64,000 nucleotides of DNA from Deltaproteobacteria bacterium. GTDB lineage: Bacteria > Myxococcota_A > UBA9160 > UBA6930. The notes below the pieces were generated by a model. That model worked only from the letters and a program-made list of their open reading frames with translations, was not told where the DNA came from and ran no database searches. The first letter of the stretch is position 1. Each line of letters starts with the position of its first letter. This document shows, piece by piece, positions 1-64,000 of this stretch. A program made the position numbers and the translations under genes. Location of the stretch: contig JAJDAP010000034.1 in the NCBI GenBank assembly GCA_029261795.1, positions 9,858 through 73,857 of the forward strand, in the 5' to 3' direction.

Positions 1-67
1 GTGTAACGAGCGCAAGAGCCCCGAGGAGCCCGGCACACCAGGCCCATCGCTCAAATCGATTCGACAA
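1..67 (-). CDS. Partial CDS (5' end only, runs off the left edge); signal-peptide-like N-terminus MSNRFERWAWCAGLLGALALVT
   Basis: TTG at 67-65 preceded by GGAGGGG RBS (72-78 on minus) and by an ECF-type motif at 101-126; hydrophobic N-terminus; not in ORF track because truncated. Confidence 0.5.
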   Translation of the reverse strand, partial: MSNRFERWAWCAGLLGALALVT

Positions 68-100
68 GTCACCCCTCCATCGCAGTCCCTAGCAATGGTT

Positions 101-126
101 TACGGAAGAGTGGCGGGATCGTGACC
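101..126 (-). promoter_or_regulatory. Putative ECF promoter copy 1: GGTCAC-N16-CGTA
   Basis: Minus strand reads GGTCAC gatcccgccactcttc CGTA; -10 ends 34 nt before the TTG at 67. Confidence 0.75.
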
Positions 127-161
127 GCTACCGAGACGACTCGGCACGAACTGAGCCGGGA

Positions 162-878
162 TCAGGTTCCGGAGAAAAACGCCCGAGCCTGGATGGCGCT
201 GGTGACACCCAGGTAGCCGCCGGCAGCCGTCCCGGCGATCCAAGCAGCGAAGACCCAGACTGAGTTGTCTACCGATTGGAGAGCTACGCCGGGCAACAGC
301 AGGAGGAACATCGCCGCTGCGGGAATCATCGGCCGGGCCAACTGACCGCGCCCGACGCCCAGCACCAAAAATACGGAAGCCGCGCCGATCAAGAGCGTCG
401 CGACCAGACCGAAGCAGAACGCACTCGCGGGTAGGCCGGCGACGTCGAAGATCCGCCTCCCCAGATCGGTTGCGGTCCACCAGTTCAGAAAGTGCTGGTC
501 CGCGCACGCGGCCCCGCATATTCCAGCAATCCCGAGACCCAGGAGTGCCACAGAGGCGGAATGCGAGAGGGGTAGCGAAGGCGTACGCACTCCGAGAAAC
601 GCAATCGCGAAGCTCACGACCAGCAATCCGGCCCATACCATACTGAAGACCGTGACATGCCACGGTGGGTGGTGATCAAAGGGGTGTCCCGAGAGCAGCA
701 GCGTGACGCCGATCGCACCAACGACGCCCGCGACTCCTGCCGCAACCAGCAGCCGAGCCGTGCGACCGCCCCGGAGTTCGACATCGCTCCTGATCGCCGA
801 GAGGATGCCCGAACGGACACCGTCTCGAACCTCGGACCGGCGGCTGTCCTTCTCCATTCGCGAACCTACCTCGGTCAC
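162..878 (-). CDS. Multi-pass membrane protein, putative anti-sigma factor / metal sensor
   Basis: Directly downstream of the ECF sigma gene; about 6-7 hydrophobic segments; motifs HPFDHHPPWH and CGAACADQH; GTG start. Confidence 0.65.
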   Translation of the reverse strand: MTEVGSRMEKDSRRSEVRDGVRSGILSAIRSDVELRGGRTARLLVAAGVAGVVGAIGVTLLLSGHPFDHHPPWHVTVFSMVWAGLLVVSFAIAFLGVRTPSLPLSHSASVALLGLGIAGICGAACADQHFLNWWTATDLGRRIFDVAGLPASAFCFGLVATLLIGAASVFLVLGVGRGQLARPMIPAAAMFLLLLPGVALQSVDNSVWVFAAWIAGTAAGGYLGVTSAIQARAFFSGT

Positions 879-899
879 GGCCCGGTCTGAACGGGACGG

Positions 900-1481
900 C
901 TATCCAACCGGGAGCCCGAAGGCTCCATCTGGTCCCACCGACGCACGCAGCCTTCGGATCGCACGGGAGGCTGTCTTCTTGACGGCATCGACGGACTTGC
1001 CAAGATGGTTTGCAACCTCCGCGTATCCGACTCCATCGACCTTGGCGGCGAGCAGAACGTAACGCTCTTCGTTCGAGAGGAATTGCAGCAGTTGCATCGA
1101 CTGTTCGCGATCCGCCACTTCCCCCTCAGCGTTGCGTTGCTCAGCCCTCGGCTCACGGTCCTCGATCGAGAACTCATGGTGGCGAAAGGCACGTCGGTGG
1201 TCATCGACGAGTAGCCGGTTCGCGATCTGGAAGAACCAGGGGGTGAAAGGCCGATCGGAGTCATATCGATCCCGCGCCCGATGGATGCGCAGGAACAACT
1301 CCTGGTAGAGATCCTCGGCGCGCTCGGAAGATCCGGTTCGTTTGAGGAAGAAGGCGTAGGCCCGTGGTTCGTAGCGCCGAAACAGTTCGTCGAACGCGTC
1401 GCCGTCGCCGTCGCCGTAGTGCGCCATGAGCGTTTCATCTGACAGATCCCTCTGCTGCGCGAATCGTGCTGTATCTGACAT
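900..1481 (-). CDS. ECF (sigma-70 group 4) RNA polymerase sigma factor
   Basis: DETLMAHY..DAFDELFRRY, AEDLYQELFLRI, PFTPWFFQIANRLLVD (sigma2), YAEVANHLGKSVDAVKKTASRA (sigma4 HTH); start moved to ATG 1481 with AGGAGG RBS. Confidence 0.93.
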   Translation of the reverse strand: MSDTARFAQQRDLSDETLMAHYGDGDGDAFDELFRRYEPRAYAFFLKRTGSSERAEDLYQELFLRIHRARDRYDSDRPFTPWFFQIANRLLVDDHRRAFRHHEFSIEDREPRAEQRNAEGEVADREQSMQLLQFLSNEERYVLLAAKVDGVGYAEVANHLGKSVDAVKKTASRAIRRLRASVGPDGAFGLPVG

Positions 1482-1643
1482 ACGACCTCCTCTCGCGAAC
1501 GGTGACGAGAAAACGGCGATGCACATTGCGTGCCGCTGTGTGTAGCCCGCGCCCGCGAGCGCAGGGCGTTCGTAGGTGCGTCAGTTTGGCATAAGCCAAT
1601 GACCGGCGTGGCTTTCTGACCCATTCCTCGCCGCGGGGACGCA

Positions 1644-2870
1644 ATGGTGCAGGTTCTGCGCTCGCGGAACGGTAAGGTGGCGATCGACCGCCCTGGAGAC
1701 CCCGAATTGCAGCTGCACTGGCTCCTCGCCGTCGTCCTCATCACCGCCAAGCTGTTTGGAGTGGCGGCCCGCCGTTGGGGATTGCCTGCCGTCGTCGGAG
1801 AGATTCTGGCCGGCGTCGTGCTAGGCCCTTCTCTACTCGGCCTGCTCGAGATCCCGGGGTCCGATGGGAACGGCGATGCCCTGTCGGGGCTCGCACAGAT
1901 CGGGCTCTGCGTGCTGCTCTTCCGCGTGGGGCTCGAGACCGACCTCGACCAGGTCCGGCGTGTGGCAGGGTCGGCGGTGATCCTCGCAGGGGTCGGAATG
2001 CTGCTGCCCTTTGTGCTGGGGGTGTTGGGGGCTTCAGCCTTCGGGGTCGCCCTGCTTCCCGCTCTCTTCATCGGCGCAACCCTTACTGCCACGAGTATCG
2101 GGGTGACCGCCTCGGTGCTCGAAGAACTCCGAGCTGGTGGCACCCGGGCCGCCGCGCTGATCCTGGCAGCGGCCGTCATCGACGACGTGCTCGGTCTCGT
2201 TCTACTGGCCGCACTGATCGGGGTTGGCGCGGCACCGGGCAGCGCCGGGATCGAGGTCGGGATCGCGGTCGCCCAGGCCGTGGGGTTCCTGACGGCAGCG
2301 CTCTGGCTGGGGCCGCCCTTGGCCCGAGCGTCGGACCGTCTTGCCCGCTGGACTCGTTCGCAGAGCATCATCCTTCCGCTCGTCTTCGGCGCTCTTCTGC
2401 TGACGGCGGCCGCAGCCAAGGCCGCAGGGATGGAGATGATCATCGGCGCCTACGCCGCCGGGCTCGCGCTGGTCCGGCACCCGGAGCGCGCATGGCTCGA
2501 GACGAAGCTCGAAGCCGTGATCGAACTATTCACGCCGATCTTCTTCGTACTCGTCGGAAGCTCGATCGCCCTGGAGACGTTCGCGATGGGAACGCCTGCC
2601 GGTCGCACCACTGTGGGATTGGCCGCGCTTCTCTTCAGTGCCGCCATCCTCGGGAAGCTGCTGGCACCGCTCGCGATTCGCAACCTCGACGTTCCAGTCT
2701 TGGCGGTCGGCAGCGCCCTCGTGCCGCGAGGTGAGGTCGGGCTCATCTTTGCACAGGTGGGCCTGAGCGAAGGTGTCCTGAGGCCCGACCTGTTCTCCGC
2801 ACTGACGTTGGTGATCACTGCCACCACACTGGTCGGCCCCGTGATGCTCCGCAGGCTCTGGCGCTCCTGA
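1644..2870 (+). CDS. Cation:proton antiporter, CPA2/NapA-KefB-like family
   Basis: About 12 TM segments; GEILAGVVLGPS, LLFRVGLETD, TATSIG, AAVIDDVLG, LVPRGEVGLI motifs. Confidence 0.9.
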   Translation: MVQVLRSRNGKVAIDRPGDPELQLHWLLAVVLITAKLFGVAARRWGLPAVVGEILAGVVLGPSLLGLLEIPGSDGNGDALSGLAQIGLCVLLFRVGLETDLDQVRRVAGSAVILAGVGMLLPFVLGVLGASAFGVALLPALFIGATLTATSIGVTASVLEELRAGGTRAAALILAAAVIDDVLGLVLLAALIGVGAAPGSAGIEVGIAVAQAVGFLTAALWLGPPLARASDRLARWTRSQSIILPLVFGALLLTAAAAKAAGMEMIIGAYAAGLALVRHPERAWLETKLEAVIELFTPIFFVLVGSSIALETFAMGTPAGRTTVGLAALLFSAAILGKLLAPLAIRNLDVPVLAVGSALVPRGEVGLIFAQVGLSEGVLRPDLFSALTLVITATTLVGPVMLRRLWRS

Positions 2871-2900
2871 GCGACGCGCCCCGAGACCCGATCGCGATCG

Positions 2901-2927
2901 GGTCACCTCCGAGCGCGCGAGGCCGTA
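2901..2927 (+). promoter_or_regulatory. Putative ECF promoter copy 2: GGTCAC-N17-CGTA
   Basis: GGTCAC ctccgagcgcgcgaggc CGTA; 72 nt before ATG 2999; -35 overlaps the right arm of a perfect 20-bp palindrome (2885-2904). Confidence 0.72.
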
Positions 2928-2998
2928 CTACATGGCAGGCGCGAAGGTGGCGGTCGCACGGAGCGTATCGGGCACAAGCGCAAGCAAGGAGATGACAG

Positions 2999-3349
2999 AT
3001 GAGAACCGTTATCGCACTAGCCCTGTTCGTGGGGGCCGTGGCCCTGGTGCCGGCCTTCGCACTCGCGGGGAGCGACTCCCGGTCGGTCGAGCAGTTCGCA
3101 GTCGAGAAGGCGGAGACGCCGGAGGAGCACGCGGACCTGGAACGGCACTACCGCTCGTTGGCGGAAGAAGCGCGCGGACACGTACGCCACCACGAGAAGA
3201 TGGGAAGCTCCTACCGAATAGGCAAGCTGCACAACCGGCAGCGTATGGAGCGCCACTGCAAGAAAATCGCCGAGAGCTACGCCAGCACGGCCAAGGAATA
3301 CGAGGCACTCGCCGACCTCCACAAGGACGAGGCGAGGCAGAGCGAGTAA
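2999..3349 (+). CDS. Small secreted His-rich helical protein, putative periplasmic metal-binding protein
   Basis: Sec signal (..VPAFA); 8 His, 2 Met and 1 Cys in the mature part (EHADLERHY, GHVRHHEKM, MERHC, LHKD); AAGGAG RBS. Confidence 0.7.
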   Translation: MRTVIALALFVGAVALVPAFALAGSDSRSVEQFAVEKAETPEEHADLERHYRSLAEEARGHVRHHEKMGSSYRIGKLHNRQRMERHCKKIAESYASTAKEYEALADLHKDEARQSE

Positions 3350-3374
3350 TCACTCCATCAGTGAGGTTCATGTC

Positions 3375-3818
3375 ATGCGCCTTCTCGATGAGCTTCAGAA
3401 GTTCCTGCACCCGGAGCACATCCTGTCGAAGGATCGGAGCGGCGCGCTCGCGGACAACGAGATCCAAGCTGCGACCGCACTCCTGCTTCTCGAGGCCGCT
3501 CACGGAGATGAGGAATTCGTCTGGCGGGAACACCGCTTGATCGTCCAGGGGCTAGAGCGCGCGTTCGGACTGGCTAGACCCGAGGTGCTCCAGCTGCTCG
3601 AGCGTTCCGAAGAGATCCGGCCCCCTACGGTCCGCCTCGCGGACGTCACCCAGGTGATCATGGATCGCTACGACGAGACTCAGCGGCAGGAGATCGTTCG
3701 ACTCCTGTGGGCGATCGTAGATGCCGACGGAGTCGCCACGGAGTGGGAGAAGGTATTCGCCACGCACGTGGCGCAAGCGCTTGGGATCAGCGACGAGGCA
3801 GCAGCCCAAGGTCGCTAG
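3375..3818 (+). CDS. terB: TerB-family protein
   Basis: AATALLLLEAAHGDEEF..E, LWAIVDADG...WEKVF pattern typical of TerB-like folds. Confidence 0.8.
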   Translation: MRLLDELQKFLHPEHILSKDRSGALADNEIQAATALLLLEAAHGDEEFVWREHRLIVQGLERAFGLARPEVLQLLERSEEIRPPTVRLADVTQVIMDRYDETQRQEIVRLLWAIVDADGVATEWEKVFATHVAQALGISDEAAAQGR

Positions 3819-3894
3819 GACGCGACCCCAGCCGGCCAACTCTTCGTCCGGTATGCGTCGGCGGCAGACCTTGGCGATGACCCCGCGGCCCTTT

Positions 3895-4473
3895 CTAGCC
3901 GCGCGACGGCCGCCCGTGGAGACAGACTGAGAAGTAGTGCCCGAGTGCAATGCCGATGAACCCGATTCCCGCGAGCCCTTCCGCAGCCGCCACGACCTTC
4001 CCAAGCCTGGAGATCGGCGCTAGATCGCCATAGCCCACCGTCGTGATCGTCATGACGCTGAGATAGAGGGACTCGAAGAATAGGTCATGCAGACGCTCGA
4101 TGTGCACACCAAGCGTCACCGGATCGGCCGACCAGAGGAGCGGCAGCCCGACGAAGCTCGCCTCGGTGCTACTCGCCTGCGCGATCGCGTAGCTGCTCGC
4201 GAAAAGCACGATCAGGGCGCCATAGGCCTCCAGCAAAGCGGATAGTTGGAATCGGAGCCGTCCGCTCAGGATCCAGCGCAGCGTCCAGATCACTCCGGCG
4301 CACGGGACGACCACGCCAAGTACGAAGAGCCCGCTGAGGATCCATGGCGAAGGAACAGCGGCCTCCGCCGCGGAGCCGTGCATGCGCAATGAAATGACGA
4401 GCAGCAAACCAAGGTAAGGCGTGAGGCTCGCCGTCAACGTCGGCACAACAATCTGGAGGTGACTTGAATTCAT
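3895..4473 (-). CDS. Two-TM potassium channel pore protein (Ion_trans_2), no RCK domain
   Basis: Selectivity filter YLSVMTITTVGYGDLAP followed by inner helix; extra N-terminal TM segments. Confidence 0.88.
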   Translation of the reverse strand: MNSSHLQIVVPTLTASLTPYLGLLLVISLRMHGSAAEAAVPSPWILSGLFVLGVVVPCAGVIWTLRWILSGRLRFQLSALLEAYGALIVLFASSYAIAQASSTEASFVGLPLLWSADPVTLGVHIERLHDLFFESLYLSVMTITTVGYGDLAPISRLGKVVAAAEGLAGIGFIGIALGHYFSVCLHGRPSRG

Positions 4474-5189
4474 TGGCTCCTGCTTCCTTCTTCACGCAAT
4501 CCATCTGACGATCCAGTATGCAGTTGCGTCCCATGGCGGAGCCGAGAAACGGCGATGGGAATCTGCGCGGCAAGCTGCCTAGACCCCCAACGCGCGAGTT
4601 CAGTGACGGAGAGCCAACGCGTGCCGCCTCCGGGGTAGCGAAGGGCGCGCCACGGGCTCTCGAAGAATGGGACCTGTTGCTCCGAGAACTGCCCCGACCA
4701 CAGAAGAAGCCCCTCCGAACCTCCGTGTAGGGTGGCCCGGAAGCCGACTCCGGCCGCCCGTTGGGGCCGTGTCAGCGCGTTCCTCGGCGACCAGTGCGTG
4801 ACCTCGACCACCAGGAGCGCATCGACGCCGAGACGTTCCGCGGCAACGCGGGCGAGCCGGGCCGCATCACGGTGTAGGTCGGAGGACCGCGTGAGATTGG
4901 CGAGGGTGCCGCGCGTATCCTTGGCGGGCACCACGTCGACCCCTCGTTCCATCAGGGCCTCAGCGAGATAGTGGCCGACGTGTACGGCGGCCTCAGCGTA
5001 GCGCGCCGGGTCGATGGCGGACCGCCTCTCCACCTCGGGCGCAAGCGTCACCGAGGCCACTGCGACGCGATATGCCGACCCTTCGCGTCTCGCAACAGAC
5101 TGGCTTGCCGGAGCCCACGGCGCGCAGGCCAGCGCGCCGGTTGCTGCCAGGATGAGCACGCTCGAAACGCGCCGACTGAGTCCCACCAT
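4470..5189 (-). CDS. Hypothetical lipoprotein
   Basis: Lipobox ..GALAC at residue 22; GAGGAG RBS; ATGA overlap with the K+ channel gene. Confidence 0.7.
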   Translation of the reverse strand: MVGLSRRVSSVLILAATGALACAPWAPASQSVARREGSAYRVAVASVTLAPEVERRSAIDPARYAEAAVHVGHYLAEALMERGVDVVPAKDTRGTLANLTRSSDLHRDAARLARVAAERLGVDALLVVEVTHWSPRNALTRPQRAAGVGFRATLHGGSEGLLLWSGQFSEQQVPFFESPWRALRYPGGGTRWLSVTELARWGSRQLAAQIPIAVSRLRHGTQLHTGSSDGLREEGSRSQ

Positions 5190-5226
5190 GTTCTCCTCGG
5201 TCTACCGGTCTCTTGTGGCCCTGTAC

Positions 5227-5252
5227 TACGGGAGCGGCGTCGCCCTGTGACT
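5227..5252 (-). promoter_or_regulatory. Putative ECF promoter copy 3: AGTCAC-N16-CGTA
   Basis: Minus strand AGTCAC agggcgacgccgctcc CGTA; 38 nt before ATG 5189. Confidence 0.75.
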
Positions 5253-5327
5253 TCGAATGTCGTGGGGGAGCGTCCGCGGCGTCGCCTCTGCAGGCCGGTC
5301 GGCGGGTGCCGGCTGCACTTTTTCTCC

Positions 5328-5354
5328 AGTCACCAGATCGACCCGGATGCCGTA
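5328..5354 (+). promoter_or_regulatory. Putative ECF promoter copy 4 (mtrAB): AGTCAC-N17-CGTA
   Basis: AGTCAC cagatcgacccggatgc CGTA; 63 nt before ATG 5417. Confidence 0.78.
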
Positions 5355-5416
5355 GTACGCGTTGCAGCGGAGTTTGCAGTCCCGTGGGACGCAGCGGCGA
5401 GAAGGGCGATGTCACG

Positions 5417-6373
5417 ATGAACAGCTTGACAGCCTCCAAGCGAACGAGGATTGCCACACTCTGCGTAGGGTCGTTCGTAGCGGCCCTCGTGGCCTGCGTC
5501 AGCGTGGTCTGGACCCCGCTGGGGCCCCGCCGCACGGCCGACGTCGCAAACGCGGAACCCATCGGTGCTCCTGTCTGCGCGGCCTGTCACGAGCAGGTGC
5601 ATGGACAAGAGTCTCCGGCTCCCTTCCACGCGGACTGCGAGAGCTGCCATGGACCGGGAAGCCTTCACGCCGCGAGTGGCGACACTCAGCTCATCCGCTT
5701 CCCGGGTAACGACGACTGTCTCGCGTGTCACACGGAGGGCGTGGCCGAGCACATGGAGTGGGGGACCAGCGAGCACGCCCGCGCTGGGTTGTACTGCTCC
5801 GACTGCCACAATCCCCACAGCGGTGAGGAGAGCGAGCTCCGGCCCTTCGAGCAGGTCGCCCTCCCACGCATCGATCTCGAGTCCGCCCTCTGCGTCGAGT
5901 GCCACCGGGACGTGGCGTCGCGCCTGAAGTTTCCTTCGCACCATCCCGTGGCCGAGGGGGCGCTGGGATGCACCAGCTGCCACAACGCTCACGAAGACCG
6001 GCGCGTCTCGTTCGGTGATCGCAACGAGCGTTGTGCGACCTGCCACCAGGACTACATGGGCCCCTGGGTATTCGAGCACCCGCCGGTCGTCGAGGACTGC
6101 ATGACCTGCCATAACCCTCACGGCGCCGTTACCGAGAATCTCCTCGAGACGATCCAGCCCGTGATCTGTCTCTCCTGTCACTCCCTCCCGGACAGCCGAC
6201 ATCACACCACGGGCTCGTCCGGAATCCCCGGCCAATCGACCATCAGTGGCGACTACCCGACAGCGCCCGGGACGACCATCGGAACGCAGGAGGCCAGAGC
6301 CTTCTTGCGCCGGTGCACCGACTGCCATAGCGCGGTCCACGGATCCTATACCGATGAACACCTACGTCACTAG
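5417..6373 (+). CDS. mtrA: Decaheme c-type cytochrome, MtrA/DmsE/MtoA/PioA family
   Basis: Exactly 10 CXXCH (CAACH, CESCH, CLACH, CSDCH, CVECH, CTSCH, CATCH, CMTCH, CLSCH, CTDCH); GPWVFEHPPV..C..CHNPHG family signature; N-terminal signal with possible LVAC lipobox; start moved to ATG 5417. Confidence 0.93.
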   Translation: MNSLTASKRTRIATLCVGSFVAALVACVSVVWTPLGPRRTADVANAEPIGAPVCAACHEQVHGQESPAPFHADCESCHGPGSLHAASGDTQLIRFPGNDDCLACHTEGVAEHMEWGTSEHARAGLYCSDCHNPHSGEESELRPFEQVALPRIDLESALCVECHRDVASRLKFPSHHPVAEGALGCTSCHNAHEDRRVSFGDRNERCATCHQDYMGPWVFEHPPVVEDCMTCHNPHGAVTENLLETIQPVICLSCHSLPDSRHHTTGSSGIPGQSTISGDYPTAPGTTIGTQEARAFLRRCTDCHSAVHGSYTDEHLRH

Positions 6374-8483
6374 AGCCGCCATCCTCGCCGGCTACGTCCT
6401 CATTGCGACGCCGTTGCTGGCGGACGATCTGACACCGCGAGGCGATGTCACCGTGGGCATCCAGCTCTACCGCCCGGAGGGCCCATTCGAGCGCGACGAC
6501 ACGGCCTCGTTCTTCGACAAGTACCGGTACCTCAAGAACAAGGGCACCGATCTGCCGTTCTTCGTCGATCTGACGCACCTCGACCTGGGCCTCGTCCGCG
6601 ACGACGGAACCTACGCAGTTCGCTTGCAGCGCTGGAGCCCCGGGTGGTCGAACGATCGTGCCGAGCTGGAGGGGGGCTGGCCGGGAGTGTCGCTGCTGGC
6701 CGACTATCGTCGCTATCGGAGCGACGAGCTCCGTTTGTTCTCGAGTCCGACCGGCGTCGGCAGCGCATTCGCCAGCGTGTTCAACGACGACACGTCCGCG
6801 GACGACCGCTTCTTCGTGCGACGAACGAGTGCGGGGCTGGCGGTTCGCGTGCGTCCCGCAGGCTTCGACCACCCATCCGACCTCCTGAAGGAACTGGAGT
6901 TCTCCTCGCGATACGAGCACCGGAGCGGCCAGCGCCAGGATCGCTACGTGCTGAGCGGTTCCCAGGAGCGCGGTGCCGGGGGTCTCAATACGTCCCGCTT
7001 CCGGGCGTTCACCCGGGACATCGACCAGGACGTCACCAGCATCGGGACGCGGATCGTTTCGACTCCCTGGGATCTGCTCACCAGCGCTATCGAGTTGGAG
7101 TTCGAGAGTTTTCGCGAGCGCGCTCCCACTACCACGCTCGGCGCGGGAGAGCCGGGGAGTATCTCGGCCTTCGATCCGGTCGGTATTCTCGCCGGATTCC
7201 AGGATCCCCTGAAGTCACTGCGCGCTTTCAACTACGTCCCTGACACGGATCGCCTGTACGCGTCGCTGCGCGTCCGGCCCCATCTGGGACCGGTTCAATT
7301 CCACGGCGGCGCGTCTGTCACGCGCTTGAAGCAGGCGGGGAGTCGCGCGCCGGAGCAGATCGCCTTTGGCCTCGATGACAATTCGGTCACGACCTATTCG
7401 ATCTACGGCGCTGGCGAGTTTCCGCTGACCGATCAGTTGGCCCTCAACGGGTACGCGAAGTTCTGGAAGCGCCGCAACGCACTCGATTCGGGCAACATCC
7501 TATTCTCCAAGGATCAGACGGACGCCTTCCTCGAGCAGCTGCGCGAGGTGAAGAACGGCCTGGAGCTTCGCGCCACACCGATGGCGGGAACGGACCTGAC
7601 GCTGGGATATCGGGGACGCTTCGTCCGGCGCGACCTCGAGTTCCAGAAGAGCACCCGTTCCGTGGCGCCCGAGTTCACGATCATCGGTGAGGACACCACG
7701 ATACACACCGGCTACCTGGGCTGGAACCTTCGTCTGGTACGGAGCCTCCAACTCTCCGGGGAGGCGGGTTACGAGAACGGCACCGAAATCGGGTACCCGC
7801 GAGAGCTGGAGCGCGCGTACTACGCGAAGGCCCGAGTCTCCTACGTGCTGCCCCGCCCCGTCCCGATGACGCTCACGGCGTCCGGCCGCTTCCTCGACGG
7901 CGAGAGCGACGAGATCGAGCTACTGGGCGAATCAGCGGGAGCGCGGCGCAAGCAGTTCGAGGTGAGACGCTGGAACTACGACGTGACCTTGACAGCGGTT
8001 CCCAAGGAATCGCTCGTGGTCTTCGGCTCGTTCACCCAGCACCGCAACGAGGAACGGTTCGCGCACCTGCGCTCCAATATCCGCCGGTTCGAGGGACCGG
8101 TGCCGGCGAGCATCCTGAACTTCTTCATCGATTCGGTCCCGCAGTACGAAAGCGACGTACTGAGCGTCACCCTTGGTGGCAGCTACCAGATCAGCAAGAC
8201 ACTCGAGGCATCCCTGGCGACCACGGTCACCAGAACCCGCGTCGACATCGCGGGCGGAGGTGGAGCCGCCCGCGCCCTCGACGAAGTCAATCAGATCCGG
8301 AACCAGATCACGAGCATCGAGTGCGGCCTGTCCTATCGAGCCACCCGGCAGGTTCGGCTAGACCTGGGATACCGGTTCGACCGATTCCACGACGATGTCC
8401 GACTGGAGGCACTCGACTTCAGCACGCGCGAGCACACACTCTCGGTCAGCGTGACGATGGACCTCGATGCGCTGACCCCCTGA
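6354..8483 (+). CDS. mtrB: Outer-membrane beta-barrel porin, MtrB/PioB family
   Basis: About 709 aa, Sec signal, alternating amphipathic beta-strand pattern throughout, overlaps the 3' end of mtrA; family call rests mainly on size and synteny. Confidence 0.82.
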   Translation: MNTYVTRAAILAGYVLIATPLLADDLTPRGDVTVGIQLYRPEGPFERDDTASFFDKYRYLKNKGTDLPFFVDLTHLDLGLVRDDGTYAVRLQRWSPGWSNDRAELEGGWPGVSLLADYRRYRSDELRLFSSPTGVGSAFASVFNDDTSADDRFFVRRTSAGLAVRVRPAGFDHPSDLLKELEFSSRYEHRSGQRQDRYVLSGSQERGAGGLNTSRFRAFTRDIDQDVTSIGTRIVSTPWDLLTSAIELEFESFRERAPTTTLGAGEPGSISAFDPVGILAGFQDPLKSLRAFNYVPDTDRLYASLRVRPHLGPVQFHGGASVTRLKQAGSRAPEQIAFGLDDNSVTTYSIYGAGEFPLTDQLALNGYAKFWKRRNALDSGNILFSKDQTDAFLEQLREVKNGLELRATPMAGTDLTLGYRGRFVRRDLEFQKSTRSVAPEFTIIGEDTTIHTGYLGWNLRLVRSLQLSGEAGYENGTEIGYPRELERAYYAKARVSYVLPRPVPMTLTASGRFLDGESDEIELLGESAGARRKQFEVRRWNYDVTLTAVPKESLVVFGSFTQHRNEERFAHLRSNIRRFEGPVPASILNFFIDSVPQYESDVLSVTLGGSYQISKTLEASLATTVTRTRVDIAGGGGAARALDEVNQIRNQITSIECGLSYRATRQVRLDLGYRFDRFHDDVRLEALDFSTREHTLSVSVTMDLDALTP

Positions 8484-8513
8484 ACGCCGCTCGCGCGAGT
8501 CCGTAGCGGCGGG

Positions 8514-10040
8514 TCACGATCCTCCATCGGGACGCTTCGCGGGAAGCACCTCGTAGACGATCGCGGTACAGAAACTCAGCATGATGCCCGCGATGAAGAT
8601 CAACGGGCTGTAGGGAAGCACGGGGTCCTGGTAGACCTCGGCGCCCACCCCCGCGGAGCCGGCGAAACCGACAATGGCGAGTGTCAGCCCGACCGCGAGC
8701 GTCGCCCCCGCGATCCACGTTCGGCGCGTCTCCGACTCAGGGGCCTCGTCTGGCGCCCCGTCTTCAGGATGCGCGAGCGGCACGATCGGAAAGATCTTGG
8801 CGAAGAGCAGGAACGCCAGGCTCGCCAACCCGAACAGGCCCGCGACCACACTGAGCTCCACCCAGTTCGGAACGTAGTGGCCCTTCGCGTAGGGGAGCAG
8901 CATCCCGTCCGTCTGCGATGGGACGACGATCAGCAAGCGTTTCAGGATCGCACCGACGTTGATCACGGCTGCTGCTGCCACGTACCAGCCGATCCGCGTC
9001 GTCCGGCTCAGGAACCGCCAGAGCAGCAGACCGAACCCAAGCGCCAGGGTGCCTACCGTGGACCAGAACATCCAGGCGTACGAGCCGGACACCAGCGAGT
9101 GCTCGAGCGCGCGTTCGGCCGTGGGTGCCGCGTAGCCCGCGGTCAGCTCCTCCACGCCCATCAGGTAGAGATAGGCGAGCGTCAGGACACACTGGAAGTT
9201 CCCCAGGGTCCGGAACGCGGCCGCCTCGATCACGTCCTCCAGATGCATGAGCTTTCGGGCGGAGGCTGCAATGAGGGTCAGCATGGCCAGGCCCGAGGCC
9301 CCTGCGAGAACCACGAAGCTCGGCGCCTGGAGCGCGCTGAACCAGCCCGGCCGACCCGCCACGATCCCGAACACGAAGCCGAGCGTCGAATGGGCAACGA
9401 CCAGGAGCGGGAGGATGAGCAGGGAGAGCCAGAAACTCACCACGCGGTGCCGCGCCGCCTCGGCATGCGTGCCGCGGAACCCGCTTCCCCACAGACGGTG
9501 GAGCCACCTCCAACGCGAGGGAACGCTGGCGCACGTCGCCGCACACGCGCGGCCCGCGAGGAAGAAGTAGACGAGACTGGCGAACAGGTAGCCGGCGACG
9601 ACCAGCGTGAACGTTCCGAAGAAGGGTGATGACGGCCTCGCGTAGAGCGGGAGGTACAGCAGGCCATGCAACGGCCGGCCGAGATCGGCCATGATGGTCA
9701 TCCCGCCCATCAACAGCGCAATGATTGTGAGGAACTCGGCCATCCGCGTGAGTGGCCGGAGTTCCGGTAGTGGAAACAGCCGTACCAGCGCCGCCGCGCT
9801 GATCCCGGCAAAACTCACGCCCACGAAGTAGATGTCGAATGCGACGTAGAGCCCCCATGCCGCGCCGCCCTGGCCGATCGTGCGAAGACCGGTCGCGACC
9901 AGTCCCTCGCGAAGCTGAACGGAATAGGCCCACGCGCCCCACAGCGCCAGCGATGCGGAAACCCCGACGGCGGCCAACCAGTATCGGCCCGGGCGATCGA
10001 GCCCGAGGGCGTCCCTGCGTTCCTGGGTAGTTTGCTCCAC
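8514..10040 (-). CDS. NrfD/PsrC-family quinone-interacting membrane subunit (QrcD/ActC-like)
   Basis: WGLYVAFDIYFVG, MADLGRP..., SSPFF, HSTLGFVFG...RPGWFS, Y.PNWVEL motifs; about 10 TM plus 2 extra C-terminal TM. Confidence 0.9.
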   Translation of the reverse strand: MEQTTQERRDALGLDRPGRYWLAAVGVSASLALWGAWAYSVQLREGLVATGLRTIGQGGAAWGLYVAFDIYFVGVSFAGISAAALVRLFPLPELRPLTRMAEFLTIIALLMGGMTIMADLGRPLHGLLYLPLYARPSSPFFGTFTLVVAGYLFASLVYFFLAGRACAATCASVPSRWRWLHRLWGSGFRGTHAEAARHRVVSFWLSLLILPLLVVAHSTLGFVFGIVAGRPGWFSALQAPSFVVLAGASGLAMLTLIAASARKLMHLEDVIEAAAFRTLGNFQCVLTLAYLYLMGVEELTAGYAAPTAERALEHSLVSGSYAWMFWSTVGTLALGFGLLLWRFLSRTTRIGWYVAAAAVINVGAILKRLLIVVPSQTDGMLLPYAKGHYVPNWVELSVVAGLFGLASLAFLLFAKIFPIVPLAHPEDGAPDEAPESETRRTWIAGATLAVGLTLAIVGFAGSAGVGAEVYQDPVLPYSPLIFIAGIMLSFCTAIVYEVLPAKRPDGGS

Positions 10041-10042
10041 GG

Positions 10043-10903
10043 TCAGTGGCGCCTCTCACGTCGAAGATGGAAGACCTTGGGCTTCGTGCCGAGGTGCTCG
10101 AGCAGCTGGTCGGCGCGCGGGCTCGTCGCCGCGAGAGCCACCCGGCTCCCCGGATCGTTCAGGTCGCCGAAGACGATGGCCTCGGCGGGGCACGACTCGG
10201 CACAAGCCGGCAGCGACTGGAAGTCGGTATCGGACAGGCTGACCCCGTCGACCCTGGCGCTTTCTGTCACCGAACGGATCCGGTGGGAGCAGAACGTGCA
10301 CTTCTCCACGACGCCGGCGGGACGCGTGGCAACGTCGGGGTTCAAGGTGTTGAGGTGGCTGGTCGGCCACTCGGGGGCATCCCAGTTGAAGAAGCGGACG
10401 CCGTAGGGGCACGCGACCTCACAGAAGCGGCAGCCAATGCAGCGGTCGTAGATCTGGGCGACGATTCCGTCGCCAGTTTGATAGGTGGCGCCAACCGGGC
10501 AAACCGGAACACAAGGCGGGTCTTCGCAATGCAAACAGGGCAGCGGAAGCATTTCTGGAGCTGATTCGCTCCCCTCGGAACGGTCTTCGAGCGGCAACAG
10601 GTTCATCCACAGGATGTCGGTTCCGTCGCTCTCTTCGGCGCTGCCGGTGGCCGGTACGTTGTTTTCCGTGCGGCACGCCACCACACAGGCTCCGCAACCC
10701 GTACAACGATCGAGATCGATCGCCATGCCCCATTTTCGCTTCTCGTCATCCGTCGCGACGGTCCTCTCCCGCTCGGGCGAACCCGCCAGCGCGCGTCGCG
10801 GGGAGGACATCAGGAACGCCCATAGTGCGCTCGCTGCGACGAGCGCCGAAACCACGAAGCGATGGGCGAACGCCCGGCGCGTCAGATTGCGGGGGATCAT
10901 CAT
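10043..10903 (-). CDS. 4Fe-4S dicluster electron-transfer subunit (NrfC/QrcC/DsrO-like)
   Basis: Four cluster motifs CTGCGACVVAC, CLHCEDPPCVPVCP, CIGCRFCEVACP, CTFC..CAESCP; Tat-like TRRAF. Confidence 0.93.
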   Translation of the reverse strand: MMIPRNLTRRAFAHRFVVSALVAASALWAFLMSSPRRALAGSPERERTVATDDEKRKWGMAIDLDRCTGCGACVVACRTENNVPATGSAEESDGTDILWMNLLPLEDRSEGSESAPEMLPLPCLHCEDPPCVPVCPVGATYQTGDGIVAQIYDRCIGCRFCEVACPYGVRFFNWDAPEWPTSHLNTLNPDVATRPAGVVEKCTFCSHRIRSVTESARVDGVSLSDTDFQSLPACAESCPAEAIVFGDLNDPGSRVALAATSPRADQLLEHLGTKPKVFHLRRERRH

Positions 10904-10907
10904 TTCC

Positions 10908-13277
10908 CTACGCCCTCCGGATCCGCACGTTTACACCCTGCAGCACCGGCGTCCCGACGAACGGATCGAGTTCGTGTGGGATCAACTCCATGACGTTGGC
11001 CCCCCTGCCAAGTGCGAAGCGGCCCCATGCCGTGTGGCCGCCGCCCTTCGCGATCCGTACGACATCGGGGTGCACGCCCGCCCGAACGGCCACCGGCAGC
11101 TCGATCGATCCCAGGGGGCTCTCGATCCGCACCCGATCGCCCGCCGCAACGTGGGCCTGATCGGCGGTGTCGGGATGGAGGAATGCGGTGGTCTGCCAGG
11201 CGCGGTCACCAGGCTCGGTCACGAGTTCCTGCAGCACGGGAAGGTTGGCGCCGCTGCCTTCGGCGTACGAGCCGGGTTGGTACGGCTCGAGCAGCAACGG
11301 GAAGTCCGGGCTCGAGTGCTTCGCGGGATCGGCGAAGTGCGGCAGGCACGCAAGCTCGCGATCGATCCCGACTCCGGATTCGCGAAGCCAGCTTTCGCCG
11401 AAGCCCTGCCAGAGTCGGAGGGAGAAGAACTCGAACCTGCCGGAGGGGGTGCGAATCGACTCCTGGCGAGGGGAACCAGGGTCCTCCCAGAACCCGCGGC
11501 GGAACAATGCGCGCAGGAAGTGCGGCACGCTTCCTTCGATGATCGACCCGCGCTGCGCCTCATGGATCCCGCTGAGTCGTTCAAAGAGTGCAGCACGGAA
11601 GTCAGGCCATGGAAACGCTTCAGCGACCTTCCCACCCATCTGGCGCGCCAGTTCCAACACGACATCTGCACTCGGCCGGGTGTCGTGGAGCGGTTCCACC
11701 AGCGGTTGGCGAACGCCCTGCACCGGAAAACCGACGCTAGGCGCGGAGGCAGCGTCCTCCCAACGTTCGAGATAGCTGTGATCCGGAAGCACGAGATCCG
11801 CGATCTCGGCAGTGGTCTCGTCCAGGAACGGCGAGAAGCTCACGACGAACGGGACGCGTGCGAGCGCGCGACGCCAGCGCGCTGGGTCCATTCCGGAATA
11901 GCAGGGGTTCGAGTAGTAGAGGAACAACGTGTCGATGGAGCCGGCTGGTTGCGCGAGCAGGGCGTCCGCAAGGTCGTCGATGCCGCGCGATCCCAGCGGC
12001 CGGGACGACGTGGCGATTCCCGGTCGCTGCAGACTCGCCTGCGCGAGGTCGTCCAACTCCAGCGAAGGCCAATCGGCCGTGGGCGGGTCGCTCTGGACAA
12101 GGAGTCCACCAGGACGATCAATGGCACCGAGGAGCGCATTCAGTGCATGTACCGCCATGGCGGTGTGGAGTGCACCGCGCTCGCGGGTTCCGACCCCCCG
12201 AGACACCACGAAGGACGGCCCATTGGCGGCGAGTTCGGCCGCCAAACGCTCGACCGTCTCCGTCGGAATCCGGCAGCACTCCGCGACGCGCTCAGGGGAG
12301 TAGTCGCGCACCAGGAGGTCCCGGAAGCCCCTATGCGTACGGCCCTGGTCATCGGTCCAGTTTTCGAACCCGAAGGCGCGCCCGGCAATGAAGTCGCGGT
12401 CGTAGAGACGGTCGCGTACCAGCACGTGCGCGAGGCCCATGGCGAGCGCACCATACGAGCCCGGGGCAATCCGGACCCACTCGTCAGCATTCGCCGCGGT
12501 GCGAGAGTACGACGGCTCTACCTGGACGATCGTGCCTCGCTCGGCTCCGCGGTGAGTGCGGTAGTGCACCGTCGAGCGCGCTTGATGCACGGACTGGCAG
12601 GACTCCTCGAGAAGAGGAGCTCCCAGGCTCAGGACGTAACGGGCTCGTGGCCAGTCATACGCTGGCGTCTCGCGGACGCCTTGCATGGCGTAGAGGGCGC
12701 TGGCCGTTGCGCCGTCCTTGCGCAGGGACACATCCAGGAATGTCGGTGTTCCGAAACTTCGGGCGAAGCGCTCCCAGAGGTCGCGGATCATGCCACGCTC
12801 GCGGCCACAGACGATTGCGAGCCTGTCTGGACGCCCCCTCGAACGCAGGGCTCCGAGGCGAGTGGCCAGACCCGAGAGCGCCTCGTCCCACGAGACCTCC
12901 GCAAGCGCTCCGCCTTGTCGTCGCATCGGTCCGCGGATCCGATCGGGGTCGTACAGAACGTACGGGGAGGCCAACCCGCGCGGCCCGATGCCACCAGGAT
13001 GGACTGGGTTGCCCGGCTGGCCGCGAACGGAAACCACCCTGCCTTCGACCACTCGCGCGGAGATGCCACAACCGGCCGGACACTGCGCACACGCGGTCGC
13101 AATCGTCTTCTCTTCATGCAGGTTCCATCGCTCTGCGCCGGGCACCGACGGTTTCTCGAGCGAGTAGGGATCCTGGCTCGAGCACGCTGCGAGCGGGGCT
13201 CCGGCGACGACACCGGCTCCCGCCCTCAGGAAATTCCGGCGTCCGGCATCGTGCGGGCGTCCCTTCGGCCACGTCAT
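10908..13277 (-). CDS. Molybdopterin oxidoreductase-family (DMSOR/CISM) large subunit, QrcB/ActB-like, probably non-catalytic
   Basis: Tat GRRNFL; CAQCPAGC; YDPDRIRGPM; EPSYSRTAANADEW..I.PG..GALA; ADLVLPDHSYLERW; HPDTA C-terminal domain; start ATG 13277 overlaps the upstream stop. Confidence 0.88.
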   Translation of the reverse strand: MTWPKGRPHDAGRRNFLRAGAGVVAGAPLAACSSQDPYSLEKPSVPGAERWNLHEEKTIATACAQCPAGCGISARVVEGRVVSVRGQPGNPVHPGGIGPRGLASPYVLYDPDRIRGPMRRQGGALAEVSWDEALSGLATRLGALRSRGRPDRLAIVCGRERGMIRDLWERFARSFGTPTFLDVSLRKDGATASALYAMQGVRETPAYDWPRARYVLSLGAPLLEESCQSVHQARSTVHYRTHRGAERGTIVQVEPSYSRTAANADEWVRIAPGSYGALAMGLAHVLVRDRLYDRDFIAGRAFGFENWTDDQGRTHRGFRDLLVRDYSPERVAECCRIPTETVERLAAELAANGPSFVVSRGVGTRERGALHTAMAVHALNALLGAIDRPGGLLVQSDPPTADWPSLELDDLAQASLQRPGIATSSRPLGSRGIDDLADALLAQPAGSIDTLFLYYSNPCYSGMDPARWRRALARVPFVVSFSPFLDETTAEIADLVLPDHSYLERWEDAASAPSVGFPVQGVRQPLVEPLHDTRPSADVVLELARQMGGKVAEAFPWPDFRAALFERLSGIHEAQRGSIIEGSVPHFLRALFRRGFWEDPGSPRQESIRTPSGRFEFFSLRLWQGFGESWLRESGVGIDRELACLPHFADPAKHSSPDFPLLLEPYQPGSYAEGSGANLPVLQELVTEPGDRAWQTTAFLHPDTADQAHVAAGDRVRIESPLGSIELPVAVRAGVHPDVVRIAKGGGHTAWGRFALGRGANVMELIPHELDPFVGTPVLQGVNVRIRRA

Positions 13278-13795
13278 TGGTGGCACGCCAGGCATTCGAG
13301 CGTGGCTCCGTATTGCGTGTGACACGACATGCAGTCCTCCATTGACTGCATCGACGCATCCGGTCGGCTGTAGGGCCGGGGCATCCGGGCGACGTCCACA
13401 TGGCACTCACCACAGGACATCTCGGCGAGCGACACATGCACTCGGTGGGAGAAATAGACGTGGCCGGGGTAGCGATTCACCTGGACGAACGGGATCTGCT
13501 CGCCGCGTGCGGCGTACCCGCTCACCTTGGCCAGCTCCGGCCGATCGGACGGCCCAGAATGGCATTGTGCGCAGACCCGGATGGAAGGCAGGCCCGCGTG
13601 GCGGTTGGTCCCCGCGCTCCCGTGGCACGCTGCGCACTCTAGCTGTACGTCGCCGACGTGGAGTGAATGATCGAAGGCGACGGGTTGCACGACCGCGGCT
13701 GGTCCCTCGCACGCTCGAGCAACTGCAAGGCCCACAACGAGAAAGGTTGCCGCAGACAGACCCGCGATCAGTGTCGGGAGGCGGATTCGCTCCAT
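13274..13795 (-). CDS. Membrane-anchored pentaheme cytochrome c (QrcA/ActA-like)
   Basis: 5 CXXCH (CAACH, CAQCH, CGECH, CMSCH, CLACH); FDHSLH and FSHRVH distal His motifs; N-terminal TM; GGAGG RBS (TTG 13798 is an alternative start). Confidence 0.9.
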   Translation of the reverse strand: MERIRLPTLIAGLSAATFLVVGLAVARACEGPAAVVQPVAFDHSLHVGDVQLECAACHGSAGTNRHAGLPSIRVCAQCHSGPSDRPELAKVSGYAARGEQIPFVQVNRYPGHVYFSHRVHVSLAEMSCGECHVDVARMPRPYSRPDASMQSMEDCMSCHTQYGATLECLACHQ

Positions 13796-13833
13796 CAACG
13801 ATCACCTCCCGGCTCGATCACGAACGATGAACC

Positions 13834-14235
13834 TCAGTCGGAGCCCGGCGAGGACTCGTCGGGCGTCTTCCCGAGCTCGGAGAGATAGGCCACGATCGAG
13901 TCGAGTTCTGCCTCCGTTCCCGTGAAGCCCATGGGATGCTTCCTTCCGTCCAGATCCACCTCCTTGCGAAGGAACGCAACGATCCACTCGGATTGATGCC
14001 GGTCGCCCACGAGGGAGAGGTCGGGGGGACCATTCGACGCGTCCTCCTCTCCGAACGGATCGTCTGCAACAGCAGGCGACGAGCCGAGCTTTTCGACCCC
14101 ATCCGTGGCAATGCCGTGGCAGAGGTTGCAGCGCTGCTGCAGGAACTTGTCCCTACCCTCCTCCGCGGCGGCAGGGGCCGCCGTGAGCAGAGCCGCGAAG
14201 GCAACCCACAACCCGCATGCAATGAGCTTCCACAT
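13834..14235 (-). CDS. Periplasmic monoheme cytochrome c
   Basis: Sec signal ..PAAA; CNLCH; PDLSLVG; HPMGF candidate Met ligand; GGAGG RBS before ATG 14235. Confidence 0.85.
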   Translation of the reverse strand: MWKLIACGLWVAFAALLTAAPAAAEEGRDKFLQQRCNLCHGIATDGVEKLGSSPAVADDPFGEEDASNGPPDLSLVGDRHQSEWIVAFLRKEVDLDGRKHPMGFTGTEAELDSIVAYLSELGKTPDESSPGSD

Positions 14236-14279
14236 CTTCCCTCCCCGAGCGAATCGCTCCATGGAGATCCTGCCGTGTA

Positions 14280-14306
14280 TACGGCACGAGCGTGCCGGAA
14301 GTGACT
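14280..14306 (-). promoter_or_regulatory. Putative ECF promoter copy 5 (cytochrome/Qrc-like operon): AGTCAC-N17-CGTA
   Basis: Minus strand AGTCAC ttccggcacgctcgtgc CGTA; 45 nt before ATG 14235. Confidence 0.78.
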
Positions 14307-14314
14307 CCGATAGG

Positions 14315-14341
14315 AGTCACCAGATTTCCCTGGCCCCCGTA
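14315..14341 (+). promoter_or_regulatory. Putative ECF promoter copy 6 (gdhA): AGTCAC-N17-CGTA
   Basis: AGTCAC cagatttccctggcccc CGTA; 20 nt before TTG 14361; shares AGTCACCAGAT with copy 4. Confidence 0.78.
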
Positions 14342-14360
14342 TTGTGGAGTGGAGAACTCC

Positions 14361-15635
14361 TTGGACGCACCCATTCGATCGACTGACGAGACACTTTGCC
14401 ACTGTCAGGAGGACCAGGCGCACTTCCTCGAGCGCGCCTTCGAGCAGCTGGGGCTCGACGACTCCCGGCGCCGGTTGCTCCTTCATTCCTTCCGTGAGAT
14501 ATCCGTGCAGATCCCGCTCGAAGTGCAGCGCAACGGACAACGCGAGGTCGAGACATTCACGGGCGTCCGCGTGCAGCACAACCACGCGAGGGGTCCGTTC
14601 AAGGGAGGGCTTCGTTTCCACCCACTGGTGGAGCAGGGAGAGGTTCGCGCGCTCGCGCAGCTGATGACCTGGAAGTCTGCGTTGGCCGACATCCCGTTCG
14701 GTGGTGCCAAGGGCGGGATCGCGGTGGATCCTCGCCAGCTGTCCACTGGTGAACTGGAAACGTTGACCAAGCGGTTCACCCAGAAGATGGCGCCCGTGAT
14801 CGGCGTCCACCGGGACATTCCTGCTCCGGATGTCGGCACCAGCCCGCAGGTCATGGCATGGATCTTCGAGGAGTACAGCAAGACGAACGGTCACACGCCC
14901 GCGATCGTCACGGGCAAACCTGTCGAACTGGGGGGAGCCGAGGGCCGCCTCGAAGCGACCGGCCACGGTGTTGCGTTCCTCACCGCGCGGGCGTGTCTCG
15001 GCCGCGACATCGACATCGCGGGAGCTCGTGTTGCTGTTCAGGGGTTCGGCAACGTGGGCATGCATACCGCGCGGCGTCTCGCCGAACTCGGGGCACTCGT
15101 GATCGCGGTCTCGGATGTCGACGGCGGCGTCATCTGCGAATCCGGCATCGATGTCCTCGAGGCAAGCGCCCATGTCGCCGAGTGCGGAAGCCTCGCGGGA
15201 TTTCGCGGAGGGGACCCGATTACCAACGCGGAGTTGCTTTCGCTTCCCTGCGACGTCCTGATTCCGGCCGCCCTCGATGGTTCGATCAACTGTGACAACG
15301 AGCCGGGCGTCCGCGCCGGGCTGGTCGTCGAAGCCGCGAACATGCCGGTCACCCACGGCGCGGACGCAGCCCTGAAAGAGAGGGGAGTCGAAGTAGTTCC
15401 GGATGTGCTCGCCAACGTCGGAGGCGTCGCGGCCTCCTACTTCGAGTGGGTCCAGAACCTGCAGCAGTTGCCGTGGAGCCGGGATGCACTCCTAGGTCGC
15501 CTCGAAGAGCACCTGGCTCGTGCCTTCGACACAGTGATCGCATTGCGAGAACATCGCGGTGTCGACCTTCGAACGGCCGCCTATGAGCTGGCCGTAGCGC
15601 GCGTGCTGCGCGCCGTCGAACTTCGCGGATTTTGA
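14361..15635 (+). CDS. gdhA: Glu/Leu/Phe/Val dehydrogenase (glutamate dehydrogenase)
   Basis: RVQHNHARGPFKGGLRFHP, MTWKSA, PFGGAKGG, DIPAPDVGT, VTGKP, QGFGNVG, EAANMP, SYFEWVQN; TTG start with GGAG RBS. Confidence 0.93.
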   Translation: MDAPIRSTDETLCHCQEDQAHFLERAFEQLGLDDSRRRLLLHSFREISVQIPLEVQRNGQREVETFTGVRVQHNHARGPFKGGLRFHPLVEQGEVRALAQLMTWKSALADIPFGGAKGGIAVDPRQLSTGELETLTKRFTQKMAPVIGVHRDIPAPDVGTSPQVMAWIFEEYSKTNGHTPAIVTGKPVELGGAEGRLEATGHGVAFLTARACLGRDIDIAGARVAVQGFGNVGMHTARRLAELGALVIAVSDVDGGVICESGIDVLEASAHVAECGSLAGFRGGDPITNAELLSLPCDVLIPAALDGSINCDNEPGVRAGLVVEAANMPVTHGADAALKERGVEVVPDVLANVGGVAASYFEWVQNLQQLPWSRDALLGRLEEHLARAFDTVIALREHRGVDLRTAAYELAVARVLRAVELRGF

Positions 15636-15711
15636 GGGTTCCAAGGACTGCGACGCAGCCACAAGCCGGTAACCCTCGAAGTTCGTGGCCCCGACTCGAT
15701 CCCGCGCGATG

Positions 15712-16380
15712 CTATTTGGCTGGCGCTTGGTCCGGGGGCGCCCGGAAGACCGCCAGGGTCGCCATCCCAGCGGCAGAGACGCTCATCCGTTCCAGGTTCG
15801 GGAGAGTTCGAATCGGCTCACGGTCGACAACGCGATAGGAGAAGGGGTTGCCGATTGCAGTGACGACCGCGAGCAGGAGCCTGGAGCGGGGCGGGGTAAA
15901 GAAGACGAAGACGGCCGTTCCTCCCGGCGCCAGCTTTCGCAACGCATCGCGAACGGTTGCGTCCGGCGTATCGAGGTGCGAGAGGAGCCAGCTGGAAACG
16001 ACGAAGTCGAAGGTGCCGCCGACGGCCTGCAGGTCGGTCGCGTCGCCGATGCGTAGCTCGATCCTGTCGTCCGCTTGCGCTCGGGCTCGAGCTCGCACCA
16101 GCATCTCTTCGCTCGAGTCGATCCCGAGGTAGGAACCGAACCCGCGGGTCCAGCGGAACAGGCGTTCGATGTTGATCCCGGTACCAGGAGCCAGCTCGAG
16201 GATTCGCGATTCGGCACCGATCCGCTCTCGAAAGAGCTGGTCGAGATCTTCCTCGATGGGACGAGTCCAGCGACCCCAGACGGCTCGGAACGCGTCATAG
16301 AAGCGCGCGAACCAGCTGTACACACGGCGGACTCGGTCCAGCTGGGGAGGGTTCACGGTTGCGTTGGTCCCGTTCGTCAT
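15712..16380 (-). CDS. Class I SAM-dependent methyltransferase (UbiE-like)
   Basis: ILELAPGTG motif I, GIDSSEEML, FDFVVSSWLLSH, LAPGG. Confidence 0.85.
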   Translation of the reverse strand: MTNGTNATVNPPQLDRVRRVYSWFARFYDAFRAVWGRWTRPIEEDLDQLFRERIGAESRILELAPGTGINIERLFRWTRGFGSYLGIDSSEEMLVRARARAQADDRIELRIGDATDLQAVGGTFDFVVSSWLLSHLDTPDATVRDALRKLAPGGTAVFVFFTPPRSRLLLAVVTAIGNPFSYRVVDREPIRTLPNLERMSVSAAGMATLAVFRAPPDQAPAK

Positions 16381-17039
16381 GGGAGTTGGTGCCTCGCCGG
16401 CTGCGCAGCGCGCTTCCAGCTGGGAATCCAGCGAGGCGTCACACGGGCGTACTCGGCGTAGGCCGGACCGAACTCCGTGCGCGCCTCCTCCTCTTCACGC
16501 AGTGCGAATCGCACGTACATGTGAACGAGGATTGGAAACATCACGAGCGTGATCAGTGTCGGCCACTGGAAGAGGAAGCCGGCAAGGATCGCGATGAATC
16601 CCACGTACTGGGGATGACGAATGCGCGAATAGGCTCCGGTCGTGGCGAGTCCACCTTCGCGTTGGGCGCGGTAGAGGATTGGCCAGGCGACCGAGAGCAG
16701 CCAGAAGCCACCGCCGATCAGGACATAGCTGAGCACATGGAAGGGATCGAAATGGGGGTCGCCCTCCCAACCGAGAAGCGTGTGCCAGAGATGGCCAGCT
16801 TCATGCGAAAAGATGTCGAGTTGTGGGAAGTGCTGCCCGAACCAGCCGGAGAGCAGATAGATGGTGAGCGGGAAGCCGTACATCTCGACGAACAACGCCA
16901 CGAGGAATGCGGAGAAGGCCCCGAACGAACGCCAGTCACGTGAGCTCTGCGGCTTCGCAAAACTGAAGGCGAACAGGATGAAGATGGCCGCGTTGAGCAC
17001 GACCACGGACCACAGGCCGTAGGCCGATTCGTGACTCAC
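16377..17039 (-). CDS. Isoprenylcysteine carboxyl methyltransferase (ICMT/PEMT)-family membrane protein
   Basis: FVEMYGFPLTIYLL, TTGAYSRIRHPQYVG, EEEE..FG.AY.EY; family commonly found beside copper-resistance genes. Confidence 0.88.
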   Translation of the reverse strand: MSHESAYGLWSVVVLNAAIFILFAFSFAKPQSSRDWRSFGAFSAFLVALFVEMYGFPLTIYLLSGWFGQHFPQLDIFSHEAGHLWHTLLGWEGDPHFDPFHVLSYVLIGGGFWLLSVAWPILYRAQREGGLATTGAYSRIRHPQYVGFIAILAGFLFQWPTLITLVMFPILVHMYVRFALREEEEARTEFGPAYAEYARVTPRWIPSWKRAAQPARHQLP

Positions 17040-17296
17040 GGTTCCTGGCCTGGCTGCGAGGCGTCACCCCCAGTGGCGTGCGATCCGGGACCCTTGTGCC
17101 CGCGGTGCATGAACACGTGCATCAGTGGACAGATCGCGAGAATCATCCATGGCAGATACGCGATCACGTGTGCCCGGTGCTCGGCCCACAGGAAGTAGGC
17201 TGCGGCAGCCGCAAACACACCAAAAGCGATGCGTCTGGAGAGCGCGCCGTCCGCGCCGGGCTCCTGGGTCACAGGGCTGGACCGCAGCTCATCCAT
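17036..17296 (-). CDS. DUF2933-family small membrane protein
   Basis: AEHRAH...LPWMILAICPLMHVFMHRGH signature; start moved to ATG 17296. Confidence 0.85.
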   Translation of the reverse strand: MDELRSSPVTQEPGADGALSRRIAFGVFAAAAAYFLWAEHRAHVIAYLPWMILAICPLMHVFMHRGHKGPGSHATGGDASQPGQEP

Positions 17297-17334
17297 CGGG
17301 TCCCCGGAAATCTTTGTTGCCCATCGTCCGAGAC

Positions 17335-17361
17335 TACGGCGCACGCCCCCGGGTGGTGACC
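17335..17361 (-). promoter_or_regulatory. Putative ECF promoter copy 7: GGTCAC-N17-CGTA
   Basis: Minus strand GGTCAC cacccgggggcgtgcgc CGTA; 39 nt before ATG 17296. Confidence 0.78.
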
Positions 17362-17365
17362 GATC

Positions 17366-17391
17366 GGTCACGATTCCGGGTCTTGAACGTA
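17366..17391 (+). promoter_or_regulatory. Putative ECF promoter copy 8 (cus operon): GGTCAC-N16-CGTA
   Basis: GGTCAC gattccgggtcttgaa CGTA; 46 nt before GTG 17437; shares GGTCACGAT.CCG with copy 1. Confidence 0.78.
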
Positions 17392-17436
17392 GAACGCACT
17401 GCGCTTGCAAAGCAGCTCGCCCGATCGAGGAGTCAA

Positions 17437-17709
17437 GTGGCACAATTCATTGGGGATATCGCTTTCCTGTTCGAACTGGGCCTCGTTGCGGTGGGGATCG
17501 TGCTGATTCATTTTGGACGCGAGCGCTCGGCCGGCATGCTCAGGACCGCGGGGTGGATCCTCGTCATAGGTGCCTTGGGCACCGCGATCTGCACTAGTGT
17601 CTTCTGGTTCCGGTACCTGCAGGCGGGCGACTTCGACCGGGCCGAGGCGGCTCCGTTCGTGGAGTTTGACCACGACCTCGATTCCCCCGGCATCGCGCTG
17701 CTCGGATGA
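17437..17709 (+). CDS. Small 2-TM hypothetical protein heading the cus operon
   Basis: GTG start with AGGAG RBS; two hydrophobic helices and an acidic C-tail; 90 aa. Confidence 0.6.
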   Translation: MAQFIGDIAFLFELGLVAVGIVLIHFGRERSAGMLRTAGWILVIGALGTAICTSVFWFRYLQAGDFDRAEAAPFVEFDHDLDSPGIALLG

Positions 17710-17757
17710 CGATGTGTGGTGCTCGCACGCGGCGACACAACACCAAGAGGCGGCGAG

Positions 17758-19068
17758 ATGAAGACAGACACGAGCAATGCGACCGGAAGGAAGCCGCTCC
17801 TGACCCTGGCGTTGCTGGGTGGATGCCTGTGCCTGATTGGAGCGGCAGATCCGCCGTCCGAAGCACCGCCGGACCCTTTGCCACTCTCCTGGTGCTTGGA
17901 GCGTGGCGAAGTCGCGAACCCTGATCTGGAGATTGCGCAAACGATGGCGGAGGCCGCCGACGCGCGCGTGTACCCGGCCGGCGCGCTCCCTGACCCTCGC
18001 TTCCGCTACGAACTCAGCAATGTGCCCACGGGAGATCTCGACCTCGACTCAACGGCTCTTTCTGGTCAGCAACTCGGCCTGAACCAACGCGTTCCCTTCC
18101 CCGGACTCCTCGGGAGCCAACGAAGGGCGGCGCGATCCGCCGCCAACGCCTCGAAGGAGACAGCCGGCGACGAGTCCCGGCGAATCGCCGCCGCGGTCGA
18201 GCAGGCTTGGGTCGAACTCGGGTTCGCCCAACGCGCCCTCGAAGTCACGATCGAGAACATCGACCTGCTACGCCAGCTCGCACAGATAGCAGAGGCCAAA
18301 TACCGCGTCGGAGTTGGGCTCCAGCAGGATGTGATCCGTGCCCAGGTTGCGATTACCGAACTCCTGGACGAACGCCTTCGGCGGCGGGCTTCGATCCGCT
18401 CGTCCGAGGCGCGCCTCAGTGGCTTGCTCGACCTTGGGCCCGAAACGCGGCTTCCACGAACCGCTTCTCTTCGCGAGGCGACTCCACTCCCTGAGCTGGC
18501 GTCTCTTCTCGCGGAGCTGGAATCCACGAGTCCGCGCCTGCGCGCTGCGGCCCAACGCGTCGATGAGGCAGAGCATCGGAAGCGGGTGGCGCAGCTCGAG
18601 GGCTACCCCGACTTCGACCTCGGTCTTGGCTACCGCGTGCGGCGCAAGGTCCCCGGAGATCCAGTCGGTGGAGACGATTTCCTCGGCGCGAGCGTCACGA
18701 TTCGGTTGCCGGTCGACCGGCAGAAATGGAACTCGCAGGTTGCCGAACGGGACGCTCTGGTGCGGAGCAGCCGCGCAGGGTACCGACGGTTGCGCGCTGC
18801 GTTGCGCGACGTGCTTCGAAGTCGCCACGCAGACCTCGACCGCGCGGACCAGGAGATCGCACTTCTCGAGGGAGGGCTCGTGCCCCAGGCACGTCAATCC
18901 CTGGATTCGAGTCGTTCTGGCTATGAGGTCGACAAGGTGGACTTCCTGAGTCTGATCGACAGCCAGGTCAGGTTGCTCAACGCGCAGCTCCGCCTGGAGC
19001 GTGCGATAGCCGATCGCCGCGCGGCGTTCGCCGGGGTAGAGGCCACAATGGGAGTGAACCTGCGATGA
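17758..19068 (+). CDS. cusC: TolC-family outer membrane factor (CusC-like)
   Basis: Signal peptide; NPDL, ALPDP, YRVGVGLQQDV, GYEVDKVDFLSLIDSQ OMF repeats; first of a CBA trio. Confidence 0.88.
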   Translation: MKTDTSNATGRKPLLTLALLGGCLCLIGAADPPSEAPPDPLPLSWCLERGEVANPDLEIAQTMAEAADARVYPAGALPDPRFRYELSNVPTGDLDLDSTALSGQQLGLNQRVPFPGLLGSQRRAARSAANASKETAGDESRRIAAAVEQAWVELGFAQRALEVTIENIDLLRQLAQIAEAKYRVGVGLQQDVIRAQVAITELLDERLRRRASIRSSEARLSGLLDLGPETRLPRTASLREATPLPELASLLAELESTSPRLRAAAQRVDEAEHRKRVAQLEGYPDFDLGLGYRVRRKVPGDPVGGDDFLGASVTIRLPVDRQKWNSQVAERDALVRSSRAGYRRLRAALRDVLRSRHADLDRADQEIALLEGGLVPQARQSLDSSRSGYEVDKVDFLSLIDSQVRLLNAQLRLERAIADRRAAFAGVEATMGVNLR

Positions 19069-20549
19069 CCGGCGGACGCTGGATCCTGACGATCACACTG
19101 GTAGCCGCCGCAGCCGTCGGCGGCTGGTGGCTGGGGAAGAGCAGCGACAACGCAACCAGCGCGGCCGCCGCGGACGGTCCTTGTCCCGGAGGCGCGAACG
19201 CCCTCTACTGGAAGGCACCGATGGACCCGACCTACGTCCGGGACGCGCCCGGCAAGAGCCCGATGGGTATGGACATGGTGGCGGTGTGTCCGGGCGGCGA
19301 GTCCGCAGACGCAGAGGGCGGCGTCCGGATCGAGCCGGGCCTCGTGCAGAACATGGGCGTGCGCGTCGAAGCTGTCGTCCGTCAGGACCTCGCGCGCAAG
19401 GTGCGGACTGTCGGTCGCGTCGCCTATGACGAGCGCCGGGTCGACCACGTGCATACGAAGATCCAAGGCTGGATCGAGCGTCTCTTCGTCGAGTATGAGG
19501 GCGAACCCGTACGTCGCGGCCAACCGCTCCTCGAAATCTACTCGCCGGAACTCGTCTCGACCCAGGAGGAACTCCTGCTTGCGGCGCGCTACCGCGACTC
19601 GACTCGCGGGAGCCAGTTCGAGGATGTTTCGCGCGGAGGCGAGGATCTTCTGCAAGCCACGCGTCGACGGCTCGAGCTCTGGGACATCTCGAAGCGCGAC
19701 ATCGACCGCCTTCTCGAAACCGGAGAGGTGCGCAAGAACCTCACGCTATATGCGCCGACCGAGGGCGTCGTGACGCACCTCATGGTTCGAAAAGGCATGG
19801 AGGTCGGACCCAACAACAATCTCTACACGATCGCCGATCTCTCTCGCGTCTGGGTGTATGCGGATGTCTACGAGTACGAGCTTCCGTGGGTGCGAGAGGG
19901 GCAGAAGGCGACAATCGACCTGAGTTACCTGCCGGGTCGCAGCTTCGAGGGATCGGTGACCTATGTCTACCCGTTCCTCGACCCGAAGACGCGCACAGCG
20001 CGCGTCCGCGTCGAGCTCGACAACGCGGATCTGACGCTCAAGCCGGACATGTTCGCCAACGTCACCATCGAGACGACGACGCGCGAGGGCGTCCTCGCCG
20101 TTTCCGAAGAGGCGGTGATCCGCTCTGGGAGGCGCACCCTCGTCTTCGTGGCTATGGGCGAGGGACGCTTCTCACCTCGCGAAGTGACGCTCGGGATCGA
20201 CTCCGGCGACGGTTGGGTGGAGATCCAAGACGGTCTCCGCGAAGGGGATCGGGTCGTCACATCCGGCCAGTTCCTGATTGACAGCGAAAGCAAGCTCCAG
20301 GAAGCCGTCCAGAAGATGCTCCGGACGGAGCCCTCCGCGGAAATGGGCGCCGACGACGATTCGGCCCCCGTCGATCCGCCCGATATCGGCAGCATGGATA
20401 TGGGCGGGGAGGGAACTCCGGAGATGCAGGATCCGCATGCGGGGCACCAGATGCCCGAACCCGACGCCGATATGGATGCTCACACCGGCCACTCAATGGG
20501 CGGGCCGACCTCGGCAGCGCCCGCGCGCGAAGAAGGAGCCGGGGAGTAG
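19065..20549 (+). CDS. cusB: RND periplasmic adaptor, CusB-like, with N-terminal Met motif and C-terminal His/Met tail
   Basis: YWKAPMDPTY...PGKSPMGMDM; IYSPELVSTQEE; YPFLDPKTRT..R; LKPDMFAN; FLIDSESKL. Confidence 0.92.
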   Translation: MTGGRWILTITLVAAAAVGGWWLGKSSDNATSAAAADGPCPGGANALYWKAPMDPTYVRDAPGKSPMGMDMVAVCPGGESADAEGGVRIEPGLVQNMGVRVEAVVRQDLARKVRTVGRVAYDERRVDHVHTKIQGWIERLFVEYEGEPVRRGQPLLEIYSPELVSTQEELLLAARYRDSTRGSQFEDVSRGGEDLLQATRRRLELWDISKRDIDRLLETGEVRKNLTLYAPTEGVVTHLMVRKGMEVGPNNNLYTIADLSRVWVYADVYEYELPWVREGQKATIDLSYLPGRSFEGSVTYVYPFLDPKTRTARVRVELDNADLTLKPDMFANVTIETTTREGVLAVSEEAVIRSGRRTLVFVAMGEGRFSPREVTLGIDSGDGWVEIQDGLREGDRVVTSGQFLIDSESKLQEAVQKMLRTEPSAEMGADDDSAPVDPPDIGSMDMGGEGTPEMQDPHAGHQMPEPDADMDAHTGHSMGGPTSAAPAREEGAGE

Positions 20550-20552
20550 CGC

Positions 20553-23500
20553 ATGCTGCGACGAATCATCGAGGGCTCCGCGCGAAATCCGCTTCTCGTC
20601 GGCCTGGCCACCGTCGCGCTCATCCTATGGGGCGGCTACGCCACCTACAACATGCCGCTCGACGCGATCCCGGACCTCTCCGACGTCCAGGTGATCGTCT
20701 TCACCGAATTTCCGGGCCAAGCACCCCAGGTCGTCGAAGACCAGGTCACCTACCCGCTCACGACATCGATGCTTGCGGTGCCGTTTGCCAAGACCGTGCG
20801 CGGTTATTCGTTCTTCGGCTTCTCGTTCGTATACGTGATCTTCGAGGACGGGACCGATCTCTACTGGGCGCGCTCGCGGGTGCTCGAGTACCTGAACTTC
20901 GTCGCGGGGCGTCTCCCACCCGGTGTCACGCCTAGCCTGGGCCCCGACGCGACGGGCGTGGGTTGGGTCTATGAGTACGCGCTGATCGATCCGACCGGCA
21001 AGCACGACCTCGCCGAGCTTCGCTCGCTCCAGGATTGGTACCTCCGATACGAGCTTCAGACCGTCTCTGGCGTGGCCGAGGTCGCCTCGATCGGCGGCTT
21101 CGTGCGTCAATACCAGGTCGAAGTTGAGCCCAACGCGCTCGCCGCCTATGGCATCTCGCTCTCGGCAGTGCGCCATGCGATCCAACGCAGCAACAACGAC
21201 GTCGGTGGGCGGCTCGTCGAGATGGCCGAGTCCGAGTTCATGGTCCGGGGACGGGGTTACATCAAGTCGATCGACGACCTCGAACAGATCGCCATCGGGA
21301 CCGACGGGCGCGGTACACCCGTCCTGCTTCGCGACGTGGCGAACATCCACACGGGGCCGGAGCTTCGGCGGGGCCTCACGGAGCTGAATGGCGAAGGCGA
21401 GGTGGCCGCCGGAATCGTCGTGATGCGCTTCGGCGAAAACGCGCTCGAAGTCATCCAAAACGTGAAGGCCAAACTCGAGACGCTCAAGGCCGGCCTGCCG
21501 CCGGGCGTCGAGATCGTCGAAGTGTACGACCGCGCGGACCTCATCGAGCGCGCCGTCGACAACCTGCAAGAGAAGCTCCTCGAGGAGGTCGCGATCGTCG
21601 CGCTGGTGTGCGTGCTCTTTCTCTTCCACCTGCGCAGTGCCTTGGTCGCCGTCCTGACGCTTCCGCTCGGCATCCTGGTCTCGTTCACCGTGATGTATCA
21701 CCAGGGACTCAACGCCAACATCATGTCCCTCGGCGGAATCGCCATCGCGATCGGTGCCATGGTCGATGCAGCCGTGGTGATGGTCGAGAACGCGCACAAG
21801 CACCTGGAGCGCGACGAAGGGAAGAAGCCGCGATCGGAGATCCTGATCGAGGCCGCAGCCGAGGTGGGTCCCGCGCTCTTCTTCTCGCTGCTCATCATCA
21901 CCGTCTCCTTCCTGCCCGTCTTCAGCCTCCAGGCCCAGGAGGGACGACTCTTCACTCCCCTCGCCTTCACCAAGACCTACGCGATGGCGGGTGCTGCATT
22001 CCTCGCCATCACGATAGTGCCGCTCCTGATGATCTGGTTCATCCGAGGCAACATCGTTGCCGAACACCGCAATCCACTGAACCGCTTCCTGCTCTGGCTC
22101 TACGCACCCGTCATTCGCTTCGTTCTTCGTTACAAGGTCTCGGTATTGCTGGGTGCCCTCGCCCTGCTGGTCGTGACGGTGCTGCCCCTCCGACAGTTGG
22201 GCTCGGAATTCATGCCCCCGCTGAACGAGGGCGATCTTCTCTACATGCCGACCACCCTGCCCGGGATCTCGATCACGAAGGCGCGCGAGATCCTCCAGCA
22301 GACCGACCGCATGATCCGCCAGTTCCCCGAGGTCCATCACGTCTTCGGCAAGATCGGCCGGGCCGAGACCGCCACTGACCCTGCACCACTGTCCATGATC
22401 GAGACCACGATCATGCTCAAACCGCCCGATGAGTGGCGGCCCGGAATGACCATCCAGAAGCTCATCTCGGAACTCGACAAGGCGGTGCGATTGCCCGGCG
22501 TAACGAACGCCTGGACGATGCCGATCAAGACACGCATCGACATGCTCTCGACCGGGATCAAGACGCCGGTGGGGATCAAGGTTGCCGGCCCCGATCTCGA
22601 GATCCTGCAGGATCTCGGTGAACAGATCGAAGCGATCCTCCAGAACGAGCCCGGCACCCTGAGTGTCTTCGCCGAGCGCGTCGTCGGTGGCAACTACCTC
22701 GACTTCGAGATCGATCGGCGCGAGATTGCCCGTTACGGACTCACCGTTGGCGACGTGCAGGACGTGATCCAGTCCGCGATCGGCGGCCGCAACGTCACGT
22801 TCACCGTCGAGGGGCTCGAGCGCTACCCGGTGAACCTTCGGTATTCGCGCGAGCTACGCGACAACCTGACGATGTTGCGCCGCGTGTTGGTGCCCACACC
22901 GACGGGAGCGCAGGTTCCTCTCTCGCAACTTGCCACGCTCGAGATCAAGAAGGGCCCCCCGTCGATCAAGAGCGAGAACGCCCGACTCAACGCCTGGATC
23001 TACGTCGACCTCGACGGTGTCGATGTCGGGACCTGGGTCAACCGGGCGAAGGTGACCCTCGAGCAGGAACTCACGTTGCCGGCGGGCTACAGCATTGCCT
23101 GGAGCGGGCAATACGAGTACATGGAGCGCGCGGCCGAGCGCCTTCAGATCGTCGTCCCGATCACGCTCGGGATCATCTTCCTGCTGCTCTACCTCAACTT
23201 CCGACGACTCTCGGACGCCTTGATCGTGATGTTGACGCTCCCGTTCGGATTGATCGGCGGTGTGTGGCTGCTCTGGTCGCTCGACTACGACCTCAGTGTC
23301 GCGGTGGGTGTCGGCTTCATTGCCCTGGCAGGTGTCTCGGCAGAATTGGGCGTGATCCTTCTCGTCTTCCTCGAAGAAGCCGTCTCCCGCTTCGAACGCG
23401 AAGGGCGCCTCCGCACAAAGGCCGACCTGCTCGCGGCGGTACGCGAGGGCGCGGGCCTCCGCGTACGACCGATCATGATGACGGTGACGTCCACGATCGC

Positions 23501-23681
23501 GGGCCTCCTTCCGATCATGTGGGGATCCGGGACCGGCTCCGAGACGATGCGTCGCATCGCCGCACCCATGGTGGGGGGACTCCTGTCGGCAACGGTGCTG
23601 ACGCTGGTCGTGATCCCGGTCCTCTTCTCGCTGGTGCGCGGCTCGAAGCTTCCCGACGCGGAGACCGCGCAGCCCGACTGA
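20553..23681 (+). CDS. cusA: Heavy-metal RND permease CusA/SilA (Cu+/Ag+)
   Basis: LDAIPDLSDVQV, AMVDAAVVMVEN, Met-triad contexts LLYMP / PLSMIET / RIDML, R.RP.MMT, RIAAPMVGG. Confidence 0.95.
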   Translation: MLRRIIEGSARNPLLVGLATVALILWGGYATYNMPLDAIPDLSDVQVIVFTEFPGQAPQVVEDQVTYPLTTSMLAVPFAKTVRGYSFFGFSFVYVIFEDGTDLYWARSRVLEYLNFVAGRLPPGVTPSLGPDATGVGWVYEYALIDPTGKHDLAELRSLQDWYLRYELQTVSGVAEVASIGGFVRQYQVEVEPNALAAYGISLSAVRHAIQRSNNDVGGRLVEMAESEFMVRGRGYIKSIDDLEQIAIGTDGRGTPVLLRDVANIHTGPELRRGLTELNGEGEVAAGIVVMRFGENALEVIQNVKAKLETLKAGLPPGVEIVEVYDRADLIERAVDNLQEKLLEEVAIVALVCVLFLFHLRSALVAVLTLPLGILVSFTVMYHQGLNANIMSLGGIAIAIGAMVDAAVVMVENAHKHLERDEGKKPRSEILIEAAAEVGPALFFSLLIITVSFLPVFSLQAQEGRLFTPLAFTKTYAMAGAAFLAITIVPLLMIWFIRGNIVAEHRNPLNRFLLWLYAPVIRFVLRYKVSVLLGALALLVVTVLPLRQLGSEFMPPLNEGDLLYMPTTLPGISITKAREILQQTDRMIRQFPEVHHVFGKIGRAETATDPAPLSMIETTIMLKPPDEWRPGMTIQKLISELDKAVRLPGVTNAWTMPIKTRIDMLSTGIKTPVGIKVAGPDLEILQDLGEQIEAILQNEPGTLSVFAERVVGGNYLDFEIDRREIARYGLTVGDVQDVIQSAIGGRNVTFTVEGLERYPVNLRYSRELRDNLTMLRRVLVPTPTGAQVPLSQLATLEIKKGPPSIKSENARLNAWIYVDLDGVDVGTWVNRAKVTLEQELTLPAGYSIAWSGQYEYMERAAERLQIVVPITLGIIFLLLYLNFRRLSDALIVMLTLPFGLIGGVWLLWSLDYDLSVAVGVGFIALAGVSAELGVILLVFLEEAVSRFEREGRLRTKADLLAAVREGAGLRVRPIMMTVTSTIAGLLPIMWGSGTGSETMRRIAAPMVGGLLSATVLTLVVIPVLFSLVRGSKLPDAETAQPD

Positions 23682-23758
23682 GCTCGAGGCTTCCTCGTCC
23701 ATCTCGGATGCATCCGCATGCTTTCGAAGCGTTTCTGGGATGCGCTCTAGCCCCGGGG

Positions 23759-24412
23759 CTAGGCCCTTGGCGCCTCCCATTGGGAACGCTTCGGCACGAT
23801 GAAGGTGCCCTCCGCTTCGCAGAAGATCTCGCCGTCGGCGGCGAGTGCGCTCCGGGTCAGCACCTTGCGTTCGCCCTCGGCCACGTGGCTGACCTCGAAG
23901 CTGAGATCCCGCAGCAGCGGGGTGCCTCGCAGGTAGCGCACGGCGAGGGTCCCGGTCATCGCCGGTACCTGGGCGTAGAGGTTGTGCTGGCCCAGGATCT
24001 GATCGAAGAAGTGCGCGATATAGCCCCCGTGGACGCAACCAGGCGGGCCTTCGAAGGTGATCCCGAAGCGGACGGTTCCTCGCGTCACGCCGTCTTCGTG
24101 GCGGATCTCGAGATCCGGGCGCACCGGGTGGTAGCTGCCCATCACCACGCCGGTCATGAAGAACGGGCGCTGTCCCGCGGGTTCGGGCCCCATACGCGGC
24201 ATGACGTCGTCGAGGTCATGGGCCCGAAGGCGCTCGGTCAGGGCGTCGATGCGGCCACACTCCTCGCCTACGGCCCGAGCAGATGCGTCGGAAAGCTCGG
24301 CGATTCGGGCGGCGGTCTCGATCAGGCCTCGGAGGCTCTCGGCCAACTCGATCAGGGGTTCGGGAGGCTTGTTCCCTACGGGGCTCATCCCGGGTGAGGT
24401 GGAATCTGTCAT
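23759..24412 (-). CDS. PaaI/hotdog-fold thioesterase
   Basis: FEGPPGCVHGGYIAHFFDQILG, MTGTLAVRY..TPL; start moved to ATG 24412. Confidence 0.85.
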   Translation of the reverse strand: MTDSTSPGMSPVGNKPPEPLIELAESLRGLIETAARIAELSDASARAVGEECGRIDALTERLRAHDLDDVMPRMGPEPAGQRPFFMTGVVMGSYHPVRPDLEIRHEDGVTRGTVRFGITFEGPPGCVHGGYIAHFFDQILGQHNLYAQVPAMTGTLAVRYLRGTPLLRDLSFEVSHVAEGERKVLTRSALAADGEIFCEAEGTFIVPKRSQWEAPRA

Positions 24413-24431
24413 GGCAGCGGTGTAGCGAAAA

Positions 24432-24450
24432 TCGCCTTTCGGAAAGGCGA
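24432..24450. other. Perfect 9-bp inverted repeat TCGCCTTTC-G-GAAAGGCGA flanked by A tracts (terminator-like on the minus strand)
   Basis: Seen directly; followed by TTTT on the minus strand, about 20 nt upstream of the thioesterase start. Confidence 0.4.
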
Positions 24451-24655
24451 AATAAAGGCGAAACTGTGTGACCGGAACTGTCACACCGCATCTGTTCAAT
24501 GACGCTTGCCAAGGGCCACCCCCCAGCCCGAGGTTTCGTCAGGAAGACCGCTGGCCACCCCCTCAAAACGGATCAGCGCTTCCAGACGAGACCCCGGGCT
24601 TGGTTCTCGGTCGACGGACAACCGACGGCATTCACGAGGAAAACGAGGAAATCCC

Positions 24656-24982
24656 ATGAGAACCCACCTTCACAGCAATCAACCCGGTCAGCTCCCCCAG
24701 CATCAGCGTCAGCGTGAGGAGCCGAACGCTTTTCTTGCCGAACTGCCCGCCGCGACGCGTACGGTGAGCCGATGCGTTGTCTGCGGTTTCACCGAGGTGT
24801 TCACCGACGAGGTCGTCGACCGGGGCTGGGTACTGCTCGCCGAATGTCCCCATTGCGATCACCGCTGGACCCAGGCTTTGGCAGGCCCGCTCTCGGTCAG
24901 TGCGCCAGCGCCTCGCGCGACCGCGGCGCCGGCGCAGATTCCAGCGCCGGTTCGTCGCCGCCGAGCGCCGGTAGCGGCCTGA
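24656..24982 (+). CDS. Small zinc-ribbon protein (CVVC...CPHC) with Pro/Ala/Arg tail
   Basis: ATG 24656 with GAGGA RBS; two CxxC pairs 21 residues apart; 16 nt upstream of the ArsA pair. Confidence 0.6.
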   Translation: MRTHLHSNQPGQLPQHQRQREEPNAFLAELPAATRTVSRCVVCGFTEVFTDEVVDRGWVLLAECPHCDHRWTQALAGPLSVSAPAPRATAAPAQIPAPVRRRRAPVAA

Positions 24983-24998
24983 CGGATACCCTCCCGGT

Positions 24999-26246
24999 GT
25001 GAGGCTTCTTCTTTACACCGGGAAGGGCGGCGTCGGGAAAACCACCACGGCGGCTGCCACCGCGTGCTTTGCTGCCGAGTGCGGCCGCAGGACGCTGGTG
25101 GCCTCTGCCGATGCGGCTCACAGCCTGGGCGACGTCTTCGGGATCGGTCTCTCCAAGCGAGGAAGCGAAGCGGAGCCGCCCGGGTCCGAGACCTGCGACG
25201 CGCCACACCGGCTCGGTTCCGAGCCGACCACGCTGGCTCCGGGCCTCGATGCGGTCGAAATCGATCCGCGCGCCGAACTCGATCGGCATTGGGGAACGAT
25301 CCGGACCTACCTGGTGAGCCTGATGCGCCATCAGGGCATCGAGGAGGTCGTGGCGGACGAGTTGGCGTTGCTACCCGGTGCGGAAGAGATCACGACGTTG
25401 CTCGCCGTGCGAAGCCTGGCCGAGCGAGGGGACTACGACCTCGTCGTGGTCGACTGTGCGCCCACGGGCTCGGCCCTGCGCCTGCTCACGGCGCCCGACG
25501 TGATTCGCCGGGCATTGCGCTGGGCGCTCCGGCTCCAACGGGGAATGGCCGCGGTGGCGACGCCGCTGGCGCGCGGGCTGGTCGCCGTCCCCTTGCCCGG
25601 CCAGGAAGTCTTCCGCGATGCCGAGGAGCTGATTTACAGCCGGCTCGGTGAACTCCGCGCGTGGCTCACCGCCGAAGAAACACACATCCGCCTGGTCGCA
25701 ACGCCCGAGCGCCTGGCCACCGAGGAGGCGCTGCGTGCACACACGGACCTGGCGCTGTTCGAGTTGCCCTGCGACGCCGTGATCGTGAATCGGCTACTTC
25801 CCGCGAGCGCGGCCGGCGAGCCGTTCTTCCGGGAGTGGGCGCGAAGTCAGTCCGATCACCTGGAAGCCTTGCGGGCGGCGGTGGCACCGCTCCCGGTGCT
25901 CGAAGCGCCGCTGCGTGAAGACGAGGTCATCGGCTGCGAAGCACTGGCACGACACGGCCGCGAACTCTTTGGCGACGAGCCGCCCGACGCCGTGCTCTGC
26001 GAGTCGCCGGGCCTCCGCTTCGAAGCGACGGCTGCCGGAGTCTCGGTCCACATGCCGCTACCGCATGTGTCCGCCGCGGATCTCGACGTCGTGATGGTCG
26101 ATGGAGAAGTCCTGGTCCGTACGCCCGGGCGGCGCCGGGCGTTGCCATTGCCCCGCCATCTCGCTGCCTTCGATCTCGTTCGTGCCCGGCTGGCCGAAGG
26201 CACCCTGCGTCTGGATCTCGTCAACGCCCAGGAAAAGGGCCCGTGA
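24999..26246 (+). CDS. ArsA/Get3-family ATPase (copy 1) with C-terminal HSP20-like domain
   Basis: GKGGVGKTT deviant Walker A, SADAAHSLGD, LPGAEE, VVDCAPTG, NR; C-terminal beta-sandwich-like extension. Confidence 0.88.
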   Translation: MRLLLYTGKGGVGKTTTAAATACFAAECGRRTLVASADAAHSLGDVFGIGLSKRGSEAEPPGSETCDAPHRLGSEPTTLAPGLDAVEIDPRAELDRHWGTIRTYLVSLMRHQGIEEVVADELALLPGAEEITTLLAVRSLAERGDYDLVVVDCAPTGSALRLLTAPDVIRRALRWALRLQRGMAAVATPLARGLVAVPLPGQEVFRDAEELIYSRLGELRAWLTAEETHIRLVATPERLATEEALRAHTDLALFELPCDAVIVNRLLPASAAGEPFFREWARSQSDHLEALRAAVAPLPVLEAPLREDEVIGCEALARHGRELFGDEPPDAVLCESPGLRFEATAAGVSVHMPLPHVSAADLDVVMVDGEVLVRTPGRRRALPLPRHLAAFDLVRARLAEGTLRLDLVNAQEKGP

Positions 26247-27400
26247 GGGTCATCCTGATCACGGGCAAGGGAGGGGTCGGCAAGACCAGCCTCGCGGCGG
26301 CCACCGCCCTCGAGGCGGCGCGCCGCGGCCACCGCACGTTCCTGCTCTCGGCGGATCCCGCGCATAACCTCGGCGACGCCCTCGATCGTCGCGTCGGCGC
26401 CGGCACGGTTTCCCTCGCGCCCGGCCTTTGGGCGCGCGAGGTCGCGGTCCTCGACGAACTCGACCGAAGCTGGTCGGAGATCCACACCTTCCTGCGCGGC
26501 TTGCTTCGCGAGAGTGCCAATCCCTTGATCGCCGACGAGTTACTGACGTTCCCTGGCCTGGAAGAACTCGTCGCACTCCGAGCCATTCGCGAAGTCGAAG
26601 CGACGGGCGAATTCGATTGTTGTGTCGTCGATTGCGCACCGACGGGGGCGACGCTCCGCATGCTGCGTTTCCCGGATGCGCTGCGGCTGTTCATGGATCA
26701 CTTCTTCGAGATGAAGCGAAAGGGCGTCCGCGCGATCCGTCCGCTGCTGGAGCGGCTTCACGCCGATGGGATGGTCCCCGACGAATCGGTCTTCGATGCC
26801 GTCGAGCGCCTCGTCGCCGATGTCGACGCCGTGCGACGCATCCTGATCGATGGCACGCGCACCAGCGCGCGGCTGGTCGTGAACCCGGCCCGGCTCGTGG
26901 TGGCAGAAACGCGCCGCACCTTCGCCTATCTCTCGCTCTACGGCATCGCGACCGATGCCGTGCTGGTGAATCGCGTGTTGCCCGAGGCGGCCAGCCACGG
27001 TTTCTTCGCGCGCTGGGCAGAGCGCGAACGCGAAGAGCTCGAGGCGATCGAGGCCTCGTTTCCGTTGCCGCGTCTCGCGGTACCGCTCCATGAGCACGAA
27101 CTCCGAGGCCAGGCCGATCTCGCTTCCCTCGGCGAGCGTGTCTACGCTGGCCGCGATCCCGCCGAGCTCTTCACGAGGTCTCGTCCGATCCGGCTCGAGA
27201 AACAGGCGGGGCGTACGCGGCTCGAGATCGATCTTCCCGGCGCGTCGAAGGAAGAGCTCGAACTGGTCGAGCTTGGCCATGAGATCGTGGTTCGCGTGCG
27301 CGACATGAGTCGGATCGTCGCCCTGCCGGAATCGGTCGCAGGGCGGCGGGTCGAACGGGCGCGGTTGGAAGCCGGCGTCCTCGTCATCGAGTTCGCCTGA
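26243..27400 (+). CDS. ArsA/Get3-family ATPase (copy 2) with C-terminal HSP20-like domain
   Basis: GKGGVGKTS, SADPAHNLGD, FPGLEE, VVDCAPTG, VNRVLP; IDLPG..K..L...R...LP...A.L..GVL.IEF. Confidence 0.9.
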   Translation: MRVILITGKGGVGKTSLAAATALEAARRGHRTFLLSADPAHNLGDALDRRVGAGTVSLAPGLWAREVAVLDELDRSWSEIHTFLRGLLRESANPLIADELLTFPGLEELVALRAIREVEATGEFDCCVVDCAPTGATLRMLRFPDALRLFMDHFFEMKRKGVRAIRPLLERLHADGMVPDESVFDAVERLVADVDAVRRILIDGTRTSARLVVNPARLVVAETRRTFAYLSLYGIATDAVLVNRVLPEAASHGFFARWAEREREELEAIEASFPLPRLAVPLHEHELRGQADLASLGERVYAGRDPAELFTRSRPIRLEKQAGRTRLEIDLPGASKEELELVELGHEIVVRVRDMSRIVALPESVAGRRVERARLEAGVLVIEFA

Positions 27401-27403
27401 TCG

Positions 27404-28249
27404 ATGGCCGAAGCGCGCCAGAGATTCCATCGGGATCGCCCGACCGCGCCGCCGGCACGGATCATCTCGCTGGTCCCGAGCCTGACCGAAGCGCTCTTTG
27501 CCCTGGGCCTGGGTGACAGGGTGGTCGGGGTCACGGAATGGTGCGTGCACCCGGCCGAGGGTGTTCGCGACGTGGCCAAGGTGGGTGGAACCAAGACCCC
27601 GGACCGGGCCGCGATCGAGGCTCTGGCGCCCGAGCTCGTCATCGCCAACCACGAGGAGAATCGGCGCCGGGATGTCGAATGGCTCGAAGGCCGCGGCCTG
27701 CGGGTCTGGGTCACCGATCCGCGCACGGCCGCGGATGGCGTTGCGTTGCTGGCAGAGCTGGCCCAACTCGGCGCCGACCCCCAGCGTGCGAGCGCCGTCT
27801 GCGCGCCGGTCCAACAAGCCTTGCGCGAGGCGCAGGCGGCGCGCCCGAAAACCACGGCCCGGACCTTCTGCCCGATCTGGAAGGGACCCTGGATGACAGT
27901 GGGGGGAGACACCTACGCTCACGATCTGCTGGTGCTGTGCGGCGCCCGGAACGTCTTTGGCGAAGCTTCCGATCGCCGCTATCCGATCGTGAGCGAAGAC
28001 GAGATCGTGGCCGCCCAGCCCGAGGTCGTGCTGCTGCCGGACGAGCCCTACGCGTTCGGTCCCCGGGACGCCCAGGCCTTGGGCGGGCTTCCGATCCCGG
28101 CGGCCGAGAGTGGTCGCATTCACCTGATCGACGGTACCCTGGTCTCGTGGTACGGTCCCCGAATCGGCCTAGCAATCGAGGAGTTGCGGTCGCTCTTGCG
28201 AGTGGATCGCGAGCGCGACGAGTCTCGAGAGGACACGGCCGGGGGGTGA
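27404..28249 (+). CDS. Helical-backbone metal receptor (BtuF/cobalamin-binding-like), no clear signal peptide
   Basis: RIISLVPSLTEALFALG, VVGVTEWC.HP, KVGGTK, ANHEEN, PDEPY.F, IDG.L.SWYGPR. Confidence 0.82.
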   Translation: MAEARQRFHRDRPTAPPARIISLVPSLTEALFALGLGDRVVGVTEWCVHPAEGVRDVAKVGGTKTPDRAAIEALAPELVIANHEENRRRDVEWLEGRGLRVWVTDPRTAADGVALLAELAQLGADPQRASAVCAPVQQALREAQAARPKTTARTFCPIWKGPWMTVGGDTYAHDLLVLCGARNVFGEASDRRYPIVSEDEIVAAQPEVVLLPDEPYAFGPRDAQALGGLPIPAAESGRIHLIDGTLVSWYGPRIGLAIEELRSLLRVDRERDESREDTAGG

Positions 28250-28253
28250 GGCG

Positions 28254-29552
28254 TTGCAGGGCAGGAAGGCCATCGGGGCTTCCCTCGTCGCACAGGCGGC
28301 AGGGAGGACGGCCCGACGAGTAGCGGCGTGGTTCGCCGCGTGTGTACTGATCGTGGGGGTTTCGGCCAACGCCGAGACCTTGACGAAGGTTCGCATCGGC
28401 AACCATCCGGACAAGACACGCGTGGTGTTCGAGACCGACGGTCCCTCGGCTCACCGCATCGTATCGAGCGGTCCCAGTGAGATCGTGATCCGCCTCGACG
28501 CAGACGCGGTTCCGGAGGCCATCGCCGGCAACGGGAAGCCCTTGCTCTGGGTGCGCATCGAGCCCCGCATCGACGGCACCGACGTGCGACTCCAACTCGC
28601 GCGCTCCGTCGATACCAAGGAGATGGTCCTTCAAGGGCCGGACCGAATCGTCTTCGATCTGATTACCGGCGCGCCAGCGGTCGCTGCCGTCGTTCCGGCA
28701 CCGACCCCAGCGCCGGCGCCGATCGAGCCGGAGCCCGAGGTGACTGCCGAGCCGGTCTTCGAGCCGGAGCCGCTTGTCGAACTCGCCGAAGCCGAGGTGG
28801 CGATCGAACCCGTGCAAAGCGCGGACGAAGCCTTCGAGGAGCCCGCGCTCGACGAGCCCGCCGCCATCAGCCCGACGCCGACACCGGTCGAGGCGACGGA
28901 TCGCGCCGGCACGAAGCCCGCAGCTTCGGCGCCGCCGGCGCGTTCCCGTGGACCACTCGCCATTCTCAGCAACCCCATGGTGATGGGCGCTGCCGGCGTC
29001 GTGGTGTTGTTGATCGTGTTCTGGGCGGCTCGTCGTCGTTCCCGTTCCAGCTCCGACGAAGCCGACGAAGCCGACGAAGCGGACGAACGGGAAGCGGGTT
29101 CGGACATGACGGATCCGGCCGACGAGACCACCGGTTCGATCGGCGCCGCATTCGCCCAATCCGAAGCGCCCGAGGCAGCGGAGGCAGGTTCCGACGGTTC
29201 GGTCTTCGATGTCAACGAAGCCGAAGTGGCGAGCGCGGACGATCCCAACGACGATCTGCCCGGCATCCCGGGCACCCCGATGGCGTCGGTGCCCGTCGCT
29301 GCCGCTGCACCCCTTGATACCAGTGAGCTTGGAGACGAAATGGCTGCCATCGTGAAGGAGCTAGAGCGCCGCATGGTCCACCTCGAAACGCGACTCGAGG
29401 AAGTGGTGGACGCCAAGGAGCGGCTCGAGCGCCAGGTCTCGGCTCAGACCGAGGAACTCCGCGTGCAGCGTGCGGCCATTGCACGGACGCAACGCGTACT
29501 GCGCGGCATCTCCCGCCCCGAGGACGAAGCCAGCGAGCCGGTTCCCAAATAG
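28254..29552 (+). CDS. AMIN-domain membrane protein with Pro/Glu linker and C-terminal coiled coil
   Basis: VRIGNHPDKTRVVFE...PDRIVFDL AMIN-like domain; one TM; acidic low-complexity region; heptad repeats at the C-terminus. Confidence 0.7.
   Translation: MQGRKAIGASLVAQAAGRTARRVAAWFAACVLIVGVSANAETLTKVRIGNHPDKTRVVFETDGPSAHRIVSSGPSEIVIRLDADAVPEAIAGNGKPLLWVRIEPRIDGTDVRLQLARSVDTKEMVLQGPDRIVFDLITGAPAVAAVVPAPTPAPAPIEPEPEVTAEPVFEPEPLVELAEAEVAIEPVQSADEAFEEPALDEPAAISPTPTPVEATDRAGTKPAASAPPARSRGPLAILSNPMVMGAAGVVVLLIVFWAARRRSRSSSDEADEADEADEREAGSDMTDPADETTGSIGAAFAQSEAPEAAEAGSDGSVFDVNEAEVASADDPNDDLPGIPGTPMASVPVAAAAPLDTSELGDEMAAIVKELERRMVHLETRLEEVVDAKERLERQVSAQTEELRVQRAAIARTQRVLRGISRPEDEASEPVPK
29055..29087 (+). 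repeat. In-frame 9-bp tandem repeat GACGAAGCC (about 3.7 copies) encoding DEADEADEADE
   Basis: Seen directly. Confidence 0.8.
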
Positions 29553-29597
29553 CCAGCCGGCAAGCCAGCGCGCGAGCCAGCGTCCGGATCAGCCAGC
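29528..29597. repeat. Five AGCCAGC heptamers at a convergent gene junction
   Basis: Copies at 29528, 29551, 29563, 29575, 29591; the central three have an exact 12-nt period. Confidence 0.65.
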
Positions 29598-30431
29598 CGA
29601 CGGCGGCCCTGCCTTCCGCACGGCCAGCAGCGCGCCCTCAGCCCCGGCGTACTCGCCCTCCGGGAGCGAGATCGGGTTGAAACCCCTCACCTGGGCCATC
29701 CGCTCGATGCTTTCCCAACAAGCAGGGTTGTCGCGCAAGGTCCCCCCGCCAAAGACGATGTCGTGGATCCCTCGCCCCCCGGCGATCGCGGCACACAAGA
29801 TCGAGATGTTCTCGCCCACCAACACCGTGAGCGCCTGGGCGAGATCCTCGGGTCGCTGCGGAAGTGCTTCGATGACCTGGTTGCCCCCGAAGTTCGAGGC
29901 GGTGAAGCCGCGCGGGATGTCCGGATAGAGGTCGGCGATCTCGAGGTCGATTCCGAAGCGATTTCCGCGCGACGCAAGGCTGCTGATTTCGTCGTGGTCC
30001 GAGGTCCCGAGCAGGAGCTGTCCGAGGCCGCGCAGGGTGCCGCCGCCGAGCGCGCAACCGCCGGCGCGTTCCGCGGGACCCTCGGTGACCGCAATGGCAG
30101 AGGTTCCCGTGCCGACGGAAACGACCAGGTAGGGTCGCTCGATCCGGAATTCGGCCATCTCCAGCAGCAGCGCGGCACCGTTTGCCCAGGCCTGGAACTC
30201 CTCGAGGAACCGGGTCGGAAATTCGGGCTGCAGCCGCTTCGCCCAGGCCGCTCCGCCGGCCCCGGTGGTGCCGATTCCGGTGGGCGCGAGGGCTCGGATC
30301 CAGGCGATCAACGCGGCCTCTTGATCGACCGAGAGCCGGCGCAGCTCCCGGCCCGAAGGCAAATCGGCGCCGCGAACCACGATCTTGGTACCGCTCGCGC
30401 CGGCGTCGATCCCGACCCAGGGTCCGCTCAT
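29589..30431 (-). CDS. coaW: Type II (Fumble/CoaW-like) pantothenate kinase
   Basis: GIDAGASGTK (phosphate 1), EFQAWANG, LVVSVGTGTS, GGCALGGGTL.GL, DL.IADLY, ASNFG, GGG.L, YAGAEGA. Confidence 0.8.
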   Translation of the reverse strand: MSGPWVGIDAGASGTKIVVRGADLPSGRELRRLSVDQEAALIAWIRALAPTGIGTTGAGGAAWAKRLQPEFPTRFLEEFQAWANGAALLLEMAEFRIERPYLVVSVGTGTSAIAVTEGPAERAGGCALGGGTLRGLGQLLLGTSDHDEISSLASRGNRFGIDLEIADLYPDIPRGFTASNFGGNQVIEALPQRPEDLAQALTVLVGENISILCAAIAGGRGIHDIVFGGGTLRDNPACWESIERMAQVRGFNPISLPEGEYAGAEGALLAVRKAGPPSAG

Positions 30432-30543
30432 TCCGCTCTCCGTTCGGTCACGCCCGTCACTCGGTGCGCGCTGTCACTTTGATACCCTTCCGGGCAACCG
30501 CTCGGGCTCCCTCGCTTTCGAGGGCCGTCGGGCTACGGCGATC

Positions 30544-32280
30544 ATGTATACCCAGTTCTTCGGGCTTCGCGAAAAGCCCTTCTCCTTGAGCCCCGATCCC
30601 CGGTACCTGTACCTCTCGGATTCCCACCGCGAGGCGCTGGCCCACCTGCTCTATGGCATCGAGCAGGGCGAGGGCTTCATCGCCATCACCGGCGAGGTCG
30701 GCACGGGCAAGACCACGCTATGCCGGACGCTACTCGAGCGGATCGAACCCGGCACCGAGGTCGCGTTCATCTTCAATCCCCAGCTCAGCGGCTTCGAGTT
30801 GCTGCAGTCCATCGCCGCCGAACTCGGCCTCGAGACCGAGGACCGCAACCGGCGCGAGATCAACGAAGCGCTGAATCGTTTCCTGCTGGCGAAGCGTCGC
30901 GAAGGGCGCCGGGTCCTGCTGATCATCGACGAGGCCCAGGTTCTGGAGCGCGAGGCGCTCGAGCAGGTTCGGCTGCTGTCGAATCTCGAGACCAGTACAT
31001 CGAAGCTGATCCAGATCATCCTGATCGGCCAGCCCGAGCTCGATACCGTGCTCGAGGCGCCGGACCTGCGTCAGCTTCGCCAACGCATCACCGTGCGCTG
31101 GCGGCTCCAGCCACTGACGCCGGCGGAATCGCGCGAGTACGTGCGTCACCGCATCCGGATCGCCGCCGGCGAACCCCGCGAGCTCTTTACCGAGGGAGCG
31201 CTGAGAGAGATCCATCGGCACTCCCACGGTGTCCCGCGCCTGATCAACTTGTTATGCGATCGCTCCCTGCTGGCCGGTTTCGGCGCGACGGCGCACCAGG
31301 TCGGCCTCGGGCTCGTTACCCAGGTGGAGCGCGAGCTCCGGGTGGGCGGCTCCCACGATTCCCTGACAGACGACGCCTATCATCGAAAGTCTGCCTGGAA
31401 GCGCGTCTCGGACTGGCTCGGCAAGGGGACCTGGCTCGCCCCGGCGGCCACCGTGGCCGCGGTCCTGCTGGCGGTGATCTTGATTCTCGCCTCGGTGGCA
31501 CCCGATGTCCTGGGGCTCGAATCGCCGACACTCGATCCCGAAGTGGGGGCTCCGCCGCAGGTCGCTGCCGACGCCGAGGCAACACCGCCGGCCGCGCTCG
31601 CGCCGGTCGAGTCTCCCCCGCCGACCCGGAGCCCCGCCGTCCAACCAGACCTGCGCACGGCGCTCTCGAGGGTTTCACCGGCGGCCGCCACGGCGCGCTC
31701 GCTGGATGGCGTGCTCTCCGCCTGGGGCGTCCAGCCGCTCGGTGCAGAATTGCTGTCGACCCGTGAGGCCGAGTCCACCCTCGCGGCCGAGGGTTTTTCG
31801 GTCCTCGAGGTGAAGGGCTTGTCGCTTGCTGAACTCGCATCGATCGACCGGCCGGCGTTGCTGATGCTTCGCGGCCTCGACGAGGCATCGCGGCTGGTGT
31901 TGCTGACGCGGATCGAGGGCGTGACGGCCCACCTGCTCGGGCTCGAGGGTGTCTCCGAGGTCCCAGTCGACGAGTTGCTGGGCCAATGGGACGGCGCAGC
32001 GAAGATTCCGTGGCGAGACTTCGCGTCATTGCCCGAAACACTCCGGTTGGGGATGAGCGGCGATTCGGTCCAGTGGCTCCAGCGCGCGCTCGAAGATGTC
32101 GGCGTCTACGCCGGTGAGTTCAGCGGCAACTTCGACGCCGAGACCGAAGCCTCCGTCCGCACGTTCCAGGCCAGGGTGGGGCTCCACGATGACGGACACG
32201 TGGGCCCCCTCACCAAGATTCGCCTCTACGAGATTCTCGAGCGCTACGGCGACGAGCCTCGGCTTCGGTCCGGCTCATGA
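30544..32280 (+). CDS. exeA: ExeA/GspA AAA ATPase with C-terminal peptidoglycan-binding domain
   Basis: MY.QFFGL.EKPFSL.PDPRYLY, GEVGTGKTT, IIDEAQ, LRQLRQRI, G.PRLIN.LCDR; V..FQ...GL..DG.VGP.T PG-binding motif. Confidence 0.92.
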   Translation: MYTQFFGLREKPFSLSPDPRYLYLSDSHREALAHLLYGIEQGEGFIAITGEVGTGKTTLCRTLLERIEPGTEVAFIFNPQLSGFELLQSIAAELGLETEDRNRREINEALNRFLLAKRREGRRVLLIIDEAQVLEREALEQVRLLSNLETSTSKLIQIILIGQPELDTVLEAPDLRQLRQRITVRWRLQPLTPAESREYVRHRIRIAAGEPRELFTEGALREIHRHSHGVPRLINLLCDRSLLAGFGATAHQVGLGLVTQVERELRVGGSHDSLTDDAYHRKSAWKRVSDWLGKGTWLAPAATVAAVLLAVILILASVAPDVLGLESPTLDPEVGAPPQVAADAEATPPAALAPVESPPPTRSPAVQPDLRTALSRVSPAAATARSLDGVLSAWGVQPLGAELLSTREAESTLAAEGFSVLEVKGLSLAELASIDRPALLMLRGLDEASRLVLLTRIEGVTAHLLGLEGVSEVPVDELLGQWDGAAKIPWRDFASLPETLRLGMSGDSVQWLQRALEDVGVYAGEFSGNFDAETEASVRTFQARVGLHDDGHVGPLTKIRLYEILERYGDEPRLRSGS

Positions 32281-33095
32281 GCACGATCCTCAGAGCGCTG
32301 CGCCGCGTCGAGAACGCGCATGACGGAGAACATTCGAAGTCGGCCCTGCGGGCGAAGCCGGCCCTCGAGGGGGACTGGCTAGGAGAAGGGACCGCTGAGC
32401 CGCCGCCGGAGCCGAGTGGCAGGGGCGCGCAGTCGCCCCGCTCGGTGTTGGCGGTGTGGCCCTGGATGCTCGCCGGCTTCGCCGGGCTCGGGCTGATCGG
32501 AAGCGGTGTGTGGTTGTGGATCGAGCGGGCCGCCGAACCGATGCCCGTGGCCCAGGAACCTGTCGTGGTCGCGACAGCGCCGGTACTTCCCCGAGAAGCT
32601 GTTCCCGCAGCACGCGCACCGCTGCCGGAACCGGATCCGCCCGCGCCGGACATGACCCTGGTTCAGCAGCGTCTGCGCGAGGCTGCGGAGGCTCGACGCG
32701 CTGAAGCGGCGCCGGCAGTTGCCCCGATCACGCGGGAATCTCCGCCTCCTGTGCCGCCTACGCCCGCGGCGGCCGCGCCGGAGCCGGAGCCAGTGCTGGC
32801 GCACGTCGCACCCGAACCCGCGCCGCCGCGTTCGAAACCGGCCCCCAGGCCGCCCGACGCAAGGACGCCTGCCCCGCTCGTAGAGGTCATCCCGGCTCCT
32901 CCCGAGATCCGCGTGGAGCGCACCCGTTGGCACCCGACCGCGCAGAAGCGCACCGCGCGGGTCTGGGTCGCAGGTGTGGTTCACGACGTGCGCGAAACAG
33001 ACCAGATCGACGGGCTGCGGGTCAGCGAGATCCGGCCGTCCACGGTCGTGTTCATCCACCAGGGTATTCGAATCGAGCGAAAGCCCGGAAGTTAG
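32277..33095 (+). CDS. exeB: ExeB/GspB-like protein
   Basis: MSTILRALRRVE start, single TM, Pro-rich linker, C-terminal domain ending ..V.EI.P..VVF; coupled to exeA. Confidence 0.8.
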   Translation: MSTILRALRRVENAHDGEHSKSALRAKPALEGDWLGEGTAEPPPEPSGRGAQSPRSVLAVWPWMLAGFAGLGLIGSGVWLWIERAAEPMPVAQEPVVVATAPVLPREAVPAARAPLPEPDPPAPDMTLVQQRLREAAEARRAEAAPAVAPITRESPPPVPPTPAAAAPEPEPVLAHVAPEPAPPRSKPAPRPPDARTPAPLVEVIPAPPEIRVERTRWHPTAQKRTARVWVAGVVHDVRETDQIDGLRVSEIRPSTVVFIHQGIRIERKPGS

Positions 33096-33101
33096 GCGGC
33101 G

Positions 33102-34547
33102 CTAGCGCTTGCCGTCGGACGGACCGGAGTCCGATGGCTGGGTGATCCGCGCGAGGACGGCGGTCGTCACCCGCACAGCGCGCTCGAGTTCGACCAGCGG
33201 GATGCGCTCGTCGAGTCCGTGCATGGTGCCACCCAACTCCGCGTCGACCTGCACCGGGAGGAAGCCGTAGGCGGGAACACCGCGCGCTCGAAAGAACAGC
33301 GAGTCCGTCGCGCCGTTGGCCTGGACGGGAACCGTCACGCCGCCGGGCAGGGATCGTTCCATCTCGGCCTCGATGGCTGCGAAGATCTCGTGCTCCGCAG
33401 GCGACGCCGGAATGACTGGCGGTAACCCTCGCTCGGGTAGCACGATCTCGACTTCGGGGTCATCGATCACCGTCTCGAGCATCCGAATGAACGCGGCGGC
33501 ATCGGTATCGGGGAGCAAGCGGATATCGAGGCGGGCTTCCGCGCGCCTCGGAATGACGTTGTGTTTCAGCCCGCTCTTCAGGACCGTGATCGAGATCGTG
33601 TCGCGCACCATGGCGTTGAGCGTCCGAGACGCTGTCAGGCGATCGCCCGCCAGTAGCTGCACCAGCGGATTCCCGGCGTTGCGCGCCACGAACGCGGCGA
33701 GAGGAGGCAGCGTCTCGGCCAGGCGTTGCATCGCGAGGCCCACGCCGGGCGTGATCCGGATCGGCGTCTCCCATTCGGAGATACGAGCCAGCGCGCGGAT
33801 CAATCGATCATTCGCGCTGTCCGCGACCGGTGTCGAACCGTGCCCGCCTTCGCCGTGCGTCACGAGTGTGAGCCAGAGCGAGCGCTTCTCACCGGTGGCG
33901 ATGCTGTGGACGATGCGGCCGGCGGCCTCGGGTAGCGAGGTCGAGGCCCCGCCTTCGTTCCAGACCGCGACGGGTGGCCCCAGCAGATCCCAGTGGTTCT
34001 CGATCAGCCAGATCGCGCCGGCGCCGTCGACTTCTTCGCCCGCCGTCGCCGCGAACACCAGATCGCGTCCCCGAGGCCGGCCGCTTTCGTGGAGCAACGC
34101 GAGCGCCTCGACGAAGACGACACCGTGGCCCTTGTCGTCGAGGGCGCCGCGACCGAAGACGTGGCCGTCGCGAATCGCGCCGGAGAACGGCGGGAAGGCC
34201 CAGGCCTCCGGATCGGCGGGCACCACATCGAGATGCGAGAGCAGCAGGATCGGCCCGCGACCGTCCGGATGCGTGGCCGGGAGCCGGGCGACGACATTGC
34301 CACGCCCCGGAGCACCTTCCAGCACCTGGTTCTCGATGCCTCGCCCGGTCAGTGCGTCCGCGAGCAATCGCGCGGCAGGTGTCTCTCCGCCGGGTGGATT
34401 GACCGACTCGATACGGATCATTCCCGACAGCAGTTGGGCTGCCCGATCGCGCGCCGCTTGCCAGTCTTCGCCTCTCGCCGGGGCGCCCGCCGCGAGACAG
34501 AACGTCAGGCCCAGCAAGGCCCCGTTTCGCAGCCAGCAAAGTCTCAT
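33102..34547 (-). CDS. M20/M25/M40-family metallopeptidase, exported
   Basis: SHLDVVPA, GRGALDDKG, GEE, NEGG, HGG.ST, GATDS, MHG.DERI; signal peptide. Confidence 0.9.
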   Translation of the reverse strand: MRLCWLRNGALLGLTFCLAAGAPARGEDWQAARDRAAQLLSGMIRIESVNPPGGETPAARLLADALTGRGIENQVLEGAPGRGNVVARLPATHPDGRGPILLLSHLDVVPADPEAWAFPPFSGAIRDGHVFGRGALDDKGHGVVFVEALALLHESGRPRGRDLVFAATAGEEVDGAGAIWLIENHWDLLGPPVAVWNEGGASTSLPEAAGRIVHSIATGEKRSLWLTLVTHGEGGHGSTPVADSANDRLIRALARISEWETPIRITPGVGLAMQRLAETLPPLAAFVARNAGNPLVQLLAGDRLTASRTLNAMVRDTISITVLKSGLKHNVIPRRAEARLDIRLLPDTDAAAFIRMLETVIDDPEVEIVLPERGLPPVIPASPAEHEIFAAIEAEMERSLPGGVTVPVQANGATDSLFFRARGVPAYGFLPVQVDAELGGTMHGLDERIPLVELERAVRVTTAVLARITQPSDSGPSDGKR

Positions 34548-34569
34548 GCGCGCAGGCTATCGCACCCGT

Positions 34570-35475
34570 TCAACGAAGCTGGATGGTGCCGTTCGAAGCG
34601 CGCAATCGAATCGGGGTCCCGCCCCGACCGAGGGTCCCCTTCAGGCGCCCGGTGCGCTCCTCCGAACTTCCCGAAATCTCCCGGGCGGTACGGATGATGC
34701 CGTTGTCCACGCGGATGTCGACGTCGCCGTCGACATCATCGGGAAGGCTGAGTGAGATGCGGCCGTTGCTGGTGACGAGCACGCAGCCGTGCTTGCCGAG
34801 GTCCTCGAGTTCGCAGCGGATCGTTCCGTTGGAAGTGGCTGCGTCGACGGAGCCCCGATGCTCGCCCAACTCGATCTTTCCGTTCGAGGAACGCGCCAGC
34901 AGGCGCCCGCAGGTGCACTCGGTGTGGACCTTTGCGTTCGAGGTCTGGATTTCGACATCGCCGATCACGTCGGCTACCCGGATCGGTCCGTTGCTCGAGT
35001 GAAGTCGCACCGCCGCGCGAAGCCCCGAGATGCAGATGCGGCCGTTGGCGGCCGTGATGCCGACCTGGGTTCCGCGAGGCACGCGCACATCGAGGTCTGC
35101 GCGGCCGCGTCGGTTCCAGCGGCCCGGAATGTCGACCTCGACTTCGAGTGCGCCGGTACTGTCTTCCCGGTGCAGCACGCGAATCTCGCCGACGAGCGCC
35201 TGGGCGTGCTCTTCGCTTTCTGCCCGAGCCGATTTCCGCACGCCGATCTCGATATCGGTCCGCTCTTCTCCGATGACCATGGTGCGGCCATTGGCATTGT
35301 CGATACGCAGCGCACCAGCCGGTGGAGCGTCGAGCCGCAGGGTCTCCTCTCCCTCGGCTCGTTCACTCCAGGGGATCCCCGATAGGAGCGAACGAAAGAA
35401 TCCGCCGATCCCGCCGGATTCGAGCTGCGCTTCACATTCGATGTCGTCGTCTTGTTCGTATTCGTCGCGCATCAT
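34570..35475 (-). CDS. DUF4097 beta-strand repeat (adhesin-like) protein
   Basis: Repeating [ST][SA]NG.I units (AANGRI, SSNGPI, TSNAKV, SSNGKI, TSNGTI, TSNGRI, ASNGTI). Confidence 0.85.
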   Translation of the reverse strand: MMRDEYEQDDDIECEAQLESGGIGGFFRSLLSGIPWSERAEGEETLRLDAPPAGALRIDNANGRTMVIGEERTDIEIGVRKSARAESEEHAQALVGEIRVLHREDSTGALEVEVDIPGRWNRRGRADLDVRVPRGTQVGITAANGRICISGLRAAVRLHSSNGPIRVADVIGDVEIQTSNAKVHTECTCGRLLARSSNGKIELGEHRGSVDAATSNGTIRCELEDLGKHGCVLVTSNGRISLSLPDDVDGDVDIRVDNGIIRTAREISGSSEERTGRLKGTLGRGGTPIRLRASNGTIQLR

Positions 35476-36296
35476 GCGCTTACTCCGCCGGCGCCGGCCG
35501 CGCGCACGTGATGGAGCAGGCGCTCCAGCACGGCACCGCCCGGGCCCTGCAGACTGAGCGTGGCTACCGCGGTTAGCTCGCTCTCATAGGGGTTGATTTC
35601 AATGATGGCGCCACCCTTCCGCAGTACTTCCAACGGGAAGTCGGCGGCGGGAAACACCGTGGCGCTGGTGCCGGCCACCAGCATCACGTCGCAGTGCTCG
35701 ACAGCGGCATAACAACCGCGCAGCACTGCCGGTGGGATCGGCTCTCCGAACGAGACCGTATCCCCCTTGACGATTCCGTCGCATGCAGGGCAATGCGGCG
35801 GAAGATCCGCTTCGTCGATCTCGAAGGTCTTTGGATCGAAACGCGTGTGACACTCGAGGCAGCGGAGCCAGTAATGGTTGCCGTGGATCTCGAGAAGATT
35901 CTGCTGGCCGGCCTGGAGATGCAGGTCATCGACATTCTGGGTGATCAGCGCATCACAACAGCCAAAGGCCTCGAGGGCGGCGAAAGCGTCGTGTCCCAGA
36001 TTCGGTTTTGCGGCCTCGAAGGTTTCTTTCAGGCCCTTGGCCCAACCCTCGGTGGGGTTGAGTCGTTCGCGCCACGCCTTGGCGGGCTCGCGAAGGAAGC
36101 GTTGGTAGCCATCGAGCGGCGGTTCGCCGTGCTTCGTCCAGAGGCCGCCGGGACCGCGGAACGGGGGGATGCCGCTCTCGACCGAGAGCCCGGCACCGGT
36201 CAGCGCGACCACGGACCGTGCGCCCGCTACCAGGGCAGCAGCCTGCTGGATCGTGGCGTCGAACTCGGGCGTCATCTGGAAGTCGGTGGCCGGCAT
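35472..36296 (-). CDS. cobB: NAD-dependent deacylase, sirtuin (SIR2/CobB)
   Basis: ALTGAGLSVESGIP.FRG, ITQNVD.LH, EIHGN, CxxC...CxxC, VSFGE, GTSA.V.PAA, EIN; start ATG 36296 (the ORF track extension is spurious). Confidence 0.92.
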   Translation of the reverse strand: MPATDFQMTPEFDATIQQAAALVAGARSVVALTGAGLSVESGIPPFRGPGGLWTKHGEPPLDGYQRFLREPAKAWRERLNPTEGWAKGLKETFEAAKPNLGHDAFAALEAFGCCDALITQNVDDLHLQAGQQNLLEIHGNHYWLRCLECHTRFDPKTFEIDEADLPPHCPACDGIVKGDTVSFGEPIPPAVLRGCYAAVEHCDVMLVAGTSATVFPAADFPLEVLRKGGAIIEINPYESELTAVATLSLQGPGGAVLERLLHHVRAAGAGGVSA

Positions 36297-37078
36297 CAGT
36301 GCATCCAACCTCCGTCGCGATCGCGTTCTTCGCGTCGGCGCGCGCGCGCTGCTTCGTTGCGTTGTTGGCGCGATTTGTTCTCTTCGTCCTGAACGACGCG
36401 CAGGTTCCGGCGCATCTTGTAGCGGCGGTAGCGGAGCTTCAGCTGATCGAGGCTCACGGCGCGGGTGATGCCCATGCGCCAGAGCAGGGTCCAACCGACG
36501 AGCACGCCGCCGAGGTGGCCGATGTGACTCACACCGGCGCGCGGTGACAGGATCTCCATGAAGAAGAGCAATGGGATCAGGTAGAGCGCCTTCAACGGAA
36601 TCGGCGGGAAGATCAACATGAGTGTGCGGTCCGGCCACATGAGAGAGTGGGCCAGCAAGACCGCGTACACCGCTCCCGAGGCGCCCAGGGTGGCCATGAA
36701 GTACGAAGCCGAAGTTGGATCCATGGCGTAGAAGAACGCCGGAACCGTGGCGATGATGAAGCCCGCGCCGATGCCCGACGCCATGTAGAAGGAGAGGAAG
36801 CGTCGCGTCCCCCAATGCGCGGCGACTTCGGAACCGAACATCCACAGCATCAGCATGTTGCCACCGAGGTGCCAGAGACCGCCGTGGGCCCACATGTAGG
36901 TGAAGGTCTGCCAGATCGCGCCGTTCTCCCAGACGCTGCTCGGTCGCACCACGAGATCGTCGGTGATGCCCGCGTAGGTCTGCAGCAGGAAGATCGCCAG
37001 GTTGGCGAGCATCAGGCCCTTGATCACATCGGGGGTGACCGGGGGGCCGATCCGCATCTGCTGTCCACGTCCGTACAA
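36296..37078 (-). CDS. Rhomboid-family intramembrane serine protease
   Basis: WQTFTYMWAH...HL..NM, GASGAVY, SHIGHLGG; TTG 37078 with AGGAG RBS. Confidence 0.92.
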   Translation of the reverse strand: MYGRGQQMRIGPPVTPDVIKGLMLANLAIFLLQTYAGITDDLVVRPSSVWENGAIWQTFTYMWAHGGLWHLGGNMLMLWMFGSEVAAHWGTRRFLSFYMASGIGAGFIIATVPAFFYAMDPTSASYFMATLGASGAVYAVLLAHSLMWPDRTLMLIFPPIPLKALYLIPLLFFMEILSPRAGVSHIGHLGGVLVGWTLLWRMGITRAVSLDQLKLRYRRYKMRRNLRVVQDEENKSRQQRNEAARARRREERDRDGGWMH

Positions 37079-37263
37079 AAGGGTCTCCTGTTTCCGGTTT
37101 CGCCCACCCCCGTTTGCCTTTGGAGCCAGGGGGTCAGGCGGCTCCGACCTCGTCAATGCCGATCCGACACCAGAGCGTGTCGGCAGGCCTTGCAAGGCGG
37201 CGGGAAGGGCGCGCGAATCCCGCAGTACCCCGAAGCGTAAGCAGGGGGGGTGGGGGAGTCAAC

Positions 37264-37289
37264 GCAGCGCCCTGCAGGCAGGGCGCTGC
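37264..37289. terminator. 11-bp GC-rich hairpin GCAGCGCCCTG-CAGG-CAGGGCGCTGC, possible terminator after the LLM gene
   Basis: Perfect inverted repeat 34 nt past the LLM stop; U-tract weak. Confidence 0.4.
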
Positions 37290-37322
37290 CGTGGGCCTCC
37301 GCATGACGCAGCTGGACGTGGT

Positions 37323-38258
37323 TCATGACGCAGGGGCCAGGGCGTCGAGCGCGCGGCAAGCCTCGGCGAATTCGAGCCCGGTCACGTCGACGACCGGCAA
37401 GTCGAGTGCAAGTCGCTCTCGGAGTGCCGTCAGGCGCTCGCGACAGGCCGTCTCGCCACCGTTCAGGAAGGTCTGCTGGAGCGTGTCCGCCGCGAAGGCT
37501 CCGAACCATGGCGCGAAGCGGCGGTACTCGGCCAGGGTGCGGGGATCGTCGCGGGCGTATTCCGGCCGGGCAAAGATCCAGAGCGAACGCTCGATCTCGA
37601 GCGGCGAGCGGCCAGCCGCTGCGCAGGCACGGGCCATCGTCTCGCTGGCCGCGGCCACCGCCGCCTCGATCGGGGGCAGGTTGATGTTCCAGGCGTCTGC
37701 CCGCCGCGCGATCACCTCGAGCGTTCGCGCCGCGGACGCGCCGATCTCGAGGACCGGGGGCTTCGGCAGCGCTGGCCTGACGCGGGCGCCATTCAGTTGG
37801 ATGTAGCTGCCGTCCACCGTGACGGCGTCGCCGCTCCAGAGTGCCCGCAGGGCGGCCACGGACTCATCGAGCCAGGCCACCCGCTCGGCGTGCGGCGGAA
37901 AGGCGAAGCCGGCTCGGGCATCACCGGGCTGTCCGCCGACGGAAACCAGCAAGCGTTGGCGGCCGGGCGCAATGCGTTCGAGCGTCGCGACCGCCTGGGC
38001 GAGGCGTTGCACGTTCCAGTGATGGACGAGCCGAATCGACGCGATCTGGATGCGCTCGGTGCGTAGCGTGATCGCGGTCTGGGCCGTCCAACCATCGAGC
38101 ACATCGGCCTCGTCGAGGCTCGGCACGCCGGTCACGTCGCCATCGAGGTAGGCCGCTTCGTAACCGAGTCGCTCGGCATGGCGGACCAATGCGAGCAGTT
38201 GCTCGAATGGCAGCTGATGCCAGATCGCGGCGAACGCCAGCCGCGGCAGCGAGCTCAT
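37323..38258 (-). CDS. LLM-class flavin-dependent oxidoreductase
   Basis: AE.LGY...., DGWT...AI...T.RI, ATLERI.PGR, LR.LWSG..V...G, A.R.ADAWN; start ATG 38258. Confidence 0.85.
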   Translation of the reverse strand: MSSLPRLAFAAIWHQLPFEQLLALVRHAERLGYEAAYLDGDVTGVPSLDEADVLDGWTAQTAITLRTERIQIASIRLVHHWNVQRLAQAVATLERIAPGRQRLLVSVGGQPGDARAGFAFPPHAERVAWLDESVAALRALWSGDAVTVDGSYIQLNGARVRPALPKPPVLEIGASAARTLEVIARRADAWNINLPPIEAAVAAASETMARACAAAGRSPLEIERSLWIFARPEYARDDPRTLAEYRRFAPWFGAFAADTLQQTFLNGGETACRERLTALRERLALDLPVVDVTGLEFAEACRALDALAPAS

Positions 38259-38773
38259 CCGAGCCGCCCCAGGTGTCGCGCGGCGTGCAGCAGCGCGAGG
38301 GCACTCTTGGCATCGGAGATTTCGCCGGACCAGACGAGTTCGAGCGCGCGCTCGAGCGAAGTCGGGACGACCTCGATCACTTCGTGTTCTTCGAGCCGTT
38401 GTTCGACGGTCTCGAGATCGAAGGCGGCGAACAGATGGATGCGCTCGTCGGTGAAGCCGGGGGTGGTGAAGATGGTGATCAGATGCTCCAACCGTCCCGG
38501 CCTTCGACCGGCCTCTTCCTCGAGTTCCTTGGCGGCGCAGACTTCCGGCGAGTCGCCGTCGAGCTTCCCGGCCGGGATCTCCCAGATCGTGCCCCCGGCA
38601 GCATGGCGGTATTGGCGGATCAAGAGCACGGTGTTCTCGTCTTCGAAGGGAACCACCGCGCTTGCGCCCACGTGGCGGAAGATCTCGAGTTCGAAGGGCT
38701 CCTTGCCGGGCAGGTCCACGCGCTCGGCCTGGAGGTCGCCGGCGCGTCCGCGATGGATCAAGCGTGCGCTCAT
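38255..38773 (-). CDS. NUDIX hydrolase (ADP-ribose pyrophosphatase-like)
   Basis: RQYRHA, WEIPAGK..G......A.KEL.EEAG Nudix box, TTPGF.DE, I.DAKS. Confidence 0.9.
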   Translation of the reverse strand: MSARLIHRGRAGDLQAERVDLPGKEPFELEIFRHVGASAVVPFEDENTVLLIRQYRHAAGGTIWEIPAGKLDGDSPEVCAAKELEEEAGRRPGRLEHLITIFTTPGFTDERIHLFAAFDLETVEQRLEEHEVIEVVPTSLERALELVWSGEISDAKSALALLHAARHLGRLG

Positions 38774-39441
38774 TTCGCCTTCCCGCGTTTCGCGGCGCCG
38801 GCCGGATGGGGACAGAGATCCCGCAAGACGCAGGCGTCACAGAGCGGTCTTCGCGCGTCACAGACCTCGCGGCCATGCTCGATGACGCGGTGTGAATAGA
38901 CCGTCCACTCCGGCTCGGGGATGAGCGCCATCAGGTCGCGCTCGATCTTCACCGGGTCTTCGTTTCCGGTGAGTCGGAGCCTGCCGTTGACGCGTTTCAT
39001 GTGGGTATCGATCGTGAGGCCGGGCGTCTCGAAACAGTTCCCGAGCACCACGTTGGCCGTTTTCCGTGCGACACCACGGAGTGTCACGAGTTCGTCGAGG
39101 GTTCGAGGCACCTCGCCGTCGAACTTCTCGACGATGTCACGACTGGCCGACTGGATGCTCTTGGCCTTCTGTCGGAAGAAGCCCGTGCTCTTGACCAGGG
39201 CCTCCACATCCTCGGCTGGGGCATCGGCCAGGGCCTGGGGCGTGCCGAGCTTCGGGAAGAGTTCGGCCGTCACCTGATTCACCCGCTGGTCCGTGCACTG
39301 GGCCGAGAGGATGGTGGCGACCAACAACTCGAAGGCGTTCTCGTGGTGGAGGGCGCATTTCGCGTCGGGGTAGGCGGCGCCAAGCGCTTTTCCGATCTGG
39401 AGGGCGCGCGATCGTTGTTTGGCTCGACTCTCTCGCGGCAT
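38770..39441 (-). CDS. nth: Endonuclease III
   Basis: ELLVATILSAQCTD, HhH L.GV.RKTANVVL, IDTH, C-X6-C-X2-C-X5-C cluster motif. Confidence 0.95.
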   Translation of the reverse strand: MPRESRAKQRSRALQIGKALGAAYPDAKCALHHENAFELLVATILSAQCTDQRVNQVTAELFPKLGTPQALADAPAEDVEALVKSTGFFRQKAKSIQSASRDIVEKFDGEVPRTLDELVTLRGVARKTANVVLGNCFETPGLTIDTHMKRVNGRLRLTGNEDPVKIERDLMALIPEPEWTVYSHRVIEHGREVCDARRPLCDACVLRDLCPHPAGAAKRGKAK

Positions 39442-39490
39442 GGCAGACGAGGTTACGTCATTCTTCTCGGCCCGAGGAGGTCGAGCACGG

Positions 39491-40144
39491 ATGGCACATC
39501 TCGAAGAACGCATGGTGGCGATCGCGCGGCTCGCAGTACCGGACGAATCACTCGAGGGGGTGTTCCGGCCCGGCGCCGCAGAGAACCAGGCGGGCACCCT
39601 GATCGCGCCGCCGCATCCGCTCTACGGCGGGAGCATCGAGTCTCCGGTGGTGAACGAGCTGTCCTGGGCCTCGGCCAAGAGCGGGATCGCTTCGGTCGCA
39701 TTCAACTGGCGCGGCGTCGGCGCCTCCGCCGGCGCTCCGAGCGGTGATGCCGTCGACGCCGACGAGGACTACGCGGCTGCGTTGGCCCATCTCGGCGAGA
39801 CGGTTCCCGGTTCCCTCATCGCGGCCGGCTACTCGTTCGGATCCGCCGCAGCGGTGCGCGCTGCCGAAGCGAACGCCAGCGGCCGCATCGATCGGGTGAT
39901 CCTGGTGGCGCCGCCGCCGGCCCTGATCGATCCCGATCGCATCGCCGAACTCTCCCAAGCGGTTCTGGTCATCGCCGGAGCCGAGGACACGCTGGTGCCC
40001 AAGGACGTGGTTTCGGCGGCACTGCTCGACGCGCCGGGGCTCACCCTGGAAGTGATTCCTGCAGCGGATCACTTCTTCATGAGCGGTCTCGGCACCCTCG
40101 GCCAGATCACTCAGGCCTGGCTGGCTCGAGAAGCAGCCTGCTAG
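39491..40144 (+). CDS. Alpha/beta hydrolase
   Basis: PHPLYGG, FNWRGVG.S.G, GYSFG nucleophile elbow, G.ED, ADHFF. Confidence 0.88.
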   Translation: MAHLEERMVAIARLAVPDESLEGVFRPGAAENQAGTLIAPPHPLYGGSIESPVVNELSWASAKSGIASVAFNWRGVGASAGAPSGDAVDADEDYAAALAHLGETVPGSLIAAGYSFGSAAAVRAAEANASGRIDRVILVAPPPALIDPDRIAELSQAVLVIAGAEDTLVPKDVVSAALLDAPGLTLEVIPAADHFFMSGLGTLGQITQAWLAREAAC

Positions 40145-41409
40145 CGATCACTCGCGCGAGGCAGGGTCACGCGGAAGACGGAGCCGCCATTCTCGCCGTC
40201 GAAGATATCGATGCGGCCTCCGACGTCTTCCACCAGCCGGCGCGAGATTCCGAGGCCGAGGCCACCCGGGCGCTCCGCGCCCTTGCTCGAGAAGAAGGGT
40301 TCGAAGAGCCGCTCGCGAAGCTCCGCGGGCACTCCTGGGCCTTCGTCGCGAACCTCGATGGCGATGTCTCCCTGGCTGGCGCGGGCTTCGAGGCGGACCT
40401 GGCCACCATCCGGGGTCACGTCGAGGGCATTGAGCGCGAGATTGAGCAACACCTGGCGCAGGGCATCGGGGCCGAGGCAGGGGCGCGGCAGATCCGAGGC
40501 CGCCTCGGCAGCGAGGGAAACGCCACGATCGCTGGCACGAAAGGCGAGCAGCTGGCCGAGGCTCTCGAAGGCGTCGCCGACATCCGTGCCCTTGGCGCGC
40601 TCGGCAGCCTCGCCGGCGTCGATCGGGCCCGCCGCCGGCGTTCGTGCGTGTTCGAGCACCACGTTCAACAAGCGTTCGATGCGCCGGACCTCTTCCAGCG
40701 CGACCTGATAGAACTCGCCTTGGAACTCTTCGTCATCGCCGCGCTCGGGGAGCAGCTGCATGAAGGTCTTGACCGAGACCAGCGGGTTGCGGATCTCATG
40801 CACGATTTCAGCCACCAGGCTCCCCAACGAAGCGAGGCGGTCGAGGCGTTGTACTTCGTGATCGAAGTGCCCGAGGCGTTGCACGGTGCTCTCTGCGGTC
40901 GCGGCGGCATTCAGACTCGAGGCGGCGGCCGCGAGCGCGGCGAGCGTACGAGGTCGCACCGATCCCGGCCGCTCCGCACCGCCGATCAACAGGATTGCCG
41001 TCGTCTCCGACCCACCGCGCGAATCGTCCCGGATCAGTGGCGCGGCCGCGGCGAAGCCGTGCTCGGATGCCAGCGAGCGCAATGAATCGGGCAGGTGCAC
41101 GTCGCCCAGATCGACCGGACCTTCGAGCTGACTGAGGGTGGTCAGCGCGCTCTCGTCGGGCGCGAGCAGGGCCGAGCCTTCCAATCTCGCAGCCAGCACA
41201 GCAGCCGAGCCAGCGCGATCGCGACCCCAGGCCGCGACCCGGGACGCGCCGGTTTCCTCGGCAAGTCGGGCGATCGCGCGCGCGAGCCTGCCCTGGAAAT
41301 CCCGGGCGTTCGCGAACGCGGCACCCCGGCGAGCCGCGGATACCGCGCGCGCCGGCTGGACAGACGGTCCTCTCTCCCCCACCGCCACGTTGCTACCGTG
41401 CCAACGCAC
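40141..41409 (-). CDS. Cytoplasmic sensor histidine kinase (start uncertain)
   Basis: H-box VHEIRNPL, N-box NL.LNA.D, G1 DEGPG, F-box FEPFF, G2 GLGLGIS; no TM; no adjacent response regulator. Confidence 0.85.
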   Translation of the reverse strand: MRWHGSNVAVGERGPSVQPARAVSAARRGAAFANARDFQGRLARAIARLAEETGASRVAAWGRDRAGSAAVLAARLEGSALLAPDESALTTLSQLEGPVDLGDVHLPDSLRSLASEHGFAAAAPLIRDDSRGGSETTAILLIGGAERPGSVRPRTLAALAAAASSLNAAATAESTVQRLGHFDHEVQRLDRLASLGSLVAEIVHEIRNPLVSVKTFMQLLPERGDDEEFQGEFYQVALEEVRRIERLLNVVLEHARTPAAGPIDAGEAAERAKGTDVGDAFESLGQLLAFRASDRGVSLAAEAASDLPRPCLGPDALRQVLLNLALNALDVTPDGGQVRLEARASQGDIAIEVRDEGPGVPAELRERLFEPFFSSKGAERPGGLGLGISRRLVEDVGGRIDIFDGENGGSVFRVTLPRASDR

Positions 41410-41431
41410 CTGCTGTCAACACGTGAGCCCC

Positions 41432-42100
41432 ATGTCCCTCCAATTTGCCTTGTTCGATCTCGACGGCGTGATCGTCGATTCCCGTGTGCCGATCGCACGC
41501 TGCATGAACCATGCACTCGTTGCTGCAGGCTATGCGGCGGAGCCAGAAGCACGGCTCCATCGCTTGATCGGCCCGCCGCTCGATGCCGCGTTCCGCCAGA
41601 TCCTGGCTGCGCGGGGAGAGACCGAGGTGCCGAGCGACGCGCTCGTTGCCCTCTATCGTGAACGTTATGCAGCGGTCTCACTCACGCATACCGAGCGAAT
41701 GCCCGGAATCGAGGCGGCATTGGACGGGCTCCCGGAGCAGCTCCGCATCGGGGTTGCAACGGCGAAGCCAGGCGAGTTCGCCCGGCCGATCCTCGAAACC
41801 CTCGGACTCTCGGAGCGCTTCGCCGTCATCCAGGGTCCGCCCCTCGAAGGCTCGCACCTCGAACCGAAGTCCGAGACCGTACGCAGGGCCCGGACGGCGC
41901 TCGGCTGCGACGGCGAGCCCGGCGCCATGATCGGCGATCGTGATATCGACGTGGAAGCGGGCCGCGAGAACGGGCTCACCACCGTCGCCGTCGGCTGGGG
42001 AATCGGAAAGTGGGCCGAGTTCGAGCGCGTCTCACCCGATCACTACGTGGAGACGCCGGCGGAGCTGGCTGCGCTGCTGGGCGAACTCGCCGTTCGTTAG
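41432..42100 (+). CDS. HAD-IA hydrolase (phosphoglycolate phosphatase-like)
   Basis: FDLDGVIVDS, IGPPL, ATAKP, K, MIGDR..D; start ATG 41432. Confidence 0.9.
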   Translation: MSLQFALFDLDGVIVDSRVPIARCMNHALVAAGYAAEPEARLHRLIGPPLDAAFRQILAARGETEVPSDALVALYRERYAAVSLTHTERMPGIEAALDGLPEQLRIGVATAKPGEFARPILETLGLSERFAVIQGPPLEGSHLEPKSETVRRARTALGCDGEPGAMIGDRDIDVEAGRENGLTTVAVGWGIGKWAEFERVSPDHYVETPAELAALLGELAVR

Positions 42101-42106
42101 TCCGGG

Positions 42107-44653
<2,547 letters not shown>

Positions 44654-44869
44654 TGCCTTGCGTCGCTGCGCTGCACCATCCCCCCTGGGTGACCGCCGGA
44701 TCCGCGAGGGTTCCGAGCCGGACGCTTGGCGCAAGCTAGGAGACAGGCCGAAGATGGCAAGCCAGCGCTCGCTGGTTTTCCATCGACGGGAGCCCGTGCC
44801 GCCCCGACCGGTTCTGCGCTACGAATCGCCGGCTTGCGGTCCCGTTTCCGTCCGCCCAAGGAGAGTCCC

Positions 44870-45829
44870 GTGTCCGAGCGCCGAGTGATGGCCTTCGTGA
44901 TGGATCCGATCGAGGCCGTCGACATCGAGGCCGATACCAGCTTCGCCCTGATGCTCGAGGCGGGTTCGCGCGGGTTCGAGACCCTCTACGTGGCGCCCGA
45001 TGACATCGGCGTCCGGCCCGGTTCGGGGCCGATCGCGATCGCGCGGAGCGCCGAACTTCGTCGCCGGGCCGGCGATTTCCTGACGCTCGGCGAACCGCGC
45101 GAGGTTGCCCTCGACGATGTCGACGTGGTCTGGCAGCGCAAGGATCCGCCCGTCGACGAATCCTATGTCCGGACCACCCAGATGTTGGCGCTGTGTCAGC
45201 GCGCCCTCGTGCTGAATCGACCCGAGAGCGTGCTCGCCTCCAACGAGAAGCTCTACGCGTTGAACTTCCCCGAGCTGATGCCGGCGACCCGGGTCGCCCG
45301 CACGATCGCTGATCTCGAGGCGTTCCTGGCCGAGCTCGACGGCGAGATGATCGTCAAGCCGCTCGACGGGAAGGGCGGCGAGGGCATCTTCCACATCCGT
45401 CGCGGCGATCCCAATGTGCGCACCATCCTGGAAATCAGCAGCGCCTTCGAAACCCGCTGGGTGATGGCCCAGGCCTACGTGCCCGAGGTGCGGACCGGCG
45501 ACAAACGCATCTTGCTGATCGATGGCGAGCCGCTCGGTGCCGTGTTGAGGGTGCCCGCCGACGGGGAGAGCCGCGCCAACTTCCATTCCGGCGGTCAGGC
45601 TTCGAAGGTGGGCCTCGATGCCAGCGATCACCGCATCGTCGATGCCGTGGCGTCGCGCTTGAAGGCCGAGGGTCTCTTCTTCGTCGGGATCGACGTGATC
45701 GGAGATCGTCTCACCGAGATCAACGTGACGAGCCCCACCGGGATCCAGGAAATGAGTCGCCTCGACGGGGTCGACTACTCCGCCCGTGTGCTGGAGGCGG
45801 TGGAGGCGAAGCTCTCGGCGCGTCAGTGA
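44870..45829 (+). CDS. gshB: Glutathione synthetase
   Basis: AFVMDP, RKDPP.D..Y, NEKL, KPLDG.GG.GIF, GDKRILLIDG, RAN.H.GG, GIDVIG..LTEINVTSPTG; GTG with AAGGAG RBS. Confidence 0.95.
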   Translation: MSERRVMAFVMDPIEAVDIEADTSFALMLEAGSRGFETLYVAPDDIGVRPGSGPIAIARSAELRRRAGDFLTLGEPREVALDDVDVVWQRKDPPVDESYVRTTQMLALCQRALVLNRPESVLASNEKLYALNFPELMPATRVARTIADLEAFLAELDGEMIVKPLDGKGGEGIFHIRRGDPNVRTILEISSAFETRWVMAQAYVPEVRTGDKRILLIDGEPLGAVLRVPADGESRANFHSGGQASKVGLDASDHRIVDAVASRLKAEGLFFVGIDVIGDRLTEINVTSPTGIQEMSRLDGVDYSARVLEAVEAKLSARQ

Positions 45830-45833
45830 CCGA

Positions 45834-46562
45834 CTAACGTCCTTCTCGCTCTCGGCGCTCGCGGTCGAGGTTCTCGAATTTCTCGCCGCCGACGACGATG
45901 AACAGGGCCTTCGCACTTGCGGTCCGCAACTCGCCCACCTTGACTTCCGCCGTCATGAAGAGCCGCCGGCCTTCGACACGCTCGAGCCTGGCCGTCATCT
46001 CCAGTTCCTGAAGGATCGGCGTCGGGTGGTGGTAGTTCATCGTCAGGCGTCCGGTCATGCCCGCTTGCCCCGAGAACGTCGTCGCCATGCCCAGGAGCTC
46101 GTCGACGGCGGCGGCCAACAGGCCGCCGTGTACGATGCCCGGGCCCCCCTCATGGACGCGGCCAAACGCGCCCCGCCCGCGCGCGACCTGGGCCTCCGCG
46201 TCGATCGCGAATTCGAATGGCGGCGCCAACGGGTTCGCGAAGCCCACGATCGGGCTCACGTAGAGGAAGTCGGCCATTCCGGCCATCGAATCCCCGGCCC
46301 CGACCTCTTCCTGGGCGCCGGCCTCGCGATCTTTGGCGCCGGCCTCGCGCTCTTGAGTGCCCGCATCGGCGAGTGCCGCCGACACGGTCCGGAGCGGCGC
46401 CAGGATCGAGCGCAGCGTGGCCTCGTCGGCGTTGCTCCTCGGCAGTTCCTCGAGGATCCGACGCACCAGGTCGGCGGCTTCGTGCTTCAAGGGCCAGGTT
46501 CCGCCGGCGTCCGCACTCGCCTGCCGCTCCTGAAGCCAGCTGCCGTCACCAATCTCGGCCAT
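45834..46562 (-). CDS. PaaI/hotdog-fold thioesterase
   Basis: SPIVG.ANPLAPP, EGGPG.VHGG..AA..DE.LG, MTG.LT..Y..PTP. Confidence 0.85.
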   Translation of the reverse strand: MAEIGDGSWLQERQASADAGGTWPLKHEAADLVRRILEELPRSNADEATLRSILAPLRTVSAALADAGTQEREAGAKDREAGAQEEVGAGDSMAGMADFLYVSPIVGFANPLAPPFEFAIDAEAQVARGRGAFGRVHEGGPGIVHGGLLAAAVDELLGMATTFSGQAGMTGRLTMNYHHPTPILQELEMTARLERVEGRRLFMTAEVKVGELRTASAKALFIVVGGEKFENLDRERREREGR

Positions 46563-47464
46563 CAGTCGTCTTCCTTCAATTGGGGCAGGGTCTCGAAGGG
46601 CGTTCCCGAGAAGTCCGGCCGCAACGGGAAGCCATCGTAGCTGGCCGTTCCGCCCGGGCAGGTGATGGGCCAGAAGCGACCCTTCTGTTGCGATTCGCCG
46701 CCGTCGACCCGGATCGTCTGGCCGCGCACGTGGTTGGCCGCGGGAGAGAGCAGGAATACGACGGCGGCGGAGACCTCGCTCTCCGTCCCGAGTCGCCCCG
46801 CCGGTATCGTGGGTACCGCGTCAACGGTCTGCTGTTGCACCGCTCCCGGGTAGGTGACCATCCCGCTCGACAGGATCGTGCCCGGGGCAACGCAGTTGAC
46901 CCGCACGTCGTCTTGCGCCCATTCGAGCGTCATCGACAGCGCCATGTTCTCGATGCCGGCACGCGCTGCCGACATGTGTGCGAGACCCGGATAGCCGGTC
47001 CAGATGTCGGCCAGCATGTTCACGATGGCGCCGCCGTTCTGCTTCATCCAATGTCGATGCGCCGCAGTCGAGACCAGGAACGTCCCGTTCAAGTTGAGAT
47101 CGATCACCGTGCGCCAGGCATTGGGGGACATCTGTTCGATCGGGGCGAAGAACTGGCCCCCGGCGTTGTTGAAGAGCCCATCGAGCCGGCCATGCCTCGC
47201 GACGATCTCGGTGACCGCGGCGTCGACGCGCTCGGCGTCGCGAATGTCGATCTCGATGACCGAGCACTTGCCGCCGGCTTCGGCGATCTCGGCCGCGGTT
47301 CCCTCGAGCGATTCGAGCGTACGTCCGCCGACGACCACCTCGGCGCCCAGCGACGCCAGCTCGTGGGCCGTACAGCGCCCCAGGCCACTACCTCCGCCGG
47401 TAACGAAAACGACCCGGCCCTCGAACAGATCGGGCCGGTAGATGCTCTGATAGGGCTTGGTCAT
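46562..47464 (-). CDS. SDR oxidoreductase (trans-2-enoyl-CoA / 2,4-dienoyl-CoA reductase-like)
   Basis: VTGGGSGLG, NNAGGQF, NLNGTF, H..AARAG, RVNCVAPG, IP.GRLG. Confidence 0.9.
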   Translation of the reverse strand: MTKPYQSIYRPDLFEGRVVFVTGGGSGLGRCTAHELASLGAEVVVGGRTLESLEGTAAEIAEAGGKCSVIEIDIRDAERVDAAVTEIVARHGRLDGLFNNAGGQFFAPIEQMSPNAWRTVIDLNLNGTFLVSTAAHRHWMKQNGGAIVNMLADIWTGYPGLAHMSAARAGIENMALSMTLEWAQDDVRVNCVAPGTILSSGMVTYPGAVQQQTVDAVPTIPAGRLGTESEVSAAVVFLLSPAANHVRGQTIRVDGGESQQKGRFWPITCPGGTASYDGFPLRPDFSGTPFETLPQLKEDD

Positions 47465-47634
47465 GAGATCTCCTGTGAGGGCCGGGATCATCGCAAAGGC
47501 CCGCCGACGTCGCAGCCGGCGCACGTGAGCGCGCTAATGTAGACGCTTCGAACCCGGACTGGTGACCGATGCACACGAAGGCCGACGAAATCTCACTGCC
47601 CGCCCGCTTGCCAGCCAGGAAGCGACGCTAGGCG

Positions 47635-48423
47635 ATGGCGGCGCTACCCGGGCCCTTCAAGACCCTCGAAGTCGAGCGCGAGGGTCCGGTTCTGCGGGTC
47701 TGGCTGAATCGGCCGGAGCGTCGCAACGCAGTGGCCAACACGATGCTCGAAGAGGTCGGCGACTGCTTTCGTGCGGTGGAGCGCGACTTCGAGACCCGCA
47801 TCGTGGTGCTCGGGGGGCGTGGCCTTTCGTTCTGCGCGGGTATGGACCGCAAGCCGGCCGCGGATTACGACGCTGCACGGCAGCCCGAAACCCCCCGCGC
47901 GCGACGTTTCGAAGCCCATCTGGGTCGGCGCGCCGCCCGCGCCATCGAAGATTGCGAAGCCCTGACGATTGCCCGGGTTCATGGCCACGCCATCGGCGGC
48001 GGCTTCGTCTTCGCGCTGGCCTGCGACTTCCGCGTGGCCAGCGACGATGCGCGCTTCTCGCTTCCGGAAGTGGATCTCGGCGTGCCGCTCTCCTGGGCCG
48101 GGGTCCCACGTCTGATCCAGGAAGTCGGCATGCCTCGCGCCCGCGAGCTGCTGTTGCGCTGCCGGGAGATCGATGCCTCGACCGCCGAGCAATGGGGCGT
48201 GCTCCATTCCGCGGTACCGGCGGCCGGACTCGACGCCGAAGTTGGCCGGTTCATCGAAGATCTGCTCGCCAAGCCCGAGACCGCGGTCCACATGACCAAA
48301 ACCCAGCTGCGAGGTTATGCGCGCTTGGGGACGTTGGGCGATGCCACTGAAGCGGATGGCGATCTGATCTCCGAGGCGGCGCGAGATCCGGCGTTCAGCG
48401 CCCGGATGCGCGGCGAGTTCTAG
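47635..48423 (+). CDS. Enoyl-CoA hydratase/isomerase family protein
   Basis: LNRPERRNA, FCAGMD, HGHAIGGG..LA.ACD.R, F.LPE..LG. Confidence 0.9.
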   Translation: MAALPGPFKTLEVEREGPVLRVWLNRPERRNAVANTMLEEVGDCFRAVERDFETRIVVLGGRGLSFCAGMDRKPAADYDAARQPETPRARRFEAHLGRRAARAIEDCEALTIARVHGHAIGGGFVFALACDFRVASDDARFSLPEVDLGVPLSWAGVPRLIQEVGMPRARELLLRCREIDASTAEQWGVLHSAVPAAGLDAEVGRFIEDLLAKPETAVHMTKTQLRGYARLGTLGDATEADGDLISEAARDPAFSARMRGEF

Positions 48424-49874
48424 AGGGGAACCAGTTCCGGGTCCCGGATCTCGCGGCCGCGCAGCTTGCCCTTTTCGTATACCGACGTGACGTCCATCTC
48501 GCCGTCGTTGTTCCGGTCCTCGTCGCGCTGCTTCAGATAGGTGCGGCCCTCGACCTGCTCGTAGGTTTCGAAGACGTCCCGGGTGCCTTCGCCGTCCGCG
48601 TCGCGTTCGATGCGCGCGATCACCTCGTCTTCGCCTTCCACCTGGAACGTGGTCCAGGTGTCCATCGCGCCATCCTTGTCAGCATCTTCTTCGGTGTGGT
48701 CGAGCTTTCGGTCCTGGTAGTAGACGATCCGGTCGAGGGCGCCGTTCGAGTCACCGTCGTGGCGTTCGAGGATCAGGCTGCCCGATTCGTAGACGTAGAA
48801 CGCGTCGCGGGTGCCGTCGCTGTCGCGGTCGACCTCGCGAAGCGCCATGCGCGCGTCCGGCCCATAGTATTGCCATTCGTCCGGAGTGCCGTCGCCGTCG
48901 TTGTCCTCTCGGACTTCGGCGATGAGCCCGGCTTCGTAGATCGTCCAGGCATCGATACGGCCGTCGTAGTCGCGGTCCGTCTCCTTGCGCAGGATCACGC
49001 CGGAATCGCCGTCGTGATAACGCACTTCTTCCGGCGCGCCGTCCCGGTCGGCATCCAGGCTCCGGTTCAGTACCTGGACCGAGCGTTCGTTCTCCCAGCG
49101 CCCCGGCTCGATCGTTTGATAGGTCTCTTCGTAGATCGAGGGCGGTAGCTCGCGTTCCTTGGGTGCGCTCGGTGCGACGCGCGGGTCCGTTTCGAGGGCG
49201 GTGGCCACGTGACCGCTGCTCGTCTGGGTTCCGGCGGAGGCGATCTGCTTGCGGGCTTCGCGGCGGTCGATCTCCTTCAGCAGCTCCTCCTGCCGTCGAA
49301 GCTCCTCTTCGATCGCTGTTTCGAGCGTCTCCTGCTGGGCGACTTCCCGGCCGAGTTCGCGTTCGAGTTCACGCTCCATATCATCGTCGCGCCCGCGCTC
49401 GTCTCTTCCTCTCGGCGGACCGCGCCGCCCGCCGCCTCCGCCAAGGGGTACGTCGCCAGTCACGGCACCGTAGATCCCGAAGATCAGGGCGCCGGCTGCG
49501 GCGCCGTAGGGTCCGCCGATCGAGCCGCCCATGATCCCGCCGATGACCATGCTGTCCATCGCGCTCGCGGCGCGGCTTCGAGCGTCCTCGCTGTCCTCGG
49601 ACTTCTGGGGCTGCTTCGGATCCGGATCCCAGTCGTCATCGCCCTTCTTGGTCGGTTCCGTCGGATCCGCCGGGCCCGACGATGGGGAGGTCGTGTTGGC
49701 GTCGGCTGTCTCCGTGGCCTCGTCGGTTGTCTCGCCTTCCGTTTCCGTGGCTACGGGGCCCTCGCCCTGGCCCGCGTCCGGTGCGCTGGTGCCGGTACTG
49801 GCGCAGCCGCTCGCAAAGGTCAGCGCGCCCAGGATCAAACCGAATCGGAGCCATCGATCGAGCGTCATTCGCAT
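48420..49874 (-). CDS. Lipoprotein with glycine zipper, coiled coil and eight DxDxDG-type repeats
   Basis: Lipobox ASGC; GGIMGGSIGGPYGAAAG; EAAAK-like helix; repeats DADRDG, DRDYDG, DNDGDG, DRDSDG, DGDSNG, DADKDG, DADGEG, DRNNDG. Confidence 0.8.
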   Translation of the reverse strand: MRMTLDRWLRFGLILGALTFASGCASTGTSAPDAGQGEGPVATETEGETTDEATETADANTTSPSSGPADPTEPTKKGDDDWDPDPKQPQKSEDSEDARSRAASAMDSMVIGGIMGGSIGGPYGAAAGALIFGIYGAVTGDVPLGGGGGRRGPPRGRDERGRDDDMERELERELGREVAQQETLETAIEEELRRQEELLKEIDRREARKQIASAGTQTSSGHVATALETDPRVAPSAPKERELPPSIYEETYQTIEPGRWENERSVQVLNRSLDADRDGAPEEVRYHDGDSGVILRKETDRDYDGRIDAWTIYEAGLIAEVREDNDGDGTPDEWQYYGPDARMALREVDRDSDGTRDAFYVYESGSLILERHDGDSNGALDRIVYYQDRKLDHTEEDADKDGAMDTWTTFQVEGEDEVIARIERDADGEGTRDVFETYEQVEGRTYLKQRDEDRNNDGEMDVTSVYEKGKLRGREIRDPELVPL

Positions 49875-50441
49875 GACATTCCCCAAGTGTCTCCCCGGGC
49901 ACGCGGGCAGACAGCAGTGGCCCCGACCGCCAGCGAGGCGTCCGGGCCTGAGTGCATCGTAGTGCCAAAGGGTCGAAGCGCAATCGGCGCAAGCCCGCGC
50001 CGAGACCGTTGCGGCAACTCGTGCGCAGTTACCAAAGATCGACCGCGTTCCAGGGACAGCGTGGTCGGTTCGAGCACCTGAAGATTCGGCTGCCGGCCGC
50101 AGCCGCGGCCCAAGAGCCCGAAGTCGCGGCCGATGAAATCGGAAACGTGCACGCAGAAACGAGCGACCGTTTCGCTTCGTACAGCTCCAGGCATCTCGAT
50201 TCCCCTTGCTGTTCTCGCCACGAGAACAGCGCGCCGCGCTACGCCGAAGTTCTTCGGCGCGACATGGCGAAGTACGTGCGGCATGTGGCCTGGGGTTTCA
50301 TCGGGCCCGGCGTTGCTTCCGCGATCGATGCGCGGCAAGGCTCGCTCCAGCGCCCCTTGCTCCCCCGGGGAAAAAGTGCTATCCGATCACCTGCGTGTGG
50401 ATCGCCCCATCTCCTTTGGGCCGCCCCACGTACTCCTTACG

Positions 50442-51245
50442 ATGTGCACACTCATCGTCCTCCACCGCTGCTTCCCGGACGCGCAGCTGGTGGTCGCTGC
50501 GAACCGGGACGAGTTCCTGGACCGCGCAGCGGAAGGTCCGGCGCTGAGGTCGGCGAACGGCCGAAATTGGCTTGCCCCGCGGGATATTCAAGCCGGTGGG
50601 ACCTGGCTGGGCTTGGGTGACACGGGCGTGTTCGTGGCACTGACCAATCGCCCGATCGAGGAATTGGATGGAAATCGTCGCTCTAGAGGCCTGCTGGTGA
50701 GCGACACGCTCGCGAGCTGCCGGACCGCCAAGGAAGCCGCCCAGGCCCTGGGGGAGTTGCCTGCACGGGCCTACAACCCCTTCAACATGCTGGTTGCCGA
50801 TGGTCGGACCGCTTTTGCCATCGTCTATGAGGAAAAGCCCCGCGTCACCGAGCTCGAGCCAGGGGCACATGTCATAGGGAACGCGGATCCGAACGACCGC
50901 GCACACCCGAAGGTCGGCCGCGTCCTCGCAGAAGCCCAGCGGGTGGCCGCGGGTTCATCCGAGAACGCGCTCGACGCACTCGCTGAGCTCTGTCGGAACC
51001 ATCAGGAGCGCGACCCTGATGCGCCGATGGACGCGCGACGCGGCGATACATGCGTCCATCTGGGTTCGTACGGAACCCGCTGCTCCACATTGCTTCGCAA
51101 AGCGACCCGACCCGAGCACGATGTGCTGCTCTGGGCCGAGGGGCCGCCTTGCGAGAACGATTACGAAGAACGAACGGAACTCCTCCGGGAGCTGGATCGA
51201 ACGACCGGCAGCTCGGAAGAGACAACGACGAGGAACGTGGCTTGA
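50442..51245 (+). CDS. NRDE/TANGO2-family protein
   Basis: MCTL...VAANRDEF..R, GGTWLG, ALTN, SRG.LV, YNPFN, YGTRCST. Confidence 0.92.
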   Translation: MCTLIVLHRCFPDAQLVVAANRDEFLDRAAEGPALRSANGRNWLAPRDIQAGGTWLGLGDTGVFVALTNRPIEELDGNRRSRGLLVSDTLASCRTAKEAAQALGELPARAYNPFNMLVADGRTAFAIVYEEKPRVTELEPGAHVIGNADPNDRAHPKVGRVLAEAQRVAAGSSENALDALAELCRNHQERDPDAPMDARRGDTCVHLGSYGTRCSTLLRKATRPEHDVLLWAEGPPCENDYEERTELLRELDRTTGSSEETTTRNVA

Positions 51246-51571
51246 GGCGAATCGGTAGCAACATCCGCAAGCAGAACCAGGAAGCGAAGCAGAACCGGCT
51301 GAGCAAGAACATCATCCGATACAACGACGGCGAAAAGCCGAAGAACGACTATCCCAAGCGGATCGTGTCGCCTTCAGCCCCCTCCGCGTGCTGCAAGGAT
51401 GACGAGAACAAGACCACGGTCGGCACCGTGCGTGAGGTGGACGGCTTCAAGTTCGCCTATCGCATCTGCGACACCTGTGGCCACGCTGTCCGCTACTTCT
51501 ACCCCGCGGTAGAGGGCACCAGCGAAGAGGTGAAGACCTACCGGAAGTGGAAGAGTTACATGGTCCAGTAG
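51242..51571 (+). CDS. Small basic hypothetical protein with CC...CxxC
   Basis: TTG overlapping the NRDE stop, GAGGA RBS; strong GC3 bias; followed by a terminator. Confidence 0.65.
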   Translation: MRRIGSNIRKQNQEAKQNRLSKNIIRYNDGEKPKNDYPKRIVSPSAPSACCKDDENKTTVGTVREVDGFKFAYRICDTCGHAVRYFYPAVEGTSEEVKTYRKWKSYMVQ

Positions 51572-51590
51572 GGCAGTCCCGACGATCAAG

Positions 51591-51627
51591 ACGAGGCGGT
51601 CCGTTCGCGGGCCGCCTCGTTTCGTTT
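51591..51627 (+). terminator. Rho-independent terminator
   Basis: 13-bp stem ACGAGGCGGTCCG / CGGGCCGCCTCGT (one G-U) with TTCG tetraloop, followed by TTCGTTT. Confidence 0.75.
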
Positions 51628-51646
51628 CGGGGCCGTTGGAGGGGTC

Positions 51647-52957
51647 GTGGAGCTGCAAGAAGCCGAGGACTGGCTGGAGGGCCTGATCAACGTCGAGCGT
51701 CTGCCCGACTTCGGGCAGGCACGTCTCGGACTCGATGCGATTCGAGTGCTACTCGCCAGGGTCGGGGATCCGCAATCCGAGCTGCGCGTGTTTCATGTCG
51801 CTGGCTCGAAGGGGAAGGGCTCCACCGCGTTGCTAGCCGAGTGCGTTCTCGGAGAACTCGGCGTGCGCACCGCGACCTTCACTTCGCCGCACCTGATGCG
51901 CTGGACCGAGCGCTTCCGGATCGATGGCGTCGAGGTGGCGGATGTCGCACTGGCTGCCGTGCTGACGCGTCTGCGTCCGCACGTCGATGTACTGCGCGAT
52001 GGTCCCGATCCGCCGAGCTTCTTCGACGCCACCACGGCTGCGGCCTTCCTGCTGTTTGCCGAGGCCGGCGTCGACTTCGCGATTTTCGAGGTGGGGCTCG
52101 GTGGGCGCCTCGATTCGACGAACGCCTGCGAGCCGGCGCTCACCGCGATCACGTCGATCGAACTCGAGCACACCGAGAAGCTCGGAGCGACACACGCGGC
52201 GATCGCCGCTGAGAAGGCCGGGATCGCCAAGGCTGGCGTTCCGCTGGTGGTCGCGAATCTCTCCCGCGAGGCCCTGGACGTGGTCGAGGCTCGTGCTGGC
52301 GAGGTCGCAGCGCCCCTCGTCCGATTCGGTCGAGACTACACAGTAGAGTGTCTGAAGGCGGATTCCGATGGCTCCCGTTTTCTCTGGCGAGACGGCGAAG
52401 CCTCTGCGGAGTTCCGACTGGCTGCTCTCGGCGAGCATCAGGTCGAGAACGCGGCGCTCGCGCTCTCGGGCATCCGGCGCCTCGGGATCGCCGACGACGC
52501 GAACTTGATCGAGGCGGCCGAGCGCGCCTTCGCCAGGGTCCGTCTGCCGGGACGGATCGAGGTGCTCGGGCGCGAGCCCTGGCTGGTGGTCGACGGGGCT
52601 CATACGGCGGCTTCTGCCCGGGCGCTGGCCACAGTGCTCGCGGGGATCGAACGGGAGCGCGCCCATCTGGTGCTCTCGGTATCGCTCGGGAAGGATCTCG
52701 CCGCGATCTGCGAGGCACTCGCGCCCTTCGCCGACGACGTCACGGTGACCCGTGCCGAGCCCGTCCGTTCCCACGCGCCGGACGAGATGGTCGCGGCCAT
52801 CCGGTCCGCGGCACCGGCTGCCTCGATTCGCGTGGAACCCGATCCGCGGCTCGCCATCGAGCAAGCCGCAGCCGCGCTCGGTCCGCGAGACCTGCTCTGT
52901 GCCACTGGCTCGATCTATCTGGCGGGTATCGCGTGCCAAGTGTTGTCGCCCGCGTGA
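51647..52957 (+). CDS. folC: Bifunctional folylpolyglutamate/dihydrofolate synthase
   Basis: HVAGSKGKGST, FTSPHL....ERF, FEVGLGGRLDSTN, IA.EKAGI, G.HQ.ENA, PGR.E, DGAHT. Confidence 0.95.
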   Translation: MELQEAEDWLEGLINVERLPDFGQARLGLDAIRVLLARVGDPQSELRVFHVAGSKGKGSTALLAECVLGELGVRTATFTSPHLMRWTERFRIDGVEVADVALAAVLTRLRPHVDVLRDGPDPPSFFDATTAAAFLLFAEAGVDFAIFEVGLGGRLDSTNACEPALTAITSIELEHTEKLGATHAAIAAEKAGIAKAGVPLVVANLSREALDVVEARAGEVAAPLVRFGRDYTVECLKADSDGSRFLWRDGEASAEFRLAALGEHQVENAALALSGIRRLGIADDANLIEAAERAFARVRLPGRIEVLGREPWLVVDGAHTAASARALATVLAGIERERAHLVLSVSLGKDLAAICEALAPFADDVTVTRAEPVRSHAPDEMVAAIRSAAPAASIRVEPDPRLAIEQAAAALGPRDLLCATGSIYLAGIACQVLSPA

Positions 52958-54228
52958 GCGAAGCCGAAGAGCGTTACCGCGCCGAAGTCCGCCGCGATCT
53001 GCCGCGCAACTACGCAGCCCACATCGGCCACGGAATGTTAGGCCAGACCGGTTTTCGGCTGATCCAGGCGCCTACCTTCATCGAGGCATTCGTCGTCTCG
53101 ATGGGCGGAACGCCGCTGGCGCTCGGCGCGATCCGGGCCTGTCAGTCGTTCGGGATGTTCCTGTCGCCGATCCTGGGCGCCACCTCGATCGAGCATCGCC
53201 CTAGGGTGCTACCGGCCGGGCTGCTGATCGGCGGATTGATGCGGCTCCAGGTGCTCGGAATCGCCCTGGCCGCGTTCTTCCTGACCGGCGCAGCGGCCCT
53301 CTACACCGTCGGCGTCCTGTTGGCCCTGTTCGGGTTCTTCATGGGGATGCAGGGTGTCGTCTTCAGCTTCCTGATGTCAAAGGTCATTCCAATCGAGCTG
53401 CGCGGCCGATTGATGGGCTTGCGCCAGTTGCTAGGCGGTATAACCGCCGCCGCGGTGGGGCGTGTGGGCGGCGAGCTGGTCGAGAGCGGTGCCTTCGGAA
53501 ACGGCTTCGCGACGACCTTTGGCCTCGCTTTCGTCCTCACCACGCTCGGTCTGTTGATGCTGCTCTTCATGAAGGAGCCAGTTCCACCGGGCCGCCGCGA
53601 AGCGGCACGGGTGGGCCAGCGGCTGCGCGAGCTACCCGCGCTTCTGCGCAGCGACGCCGACTTCACCCGCTACTTCCTGGCGCGCGCTCTCGCCGTGATG
53701 GGCCGCATGTCGATGCCCTTCTATGTGCCCTTCGCGAACGAGCGGCTTCATATCGGCGGCAGTGAACTCGGAGAGCTGACCTTCGCCTACGTATTCTCGA
53801 TGAGCGCCTCCAACCTCGCCTGGGGCCTCATTGCCGATCGGACGGGCTACCGCCTCACGTTCATCGCCGCGCTCTGTGTCTGGGTCGGTTCGGTCTTGTT
53901 GTTGATGGACGCCGGGAGCTTTGAGCTCATGATCGCCGTGATGGCCGGGCTCGGTGCGGGCCAGGGCGGCTTCATGATGTCCTCCCAGAATCTCGTGCTC
54001 GAATTCGGCTCGCGCCAGAACCTGCCGATGCGAATCGCGGTCGCGAACTCGGCGTCCGAGTTGGTCGGTGTCATCGCACCCTTGTTAGGCGGCGTGCTGA
54101 TCACGGTCTACGGCTACGCCGAGGTCTTCTGGACCGGAATCGCGTTCCAGCTCGCCGCGATCTCCTGGGTATGGATCTTCGTCCGCGATCCACGTCATCG
54201 CGCGCCGTCCACGGGCGGGGGCACCTGA
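52954..54228 (+). CDS. MFS transporter
   Basis: About 12 TM in two halves; RGRLMG.R and G..ADR.G loop motifs; GTG start overlapping the folC stop. Confidence 0.85.
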   Translation: MSEAEERYRAEVRRDLPRNYAAHIGHGMLGQTGFRLIQAPTFIEAFVVSMGGTPLALGAIRACQSFGMFLSPILGATSIEHRPRVLPAGLLIGGLMRLQVLGIALAAFFLTGAAALYTVGVLLALFGFFMGMQGVVFSFLMSKVIPIELRGRLMGLRQLLGGITAAAVGRVGGELVESGAFGNGFATTFGLAFVLTTLGLLMLLFMKEPVPPGRREAARVGQRLRELPALLRSDADFTRYFLARALAVMGRMSMPFYVPFANERLHIGGSELGELTFAYVFSMSASNLAWGLIADRTGYRLTFIAALCVWVGSVLLLMDAGSFELMIAVMAGLGAGQGGFMMSSQNLVLEFGSRQNLPMRIAVANSASELVGVIAPLLGGVLITVYGYAEVFWTGIAFQLAAISWVWIFVRDPRHRAPSTGGGT

Positions 54229-54244
54229 TCCCCAAACGACGAGA

Positions 54245-54296
54245 CGCCCGGGGAGGCTCCTCGTCGAAACGAGGGGAGGGGTAGCCAGCCCGGGCG
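54245..54296. other. Long interrupted hairpin after the MFS gene (possible terminator or structured RNA)
   Basis: CGCCCGGG/CCCGGGCG outer stem, GGCT/AGCC middle stem, CCTCGT-CGAA-ACGAGG apical stem-loop. Confidence 0.45.
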
Positions 54297-54590
54297 CCAA
54301 GTCATTGGGTTCGTGAACCCCTACTAGAGCAAAGCCCGTGCCAGAAACGTGGTGAATTCGACACGTTCCGGTAACACCCCGAAATTCAAAGCATTTCAGC
54401 GCGCTCGAGGGCGGGTGGCGGCTGCCAGCCAGGACTCTGCCGCAAGCGGAGTGACACAATTTGGGTCACTCCGGAGCCGTCCTGCAGGTCTGGCTCCGCT
54501 GGCTTGCCGGTTGGCCGCGCTGCAGTGCCGAGGCGGCCCGGCCCGCGCGCCGGGCCCGGACGCACCTGAAGCCAGGGCGCGCCCGGCGAC

Positions 54591-54791
54591 GTGGAGGACG
54601 AAGTTCGCGCCGCGCTCAGCGATCCGATCAAGCAGTTCGAACGCGGTCCCATCAGCGTGGGCGCGCGAGATTCCGAGCGGGTCTCGGCGCCATCCTTCAT
54701 CGTCGAAGACGGGAACTATCTGAGTGCGCGCTGGCCGGGAGACGCCTACGCGTTCTCACGCCGATTCATCGCGAAACTCGAAAGCGTCTGA
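54591..54791 (+). pseudogene. C-terminal remnant of a DJ-1/PfpI-family protein
   Basis: VEDEV.AAL....F.RGP....D......F.VEDGNYLSARWPGDA..F resembles the PfpI C-terminus; in-frame TGA at 54567 and no N-terminal catalytic half. Confidence 0.55.
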
Positions 54792-54855
54792 TCCTGGTCG
54801 GGGTTGCCCGCGAGCGGCTCGCCGCGGCCGCGTCGGACCGTCATACTGAGCGGCC

Positions 54856-57495
54856 ATGAGCCCTGTGCCCTCGGTGGCCCGCCATGAGCATGCGGGGCGT
54901 CTCGAACCGATCCGGCTAGGACTGCGTTACTCGGCCGACAGTCCGCCCGAGCGAAACGAGCAGGGTGTGATCGGCCCGATCGCGCTGGCCGAAGGGCCGC
55001 TCAGCCCGGGCACTCAACGCTTCGGCCCCTTCGAGATCGCGGTCTCGTTGGATGCGGGCGACGATACCGCCGCCATCGACACGGTGGTACGCAACCTGGC
55101 CGACGCGCCGCTTCATATCGAATCCTTGCTGGTGGGTTTCCGCTGGCACGACGTCGATGAGACCGCTGTACGCTTCTTGCGCCACGGTTGGCAGTCCTGG
55201 TCGAATAGCGTCGGCCGGGAACTCGACAGCGAGGGCGAGGTTCCGTTCCCGAGCGGGCCCTGGCTCCGCGGATTGCATCATGGTGTGGGCGCGCCGCCCG
55301 AGGATCGCGCTGGCTGGCACGAATCGGATCTGGTTTCGGTCGCCGAGGATGCCGAAGGCCGAGTCTGTCTGGCCGGCGTGATCGAACGCGGTCTGGGAAC
55401 CGGCCTCGTGTATTGGCAGCGAGATGCGCACGGCATTCGCGTCGAAGTGGAGATTCGCCTCGAGATCCCTTTGGCGCCGCGTGCCTCGATCCAACTCGAG
55501 CGCGTCCACCTTGCGCTGGGGCGCGACGTGAACCGCTTGCTCGAGAACTACGCTCACGAACTCGGTCAAGCGAACCAGGCCCGGACCAGCGGGCCGTTCC
55601 AGGCCGGCTGGTGCAGCTGGTACCAGTTCTTTCATGCCGTCAGTGAAGACGACCTGCTTCGCAATCTGGAGGCGCTGACCGCTCGCCGCGCAGAGATTCC
55701 CATCGACGTGGTCCAACTCGACGATGGCTATCAGTACGCGGTCGGCGATTGGCTCGAAACCAACGAGAAGTTCCCGCGCGGACTGGCACCGCTGGCGCAG
55801 GAGATTCGCGCTGCGGGTTTCCGCGCGGGCATCTGGACGGCACCCTTCTGCGTCGCGCCAGAGAGCCGCCTGTTCGAGGCACACCCCGAATGGTTGTTGC
55901 GACAGTCGGGCGCTCTCCACCGGGGACTGATCCATCCCGCTTGGAGTGCGTCGGGTGACATCCACGTGCTCGACACCTCTCGCGAAGAGGTAACGCGCCA
56001 CGTGATGCGGACTTTCGCGGGGCTGGCCGGCATGGGCTTCAGCTATCAAAAGCTCGACTTCCTCTACACCGCAGCCATGCAGGCCGACGCCGCCGATCCT
56101 GCGGTCACCAGGGCGCGGCGGCTTCGCCGGGGCCTCGAAGCGATTCGCGATGGTGCTGGCGATGAGGCCTTCTTGCTCGGATGCGGATGTCCACTGGGGC
56201 CCGCCGTCGGCATCGTCGACGGTATGCGCATCGGCGCGGACACCGCGCCCCACTGGGACGTGAACGCCGACGCGATCATCCCGGGGCTGGAACCGGCGCT
56301 GCCGGCCGTCGCGAATGCACTGCGCGGAATCCAGACGCGGGCCTTCATGCACCGCCGACTCTGGCAGAACGATCCCGATTGCCTGATGGTGCGCACCCGA
56401 GACACCGATCTCTCATCCGATGAAGCGACCAGCCTGGCCGGTGCGATCGCGTTGAGCGGCGGCATGGTCATGGTGTCGGACGATGTCGCCGGGCTCAGCG
56501 ATGTCGAGATGAGCCGCATCCGCCAGGTCATCGCCCTGGCCCGCGAGATCGACGCCGGTGGTGAAAGCGGGGCAACCCGGGCACTCGCTCTCCTCGAAGA
56601 AGGCGGGCCGGGAGGCTTGCTTGCACGGAGCCCCTCGGCCGTGCTCGTGCAACTGACGAATCGTTCGGACGAGACGGCCTCCGTCGAAGCCTCGCTCGCC
56701 GCATCGATTCCCGAGCGCGGTCCGTTGCCACCGGAGCCGCTGTTCGGAACTCGAGACCCCGAGCCCCGCGATGATGGCCTGCTTCGCGCAGCGCTTCCGC
56801 CGCATGCGTCGTTGCTGGTACGTGCCACCGGCGCGGTGCAGCTCGCGGTCTTCTGTGACTACGACGGCACCTTCGCCGTCCAGGATGTCGGCTCGACCCT
56901 GGCGATGCGTTATGCCGGCGAGCGACGCCAGGAACTCTGGTCGCGGCTCGAGGCCGGCGAGTTCACGCCGTGGTCCTACAACATGGAGCTACTCGATGGC
57001 CTGCAGCTGCCCGAAGAGACCCTCGACGCGTTCTTGAAGACCGTCGAGCCGATGCCGGGCGCCCACGAACTGGTCGCCTGGTGCGAAGCCTACGCGATTC
57101 CGTTCCGAATCCTGTCGGATGGCTTCGACCGCAATCTCGATCGACTCCAGGAATTGCATGGCGTGCGCTTCGCCTACGACGCCAACCGGCTCTGGTACGA
57201 CCACGGCGCCTGGCGCCTGGCACCGGGCTCGCCGGACCCGTCCTGTGGCTGCGGCACCGGCGTCTGCAAAGCCGCGCGGATTCGCGAACTCCGCGCGCTC
57301 CACCCACGCGCCACGGTCGTACACATCGGCAATGGCCGGGTGTCCGACCTATGTGGCGCCCGCGCCGCCGACGTGGTGTTCGCGAAGGACTCGCTCGCGG
57401 AGGAACTCGAGATCCAGGCGGTCGCCTACGAGCCCTTCGAAGATCTGCACGAGGTGCTACTGGGCCTCGAGGCCCTGAGGCGTCAGCTGACTTAG
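54856..57495 (+). CDS. Fusion of a GH36 alpha-galactosidase and a C-terminal HAD-IB phosphatase (MtnX-like)
   Basis: GWCSWY, VQLDDGY, GIW.APF, KLDFL (nucleophile), RIGAD (acid/base), W.NDPDC; from 56836 FCDYDGT, LSDGF, CK, IGNG.SD..A. Confidence 0.85.
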   Translation: MSPVPSVARHEHAGRLEPIRLGLRYSADSPPERNEQGVIGPIALAEGPLSPGTQRFGPFEIAVSLDAGDDTAAIDTVVRNLADAPLHIESLLVGFRWHDVDETAVRFLRHGWQSWSNSVGRELDSEGEVPFPSGPWLRGLHHGVGAPPEDRAGWHESDLVSVAEDAEGRVCLAGVIERGLGTGLVYWQRDAHGIRVEVEIRLEIPLAPRASIQLERVHLALGRDVNRLLENYAHELGQANQARTSGPFQAGWCSWYQFFHAVSEDDLLRNLEALTARRAEIPIDVVQLDDGYQYAVGDWLETNEKFPRGLAPLAQEIRAAGFRAGIWTAPFCVAPESRLFEAHPEWLLRQSGALHRGLIHPAWSASGDIHVLDTSREEVTRHVMRTFAGLAGMGFSYQKLDFLYTAAMQADAADPAVTRARRLRRGLEAIRDGAGDEAFLLGCGCPLGPAVGIVDGMRIGADTAPHWDVNADAIIPGLEPALPAVANALRGIQTRAFMHRRLWQNDPDCLMVRTRDTDLSSDEATSLAGAIALSGGMVMVSDDVAGLSDVEMSRIRQVIALAREIDAGGESGATRALALLEEGGPGGLLARSPSAVLVQLTNRSDETASVEASLAASIPERGPLPPEPLFGTRDPEPRDDGLLRAALPPHASLLVRATGAVQLAVFCDYDGTFAVQDVGSTLAMRYAGERRQELWSRLEAGEFTPWSYNMELLDGLQLPEETLDAFLKTVEPMPGAHELVAWCEAYAIPFRILSDGFDRNLDRLQELHGVRFAYDANRLWYDHGAWRLAPGSPDPSCGCGTGVCKAARIRELRALHPRATVVHIGNGRVSDLCGARAADVVFAKDSLAEELEIQAVAYEPFEDLHEVLLGLEALRRQLT

Positions 57496-57567
57496 CCTTC
57501 GATCCTGCTCCGCGAATCGATGAGGCTCAGCACCGCGGGGCGAACGCGCCGTGTTAGGCTTGGAGGG

Positions 57568-58347
57568 ATGGTTGCTGCAATCCCTCGGTTCCGCTCTGGC
57601 GCTATTCTGGTTGTGCTGTTTGCCTTCGGCTGTCAGTCGCCGCCTCCGACCTATCAGACCTTCCTGGCGCCCGGCCATGCCGGAGCCCCGGGTGTCGAGC
57701 GGGTGTTGCTCCTTCCGATGAATCTCAGAGCGCACCTGCCGGACTTCCTGCTCGATGCCTCGCAGGCGTCCAGAGATGCCCTGGTTCGCCGGCTCGAACG
57801 GGCTGAGCGAAGTGTCGAGCGTCTTCGTCTTTCTGCCGCTCGCGACGCCTGGCGGTTGTCCGTGGCAGCGGTGGGACCGTTGACCGACGAGGGGGGAGAG
57901 CTGATCCCGGAGCGGATGGATCTGTTGTATGCCGACCTGGCGCGTAGTCTTTCCAAGGACCACCGCTTCGATGTGATGATTCTTCCTTCCCTCGTTGTCC
58001 GGGAGGCGGCGGCCAGTGGTCGGGTCGGGCGTTGGGACGGCGTCAGCGAAGAGATGAAGTGGATCGTCGACAAGAAGGCGCCCGGGGTCACTCCGGAGAA
58101 TCTCTTGATGACCGGTGCCACGCGAGGCCTGTCGCTCCGGCTCCGTATCTACACTCCCGCTGGAATCCGCGTTTTCGAGGCGCGCCAGGGGCTCGAACTC
58201 GTCGACCAGATTCGCTTGAACGGGCGCTACTACCGAGCGGAGGTCCGCGGCGATCTGTGCACGGATCCCGGGCTCATGGACGCGCGCTTGGACGATGCCC
58301 TCGACCCGTATCTACCTCACCCGCCGGAACCGGAAACCGAGTCGTGA
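57568..58347 (+). CDS. Hypothetical lipoprotein
   Basis: GGAGG RBS, ATG 57568, lipobox FAFGC; alpha/beta pattern. Confidence 0.65.
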   Translation: MVAAIPRFRSGAILVVLFAFGCQSPPPTYQTFLAPGHAGAPGVERVLLLPMNLRAHLPDFLLDASQASRDALVRRLERAERSVERLRLSAARDAWRLSVAAVGPLTDEGGELIPERMDLLYADLARSLSKDHRFDVMILPSLVVREAAASGRVGRWDGVSEEMKWIVDKKAPGVTPENLLMTGATRGLSLRLRIYTPAGIRVFEARQGLELVDQIRLNGRYYRAEVRGDLCTDPGLMDARLDDALDPYLPHPPEPETES

Positions 58348-59903
58348 CCGATACCCCAAGCATGTCAGTTCTACTCCTTCTCGCCTTGCTCGGGGCGGCG
58401 TTCGGGTGTGCGACCGAGGGTGGAGGCTCCGTGCCCGCGATCGGCGCGCGGCCGGTTTCGGATCTCGGTCTCGAACTCGAAGCGTGGCATGTCGTCGAGA
58501 CTCCCGACTTCACGCTGCTGAGCAACCAGACGCCGGGCGAAGCAGAACGCTCGGCGAGGCGCTTGGCCCGCTTCGCCGATGCCGTACGCGAATTGATTCC
58601 GGATGCTTCGGTGTCGTCGCGGGCAACCGCGCTCATCTTCGCCCTCGAGAAGGGGCGTCAGTACCGGGTGTTCGGTCCGAAAGGTTCGGCCGGCTATATG
58701 CAGCCGAGCCTTCGCGGCACCACGATGGCATTGAGCATGCAAAGCCGAGATCAGGCAGTTCCGATCTTGTATCACGAGTTCACGCACTATCTGATGCAGA
58801 ACGAGCGTGGGCATGACTACCCGCTCTGGTATCACGAGGGGCTCGCAGAACTCTTGAGTACCGTCGTCGTCCGAGAGGATCTCGCGACACTCGGCCTCGT
58901 TCCGGCTCAGCGCCGGGCGGCTCTCGTCTCCGGTGACCCGATTCCCACGGAGACGCTGCTCGCAGCGCGTGTCTATTCGGCGGTTGACGACGTGTACCAG
59001 TTCTATGCCGACGCCTGGTTGCTCGTTCACTACCTGCACCTCCACGAATCCGGGATTCCCCAGAAGCTCTCCCGCTATCTCCGAGCGCTGACGCGAGGGG
59101 CGAACCCGGTGACCGCCTTCGAGGAGAATTTCGCGCTCGCGATCGACGAACTCGCACCCGCCTTGGACGCACACCGCGAGCGCGTGTTACGTCGCTATGT
59201 CCGGGTTCTCGAGATCACGGTTCCCGAGCGGGAACACGAGATCGAAGCGCGCCCCGTTCCGGTTGCTGAACTTGCGGCGGTGCTCGGCGAGCACCTGATC
59301 GAACGGGGCCGAAGCCGTGCCGCGGGCGCGTTGCTTCGATACGGCTTGGCGCAAGCGCCGGAAGATCCCGCGTTGCTGGTCCAACTCGCTCTCGCCGAAG
59401 CTGCTCAGGGAGACTTCGAAGTGGCAGAAGCCAGGGCCCACAGTCTCATCGCAAAGAGCGATTCGGCACCCGCACACGCGACCCTCGGCTGGGTGTACGC
59501 GCTACGCGCAGATTCACTCGAAGAGGGCGACACGCAGAGTGGTGAACGGCAGCTGGCGTTGCGGCAGGCGCGGGAATCATTCGAGGCCAGTCTGGCCCGC
59601 GATCCGGATGATGCTTCGATCTGGTACGGGCTCGCGCGTACCTATCTGGAAGAGGAAGTCGACCCGGGCCCCGGAATAATTGCACTCGATCACTCGTTGG
59701 AAGCGCTCCCCTGGAGCGTCGAGATCCATCTCCTTGCGGCGGCGTTGCGGGCCCGCCAGGGAGAGTTCGAGACGGCACTCGAACACGCGACGATCGCGTC
59801 GAGCCTCGCGACGAACGAGGCCGAGTCTGAGCGTGCCGTCGAGCTGCTGCGCTCGATCCACGAAGTCAGCGAGAATGCACCGAAGGAAGATGCCGCCCCG
59901 TAG
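58344..59903 (+). CDS. Lipoprotein with gluzincin-like HEXXH domain (DUF1570-like) and TPR repeats
   Basis: Lipobox AFGC; LYHEFTHY...PLWYHEGLAE; C-terminal TPR-like helical repeats. Confidence 0.75.
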   Translation: MTDTPSMSVLLLLALLGAAFGCATEGGGSVPAIGARPVSDLGLELEAWHVVETPDFTLLSNQTPGEAERSARRLARFADAVRELIPDASVSSRATALIFALEKGRQYRVFGPKGSAGYMQPSLRGTTMALSMQSRDQAVPILYHEFTHYLMQNERGHDYPLWYHEGLAELLSTVVVREDLATLGLVPAQRRAALVSGDPIPTETLLAARVYSAVDDVYQFYADAWLLVHYLHLHESGIPQKLSRYLRALTRGANPVTAFEENFALAIDELAPALDAHRERVLRRYVRVLEITVPEREHEIEARPVPVAELAAVLGEHLIERGRSRAAGALLRYGLAQAPEDPALLVQLALAEAAQGDFEVAEARAHSLIAKSDSAPAHATLGWVYALRADSLEEGDTQSGERQLALRQARESFEASLARDPDDASIWYGLARTYLEEEVDPGPGIIALDHSLEALPWSVEIHLLAAALRARQGEFETALEHATIASSLATNEAESERAVELLRSIHEVSENAPKEDAAP

Positions 59904-59931
59904 GATCCCCGGCGGCGGCGGGATCGCTTCG

Positions 59932-60141
59932 CTACTTCTCCAACACGACCGCGAGCCAGCCGGCGACGTAGCAGTGGCCTTCGGCGTCGCTCTCGCCGCC
60001 GGCGCCGTAGCCGGCACCCGCACCGAGCGGCGTCATCGTCTGGATGTGCCAGCCATCCTCGAGGAATTCCTCGAGGTGCTCCTGCACCTCCATGTCGTCG
60101 TCGTCGTCGTCGGAGAGAAAGATCGTGACGAGTTTTTGCAT
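59932..60141 (-). CDS. Small acidic protein (DUF4177-like)
   Basis: 69 aa MQKLVTIFLSDDDDDDMEVQEHLEEFLEDGW...VLEK; LEE...DGW pattern; GC3-biased codons. Confidence 0.55.
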   Translation of the reverse strand: MQKLVTIFLSDDDDDDMEVQEHLEEFLEDGWHIQTMTPLGAGAGYGAGGESDAEGHCYVAGWLAVVLEK

Positions 60142-60197
60142 CGACGGGATCCTAACAGACGAAGCAGGCGCTGGGTCGCGTCCCGCGCTCGCACGAA

Positions 60198-60542
60198 TCA
60201 ATCGAGTGGGTCCCGGAACTCCTGTTCGTAGTCGTCGAGATCCTTCGCCCAGTCTTCCTGGGGCATCACGATCCACAGGACCACGTAGATGATGGCGCCG
60301 ACGCCGCCGAACAAGAGCGTGGCCAGTGCGAAGGCCAGCCGGACCACGGCGGTCGGGACGCCGAACTCCTGGGCCAGGCCGCCACACACGCCCGCGATCA
60401 TGCGGTCCTTCGAACTTCGGTACCAATCGCCGAACGAGACGCGTCGCGCGCCCAGATTCGAACTGCAGAAGCGGCACTTGATGGCCTCGGAACGAACTTC
60501 TTCGGCGCAGTAGGGACAGAGCTTGGTGGCACTGGAATTCAT
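60198..60542 (-). CDS. pspC: PspC-domain protein with N-terminal zinc ribbon
   Basis: CPYCAE...CRFC; YRSSKDRMIAGVCGGLA..FG....VRL.F......G...Y..LWIVMP. Confidence 0.9.
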   Translation of the reverse strand: MNSSATKLCPYCAEEVRSEAIKCRFCSSNLGARRVSFGDWYRSSKDRMIAGVCGGLAQEFGVPTAVVRLAFALATLLFGGVGAIIYVVLWIVMPQEDWAKDLDDYEQEFRDPLD

Positions 60543-60991
60543 GAGCGGGCCTCGTTGGCAGCGTCCTGGGCAGAGGCGCGGAGGACGCGTTGATGAGCAA
60601 AGAACGGAAGCGATCCGTAGGTCAGGGAGAGCAGGGTCACGGCGCCAACCAGCCAGGCGCCCGCGGCCGCCGCCGCGAGCCCGGCCGGCAGCCACGCCAG
60701 CCACTCGGGCAGGTGCTCCCAGACGAACGAAAGACACACGATCGTGGCTGCTGCGATGGGCGCTGTCAGCGCGAGCAACCGCACGAGCTCCGTCTTGAAA
60801 CCCTTCGGTAGCGTCGGGCGCTCGGTTTCGGCCGCATGGCGACGCTGCGGTGCGAGCAGTTGGCCTCGCGCTCGTCGCATCGTGCGCTCGACGAGATGAT
60901 CGGGCGCGTCCGGGACACGGAACGTATCGAGATCGGGCCCCAGCGCCTCGAGGGCGCGCCGGATCTCCTCGTCGCGTCGGTCGAATGTCAT
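60539..60991 (-). CDS. Putative 2-TM anti-sigma factor
   Basis: ATGA-coupled to the ECF sigma gene; P..AP..L...TM.R motif; two TM segments. Confidence 0.6.
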   Translation of the reverse strand: MTFDRRDEEIRRALEALGPDLDTFRVPDAPDHLVERTMRRARGQLLAPQRRHAAETERPTLPKGFKTELVRLLALTAPIAAATIVCLSFVWEHLPEWLAWLPAGLAAAAAGAWLVGAVTLLSLTYGSLPFFAHQRVLRASAQDAANEARS

Positions 60992-61566
60992 TCGCTCACT
61001 CCCTCGTCTTCCATCAGCTGTCGCAACGACTTCACGGCGGTATGCATCCGGCTCTTGACCGTGCCCTTCGGGATGCCGAGGACATCGGCGATCTCCGCCT
61101 CGGAAAGGTCCTGGTAGTAACGGAGCAGCAGGACTTCGCGCTGCTTCTCCGGCAGCGTGAGCACGCGCGCTCGCATGGTGTCGGGTTCCCGGATCTCGGG
61201 TTCCGCACTCGGCGGCCGCGTGGCGATGCTCTCGCGGGTGAAGGCTTCGACCGCGCGTCCGCGTGCCGACAGGCGGCGCCAGCGGTCGCGACACAGGTTG
61301 TTGGCAATCTGGAACAGCCAGGTCGAGAAGCGACGCTCCGGGTCGAAGCGGTCGCGGGCGCGCACGACGCGGATCCAACTCTCCTGGAAGACATCGTCGG
61401 AGGCGTCGCCGACCCGCCGGACCAGGAAGCCATACAGTGGCGCCCGCCAGCGATCCATCAGGAGCGCGAGTGCTTCGTCGCTGCCGGTCTGTACCTGGAC
61501 CATCAGGTCTTCGTCCGAATCCACGGGAGGCGACGGTATCAGAGTGGCAAGGGCCATCATTGCCAA
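60988..61566 (-). CDS. ECF sigma factor (sigmaW/RpoE-like)
   Basis: SDEDLM, DVFQESWIRV, RFSTWLFQIANN.CRD, LP..QRE..LLRYYQDLS.AEIA..LGIP.GTVKSR. Confidence 0.93.
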   Translation of the reverse strand: MAMMALATLIPSPPVDSDEDLMVQVQTGSDEALALLMDRWRAPLYGFLVRRVGDASDDVFQESWIRVVRARDRFDPERRFSTWLFQIANNLCRDRWRRLSARGRAVEAFTRESIATRPPSAEPEIREPDTMRARVLTLPEKQREVLLLRYYQDLSEAEIADVLGIPKGTVKSRMHTAVKSLRQLMEDEGVSE

Positions 61567-61597
61567 CGCTGCATCCGCCTCCAGGTTCGCCTCATGG

Positions 61598-61623
61598 TAC
61601 GGAGCGCCACGAGAGAGGGTTCA
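61598..61623 (-). promoter_or_regulatory. Putative autoregulatory ECF promoter TGAACC-N16-CGTA
   Basis: Minus strand TGAACC ctctctcgtggcgctc CGTA, 32 nt before the sigma start; close to the B. subtilis sigmaW consensus TGAAAC-N16-CGTA. Confidence 0.7.
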
Positions 61624-61710
61624 GTGGCTTGCGGCCGGCGGCGACGCCGGGCCGAAAGCGGTATAACCCGCCGTTCCGGGACGCTGGGGGGCGCTCGGGG
61701 AGGTTCAACG

Positions 61711-63060
61711 ATGTCTGACCGGCCGCACGGCCCCAAGGTGGTAGTGCTCGGCGCCGGCCTCTCCGGCCTTTCCGCGGCGCACCACCTCGTGGCGGCTGGG
61801 GCAGAGGTGACACTGCTCGAACGCGGCCACCGCCCGGGTGGGCGAGCGACCAGCGACGAGCGGGACGGCTTCGTGATCGACTCTGCGCCGCATCTGGTCA
61901 GTGCCCGCGATCGCGATCTCCATGCGCTGGTTCGTGGGGCCGGACTCGGCGCGCGTATGCTGCCGCTCCGGCCGGCCGCGCTGGCGCAGGTTCGCGCCGG
62001 CCAGGTGGAAGCCATCGAGCCCACCGGGACACGCGGCGTGCGATCGATTCCTGGCCTCCGCTGGCACCAGGGGATCCGGGTCCACCGCCTGGGCCGGTTG
62101 CTGCGAAAGTTCGAAGACATCCTGAAGCCGGAAGCGCCGGAGCAGGGCGTGCGGATGGACGATCGGAGTATCGCCGACTTCATTCGCAGCTACTTCGGGC
62201 CCAGCGTCCTCGAGCGTTGGGTCGAACCGCTGGTCGCCGCCGACGCCGGCGGTGCGGATGTTCACGAGACCAGCCGCGAACTCTTCCTGCTCCATCAGGT
62301 GCAACGTGCCTTCGTGCCAACCGGAACCCTGCGCGGTGGAATCGGCGTGCTCGCGGATACACTCGCCGCCGGGCTCGACGTGCGGCTGGAGCACGCGGCG
62401 AGCAGCGTCACGGAAACGGCGAGCGGTTTCGAGGTGGTGGCGGCTCATTCCGGTGGCGAGGATCCGATCGCGGCCGACGCCGTCGTGTCGACGCTTCCCG
62501 CCGGCGCGGCGCATCGTGTCCTCGGCCCGGTCCTGGTTCCCGCCGAGCGCGATGTGCTCGGCGCAGGCAGGACGTCGCCCGCGATCGTGGCTTCGATCGC
62601 ACTCGACACCGCATTGCTTCCCAAGGCGACACGTCTTCGCGTACCCGCAGGTGAGGGCGGGATCGCGGGCGTCATCGCGATCGAGCCCGGCGGCGACCGT
62701 GGCCCTGCCCCCGACGGCAGCCAACTCGCCACTGTCGTGGCGCGTTCGGCGTGGAGTCGCGAGCACCTGGAAGCCGCCGACGAAGTGATCGAGAAGGCCC
62801 TGGTGGGTGCGCTCGAACGCCTCTATCCCGGCGCCGCTGGCTCGGCGCGGTTCGTGGTACTGCGGCGCCACCGGGAAGCCCATCCCCGTTTCGATGTCGG
62901 GCGCTACCGCTCGCTCGCGAACCTGGCGCAGGTCGAAGCGGACCGAACGGCCAACGGTCGCCGACTCTTCCACGCCGGCGATCACACCAGCGCGCCGACA
63001 CTCGAGGGTGCGGTGGGTGCCGGGCGCCGAGCCGCGATCCGCTGCCTGGAATCGCTCTAG
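61711..63060 (+). CDS. FAD-dependent oxidoreductase (HemY/protoporphyrinogen oxidase or amine oxidase-like)
   Basis: VVVLGAGLSGL.AA..L, LE....GGR, G..ID.APH, GG..L...L, FHAGD....P.LEGAV.AG; GGAGG RBS. Confidence 0.82.
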   Translation: MSDRPHGPKVVVLGAGLSGLSAAHHLVAAGAEVTLLERGHRPGGRATSDERDGFVIDSAPHLVSARDRDLHALVRGAGLGARMLPLRPAALAQVRAGQVEAIEPTGTRGVRSIPGLRWHQGIRVHRLGRLLRKFEDILKPEAPEQGVRMDDRSIADFIRSYFGPSVLERWVEPLVAADAGGADVHETSRELFLLHQVQRAFVPTGTLRGGIGVLADTLAAGLDVRLEHAASSVTETASGFEVVAAHSGGEDPIAADAVVSTLPAGAAHRVLGPVLVPAERDVLGAGRTSPAIVASIALDTALLPKATRLRVPAGEGGIAGVIAIEPGGDRGPAPDGSQLATVVARSAWSREHLEAADEVIEKALVGALERLYPGAAGSARFVVLRRHREAHPRFDVGRYRSLANLAQVEADRTANGRRLFHAGDHTSAPTLEGAVGAGRRAAIRCLESL

Positions 63061-63066
63061 CGGACG

Positions 63067-64000
63067 CTAGTCGAGGTACACGAGCGTCACGCCAGCGCCG
63101 CCCTGCTTCGCGGGCGCGGGTTCGAACCGGGTGACGAAGGGCAGGCCGCGCAGGTGGAGCGCCACGGCCTTCTGTAGCGCGCCGGTACCGACCCCGTGGA
63201 TGACCTCGACGATCCCGCGGCCGGAGCGGACGGCGTCGTCGAGACTCTTGGCGAGGGGTTCGTCGATTTCGTCGGCGCGCAGGCCGCGCAGATCGACCCG
63301 GGCGGAACTGGCCGGCGCGGCATCGACCTGGAAGGGCGTGTGTTGCGGGCTGACAGGCGCTTGCCTCGGGACCGGAGAAACCGGCGAGACCTGATTGGCC
63401 GTGAGCGTCAGCTTGGCTGCACCGACCTGGATCGTGACGCGACCCCGACGATCGGGCAGCGTGACCAGCTTTCCGGTCCGGCCGCCGGGCACGCCGACCG
63501 TGTCACCGGCATGGGCGTGTTGCCAGTCCATCGTCCGCTTGGCATGCGCGGGAGTCTTGCGGATCTGTTCGTCCTGGACGCTGCGCGCCTGATCTTCCAG
63601 GTCGAGGAGTTTCTCGCGGGCGCGCGCGGCGTCCTGGGCCGTGCCCTTCTGCTGAAGGTCCCGGATCACGCCAGCGACTTCGCCGTGGGCTTCCTTGAAA
63701 GCGCGATCGAGATCGCCACGCATCTCCTCGAACAACTTGTCCCGGCGCTCTTGCAGGCGTTCGAGCTTGCTGCGGTACTCGTTGCGGCTGGCTTCACTCT
63801 CGGCCCGAAGCCGCGTCGCCTCGCTGCGCTCCCGTTCGAGAGCGGCGCGGCTGGTGGAGAGCTCGGTCAGCATGCGATCCAGGCGCCGGTCCTCGTGTTC
63901 GAGCAACCCGTTGGCGCGGTCGAGTACCTCGGCGGGCATCCCCATCCTGGCGGCGACGGCGGTCGCCGATGACGAGCCGGCCGCGCCTAGCTGGAGACGA
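63067..64000 (-). CDS. mutS2: Endonuclease MutS2, C-terminal part with Smr domain (5' end beyond the window)
   Basis: G.SSA..VA.RMG.P...L.RA, coiled coil, KOW-like region, VDLRG...DE, VIHG.GTG.L, GG.G.T. Confidence 0.92.
   Translation of the reverse strand, partial: RLQLGAAGSSSATAVAARMGMPAEVLDRANGLLEHEDRRLDRMLTELSTSRAALERERSEATRLRAESEASRNEYRSKLERLQERRDKLFEEMRGDLDRAFKEAHGEVAGVIRDLQQKGTAQDAARAREKLLDLEDQARSVQDEQIRKTPAHAKRTMDWQHAHAGDTVGVPGGRTGKLVTLPDRRGRVTIQVGAAKLTLTANQVSPVSPVPRQAPVSPQHTPFQVDAAPASSARVDLRGLRADEIDEPLAKSLDDAVRSGRGIVEVIHGVGTGALQKAVALHLRGLPFVTRFEPAPAKQGGAGVTLVYLD

Follow-up and report, generated by a model that had tools for sequence, protein, structure and literature searches.

Gene content of the island and positions of the motif

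The window analyzed here, a 64,000-nt stretch of DNA from an uncultured myxobacterium, opens within an accessory island of ~34 kb, which extends from the contig start, 9.9 kb before the first position of the window, to ~23.7 kb of the window. The island contains two RND metal-efflux systems, a cupredoxin, a porin-like protein with cytochrome c, and a multihaem cytochrome with an MtrB-like barrel, together with a Qrc-like oxidoreductase, glutamate dehydrogenase (GDH), TerB, DUF2933 with methyltransferases, and a small His-rich periplasmic protein. On the minus strand lie the gene of an ECF sigma factor (900..1481), the gene of protein B (162..857; 231 aa, six TM helices), a candidate anti-sigma factor, and, upstream of the sigma gene, a sigma-54-type -24/-12 element (1520..1535; CGGCACGCAATGTGCA).

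The two-part motif GTCAC-N16/17-CGTA was found ten times in the window, with all matches within 1–23.5 kb. Copy 1 (101..125, minus strand; N16; PWM score 21.9 bits) is the predicted promoter of a leftward operon with a TTG start at 67, which encodes a porin-like protein, cytochrome c, two unknowns, a second TolC-MFP-RND system, and a cupredoxin, and extends 9.9 kb past the window. Copy 2 (1481..1506, minus) is located at the sigma gene itself. Copy 3 (2902..2927, plus) is predicted to serve the small His-rich secreted protein (2999–3349) and TerB (3375–3818), copy 4 (5227..5251, minus) a lipoprotein-like gene (4470–5189) and a K+-channel-like gene (3895–4473), and copy 5 (5329..5354, plus) the multihaem cytochrome c (5417–6373) and an MtrB/PioB-like outer-membrane barrel (to 8483).

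The remaining intergenic copies are arranged back-to-back. Copy 6 (14280..14305, minus) is the predicted promoter of an operon for cytochrome c, a molybdopterin oxidoreductase, a 4Fe-4S protein, and NrfD (14262/14235 down to 8514), and copy 7 (14316..14341, plus) that of the GDH gene (to 15635), the pair forming GTGAC-N10-GTCAC. Copy 8 (17335..17360, minus) is predicted to drive DUF2933 (17296–17036), an ICMT-like methyltransferase, and a SAM methyltransferase (down to 15712), and copy 9 (17367..17391, plus) a small membrane protein (17440–17709) and CusCBA-like efflux genes (17716–23681); this pair forms GTGAC-N6-GTCAC.

The tenth match (23464..23488, minus) lies antisense within the cusA-like gene and stays under 16 bits in the PWM scan. 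It is probably a chance match, because it falls on a conserved PIMMTVT-coding stretch and no equivalent was found in the CusA homologues of relatives.

A preliminary description had placed eight copies of the motif, written RGTCAC, ahead of eight of about ten transcription units. All eight are present where it located them, in versions one base longer because the leading R had been counted in; the GTCAC core stands, but the R is not conserved in relatives. Its count of units was incomplete, copy 2 having been overlooked, and the motif precedes nine of the ten units of the island, the Na+/H+ exchanger unit (1644–2870) being the only one without it. CCGTA at -10 was confirmed for seven of those eight sites, as were two longer shared -35 strings, AGTCACCAGAT at 5329 and 14316 and GGTCACGAT.CCG at 101 and 17367. 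The sites face start codons shortly downstream; the gap had been given as 20–72 nt, and the measured distance from CGTA to the preferred starts is 19–71 nt.

Frequency, spacing, and conservation of the motif

The motif is a real, non-random signal, found ahead of nine of the island's ten gene groups. In 100 dinucleotide-preserving shuffles of the window, a mean of 0.33 matches (maximum 2) was obtained, compared with the ten observed, nine of which lie in ~1.3 kb of intergenic DNA. In the 5.7 Mb genome, 44 matches were counted in total, including the ten from 1–23.5 kb of the window. The other 34 correspond to the background rate, and their counts over spacer lengths show a three-base periodicity, as is usual where coding sequence is matched by chance.

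Spacing was restricted in the same manner in the island and in relatives. Four island matches have N16 and six N17, with at most one match at any other spacer from 10 to 24. In 22 homologous sigma-bearing loci from other Myxococcota MAGs (302 kb), 76 matches were found, 32 with N16 and 44 with N17, compared with at most four at any other spacer in this range. The -10 element proved longer than previously described, with the consensus cCGTA[G/T]T[A/C]C, which is seen in the real sites and missing from background matches.

A PWM trained on the relatives only was run over the genome. Among the 29 matches obtained, all eight sites of the preliminary description ranked within the top 20, and the matches outside the island lay inside ORFs, with neither a start codon nor a ribosome-binding site downstream.

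In the 22 loci, the motif precedes homologues of the same genes: sigma, the small secreted protein (more than ten loci), cusC, GDH (L003 and L009), DUF2933 (L004), TerB, unk248, and the porin-like gene. The back-to-back pair ahead of cusC, as in copies 8 and 9, was also found in G031 and G035, and the motif was unchanged in loci where the sigma factor is only 48–58% identical.

The cusC family allowed a comparison between genomes with and without the sigma factor. Of four sigma-bearing genomes, three (G000, G031, and G035) have the motif ahead of cusC, and it was absent upstream of cusC homologues in eight sigma-less relatives; judged from these sequences, its presence tracks the sigma factor and not the cusC gene family. 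Whole-genome motif counts did not separate the two kinds of genome, because the background swamps about ten real sites and the pattern searched there was one base off.

Promoter elements at the sigma gene

The element at 1520–1535 (minus strand) has the GG-N10-GC arrangement of RpoN promoters, with TGGCAC and TTGCW at -24/-12. Of the 22 relative loci, 19 have a matching element ahead of the sigma gene, compared with an expectation of ~0.008 per locus. The distance from its end to GTCAC is 13 nt (14 from the GC) in the window and fixed at 13–14 nt in relatives, with one exception among the loci carrying both elements. The genome carries rpoN and 19 genes for enhancer-binding proteins (bEBP). 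No enhancer-binding protein gene was found on the contig, nor within 10 kb in the relatives, and the sigma-54 promoter is accordingly a prediction from sequence. A search for activator sites gave only a weakly conserved GCCAC...GTGGGGC block ~60–90 nt upstream.

Within the spacer of copy 2 lies the ribosome-binding site (GAGAGGAGG), and the last base of CGTA doubles as the first base of the sigma ATG. This arrangement recurs in 16 of the 22 relative loci, as well as in L043 and L045. When all 23 loci are taken together, 17 carry the motif at the sigma gene and six lack it at the start of that gene, and in 16 of the 17 motif-bearing sigma genes CGTA is fused to the in-frame ATG.

The ECF motif of the sigma gene is predicted to form the 5′UTR of the sigma-54-type transcript. 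Because the -10 element overlaps the start codon and the ribosome-binding site lies in the spacer, a transcript driven from the ECF motif could not encode the full-length sigma factor. Positive autoregulation may occur, the motif standing at the sigma gene in most loci, but the predicted transcript lacks the full-length product.

It could be argued that GTCAC...CGTATG at the sigma gene, and only there, is not a promoter, and is instead a site at which the ECF holoenzyme blocks the sigma-54 promoter, or a 5′UTR element acting at the RNA level. Besides the overlap of the -10 element with the start codon, this would be consistent with the position of the element, which begins 2–3 nt after the predicted sigma-54 start, and with the G at +2 after CGTA, a position at which T is found in 66% of the other sites and G in 1%. 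However, C is retained at +4, as in the extended consensus, in 70% of cases, and an ordinary copy of the motif stands directly upstream of the B gene in two relatives, between sigma and B in G030 and ahead of an unlinked B gene in G035. The latter observation suggests that the element is conserved for transcription toward B, and we consider the non-promoter explanation unlikely. In all three layouts, that of the window and those of G030 and G035, the motif appears to feed B and not a translatable full-length sigma factor.

The sigma factor and its pairing with the motif

The sigma factor (193 aa, no cysteine) consists of sigma2 and sigma4 domains only (Pfam Sigma70_r2, 1.2e-15; Sigma70_r4_2, 2.3e-8), the composition that defines ECF (group 4) sigma-70 factors at ~170–220 aa. 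In NCBIfam, only the cut-off of the superfamily model TIGR02937 was passed (86.4 bits; cut-off 42.9). The best subfamily model, PRK12513, reached 101 bits, below its cut-off of 206, and by these models the sigma factor fits no curated subfamily. It is present as a single copy in the genome.

The enriched spacers place the two blocks of the motif 16–17 nt apart, the layout of ECF promoters, in which a conserved -35 element is followed by a -10 element of the CGT type. The preliminary reading of an ECF-type promoter with its cognate sigma factor at 900–1481 gained support, all of it at the level of sequence, from the geometry, orientation, conservation, and locality of the motif, from its co-occurrence with the sigma gene, including the copy there with its nested promoter architecture, and from the cusC comparison. 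We infer from co-occurrence that the sigma factor binds the motif. GTCAC-N16/17-(c)CGTA(k)T(m)C is very probably the -35/-10 signature of this factor, which would be a strictly local regulator.

The same motif could be a real promoter read by another sigma factor encoded in the genome, with the island sigma gene merely one of its targets. The pairing is drawn from co-occurrence, at least five other ECF paralogues are encoded, and the sigma gene of G035 lacks a motif of its own, the nearest copy being 3.5 kb away. This explanation is nevertheless improbable, considering that the motif clusters around the island sigma family in at least 22 loci of different MAGs, is missing ahead of cusC where this family is missing, and is at background in the rest of the genome. 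Moreover, no paralogue exceeds 36% identity to the island sigma factor, and the one inside the window (61000–61518) has no motif nearby.

That GTCAC is a half-operator of a dimeric transcription factor, with CGTA incidental, is scarcely credible: near-perfect GTGAC-Nx-GTCAC palindromes do occur in two intergenic regions of the window (14.3 and 17.36 kb), but the half-site gap is 10, 6, or ~77 nt in the window and widely variable in relatives, five sites are single, CGTA, with its extended consensus, never departs from a distance of 16 or 17 nt, the strand orientation is always toward the downstream gene, and no conserved transcription-factor gene was found in these loci.

Protein B

Of the 22 loci, 21 have the B gene next to that of the sigma factor. 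Alignment revealed the invariant features HPFxHHPPWH, GICGAxCPDQHF, and ALCFG, and an N-terminal helix, REGVRSGIL..DVELRGGRTARLL. At least 389 homologues were found, all unnamed. No family match was obtained in Pfam or NCBIfam and no fold match of the AF2 model in the PDB, so that similarity to known anti-sigma domains was not detectable by any of the three. Adjacency to the sigma gene and the invariant His/Cys clusters are the grounds on which B is presumed to be the anti-sigma factor and sensor.

Comparison with known systems

The -10 element of B. subtilis sigmaW is CGTA, as in the island; the -35 element of the island differs from the TGAAAC of sigmaW. The ECF41 promoter seen upstream of S. 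meliloti rpoE9, TGTCACA-N16-CGTC (PMC6180224), matches in the -35 core GTCAC and in spacing. The resemblance noted earlier to the ECF41 -35 and the sigmaW -10 elements therefore holds for the promoter, but does not extend to ECF41 membership of the sigma factor. At 193 aa, it lacks the ~100 aa C-terminal SnoaL-like extension of ECF41 sigma factors and has a conserved membrane partner, whereas those have no anti-sigma factor; its -10 element is CGTA, and GTCAC..CGTC showed no enrichment in the spacer scan. The CorE type (ECF238), with a Cys-rich C-terminal extension and no anti-sigma factor, was rejected, the island sigma factor having no cysteine at all.

CnrH of Cupriavidus metallidurans (ECF291), with its membrane-anchored partner CnrYX, controls the cnrCBA RND metal-efflux genes (PMC7826278). 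The island sigma factor is likewise a presumed local regulator beside an RND heavy-metal efflux operon with a candidate membrane partner, and CnrH is among its PDB matches (4cxf, E 2e-8), which reflects general ECF similarity only. In contrast to CnrH, the partner is a six-TM protein of an unnamed family, the regulon with nine promoters is much larger, and a sigma-54-type promoter is present. Instead of CnrY and CnrX genes, which were not found in the 22 loci, B and a small secreted protein without a Pfam match are encoded.

SigmaF/NrsF of Caulobacter crescentus is a metal-responsive ECF system with a six-TM, Cys-bearing DUF1109 anti-sigma factor and the promoter GTAACC-N16-CGAA (PMC3511200). 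Both systems consist of a small ECF gene followed by a ~215–230 aa six-TM protein with a short cytoplasmic N-terminus and conserved cysteines, and both have a small, local, metal-linked regulon. Assignment to this type was rejected, since B and seven homologues gave no DUF1109 match even at E ≤ 10, B has an invariant His cluster, and the promoter is GTCAC-N16/17-CGTA.

Precedents exist for ECF genes under sigma-54, namely hrpL via HrpS and E. coli rpoE P2 via QseF (PMC8103513), and sigmaE-dependent rseA P3 is described as an ECF promoter transcribing the anti-sigma gene without sigma (PMC8595263). In the island, unlike in these cases, the ECF promoter is nested in the 5′UTR of a sigma-54 transcript, in a layout conserved across many MAGs. 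No described case of an ECF promoter nested in this manner was found.

Proposed mechanism and significance

In the proposed mechanism, the sigma factor with the RNA polymerase core would start transcription at nine island promoters, with predicted start positions a few bases after CGTA. The transcript from the sigma-54-type promoter at 1520–1535 would be the only source of a ribosome-binding site and AUG for the full-length sigma factor, while the ECF promoter embedded in its 5′UTR would drive B and at most a sigma factor shortened to a Met19 start. B would hold the sigma factor as a membrane anti-sigma factor and sensor. We infer the direction of the feedback between sigma and B from this layout, and the signal may be a metal.

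Beyond the preliminary description, the analysis adds the ninth copy at the sigma gene, the sigma-54-type promoter, the nested start-codon layout, and the unclassified six-TM protein B. Comparison across loci gives good support to the view that the motif marks the gene groups of the island as a regulon reserved to a single alternative sigma factor, in this uncultured myxobacterium and its relatives.

More tentatively, the locus may represent a so far undescribed group of ECF sigma and anti-sigma factors in uncultured Myxococcota, with a two-sigma circuit built in. In this circuit, a bEBP-switched sigma-54 message would be the sole translatable source of the sigma factor, and the active sigma factor would transcribe only the six-TM His/Cys anti-sigma gene from its own promoter, which lies within the 5′UTR and start codon of that message. 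Such a circuit, if it exists, would act as hard-wired negative feedback or as a pulse generator over a ~34 kb metal and electron-transfer island.

Genes of the island and occurrence of the motif

The window occupies positions 9858-73857 of contig C34 in a genome (G000) of 5.74 Mb (139 contigs, 65.6% G+C, 91% complete). The sequencing runs found for this stretch contained DNA only, from a biofilm metagenome; a search for RNA runs covering the window and two relatives gave none. The closest loci elsewhere belong to MAGs labelled Myxococcota or 'Deltaproteobacteria'.

The motif GTCAC-N16/17-CGTA was located in front of nine of the ten transcription units of the metal-resistance island. The predicted promoter at 101 precedes a minus-strand unit running left of the window to the contig end, which encodes a porin-like protein, a cytochrome c, two unknown proteins, a second TolC-MFP-RND system and a cupredoxin (Pfam). 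Then follow the six-transmembrane (6-TM) protein B (162-857, minus strand; no Pfam domain) and the ECF sigma factor (900-1481, minus strand; Pfam), a small His-rich secreted protein (2999-3349, plus strand) and TerB (3375-3818, plus strand; Pfam), and lipoprotein-like and K-channel-like genes (5189-3895, minus strand). Further right lie a multihaem cytochrome c with an MtrB/PioB-like barrel (5417-8483, plus strand), a cytochrome c, molybdopterin oxidoreductase, 4Fe-4S protein and NrfD (14262-8514, minus strand), GDH (~14361-15635, plus strand), DUF2933 with ICMT-like and SAM methyltransferases (17296-15712, minus strand), and a small membrane protein with CusCBA-like efflux genes (17440-23681, plus strand). 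The sole exception is the Na+/H+ exchanger (1644-2870, plus strand), which is divergent from the sigma gene and carries no motif; the motif is likewise missing for the exchanger in the relative locus L005.

All eight sites listed in the preliminary description were found at the positions reported, with CCGTA in seven of them and the two longer shared -35 strings as stated. The distance from CGTA to the start codon, with starts chosen by ribosome-binding site and homology, is 19-71 nt, against the 20-72 nt first given.

Ten matches were present in the window, all between 101 and 23488, compared with 0.33 on average and at most 2 in 100 dinucleotide-preserving shuffles. Nine of the ten fall within the ~1.3 kb of intergenic DNA of the motif-bearing stretch. 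Genome-wide there were 44 matches, and the 34 outside the island match the chance rate, with counts over spacer lengths that follow a three-base periodicity, as chance matches in coding DNA do. The motif is real and highly non-random. The tenth match, 23464-23488 (minus strand), lies antisense to the cusA-like gene on a stretch coding for PIMMTVT; it showed no conservation in the relatives, and we therefore take it as chance.

No sigma-70 consensus promoters were detected within window positions 1-19 kb, which is weakly consistent with control by an alternative sigma factor. Across the whole genome, GGAAC-N16-CGTA occurred 62 times, compared with 43-46 times at the same-codon-phase spacers 13 and 19, an excess that may reflect a separate ECF regulon.

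The motif in relatives and the extent of the regulon

Homologues of the island sigma with 59-71% identity were found in 22 loci from other MAGs. These loci (302 kb) contained 76 motif matches (N16, 32; N17, 44); at each of the remaining spacers between 10 and 24 there were 0-4 matches, and reversed, swapped and single-base-variant control patterns stayed at background level. The copies precede homologues of the sigma factor, the small secreted protein, cusC, GDH, DUF2933, TerB, unk248 and the porin-like gene, and also further genes for cytochromes c, Haem_bd, Usp, Sel1, TerC, LOG and MFP proteins. The commonest motif-bearing homologue was the small secreted protein, mostly divergent from the sigma gene. 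The consensus reaches past the pattern first described, to GTCAC[C/G]aTTc ... cCGTA[G/T]T[A/C]C, an extension that the chance matches elsewhere in the genome do not carry.

Two local variants were noted. In L006, two facing and overlapping copies, 4243-4267 (plus strand) and 4276-4301 (minus strand), occupy 4243-4301 between divergent genes, so that the 5'-terminal parts of the predicted transcripts would overlap. In L004 (13186-13656), L010 (11367-11888) and L012 (11356-11808), B is followed by a Haem_bd gene (PF14376) that carries a motif copy of its own; unlike these loci, the window has no Haem_bd gene after B.

With a position weight matrix trained on the relatives only and a cut-off of 16 bits, 29 matches were obtained genome-wide, and all eight sites of the preliminary description ranked within the top 20. 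High scorers outside the island (on contigs C19, C82, C137, C116, C3 and C14) were rejected as regulon members because they lie inside ORFs, with neither start codon nor ribosome-binding site downstream. Judged from sequence, the regulon therefore appears to be confined to the island. Motif counts in the whole genomes of 41 relatives were uninformative, a background of ~10-20 matches per genome swamping the signal; the pattern used there, N{16,17}CCGTA, was one base off, i.e., it covered spacers 17/18.

The sigma factor proposed to read the motif

The island sigma is present in only 8 of the 41 related genomes and is missing from the same-genus genome, which marks the system as accessory. Upstream of cusC, an exact back-to-back motif pair was found in three of the four sigma-bearing genomes (G000, G031 and G035), whereas none of eight sigma-less genomes had the motif there even with one mismatch allowed, including one with a 78%-identical CusC. 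One more sigma-less genome, G009, was left out of this comparison; its single exact match beside cusC points away from that gene. The same motif also accompanies sigma factors only 48-58% identical to that of the island. Together these data are strong co-occurrence evidence for the predicted pairing of the motif with the island sigma.

Reading of the motif by a distant sigma factor encoded elsewhere is disfavoured by the cusC distribution and by the constancy of the motif beside such diverged sigmas; moreover, the island sigma is single-copy in the genome, and its paralogues are at most 36% identical. The GTGAC-N-GTCAC palindromes of back-to-back copies could also be taken as the operator of a dimeric factor, but this reading fails, since half-site spacing varies (6, 10 and ~77 nt in the window, with more values in relatives) while CGTA is invariant, strand-specific and at a fixed distance. 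The proposed local ECF regulon under the island sigma agrees with all the available sequence tests, and this interpretation extends to a family of Myxococcota MAG loci.

A second ECF gene in the window, 61000-61518 (minus strand), is 34% identical to the island sigma, and no GTCAC/CGTA motif was found near it. Two relative loci from records titled 'uncultured Spirochaetaceae' (L009 and L010) encode a sigma 62-65% identical to that of the island, B, and CusA 78-85% identical, which points either to mis-binning or mislabelling of these MAGs or to spread of the island beyond Myxococcota.

Class of the sigma factor and protein B

The island sigma has 193 aa, consists of the sigma2 and sigma4 domains only and contains no cysteine. 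It passed only the ECF superfamily model (best subfamily model 101 bits, cut-off 206), and its PDB relatives (SigE, SigL, SigW and CnrH) are at the generic ECF level. Four identities were rejected. ECF41 sigmas have a C-terminal extension, which this protein lacks, and here there is a partner protein; the CorE-like type is contradicted by the lack of cysteines, the CnrH-like type by the lack of both CnrY and CnrX, and the sigmaF/NrsF-like type by the lack of DUF1109. No GTCAC motif appears in the main text of the Casas-Pastor ECF classification, nor in Todor et al. 2020.

Protein B, the candidate anti-sigma encoded downstream of sigma, adjoins the sigma gene in 21 of the 22 loci. At least 389 unnamed metagenomic homologues were found, none with a Pfam domain. 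B contains the invariant stretches HPFxHHPPWH, GICGAxCPDQHF and ALCFG and a conserved N-terminal helix. In the AF2 model (pLDDT 74), a long N-terminal helix is followed by six TM helices. No relatives of B were detected by Pfam (E<=10), by NCBIfam or by Foldseek of the model against PDB. NrsF, the Cys-dependent 6-TM anti-sigma of the metal-responsive sigmaF (PMC3511200), is parallel to B in architecture, but B fails the NrsF family test.

L017 (8287-11282) carries two sigma-B pairs back-to-back; its paralogous sigma and B are 50% and 47% identical to the window's proteins, and the sigma inspected in this locus showed no exact motif at its start.

A predicted nested promoter at the start of the sigma gene

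At 1481-1506 (minus strand), the ninth motif copy has the sequence GTCAC-cgttcgcGAGAGGAGGt-CGTATG; the ribosome-binding site lies in its spacer, and CGTA ends in the A that opens the sigma ATG. Sixteen of the 22 relative loci share this fused layout (in one it is shifted by one base), as do two others, L043 and L045. ORFs read from the fused ATG give sigmas of 189-195 aa, with 11-22 codons before an invariant Met19.

A sigma-54-type element, CGGCACGCAATGTGCA (TGGCAC-N5-TGCA; 1520-1535, minus strand), lies 13-14 nt upstream of GTCAC, with equivalents in 19 of the 22 loci (L002-L023) against ~0.008 expected per locus. Conservation across 14 aligned upstream regions was limited to three blocks: the -24/-12 element, GTCAC and CGTATG. 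Given this conserved element, the sigma gene seems to depend on RpoN and an enhancer-binding protein. The genome has rpoN and 19 enhancer-binding-protein genes, none of them near sigma. A weakly conserved block, GCCAC ... (T)GGGGC/TGCC, was seen in many loci ~60-90 nt before the sigma-54 element (~1590-1625 in the window, minus strand) and might be an enhancer-binding-protein site.

Two further layouts were found in divergent relatives. In G030 (L040, contig C2), the sigma gene has a sigma-54-like element and no ECF motif at its start, and a canonical ECF motif stands in the sigma-B intergenic region (L040 9883-9908, minus strand). In G035 (L041, contig C13), B is unlinked from sigma and lies beside cusCBA, with its own ECF motif (5769-5794, plus strand) back-to-back with that of cusC. 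In all three layouts the ECF promoter would feed B and not a translatable full-length sigma.

Transcription from the sigma-54 element would begin 2-3 nt before GTCAC, giving a ~27 nt leader that includes both the ribosome-binding site and the AUG. At ECF promoters, transcription begins several nt past the -10 element, so the ECF start would fall within sigma codons 2-4 and its transcripts would lack sigma's translation signals; they would still include B, which has its own ribosome-binding site. For the same reason, a leaderless sigma mRNA from the A of CGTATG was rejected, as its start would immediately follow the -10 element. In our preferred reading, sigma-54 would prime synthesis of sigma and B, and active sigma would then raise B as negative feedback. 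Such feedback has a precedent in E. coli rseA P3 (PMC8595263), and sigma-54 control of an ECF gene has precedents in hrpL and rpoE P2 (PMC8103513). Alternatively, the ECF holoenzyme might occlude the sigma-54 promoter. Translation of a shorter sigma from Met19 is not favoured: the ribosome-binding site before Met19 is inconsistent among loci and was not found in the window.

Discussion

The system is an uncharacterised instance of a well-known kind. What is noteworthy is the unclassified 6-TM His/Cys partner B and the putative nested sigma-54/ECF promoter conserved on the sigma start codon. Kept in many MAGs, the latter would be an economical form of regulation, well suited to studying how two holoenzymes use the same piece of DNA. 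GTCAC/CGTA with the island sigma would also be a candidate for an orthogonal sigma/promoter pair in synthetic biology.

For an uncultured member of Myxococcota, the analysis yields a precise predicted regulon map of ~34 kb that links nine promoters to a single sigma and a candidate sensor; many of the mapped genes are without known function, among them those for the His-rich periplasmic protein, unk248 and B and the DUF2933/ICMT cluster. A single predicted switch would govern two metal-efflux pumps, a porin-cytochrome pair and a Qrc-like complex. This shared control of pumps and electron-transfer proteins suggests that the electron-transfer proteins of the island belong to the metal-stress response.

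Follow-up and report, generated by a model that had tools for sequence, protein, structure and literature searches.

Why would a bacterium place a copper/silver efflux pump and an electron conduit of the cell envelope behind the same promoters? The question is raised by an island whose parts all lie on one contig (JAJDAP010000034.1) of a biofilm metagenome bin, Deltaproteobacteria bacterium GCA_029261795.1. This MAG is 91% complete and 5.74 Mb of it were searched; the window referred to below is the whole 64-kb stretch of DNA that was analysed. Sequence comparisons support the view that one ECF sigma factor co-regulates Cu/Ag efflux, other metal-stress genes and an envelope electron conduit. 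That the conduit acts as a redox wire on metals is speculation. The island can be viewed as the self-contained regulon of an uncharacterised ECF sigma/6-TM anti-sigma pair, which has a patchy distribution among uncultured Myxococcota, an explanation that, taken as a whole, we hold with modest confidence.

The ECF pair and its promoter motif

The genome contains 44 copies of the motif GTCAC-N16/17-CGTA, 10 in the 23.4-kb island and 34 in the other 5.71 Mb; positions 1-23,500 of the window would be expected to hold about 0.14 copies from the rest of the genome. With spacers of 15 to 18 nt, the 64-kb window also has 10 matches (0.75 expected from shuffles), all within 101-23,488. Most of the matches outside the island (25 out of 34) fall inside long coding-like frames. 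Nine island copies are intergenic, correctly oriented and, the gdh copy excepted, followed by a start codon 18-72 nt downstream. These putative promoters head nine transcription units (about 22 genes) and, according to our computations, occur functionally nowhere else in the genome. On the minus strand, they precede a 440-aa porin-like gene running off the left end of the window (101-125), the sigma gene (1481-1506), the lipoprotein-K+ channel unit (5227-5251), the cytochrome c-qrcABCD-like operon (14280-14305) and the DUF2933-ICMT-methyltransferase unit (17335-17360). On the plus strand, they precede the His-rich protein-terB unit (2902-2927), mtrAB (5329-5354, 63 nt upstream of mtrA), gdh (14316-14341, back to back with the copy at 14280-14305) and the small membrane protein-cusCBA unit (17367-17391). 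The tenth match, which scores poorly and lies antisense within cusA (23464-23488, minus strand), is probably due to chance. No RNA run was found to contain the locus. The original prediction had placed a shared promoter before cusCBA, DUF2933-ICMT, the His-rich protein-terB unit, mtrAB and the Qrc-like operon, and the motif was indeed found at each of them.

The island was compared with the loci of 22 sigma orthologues (59-71% identity) from Myxococcota MAGs. In 16 of these 22 loci, the sigma gene is directly preceded by the motif, and the 302 kb surrounding the orthologous sigma genes contain 76 motifs, an enrichment of about 40-fold. Since it precedes most orthologous sigma genes and is so enriched around them, the motif is very probably recognised as a promoter by the ECF sigma of the island itself. 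Furthermore, for 73 of the 76 motifs a plausible start of an ORF follows no more than about 220 nt further downstream; the motif therefore points at genes as a promoter would.

The sigma gene itself (900-1481, minus strand) encodes a member of the ECF (group IV) sigma-70 factors according to its domain matches (PF04542, 1.4e-15; PF08281, 2.7e-8; TIGR02937, 86 bits for a cut-off of 42.9). Its promoter is predicted to be autoregulatory: the sigma ATG overlaps with the -10 CGTA, and the spacer contains a GAGG Shine-Dalgarno. In all loci compared, a gene encoding a 6-TM protein is found 21-70 nt 3' of the sigma gene. With the motif at the sigma gene and the 6-TM gene downstream, the locus has the layout of an autoregulated ECF sigma co-transcribed with its anti-sigma. 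The putative anti-sigma (162-857, minus strand) consists of a short cytoplasmic N-terminus and six TM segments, with a conserved HPxxHHxxWH loop, a CxxxCxDxH motif and a third Cys. H58, H63, H67, C114, H122 and C148 are invariant, and the His and Cys residues are on the predicted periplasmic face. Its family counts at least 400 members, all without annotation; the protein itself matches nothing in Pfam or NCBIfam, shows no detectable anti-sigma domain and resembles no solved structure. NrsF (DUF1109) was considered as a candidate family, and a genome-wide search with PF06532 at E<=1 retrieved only another locus (C30). Because invariant His and Cys residues face the predicted periplasm, a metal- or thiol-sensing anti-sigma is plausible. 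The metal-sensing anti-sigma of the original proposal is thus plausible.

Upstream of the sigma operon lies a sigma-54-type -24/-12 element (GGCAC-N6-TGC; 1521-1534, minus strand), in which GG-N10-GC is found at a conserved position. Of 23 loci, 19 carry GG[CT]A[CT]-N6-TGC at 13-14 nt on the 5' side of the ECF -35, the background being 0.06 matches per kb and strand. This conserved, predicted sigma-54 promoter indicates a second input to the regulon. The island is thus not strictly under a single switch.

Cargo of the regulon

In the efflux unit (plus strand), a gene encoding a small 2-TM protein (17437-17706) heads cusC (17716-19068, OEP domain present), cusB (19065-20549, HMBD and HlyD_D23 domains; 216 bits with the CusB model for a cut-off of 390) and cusA (20553-23681; TIGR00914, 1249 bits for a cut-off of 701). 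CusA matches E. coli CusA (3T51/3K07) with 1295 bits and an estimated identity of about 65%, and the whole Met triad (M573, M623 and M672) is conserved. CusF is not encoded by this island. No CusRS- or CueR-type regulator was found in the island, as had been claimed, nor in the next 20 kb.

Another unit encodes a secreted His-rich helical-hairpin periplasmic protein (LIC_10421-like; 2999-3349, plus strand) and a TerB-domain protein (3375-3818, plus strand). The former, with invariant H65 and H86-C87, is the most conserved member of the regulon, and its model is a two-helix hairpin (pLDDT 85). It was also considered as a CnrX-type four-helix sensor, and no significant PDB fold match was obtained (best E 0.36, generic helical hairpins). 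A third unit (minus strand) encodes a DUF2933 protein (17036-17296), an ICMT-family protein (16377-17039) and a SAM methyltransferase (15712-16380). Genes without obvious metal role are also part of the regulon: a K+-channel-type protein gene (3895-4473, minus strand), located with that of a putative lipoprotein (4470-5189, minus strand), and the glutamate dehydrogenase gene gdh (14349-15635, plus strand). The start codon of gdh is uncertain, the earliest possible ones (GTG 14349 and TTG 14364) being just 8-23 nt from the -10.

The electron conduit comprises two modules. The first one encodes an MtrA-type periplasmic decahaem cytochrome (5417-6373, plus strand), with a signal peptide and 10 CXXCH, and an adjacent MtrB/PioB-type outer-membrane beta-barrel (6354-8483, plus strand). 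MtrA matches chain A of the Shewanella Mtr complex (6R2Q; E 2.3e-28, residues 45-310), which places it among MtrA/DmsE-family decahaem cytochromes; its score with TIGR03508 (DmsE family) is 183.2 bits, just under the cut-off of 192.2. No second MtrA-type gene was found in the genome at E<=1e-20. The AF2 model of MtrB is a large barrel (pLDDT 71) whose top PDB fold match is 6R2Q chain B (E 1.2e-19, TM 0.62/0.67; runner-up 1e-8). PF11854 is found in 5 of 11 MtrB homologues, the match of the island MtrB itself having an E of 0.0024. No MtrC-type surface cytochrome is encoded by the island. Together with the intact Met triad of CusA, these matches confirm the original gene identifications.

The second module is a five-gene operon (8514-14238, minus strand). 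It encodes successively a monohaem cytochrome c (13834-14238), a pentahaem QrcA-like protein (13274-13798; QrcA 86, cut-off 180), a QrcB-like Tat molybdopterin-family subunit (10908-13277; QrcB 298, cut-off 440), a QrcC-like FeS protein (10043-10903; QrcC 261, cut-off 400) and an NrfD-type membrane subunit (8514-10040; QrcD 26, cut-off 570), which DsrP matched better. The proposed Qrc-like identity is retained in terms of architecture and of the best matches of the first three subunits (QrcA, QrcB and QrcC), but none of the four subunits reaches the equivalog level. In the QrcB-like subunit, the fourth FS0 Cys is replaced by Gly, and this molybdopterin-family protein seems to be non-catalytic. 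The same five-gene operon is located in one other genome (G046) directly after genes encoding a decahaem cytochrome and a 733-aa porin-sized protein, in an arrangement devoid of ECF motif; the pairing of a Qrc-like complex with a porin-cytochrome module would therefore be functional in its own right.

We propose that the sigma-54 promoter and an enhancer-binding activator would determine how much of the sigma/anti-sigma pair is made. The anti-sigma would keep the sigma bound to the membrane for as long as the His/Cys cluster on its own periplasmic side is neither occupied nor oxidised, the trigger probably being a thiophilic metal, with Cu and Ag as the likeliest candidates. The released sigma would amplify itself and induce cusCBA, the His-rich protein, DUF2933-ICMT, TerB, the porin, gdh and the other units. 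In this genome only, mtrAB and the cytochrome c-QrcABCD-like quinone-linked complex, two presumably imported modules, are located behind the same promoters, and for this reason a complete electron path from quinone to cell surface would be co-induced with Cu/Ag efflux. Electrons would most likely flow from quinol to the outside, as in alternative complex III. Such an outward flow would reduce a metal or metalloid at or beyond the outer membrane, or discard electrons under metal stress.

Relatives of the island and competing readings

In relatives, the genes downstream of the motif encode CusF, CusCBA/OEP, a Met-rich protein, Haem_bd proteins with His tails, TerB, TerC and a Cys-rich four-helix-like protein. 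For instance, a CusF gene lies 3' of the motif in L001, porin homologues in L005, L008 and L019, and gdh in L002 and L008. Judging from these genes, the regulon in relatives has a Cu/Ag flavour. The conduit is distributed otherwise. Among 193 genomes of the order, 32 encode the anti-sigma, 20 a close MtrA orthologue and 5 both, compared with 3.3 expected; the co-occurrence of this ECF group, mtrAB and cus that was to be looked for thus amounts to no association. Outside this genome, the mtrAB orthologues of these 193 genomes have no motif, qrc operon or cus genes nearby, including in the four other genomes that have both the ECF system and mtrAB. Since, among the 193 genomes, this MAG alone carries the motif on mtrAB and on the qrc-like operon, the link of the conduit to the regulon could be of recent date, weak or without physiological meaning.

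The conduit may be a standard module for respiration or for iron/manganese redox reactions (Fe(III)/Mn(IV) reduction, Fe(II) oxidation) that happened to land behind ECF promoters, its co-induction mirroring the habitat (for example, anoxic biofilm layers rich in metals) and not detoxification. This would fit the biofilm origin of the DNA, the approximately 20 genomes of the order in which mtrAB is unlinked to the ECF system or cus, and the motif-free operon adjoining a porin-cytochrome cluster in G046. However, each of the two modules is preceded by a full match to the promoter motif, correctly spaced and oriented; given the genome rate (0.003 per kb and strand), this would happen by chance in two given 150-nt upstream regions with a probability of about 0.001. 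Moreover, control by a stress sigma only would be odd for housekeeping respiration relying on the sole MtrA-type gene. We therefore regard this reading as a real possibility, although an unlikely one.

It is quite unlikely that the ECF pair senses periplasmic thiol-oxidative or envelope stress, or tellurite/selenite, instead of Cu/Ag, with a wire reducing oxyanions, as has been reported of the ext clusters of Geobacter. TerB belongs to the island regulon and TerC to that of a relative, and the Cys residues of the periplasmic face could form a redox switch, as in NrsF-type anti-sigmas. In addition, the best NCBIfam match of MtrA is the Geobacter GSU2203 decahaem family, with weak matches to the selenite/tellurite-reduction proteins ExtN and ExtO. 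Nevertheless, the commonest regulon members in relatives are of Cu/Ag type (CusA with its Met triad, CusF, Met-rich protein), and DUF2933 has been linked with copper clusters (PMC8478169).

Under the anaerobic setting supposed originally, the wire would replace a multicopper oxidase: Cu(I) would be oxidised outside the cell or in the periplasm and its electrons would reach the quinone pool through the Qrc-like complex. The genome encodes no canonical CueO or PcoA, the sole match being a weak Cu-oxidase_3 (43.9 bits) inside a 1610-aa frame. MtrAB without MtrC resembles MtoAB/PioAB, which are used in metal oxidation, and the Qrc of sulfate reducers works towards quinone reduction. However, thermodynamics speak against this route: at about +0.15 V, the Cu(II)/Cu(I) couple is more positive than menaquinone and than the haems of MtrA/MtoA typically are, so electrons passing from Cu(I) via low-potential MtrA haems to the quinone pool would have to run uphill. 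Furthermore, the genome encodes a haem-copper oxidase, so the organism is not confined to anoxia nor obviously anaerobic, and in a MAG of this completeness a multicopper oxidase could simply be missing. The absence of CopA noted earlier is true of the island, but two CopA-type ATPases are encoded elsewhere in the genome. Cu(I) oxidation by the conduit is therefore very unlikely, and less likely than the outward electron flow proposed above.

Finally, it is hardly credible that the copies upstream of mtrA and of the qrc-like operon are inactive look-alikes, or that the motif is the operator of another DNA-binding protein: the fixed bases make up no more than two short blocks (5 + 4), two site pairs form palindromes (17356-17371 and 14301-14320) that could be operators, and a PWM of the flanks separates true sites only modestly from background (mtrA site 9th and qrc site 15th of 44), but the motif is directional, keeps its 16/17 spacing around a non-conserved spacer, is always aimed at a start codon, is conserved before the sigma gene itself, and its back-to-back copies lie at variable distances (6 to 77 nt) in the window and in relatives.

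Comparison with known systems

A close parallel to the proposed regulon of Cu/Ag efflux and conduit is CnrYXH-CnrCBA of Cupriavidus metallidurans (ECF20), in which a periplasmic metal signal frees an ECF sigma from a membrane anti-sigma and the autoregulated sigma, CnrH, induces the heavy-metal RND efflux pump CnrCBA (PMC6851896). It differs by its metals and pump (Ni/Co and Cnr rather than Cus) and by its separate sensor CnrX acting on a single-pass anti-sigma, CnrY, where the island has one 6-TM protein and a His-rich hairpin protein without CnrX-like fold. The island regulon also comprises many more genes, respiratory-type ones among them.

SigF-NrsF of Caulobacter and RpoQ-RsqA (gig) of C. 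metallidurans, which are ECF16-type systems, have a 6-TM anti-sigma with conserved periplasmic Cys and respond to heavy metals. They resemble the island pair in the six TM segments and conserved Cys only: the Pfam NrsF model does not match the island protein (E<=1), the promoter is another one, and their DUF692/DUF2063/DoxX regulons are absent here. The gig system of C. metallidurans is mentioned in PMC10304878. In the same phylum, CarQ-CarR of Myxococcus xanthus is also an ECF pair whose membrane anti-sigma, CarR, is inactivated by copper (PMC6851896). Unlike the island sigma, CarQ controls carotenogenesis and not efflux. The other copper ECF of myxobacteria, CorE, is devoid of an anti-sigma and carries at its C-terminus a Cys-rich tail, which the island sigma lacks.

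We know of no metal or electron-transfer theme in the ECF regulon island of Streptomyces coelicolor. According to its description (bioRxiv 10.1101/247056), the genes of that island carry the promoter of their own ECF sigma, as here, in another phylum and with another gene content. In the literature searched, we found no report of a stress ECF promoter controlling a porin-cytochrome conduit.

As in MtrAB, MtoAB and PioAB, a periplasmic decahaem cytochrome adjoins a large beta-barrel, the best structural matches being chains A and B of 6R2Q. The island differs by having no MtrC partner, by a barrel that is only 14% identical to MtrB when the structures are aligned, and by Pfam and TIGRFAM scores below cut-offs. 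Four components of the second module have counterparts in both QrcABCD of Desulfovibrio and alternative complex III: the multihaem cytochrome c, the seemingly non-catalytic member of the molybdopterin family, the Tat FeS protein and the NrfD-type subunit that interacts with quinone. It departs from QrcABCD by five haems instead of six, by scores that are all below the equivalog cut-offs and by a membrane subunit closer to DsrP than to QrcD, and its extra monohaem cytochrome c is found in alternative complex III but not in QrcABCD.

Gene content and promoter motif of the island

The metal-gene island contains all the genes named in the original prediction (162-23681). Real genes were chosen using codon-position G+C (the G+C content of the window is 64-70%), Pfam and NCBIfam. 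The ECF sigma gene (900-1481, minus strand) is followed 22 nt later by a gene encoding a 6-TM protein, the putative anti-sigma (162-857). The island also encodes a secreted His-rich, LIC_10421-like protein (2999-3349) followed by TerB, the decahaem MtrA (5417-6373) and an MtrB-like protein of 709 aa. On the minus strand, an operon of five genes encodes a monohaem cytochrome c, a pentahaem cytochrome, a Tat-signal molybdopterin-family subunit, a Tat FeS subunit and an NrfD-type subunit. Further genes encode glutamate dehydrogenase (gdh; 14316-15635 including the upstream ECF motif), a DUF2933, ICMT and methyltransferase group, and a cusCBA unit whose first gene (17437-17706) specifies a 90-aa membrane protein with two TM and without family match. 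ORF 2932-3540 was discarded, the His-rich protein being encoded in a different frame. No tRNA gene that would mark mobility was found in the window.

The original prediction claimed a shared promoter without giving its sequence, and the motif was therefore searched for afresh. Shuffled sequence would be expected to give 0.75 matches to GTCAC-N15-18-CGTA; the window has ten, all inside the first 23.5 kb. With spacers of 16/17, the whole 5.74-Mb assembly holds 44 matches, 10 of them in the island stretch; 25 of the 34 others fall in long coding frames. Nine island copies are intergenic and each is aimed at a start codon, which bears out the shared promoter ahead of the island operons. The tenth, antisense within cusA, looks like a chance match. 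The regulon is restricted to the island in the present genome: the 34 other matches, mostly inside coding frames, were rejected as further members. One-mismatch sites of the island are not convincingly intergenic and were not kept as extra promoters, and the Na+/H+ exchanger gene (1644-2870), which lacks the motif, is probably outside the regulon.

Two back-to-back promoter pairs have palindromic -35 regions (GTGAC-CGATCG-GTCAC at 17356-17371 and GTGACTCCGATAGGAGTCAC at 14301-14320). GATCG or GATAG lies 5' of GTCAC in five of the nine sites of this genome and is not kept in relatives. The gdh gene lies behind an ECF motif in three genomes, the two others being those of the relatives' loci L002 (5726-7073) and L008 (8325-9624); its mRNA in the present genome is possibly leaderless or short-leader. 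The island extends to the left of the window (contig positions 1-9857), where we found a porin-like gene behind a motif at window position 101, a Cys/His lipoprotein, a second HME-RND operon (OEP, adaptor and 1060-aa RND) and, at the contig end, a His-rich cupredoxin (CxxPGHxxxxM). The exact motif was not found upstream of this second pump.

The ECF sigma, its putative anti-sigma and the inferred signal

The 22 sigma orthologues (59-71% identity) all belong to MAGs of uncultured Myxococcota (formerly Deltaproteobacteria), and the motif is located directly 5' of the sigma gene in 16 of these loci. Furthermore, the 302 kb surrounding them contain 76 motifs, about 40 times the background rate, and 73 of these have a plausible ORF start at most about 220 nt downstream. 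Only the two blocks and the 16/17 spacing are conserved, the spacer sequence being variable. Upstream position, enrichment and fixed spacing are typical of an ECF promoter under control of its own sigma, which the motif is predicted to be for the sigma of the island.

At the sigma gene (1481-1534, minus strand) and in the 22 orthologous loci, the -10 CGTA and the annotated start codon overlap (CGTATG), with a GAGG ribosome-binding site within the spacer. The ECF transcript should begin within the ORF, and the invariant Met19 (DExLM) could be the only start for its translation. Among loci, sigma differs in the length and sequence of its first 18 residues, and gene callers annotate it as 174 aa in two further loci (L082 and L083). 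Moreover, in 19 of 23 loci a sigma-54-type promoter (-24/-12 element) precedes the ECF -35 of the sigma operon by 13-14 nt. Its conservation implies that an enhancer-binding activator is also an input, and the sigma-54 transcript would encode full-length sigma.

At least 400 environmental proteins make up the anti-sigma family; none of them is named or has a Pfam domain. The anti-sigma had no match in Pfam and NCBIfam, and a profile of 26 members retrieved nothing from the PDB even at E≤10. It was rejected as an NrsF, since the NrsF HMM matches only another locus of the genome. Six residues are invariant (H58, H63, H67, C114, H122 and C148), and the hydrophobic segments would place these His and Cys at the periplasmic ends of TM1-TM4. 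A role in sensing metals or thiols is plausible, by analogy with CnrYX and with the inactivation of CarR by copper (PMC6851896).

In relatives, the gene of the His-rich protein is nearly universal behind the motif and mostly transcribed divergently from sigma. It is the most constant regulon member: most of L003-L022 have homologues, often in 2-3 copies per locus. Its H65 and H86-C87 are strictly conserved, and H44 almost so. Candidate roles for this protein are metal chaperone, metal sponge and co-sensor; a CnrX-like sensor was rejected, since the model, a confident two-helix hairpin, resembles no particular known structure. The motif also precedes genes for outer-membrane factors, cusCBA-type pumps, a porin, a lipoprotein, glutamate dehydrogenase, ICMT, a K+ channel, TerB, TerC, monohaem cytochromes c, CusF (PF11604, E 8e-25), a Met-rich protein, a Cys-rich Tat protein and Haem_bd proteins with His-rich tails. 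The gene of the latter (PF14376; C-terminal tail), missing from the present island, follows the anti-sigma with its own motif in L003 (13125), L009 (11347), L011 (11347) and L082 (8359-8817). As originally predicted, CusA keeps its Met triad (M573, M623 and M672; 1295 bits against E. coli CusA), and DUF2933 is tied to copper clusters (PMC8478169). Together with the gene list of the relatives, these two proteins point to Cu/Ag or soft-metal stress as the putative signal.

The electron conduit and its link to the regulon

MtrA has a match (E 2e-28) in chain A of the Shewanella Mtr complex. AlphaFold predicts a large barrel for the MtrB-like protein, and among PDB structures this model fits chain B of the Mtr complex best (E 1e-19, TM 0.62/0.67), the next match being eleven orders of magnitude weaker; PF11854 is found in 5 of 11 homologues. 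For the inner-membrane complex, the families matched best are QrcA, QrcB and QrcC, all under equivalog cut-offs, so that the label Qrc-like is fair and membership is not established. Its QrcB-like subunit has a Gly in place of the fourth Cys of the FS0 motif. An independent porin-cytochrome and Qrc-like cluster occurs in a related genome (G046:C14, 7470-17618). It encodes an EB_dh-domain protein, a decahaem cytochrome and a porin-sized protein of 733 aa without family match, and directly downstream on the same strand lies the same five-gene cytochrome c-QrcABCD-like operon, without ECF motif. This adjacency supports the reading of porin-cytochrome and Qrc-like complex as a putative functional unit.

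There is good computational support for one ECF promoter controlling both Cu/Ag efflux and a trans-envelope electron conduit, but this coupling is a single-genome arrangement. Among the 193 species-level genomes of the order, 20 have close MtrA orthologues, 32 have the anti-sigma and three besides the present one have the qrc-like operon. The co-occurrence of the ECF system and mtrAB that the original prediction proposed to look for did not emerge, MtrA and anti-sigma being found together in 5 genomes against 3.3 expected. None of 30 MtrA loci (14 with flanks up to ±10 kb) has the motif 5' of mtrA or the qrc operon, cus genes or sigma nearby, and no one-mismatch motif precedes mtrA in the four genomes having both systems. 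The closest metagenomic relatives of the anti-sigma (64-68% identity) adjoin cusCBA or unrelated genes, never mtrAB. On these searches, a conserved link of mtrAB/qrc to the ECF regulon was rejected. Here, the qrc operon is divergent from gdh, the position held by the His-rich gene in L008, which suggests that imported modules captured ECF promoters.

Possible role of the conduit and comparison with known systems

The conduit had been proposed as an anaerobic counterpart of multicopper oxidases, no CueO/CopA being seen. The island indeed lacks CopA, but two CopA-type ATPases are encoded elsewhere in the genome, with one haem-copper oxidase and only a weak match to a multicopper oxidase. Hence, the absence of CopA is true of the island only, and an anaerobic way of life is not evident for the organism. 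The genome comes from a biofilm metagenome; the locus occurs in four DNA runs, all of one biofilm study, and in no RNA run. On standard potentials, Cu(I) oxidation via low-potential decahaem cytochromes into the quinone pool is uphill, and electrons from quinol would flow downhill to reduce Cu(II), Ag(I), Au(III) or Te(IV); a Cu(I) oxidase is the less likely direction.

A stress-induced redox arm of metal resistance, in which electrons from quinol detoxify the metal at the surface, is a speculative and rather unlikely role for the conduit. The anti-sigma would be tripped by Cu/Ag in the periplasm, or by a different soft metal or metalloid; the ion would then be pumped out while quinol-derived electrons would reach the cell surface and immobilise or detoxify the metal, e.g. 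as Ag(0), Cu(0)/Cu2O or Te(0). If true, extracellular electron transfer would be coupled to metal defence at the level of regulation, which has not been described before. If co-induction is real, the island would be a natural case in which extracellular electron transfer serves, or is at least wired into, metal defence instead of energy metabolism, and sigma, anti-sigma and nine promoters would form a compact parts set for testing the evolution of such rewiring. Should the conduit be a mere passenger, the analysis has still delineated a copper/silver-type stress regulon that is widespread among uncultured Myxococcota.

Metal-responsive ECF sigmas driving RND efflux are already known (CnrH), and the present system is of the same kind, with an HME-RND pump. 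However, in contrast to CnrH, its anti-sigma belongs to a large environmental family without annotation and its regulon can be read straight from sequence. Moreover, in one genome this regulon has captured a complete quinone-to-surface electron conduit. The novelty lies in the anti-sigma family and in the conduit as an unprecedented regulon member under a putatively metal-responsive ECF sigma.

Follow-up and report, generated by a model that had tools for sequence, protein, structure and literature searches.

A candidate six-helix anti-sigma factor with a conserved His/Cys cluster and a putative metal-linked regulon in an uncultured class of Myxococcota

Results

Genes and features of the locus

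Near its left edge, the window (the whole stretch of 64,000 nucleotides analysed here) carries a reverse-strand gene for a membrane protein of unnamed family, preceded in the same direction by the gene of an ECF sigma factor (Table 1). The open reading frame at 162..878(-) is real and begins 21 nt past the stop codon of the sigma gene. The earlier note had let the protein start at 878; we found the ATG at 857 to be the likelier start, because it is preceded by GAGGTAGG, gives the 231-aa form held in the databases (P0001), and is the point at which the homologs begin, so that the GTG at 878 is probably an upstream alternative. The placement of the gene after an ECF gene was confirmed in the window and proved to be general, since 33 of the 37 related loci, whose neighbourhoods were counted by tblastn of defined query proteins, have a homologous sigma gene immediately before the membrane-protein gene in the same orientation; tables of called genes agree. 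The sigma gene encodes the Pfam Sigma70_r2 and r4_2 domains and matches the sigma70-ECF superfamily model; a longer 208-aa reading frame from 1526 is probably over-extended. Among the sequencing runs searched, the window sequence turned up in four, all of them DNA runs of a single biofilm metagenome study, and in no RNA run.

Table 1 Positions in the window of the candidate gene, its sequence motifs, the sigma gene, the His-rich protein and the promoter-like motif copies
Feature	Position	Strand	Remark
Anti-sigma candidate, coding sequence	162..857	-	231 aa; six TM helices, N-in/C-in
Alternative GTG start	878	-	Gives 238 aa
N-terminal cytoplasmic Arg-rich helix, residues 1-35	753..857	-	Consensus REGVRsGIl..DvElRGGRTAR; putative sigma-binding segment
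Periplasmic loop 1, GHPFDHHPPWH (H58, H62, H63, H67)	657..689	-	DNA reading, topology, conservation
Periplasmic end of TM3, CGAACADQH (C114, C118, H122)	492..518	-	DNA reading, conservation
Start of TM4, FCFG (C148)	408..419	-	DNA reading, conservation
Cognate ECF sigma factor	900..1481	-	193 aa; ATG at 1481-1479
Motif GTCAC-N17-CGTA before sigma gene	1481..1506	-	Putative autoregulation
Motif GTCAC-N16-CGTA just after anti-sigma stop	101..125	-	Heads operon beyond the left edge of the window
Motif copy	2902..2927	+	Heads small His-rich periplasmic protein and TerB gene
Secreted His-rich helical-hairpin protein	2999..3349	+	116 aa; recurrent partner in other genomes
Motif copy	5227..5251	-	Heads 239-aa protein (function unassigned) and K+ channel-like gene
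Motif copy	5329..5354	+	Heads multihaem cytochrome and 745-aa protein
Motif copy	14280..14305	-	Heads cytochrome c, molybdopterin-family subunit, 4Fe-4S subunit, NrfD
Motif copy, back-to-back with 14280..14305	14316..14341	+	Heads Glu/Leu/Phe/Val dehydrogenase gene
Motif copy	17335..17360	-	Heads small membrane protein, ICMT-family protein, methyltransferase
Motif copy	17367..17391	+	Heads CusCBA-like pump: OEP, CusB-like MFP with HMBD domain, RND pump (17716-23681)

Membrane topology and the conserved His/Cys cluster

Hydropathy and an AlphaFold2 model of moderate quality (pLDDT 74) both gave six transmembrane helices; of the six or seven proposed earlier, six is therefore retained and seven is not. 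The predicted cytoplasmic side has 13 lysines and arginines, nine of them within the first 35 residues and four in the C-terminal tail and the two loops on that side, whereas the periplasmic side has 2; by this asymmetry, the N-terminus lies inside, and the three motifs all lie at the periplasmic face of the membrane. The motifs themselves (HPFDHHPPWH, CGAACADQH and FCFG), as pointed out in the earlier note, can be read directly from the DNA. The N-terminal helix runs continuously into TM1 in the AlphaFold2 model and belongs to the best-conserved parts of the protein, with R11, G17, D25, R29, G30, R32 and T33 invariant.

Among 154 full-length homologs, which share about 55-68% pairwise identity with the window's protein, H58 and H67 are conserved at 100%, and H62, H63, C114, C118, H122 and C148 at 99%. 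It had been argued that the proposed ligands should be abandoned if the His and Cys residues varied among homologs, and they do not; judged from the alignment, their conservation exceeds what chance would give. The more distant members, at 21-56% identity, lack the His loop, C114 and H122 but keep C118-P119, W127, P189 and some glycines. C118-P119 is the only Cys motif common to the wider family (the window's protein has Ala at position 119), and since it alone persists family-wide, the sensor residue of the wider family would be the cysteine at the periplasmic end of TM3. On the same comparison, the His4/Cys3 cluster would thus be an elaboration of the close subfamily. Structure and domain searches added no relatives: scans of the protein against Pfam and NCBIfam gave no match even at E<=10, NrsF/DUF1109 included, Foldseek of the AlphaFold2 model against the PDB returned nothing significant (best E 0.57), and the family profile had no match among PDB sequences.

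Extent and distribution of the family

There are hundreds of homologs of about 230 aa; every one is unnamed or "hypothetical", and a precomputed Pfam domain is listed for none. The family is nevertheless narrow, as a full HMMER scan of 1.8 billion cluster representatives gave 62 matches; it grew no further in a word-index search with the distant alignment A2, whose matches were all close members. Species-representative genomes yielded 32 matches, all in metagenome-assembled genomes labelled Myxococcota, "Deltaproteobacteria" or, in six cases, Spirochaetales/Spirochaetaceae. The loci of several genomes with the latter labels (L025, L028, L032, L041, L043) look like Myxococcota loci, which could mean mislabelling or a transfer of the island. 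When 301 Myxococcota genomes were searched with the family profile, 18 carried the family, all of them of the window's own class, no credible match was found outside that class, and the distribution was patchy even within the window's taxonomic family. In these searches, the family appears confined to one uncultured class of Myxococcota. In one genome (G171:C28:51435-52873), two copies of the gene stand head to head, and the one with an in-frame TGA may be a decaying duplicate.

Remote homology to NrsF

Sigma F of Caulobacter crescentus, the partner of the six-helix anti-sigma factor NrsF, belongs to the ECF16 group. Researchers have found that changing the two periplasmic cysteines of Caulobacter NrsF releases sigma F, that sigma F moves to the soluble fraction in the NrsF cysteine mutants and under dichromate, and that the system responds to chromium and cadmium (PMC3511200). 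The earlier note had felt reminded of NrsF/DUF1109 by the topology of the window's protein. The likeness stood as remote homology in controlled profile-profile comparison, and it failed as recognition by the Pfam NrsF model, because PF06532 (gathering score 26.8 bits) did not match the window's protein at E<=10, and a six-frame search of the window's own genome with the same model found only a separate locus below the cut-off. That locus, on contig C30 at about 6693-7903, is a second pair of sigma factor and six-TM protein, in which the sigma factor falls inside the clade of NrsF partners and the membrane protein scores 23.6 bits, just under the cut-off.

An hhalign comparison of the family profile A2 with a profile of 39 Myxococcota NrsF sequences gave a probability of 94.7% (E 5.8e-8); the 205 aligned columns are collinear and reach from the N-terminal helix to TM6. 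Reversed profiles reached 1-2% and ten block-shuffled profiles at most 34%; a narrower NrsF profile of 12 sequences reached only 16.7%. We consider this good evidence at the sequence level for remote homology to NrsF, and not for membership of PF06532. In the alignment, the first conserved Cys of NrsF falls two columns from C148, and the position of the second coincides with, or adjoins, the Ser of an invariant LQS motif. In the sigma factor tree, the sigma factors of the family form a clade of their own (100/100), apart from the clade of NrsF partners (94/92); the possibility that the window's sigma factor is a member of the latter was rejected, as the tree gives a separate clade without a sister placement. 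NrsF proper occurs in 58 of the 301 Myxococcota genomes and coexists with the window's family in several of them. On these comparisons, the family is probably a new and very divergent NrsF-like anti-sigma subfamily, and recognizing it would extend the NrsF/DUF1109 superfamily to hundreds of proteins that are now unannotated or "hypothetical".

The pairing with a sigma factor persists in distant members of the family, whose sigma factors are 36-42% identical to that of the window. Three distant homologs (P0167, P0173, P0178) carry a zf-HC2 domain of the canonical anti-sigma type (PF13490, best E 4e-9) before the same transmembrane body; at least one of these fused proteins follows directly after an ECF sigma gene 36% identical to the window's, and another distant member follows a sigma gene with 42% identity. 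This retained pairing indicates that sigma factor and membrane protein travel as a module. The N-terminal helix of the window's protein aligns with the helix after the zf-HC2 domain in these relatives, and also with the N-terminal helix of NrsF.

A shared promoter-like motif and the putative regulon

Counting pairs of -35 and -10 words upstream of the sigma genes of 33 loci yielded the motif GTCAC...CGTA, which occurs 93 times in the 758 kb searched over the 37 loci and has a spacer of 16 or 17 nt in 90 of the 93 copies, though 14-18 nt were allowed. In 24 loci it occupies a fixed place just before the sigma start, in 17 there is a copy facing the other way, 100-270 nt farther upstream, and in four it follows right after the anti-sigma stop. 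A search of window positions 1-3000 for a sigma-70-type promoter consensus found none. Of the 44 exact matches in the window's genome, 10 are clustered in 24 kb of contig C34 (1.6% of the genome), and nine of these ten are intergenic and correctly oriented, while most other matches in the genome lie inside coding sequence. Matches outside C34 were not counted as regulon members, being mostly within coding sequence, where they form a background with a 3-nt period.

In the island of the window, the motif marks nine transcription units (Table 1). The operon behind the copy that follows the anti-sigma stop can be traced in the continuation of the contig and comprises a 447-aa protein, cytochrome c, unknowns, OEP-MFP-RND and a cupredoxin. 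Some members of the putative regulon of this genome have no obvious specificity for copper, namely the cytochromes, a Qrc-like complex and a dehydrogenase. At 5213-14262, the multihaem cytochrome and the 745-aa protein face the cytochrome c/molybdopterin/4Fe-4S/NrfD complex, and both stand behind the same motif. Two small membrane ORFs of 86 and 90 aa, at about 17040-17300(-) and 17430-17710(+), lie directly behind the motif pair at 17360(-)/17367(+); in one of them the listed stretch ends in CPLMH, a possible metal-binding motif.

The gene of the small His-rich protein, a recurrent partner of the system, lies within 6 kb in 22 of the 37 related loci (the copy in the window's own genome lies outside the stretch searched). 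Partner proteins are about 115-125 aa long and end in ...HCKKIA...EYEALAKLHEEEAKKAK. The gene is usually divergent from the sigma gene, behind the opposite-strand copy of the motif, and stands upstream of the sigma gene in L008, L029-L031, L037, L039, L041, L043, L045, L048 and L049; several loci have two or more matches. The AlphaFold2 model of the partner is a helical hairpin (pLDDT 81), and Foldseek against the solved structures of the PDB gave no significant match (best E 0.32). As only generic helical hairpins were returned, the idea that the partner is CnrX-like was dropped. The partner could be a periplasmic metal buffer or a co-sensor, and in layout it resembles MrpX, which stands beside SigF/NrsF in Azospira.

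Copper and heavy-metal genes are frequent within 6 kb of the related genes: a CopA-type ATPase occurs in 11 of 37 loci, CsoR in 10 and a heavy-metal RND system in 12, and their union covers 23. At about 10 loci, the genes that come next downstream, in the same orientation, are CsoR/CopA or Haem_bd-CsoR-CopA.

Discussion

A probable anti-sigma factor for the adjoining sigma factor

The gene very probably encodes the anti-sigma factor of the ECF sigma factor directly upstream of it, as judged from gene order, domain architecture and profile homology. In the resting state, the Arg-rich N-terminal helix, running into TM1, would hold the sigma factor at the inner membrane, and by analogy with NrsF, a shift of the helix bundle would set the sigma factor free. 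The released sigma factor would then transcribe from the GTCAC-N16/17-CGTA promoters, to go by the conservation of this promoter-like motif, and its targets would be its own operon, the divergent gene of the small His-rich periplasmic protein, and CsoR-CopA or Cus/Czc-type efflux operons, joined in the window's genome by the cytochrome-rich modules. To our knowledge, a single-helix N-terminal segment such as this one is shorter than any structurally characterised anti-sigma domain, which counts against the anti-sigma reading. One might accordingly suppose that the protein is no anti-sigma factor and is instead a membrane protein, co-transcribed with the sigma gene, whose own task is metal handling (as transporter, reductase or membrane chaperone), with the sigma factor controlled in another way; the N-terminal cytoplasmic part of only about 35 residues would suit this, as would the Pfam scan, in which the window's protein shows no anti-sigma domain. 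Nevertheless, we regard this explanation as highly improbable, because adjacency to a sigma gene is near-universal, distant homologs bear the zf-HC2 anti-sigma domain on the same body, the full-length homology to the NrsF profile survives its controls, and the N-terminal helix is highly conserved, as expected of a protein-protein interface.

Nature of the signal

The joint claim that the protein is an anti-sigma factor and that its signal is a metal appears likely from the genomic evidence, and the CopA, CsoR and RND neighbours point to copper in particular, towards which we lean somewhat. Cu(I), Cu(II) or another thiophilic metal would bind the His/Cys cluster, or copper-driven oxidation would modify the thiols, a picture drawn from genomic association. 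Of the Cu(I)/Ag(I) or heme/redox ligands suggested earlier for the His and Cys residues, the link to metal has gained from the copper-homeostasis neighbours and the shared promoter motif, while heme has found no specific support. That the cluster would ligate haem or another redox cofactor and report the state of a periplasmic or extracellular electron-transfer chain encoded in the regulon seems very unlikely to us. In favour of this, the cluster has several histidines close to the membrane surface, the anti-sigma gene of L007, L032 and L033 is followed by a Haem_bd (PF14376) gene, and motif copies of the window's genome head several cytochrome c genes, a multihaem module and a molybdopterin/FeS/NrfD complex; however, the window's protein has no CxxCH motif and no paired histidines deep within its transmembrane helices, no significant structural match to any haem protein was obtained, and cytochrome neighbours occur in only 3-4 of 37 loci, against 23 of 37 with copper or heavy-metal genes.

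A more serious competitor, though still an unlikely one, is that the anti-sigma factor senses oxidants such as hypochlorite, reactive oxygen species or singlet oxygen by thiol oxidation or disulfides among C114, C118 and C148, with copper at most an indirect signal. Related systems give this some weight: the NrsF system of Azospira responds to chlorite and hypochlorite, and its divergent SigF-dependent operon encodes a small periplasmic scavenger peptide (PMC4436054), a layout that is mirrored here by the divergent small periplasmic protein; the DUF1109-linked ECF system of Bradyrhizobium is reported to be inducible by reactive oxygen species (PMC3420878); CarR responds to singlet oxygen as well as to copper (PMC9304148); and the residue kept throughout the wider family is a cysteine. 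Against it stand the recurrent neighbours, which are CsoR, CopA, CusB with HMBD, RND pumps and cupredoxin, whereas the neighbours scanned against Pfam included no match to methionine sulfoxide reductase, catalase or peroxiredoxin. The four invariant histidines in a Pro-rich loop, moreover, resemble metal ligands more than redox-active residues.

Returning to copper, a more specific reading is a direct transmembrane copper sensor, in which the CP-type Cys at the end of TM3, the His4 loop and C114/C148 would bind Cu(I) at the membrane surface, the sigma factor would be released mechanically via TM1 without proteolysis, and the divergent His-rich hairpin protein would buffer periplasmic copper and reset the sensor. 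Taken with all its parts, this reading is tentative and rather doubtful. If it were true, the system would amount to a copper regulon that is self-contained and horizontally mobile and that turns on outer-membrane cytochrome modules as well, and six-TM anti-sigma factors with an unexplained copper response, CarR among them, would gain a concrete mechanism. Only a few metal-responsive ECF systems are understood, and the combination of invariant candidate ligands, a clear promoter motif and a compact copper-efflux regulon makes copper sensing by a six-TM protein directly testable here.

Comparison with known systems

Like NrsF (of Caulobacter crescentus and Azospira, and OsrA of Bradyrhizobium), the window's protein is encoded by the second gene of a sigma/anti-sigma operon, has six TM helices with the N-terminus inside and a short N-terminal cytoplasmic segment (25 aa in NrsF, 35 in the window's protein), and bears conserved periplasm-facing cysteines in a context of heavy-metal or oxidant stress. 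Of the conserved NrsF cysteines (C131 and C181 in Caulobacter), the second corresponds in the window's family to a Ser or the residue beside it, and C114 and C118 are conserved instead. The window's family further differs from NrsF in adding the His4 loop, the CxxxC(P)DQH motif and C148, and in having copper-homeostasis genes as neighbours.

CarR, the anti-sigma factor of CarQ in Myxococcus xanthus, comes from the same phylum and is set beside the window's family by its published description only. Researchers have reported that it shares the six-TM topology of DUF1109 anti-sigma factors at low sequence similarity to them, and that copper inactivates it by an unexplained mechanism (PMC9304148; PMC6851896). 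Unlike the window's family, however, CarR controls carotenogenesis, responds also to singlet oxygen plus plasmalogens, and has been reported only in Cystobacterineae. The CnrY-CnrX-CnrH system of Cupriavidus metallidurans is a metal-responsive ECF system (nickel and cobalt) that controls an RND efflux operon; its anti-sigma factor CnrY works through a short cytoplasmic peptide at the N-terminus, with a helical periplasmic protein also involved (PMC6851896). The window's system is like it in the metal-linked ECF sigma factor, the RND efflux operon, the short N-terminal cytoplasmic segment and the helical periplasmic partner, but whereas CnrY is a single-pass protein with the separate sensor CnrX, the candidate ligands here are on the six-TM anti-sigma factor itself. 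Zinc-binding anti-sigma factors of the ZAS type (zf-HC2, PF13490) come closest in P0167, P0173 and P0178, in which the HxxxCxxC domain is fused before the same TM body; unlike them, the window's protein and its close subfamily have no N-terminal HxxxCxxC domain and keep only the helix after it.

The promoters can be compared in the same way. The sigma F motif of Caulobacter is GTAACC-N16-CGAA (PMC3511200), and in Myxococcota the NrsF loci show GTAAC(C)-N16/17-CGTA, often with two copies standing back to back. Architecture and spacing are thus the same in the NrsF systems and in the window's family, and the -35 element differs, being GTCAC in the latter and GTAAC in NrsF loci. This one-base difference would fit the coexistence of both systems without cross-talk, and a change so small could insulate two related systems in one genome.

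Two features of promoter arrangement may be added. The divergent pairs of the window at 14280-14341 and 17335-17391 stand back to back, so that the two -35 elements form an inverted repeat, and inverted-repeat divergent pairs also occur, with the GTAAC variant, in NrsF-type loci of Myxococcota (L017, L066, L070, L076, L079). At the sigma genes, CGTA overlaps the start codon (CGTATG) in 22 of the 24 loci with the fixed motif, and a GAGG ribosome-binding site lies inside the spacer. From a transcript starting 6-8 nt after CGTA, only a conserved internal Met (D-E-x-L-M; giving 175 aa here) would be usable, and this suggests that the sigma gene has two transcripts and perhaps two sigma isoforms.

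Follow-up and report, generated by a model that had tools for sequence, protein, structure and literature searches.

A quinone module accompanying Mtr-type porin-cytochromes has already been published for CymA, NetBCD and MtoC (PMC8805035). The mtoA-mtoB-mtoD-cymA/imoA (or mtoC) clusters of Sideroxydans and Gallionella and pioABC of Rhodopseudomonas combine a decahaem cytochrome with a barrel and no surface cytochrome, and encode next to them a small periplasmic cytochrome with one haem and a quinone-active module of the inner membrane. The locus described here, from an uncultured Myxococcota bacterium, resembles them in these respects. It differs in that its inner partner is a four-subunit complex of molybdopterin-oxidoreductase-like (Mo-like), iron-sulfur (FeS), NrfD and pentahaem proteins and not a NapC/NirT tetrahaem cytochrome, its barrel is divergent and lies under the Pfam and TIGRFAM thresholds, its operons are convergent, and its host is non-autotrophic. 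Another precedent is NetBCD, in which an NrfB-like pentahaem, an NrfC-like FeS protein and NrfD, encoded beside mtr, are reported to have been genetically shown to replace CymA (cited in PMC8805035). The likeness to NetBCD, found beside mtrCAB in Aeromonas hydrophila, is one of architecture only (NrfD-family, NrfC-like FeS and pentahaem subunits); the complex here adds a Mo-like subunit and a monohaem cytochrome and has an ActC-like membrane subunit for which 12 helices are predicted, and MtrC is lacking. The principle of a quinone module associated with Mtr is known, and is met here in a new variant.

QrcABCD of sulfate reducers shares with the locus its subunit types and their order (cytochrome c, Mo-like protein without a Mo ligand, FeS, NrfD), whereas here the cytochrome carries five haems rather than six, a monohaem cytochrome is added, the membrane subunit is ACIII-like, and the host is no sulfate reducer. 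ACIII (ActABCDEF; 6F0K, 6BTM, 6LOD, 8K9E) is matched by a pentahaem with an N-terminal helix similar to ActA, a membrane subunit similar to ActC, the presence of a monohaem cytochrome and a degenerate Mo-like domain. Unlike in ACIII, the Mo-like and FeS proteins are encoded by separate genes and not fused as ActB, there is one NrfD-like subunit with no ActD or ActF gene, and the monohaem shows neither a lipobox nor detectable similarity to ActE. The putative OmcK/OmcL conduit (GSU2203/GSU2204) of Geobacter and syntrophic sulfate-reducing bacteria provides the top NCBIfam family of the decahaem (GSU2203, 215.6 bits) and a weak match to the barrel (GSU2204), yet both scores fall far under the cut-offs (216/325 and 27/350), and the barrel here has no CXXCH.

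Gene content of the convergent operons

The window, that is, the whole 64,000-nt stretch of DNA analysed, spans positions 9,858-73,857 of the 92-kb contig JAJDAP010000034.1 in assembly GCA_029261795.1 (5.7 Mb, 91% complete). Two operons converge in it tail to tail, a decahaem-barrel pair on the plus strand and a monohaem-pentahaem-Mo-like-FeS-NrfD set on the minus strand, with domains assigned by Pfam and NCBIfam.

900-1526, minus strand: ECF sigma factor gene, with its own motif copy ahead of it (1481-1506)
5328-5354, plus strand: ECF-type promoter motif AGTCAC-N17-CGTA upstream of the decahaem gene (GTCAC core from 5329; motif scan)
5417-6373, plus strand: MtrA-like periplasmic decahaem cytochrome c with signal peptide (318 aa, 10 CXXCH)
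6354-8483, plus strand: MtrB-like outer-membrane barrel of a divergent subfamily (709 aa, 26 strands in the AF2 model)
8484-8513, no strand: tail-to-tail intergenic gap (30 bp)
8514-10040, minus strand: NrfD/ActC-like quinone-interacting membrane subunit (508 aa; Pfam NrfD 85 bits)
10043-10903, minus strand: periplasmic FeS subunit with its own RR signal (16 Cys in four cluster motifs)
10908-13295, minus strand: Mo-like subunit with a twin-arginine (Tat) signal
13274-13798, minus strand: membrane-anchored pentahaem cytochrome c, ActA/QrcA-like (5 CXXCH)
13834-14235, minus strand: small class-I monohaem cytochrome c with cleavable signal (GGAGG Shine-Dalgarno ahead of the 14235 start)
14280-14305, minus strand: the same ECF-type motif, upstream of the five-gene operon (motif scan)

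The decahaem and barrel genes overlap by 20 nt, and the two operons together encode 10+5+1 = 16 haems. Gene content, convergence, the 30-bp gap and the haem total were all as originally predicted, by ORF and domain reading. A terminator-like hairpin was looked for in the gap at 8484-8513 and none was found. Convergence entails two transcripts, which was counted against reading the operons as a single path.

The decahaem aligns with MtrA over residues 45-310 (PDB 6r2q_A, E 2.3e-28) and scores just below the DmsE/MtrA family threshold (TIGR03508, 183.2 bits, cut-off 192.2). The barrel is barely matched by the MtrB/PioB sequence models (PF11854, 17.5 bits against 23; TIGR03509, 14.8 against 240), and PF11854 weakly matches 11 of 15 members of its family (best 1.9e-9), which comprises 238 representatives at 50% identity. 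Its predicted fold is nevertheless that of MtrB: AF2 builds it with 26 strands (pLDDT 79, pTM 0.75), and the top Foldseek match of the model is MtrB (6r2q_B, E 2.7e-23, TM 0.63/0.69), with the runners-up far behind (6e-10, TM 0.38). The original prediction of an MtrA with an MtrB-type porin thus holds, as does the absence of mtrC: the cluster contains no MtrC/OmcA surface decahaem gene, and no other ORF with at least three CXXCH motifs occurs on the whole 92-kb contig. Among 12 related cassettes, only one (L020) has a 10-haem ORF, of 869 aa, upstream. Neither a second MtrA nor a canonical MtrB was found in the 91%-complete genome.

The Qrc models are the best NCBIfam matches for the A, B and C subunits of the inner complex, and all four equivalog scores are sub-threshold (QrcA 86/180, QrcB 298/440, QrcC 261/400, QrcD 26/570); the FeS subunit also reaches 199.5 bits against the DsrO cut-off of 200. 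The nearest PDB chains of the NrfD subunit are all ActC of ACIII (6lod_C at 1.8e-21, 6f0k_C, 6btm_C, 8k9e_C), and the best match of the pentahaem is ActA (8k9e_A, E 1.1e-20). Hydropathy indicates about 10 core transmembrane helices in the NrfD subunit plus two extra C-terminal helices, for which no PDB homologue was found. A genuine Qrc was rejected because all four equivalog scores are under cut-off, and a genuine ACIII because of the separate Mo-like and FeS genes, the single NrfD gene and the lack of ActD and ActF.

The Mo-like subunit has its best matches among solved structures in ArrA (8e-61) and PsrA (1e-47), and its top NCBIfam match is QrcB, a cofactor-less subunit. Its FS0 site keeps three Cys; the fourth position is Gly across the whole clade of the window, whereas more distant relatives retain both this Cys and the ligand Cys. 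Where ArrA and PsrA have the Mo-ligand Cys, the alignment shows Lys/Asp in the subunit here, at a position that is variable within the clade. Judged from these residues, the subunit is probably a non-catalytic scaffold, which may keep one 3-Cys cluster. In L026, G037 and L030, too, the monohaem and pentahaem genes are neighbours; the monohaem protein is a candidate periplasmic shuttle. The original prediction of a Qrc/ACIII-like complex is thus supported, with a degenerate Mo site.

A common promoter motif and the partners seen in relatives

The promoter motif that had been proposed for both operons is strongly enriched: the window contains 10 copies of the GTCAC-N16/17-CGTA core where 0.33 would be expected, a count reached in 0 of 100 shuffles, and the 5.7-Mb genome contains 44. 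Nine of the 10 copies fall in a 17-kb island (101-17391), which also holds a CusCBA-like pump, gdh, a Na/H exchanger and methyltransferases. The copy at 14280-14305 forms part of a palindrome common to the divergent gdh promoter. The ECF sigma factor (900-1526) is a candidate regulator of both operons, autoregulated through its own motif copy.

A functional link of the Qrc-like complex with MtrAB is supported from the Qrc-like side. Two relatives (L026/L027) carry a single-strand operon of EB_dh, MtrA, MtrB, monohaem, pentahaem, Mo-like, FeS and NrfD genes with intergenic gaps of -4 to 34 nt; its MtrA and MtrB exceed the family cut-offs (DmsE family, 283 bits against 192; TIGR03509, 366 against 240), and its Mo-like subunit is 56% identical to that of the window. 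In a third (G037), the gene for a canonical MtrB (Pfam 414 bits) lies immediately upstream of monohaem, pentahaem and Mo-like genes (the last at 57% identity). Within the Mo-like subclade to which the window belongs, every member whose flank is usable (L028, L029, L030, L032, L033, L061 and L069) adjoins either a set of porin-cytochrome genes or a cytochrome with at least eight haems, and some relatives' clusters include large extracellular MtrC-domain cytochromes. The fusion of Qrc-like and MtrAB genes into one operon suggests that a single electron path connects the quinone pool with the cell surface. Most of 80 more distant Mo-like loci have neither MtrA nor MtrB in the examined flank.

From the MtrAB side, the link is not obligatory and the exact pairing is not conserved. 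Qrc-like genes are found at 0 of 12 related cassettes within the flank examined, and in four relatives possessing the cassette no Qrc-like orthologue reaches E<=1e-60, indicating that the cassette is able to function with partners of another kind. A Rieske/cytochrome b operon takes the same convergent position in two, probably three, of the 12: at L115 and L116, a cassette of the same type converges on an operon for Rieske, cytochrome b, tetrahaem and c554 proteins, the tetrahaem of which is shared by G037 (58% identity). The quinone module is in this sense interchangeable, with a Rieske/cytochrome b operon in relatives and the nearest Qrc-like orthologues going with canonical MtrAB. As to the pairing as one co-regulated unit, the common motif and the co-location in L026/L027 and G037 speak for it, whereas its absence at all 12 related cassettes does not.

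A probable electron path, its direction and competing readings

On homology and gene context, from which every step is drawn, the two convergent operons probably encode an outer and an inner half of a single electron path that spans the envelope. In the outer half, the decahaem would be threaded through the 26-strand MtrB-like barrel and carry electrons across the outer membrane without a locally encoded surface cytochrome, as in MtoAB and PioAB. In the inner half, the Qrc/ACIII-like complex would link the quinone pool with periplasmic cytochromes. Electrons would pass between a quinone site in the NrfD/ActC-like subunit, the four clusters of the FeS subunit, the membrane-anchored pentahaem (with the Mo-like subunit as a scaffold poor in cofactors, in which one 3-Cys cluster may be retained), the soluble monohaem and the decahaem. 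The neighbouring ECF sigma factor probably switches on both operons together, along with the CusCBA-type metal pump.

Outward flow, with quinol oxidation and an extracellular acceptor, has about an even chance of being the direction, and condition-dependent flow in both directions is unlikely. Inward uptake, favoured by the original prediction, is possible though doubtful: a reduced metal or mineral (Fe(II), Cu(I)), or a donor resembling a cathode, would feed electrons by way of MtrAB and the cytochromes into the Qrc-like complex, with electrogenic quinone reduction as in Desulfovibrio Qrc. The cassette without MtrC resembles MtoAB and PioAB, the class-I monohaem sits in the place of MtoD, and the gene order of L026, MtrA-MtrB-monohaem-membrane module, mirrors mtoA-mtoB-mtoD-cymA (PMC5566968). 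Qrc, whose models score highest for the A, B and C subunits, has itself been proposed as an inward electron entry point in ANME-partner syntrophic sulfate reducers (PMC10553843), and a haem-copper oxidase encoded in the genome is on hand as an electron sink. The case is nonetheless one of analogy. ACIII, which oxidises quinol, is closer than Qrc to the NrfD and pentahaem subunits, and the QrcD score is especially low. The genome has no RuBisCO, so that the cell does not obviously need to drive electrons uphill to quinone. Fe(II) and Cu(I) are, by their redox potentials, poor menaquinone reductants at neutral pH. Furthermore, the MtrC-domain cytochromes in relatives' clusters are typical of outward transfer, and the positional analogue of the complex is a Rieske/cytochrome b complex.

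It is rather improbable that the operons are adjacent by chance, the Qrc-like complex doing another periplasmic redox job (e.g., between soluble cytochromes and quinone) while MtrAB uses ACIII or another partner. A canonical ACIII, its ActB a Mo-like and FeS fusion, is encoded on contig C35, and it and the haem-copper oxidase could serve MtrAB instead. The lack of Qrc-like genes near the related cassettes, the many distant Mo-like loci without MtrA/MtrB, and an island regulon that includes the unrelated gdh, Na/H exchanger and methyltransferases point the same way. Against this, close homologues of the Qrc-like genes are recurrently linked to porin-cytochromes in varied arrangements, including single-operon fusions, both operons have the promoter motif, the gap is just 30 bp, and L115 and L116 have a quinone module in the equivalent convergent position. 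The original prediction that no cymA/NapC gene lies here extends genome-wide: no NapC/CymA family member scores above cut-off in the 91%-complete genome, and a CymA partner elsewhere was not found. A working Psr/Phs/Arr-like sulfur or arsenic reductase that feeds or is fed by MtrAB, as in Shewanella DmsEFAB, is very improbable: the ArrA and PsrA matches, the retained Tat signal and a Cys kept near the ligand position in the distant, MtrAB-linked clade L052/L053 are set against the lost and variable ligand, the clade-wide Gly at FS0, the QrcB match, and the presence in the operon of two cytochromes and an NrfD anchor, which sets it apart from the extracellular DmsAB.

Returning to the single envelope-spanning path, the Qrc-like operon might, though this is less likely than not, belong to an unnamed third Qrc/ACIII branch. 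This would be a dedicated quinone-pool adaptor of outer-membrane porin-cytochromes in Myxococcota, Planctomycetota and further phyla that have been little studied, swapped as a cassette with Rieske/cytochrome b modules and deployed here by a metal-sensing ECF sigma factor with a Cus-type pump. If so, the branch would be marked by Gly in place of the fourth FS0 Cys, the absence of a Mo ligand, a Mo-like gene distinct from the FeS gene and only one NrfD, of 12 helices, and extracellular electron transfer in this bacterium would be a metal-stress response, in which a toxic metal is reduced or oxidised extracellularly, and not energy metabolism.

Two converging operons in a shared promoter island

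The window spans positions 9858-73857 of contig C34. Its source genome is a 5.7 Mb metagenome-assembled genome (MAG), 91% complete and assembled from a biofilm metagenome sequenced in four DNA runs. The nearest public relatives of this genome are Myxococcota MAGs. Two electron-transfer operons converge here, a plus-strand cassette of a decahaem cytochrome and an outer-membrane barrel, and a minus-strand Qrc-like operon of five genes. They meet tail to tail with a gap of 30 bp between the barrel and NrfD genes, in which a scan for terminator and promoter found neither. Neighbouring genes within either operon overlap or lie no more than 35 nt apart. The paired operons noticed in the original prediction are real, and its gene anatomy agrees exactly with the open reading frame (ORF) list and haem-motif counts, which give the following features:

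5417-6373, plus strand: decahaem cytochrome (ORF list and haem-motif counts)
6354-8483, plus strand: 709-aa barrel ORF (ORF list)
8514-10040, minus strand: NrfD subunit (ORF list)
10043-10903, minus strand: FeS protein with 16 Cys (ORF list)
10908-13295, minus strand: molybdopterin-family (Mo-like) protein with a Tat signal (ORF list)
13274-13798, minus strand: pentahaem cytochrome (ORF list and haem-motif counts)
13834-14235, minus strand: monohaem cytochrome (ORF list and haem-motif counts)

Haem-motif counting finds no further ORF with three or more motifs on the 92-kb contig.

The motif GTCAC-N16/17-CGTA occurs ten times in the window against 0.33 copies expected, and nine copies (101, 1481, 2902, 5227, 5329, 14280, 14316, 17335 and 17367) fall within 17 kb (101-17391), compared with 44 genome-wide. 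Copies precede each of the two electron-transfer operons, as predicted, and also lie upstream of an ECF sigma factor gene (900-1526), gdh, a CusCBA-like pump (17716-23681), a gene for a small His-rich protein and the TerB gene after it, a lipoprotein gene and the ion-channel gene after it, a Na/H exchanger and methyltransferases. From this arrangement of motifs we infer that the two operons are co-regulated. The island with its ECF sigma factor is probably a metal-stress regulon. An electron conduit inside such a regulon is unusual.

A divergent MtrAB-type pair at the outer membrane

The decahaem protein scores 183 bits against the DmsE/MtrA family, just below the cut-off of 192. The GSU2203 (OmcK) family model, with a cut-off of 325, gives it 216 bits, and its match to MtrA in the solved Mtr structure has an E-value of 2.3e-28. 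The barrel nearly escapes sequence models, reaching 17.5 bits against PF11854, a model touched by 11 of the 15 members of the barrel family. Modelled with AlphaFold2 from an alignment of 15 sequences (pLDDT 79, pTM 0.75), the barrel has 26 strands, and its best PDB match is MtrB (6r2q_B, E 2.7e-23, TM 0.63/0.69), followed by 22-strand TonB-dependent receptors (~1e-9, TM ~0.4). The porin is thus MtrB-like, as originally claimed. An exhaustive profile search recovers only 238 representatives of the barrel family at 50% identity. The pair falls short of curated sequence thresholds and qualifies on structural and organisational grounds; scores, fold and family size therefore define the decahaem protein and its barrel as a small, divergent MtrAB-type subfamily.

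The source genome encodes no canonical MtrB, and its only match to the NapC/CymA family is a sub-threshold one of 18.8 bits within a 749-aa multihaem ORF on contig C125. Adjacent, very large multihaem ORFs with repeated CxxCH...NH units are found on two other contigs, with 21 and 18 haems on C54 (2021-5624) and 9 and 21 haems on C3 (37160-45258). As candidates for wires in the periplasm or outside the cell, these proteins could be the missing surface partner of a conduit that lacks MtrC.

A Qrc/ACIII-like module at the inner membrane

Three subunits of the Qrc-like operon have QrcB, QrcC and QrcA as their top-ranking NCBIfam models, all under the equivalog cut-offs, and the QrcD model gives no more than 26 bits where the cut-off is 570. 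Among solved structures, the membrane subunit is closest to ActC and the pentahaem to ActA of alternative complex III (ACIII); for the Mo-like subunit, ArrA and PsrA are the nearest matches. The operon keeps the Mo-like and FeS genes separate, adds a monohaem and has a single NrfD; a canonical ACIII with fused ActB is encoded elsewhere in the genome, on contig C35. Compared with ActE, the monohaem yields weak CcoO-like matches only. The NrfD protein has two extra predicted transmembrane helices past its ActC-homologous core (C-terminal ~75 aa, 8514-8740), and this extra length is conserved among close relatives (514-531 aa). These helices could be a fused ActD-like element; a PDB search with the two-helix extension returned no homologue.

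In alignments with ArrA and PsrA and within a 13-sequence family alignment, the position of the Mo-ligand Cys is Lys/Asp in the Mo-like subunit and variable within its clade. In the cluster-binding site FS0 (13050-13130), the first three Cys (C-x2-C-x3-C) are invariant across the clade, and the fourth position is Gly throughout (GGIGP[RK]G); more distant relatives retain both the Mo-ligand Cys and the fourth FS0 Cys. This pattern suggests that a three-Cys cluster, perhaps [3Fe-4S], is kept in a subunit otherwise thought to be cofactor-free. Given the likeness to Qrc and ACIII and the altered Mo-ligand and FS0 positions, the complex is therefore, as judged from its residues, an electron-transfer module and not a reductase. 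A DmsEFAB-like extracellular molybdoenzyme is ruled out because the Mo site is degenerate and the complex has an NrfD anchor.

Partner exchange and the direction of electron flow

Linkage of the two operons in relatives, on which the original prediction depended, recurs when followed from the Qrc-like side. Among 40 relatives, only genome G037 has an orthologous Qrc-like operon (57% identity), immediately preceded on that strand by a canonical MtrB gene (Pfam 414 bits). The closest metagenomic homologue (L026/L027, 56% identity) carries everything in one tight operon, in the order EB_dh, MtrA, MtrB, monohaem, pentahaem, Mo-like, FeS and NrfD, and its MtrA and MtrB exceed curated thresholds. 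The first gene of this operon (L026, 68-1000) encodes an EB_dh protein (PF09459, haem-b-binding), which may act as a terminal redox protein in the periplasm or at the surface. At L030, the NrfD gene is followed by a 7-haem cytochrome, a 704-aa protein that bears a signal peptide and, at its C terminus, a barrel signature (...YAF), and a 9-haem cytochrome whose signal may be that of a lipoprotein. Six further loci (L028, L029, L032, L033, L061, L069) adjoin cytochromes with 9 to 26 haems. A tree of 91 Mo-like subunits places the window's sequence within the FS0-Gly clade; all members of its subclade with usable flanks have porin-cytochrome or multihaem neighbours, and canonical MtrAB also adjoins two more distant clades.

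In the clade that is sister to the window's subunit, L061 (7720-9507) and L069 (3-1397) each encode a 26-haem cytochrome immediately upstream of the pentahaem; another, in a more distant clade, is encoded ~6.7 kb downstream and on the other strand (L070, 19051-22152). In a distant clade, the Mo-like subunits of L052, L053 and L041 retain the fourth FS0 Cys, those of L052 and L053 also a Cys near the Mo-ligand position, and all adjoin MtrA/MtrB-type genes, with an FeS gene and, on contigs long enough to show it, an NrfD anchor. These subunits may be working molybdoenzymes that connect to a conduit, an arrangement that differs from DmsEFAB of Shewanella.

Followed from the cassette side, the linkage is not conserved: none of 12 related cassettes (L013-L020, L113-L116) has Qrc-like genes within the examined flanks of up to 10 kb, even at E ≤ 1, and four cassette-bearing relatives have no Qrc-like orthologue at E ≤ 1e-60. 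At L115 and L116, the same cassette type stands tail to tail with an operon for Rieske, cytochrome b, a membrane tetrahaem and c554, and in G037 a membrane tetrahaem of this type (58% identity) follows the cassette. Thus one slot accepts two quinone-coupled modules, and the Qrc-like module occurs with two barrel types. G037 has both conduit types with their partners swapped (contigs C357, C370 and C277, loci L013, L025 and L024). This swapping of modules and barrel types is the pattern predicted by modular functional coupling, and functional coupling of the two operons is well supported by the comparative context.

Most likely, the two operons serve to pass electrons between the quinone pool and the cell surface, on a path that would run through NrfD, the FeS protein, the pentahaem, the monohaem and the barrel-embedded decahaem. 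Outward flow has about an even chance of being correct; it is favored by the ActC/ActA affinity of the membrane subunit and pentahaem, the Rieske/cytochrome b analogue, the large extracellular cytochromes in relatives' clusters and the absence of RuBisCO from the genome, and the redox potentials of Fe(II) and Cu(I) make either a thermodynamically poor reductant of quinone. The inward flow originally proposed is a tentative alternative, consistent with the absence of MtrC, a monohaem that is like MtoD in kind and position, and three subunits that resemble Qrc. Flow in both directions is unlikely.

Quinone modules known to travel with Mtr clusters are CymA, NetBCD and MtoC (PMC8805035; PMC5566968). 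For ANME-partner sulfate reducers, Qrc is the proposed point of inward electron entry (PMC10553843), and in iron oxidisers ACIII has been proposed to work with Cyc2 (PMC5566968). Qrc, NrfD and molybdopterin-type complexes go unmentioned in a survey of EET quinol oxidases (PMC6295460), and QrcD has been reported in 35 deltaproteobacterial species only (PMC8076601). No description of this Qrc/ACIII-like clade as a conduit partner was found in the literature.

To our knowledge, the inner-membrane partners established for MtrAB/MtoAB-type conduits are mostly those of Shewanella, Aeromonas and Sideroxydans. Because single-operon fusions occur in relatives and modules are swapped at one slot, gene context nominates a widespread, uncharacterised Qrc/ACIII-like clade as the inner-membrane partner of other such conduits, which is relevant to a long-standing proposal that the electron conduits of iron oxidisers are served by ACIII-type complexes. 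Given the ECF sigma factor and the Cus-like pump in the same island, one idea is that a conduit of this kind may be a metal-stress device.
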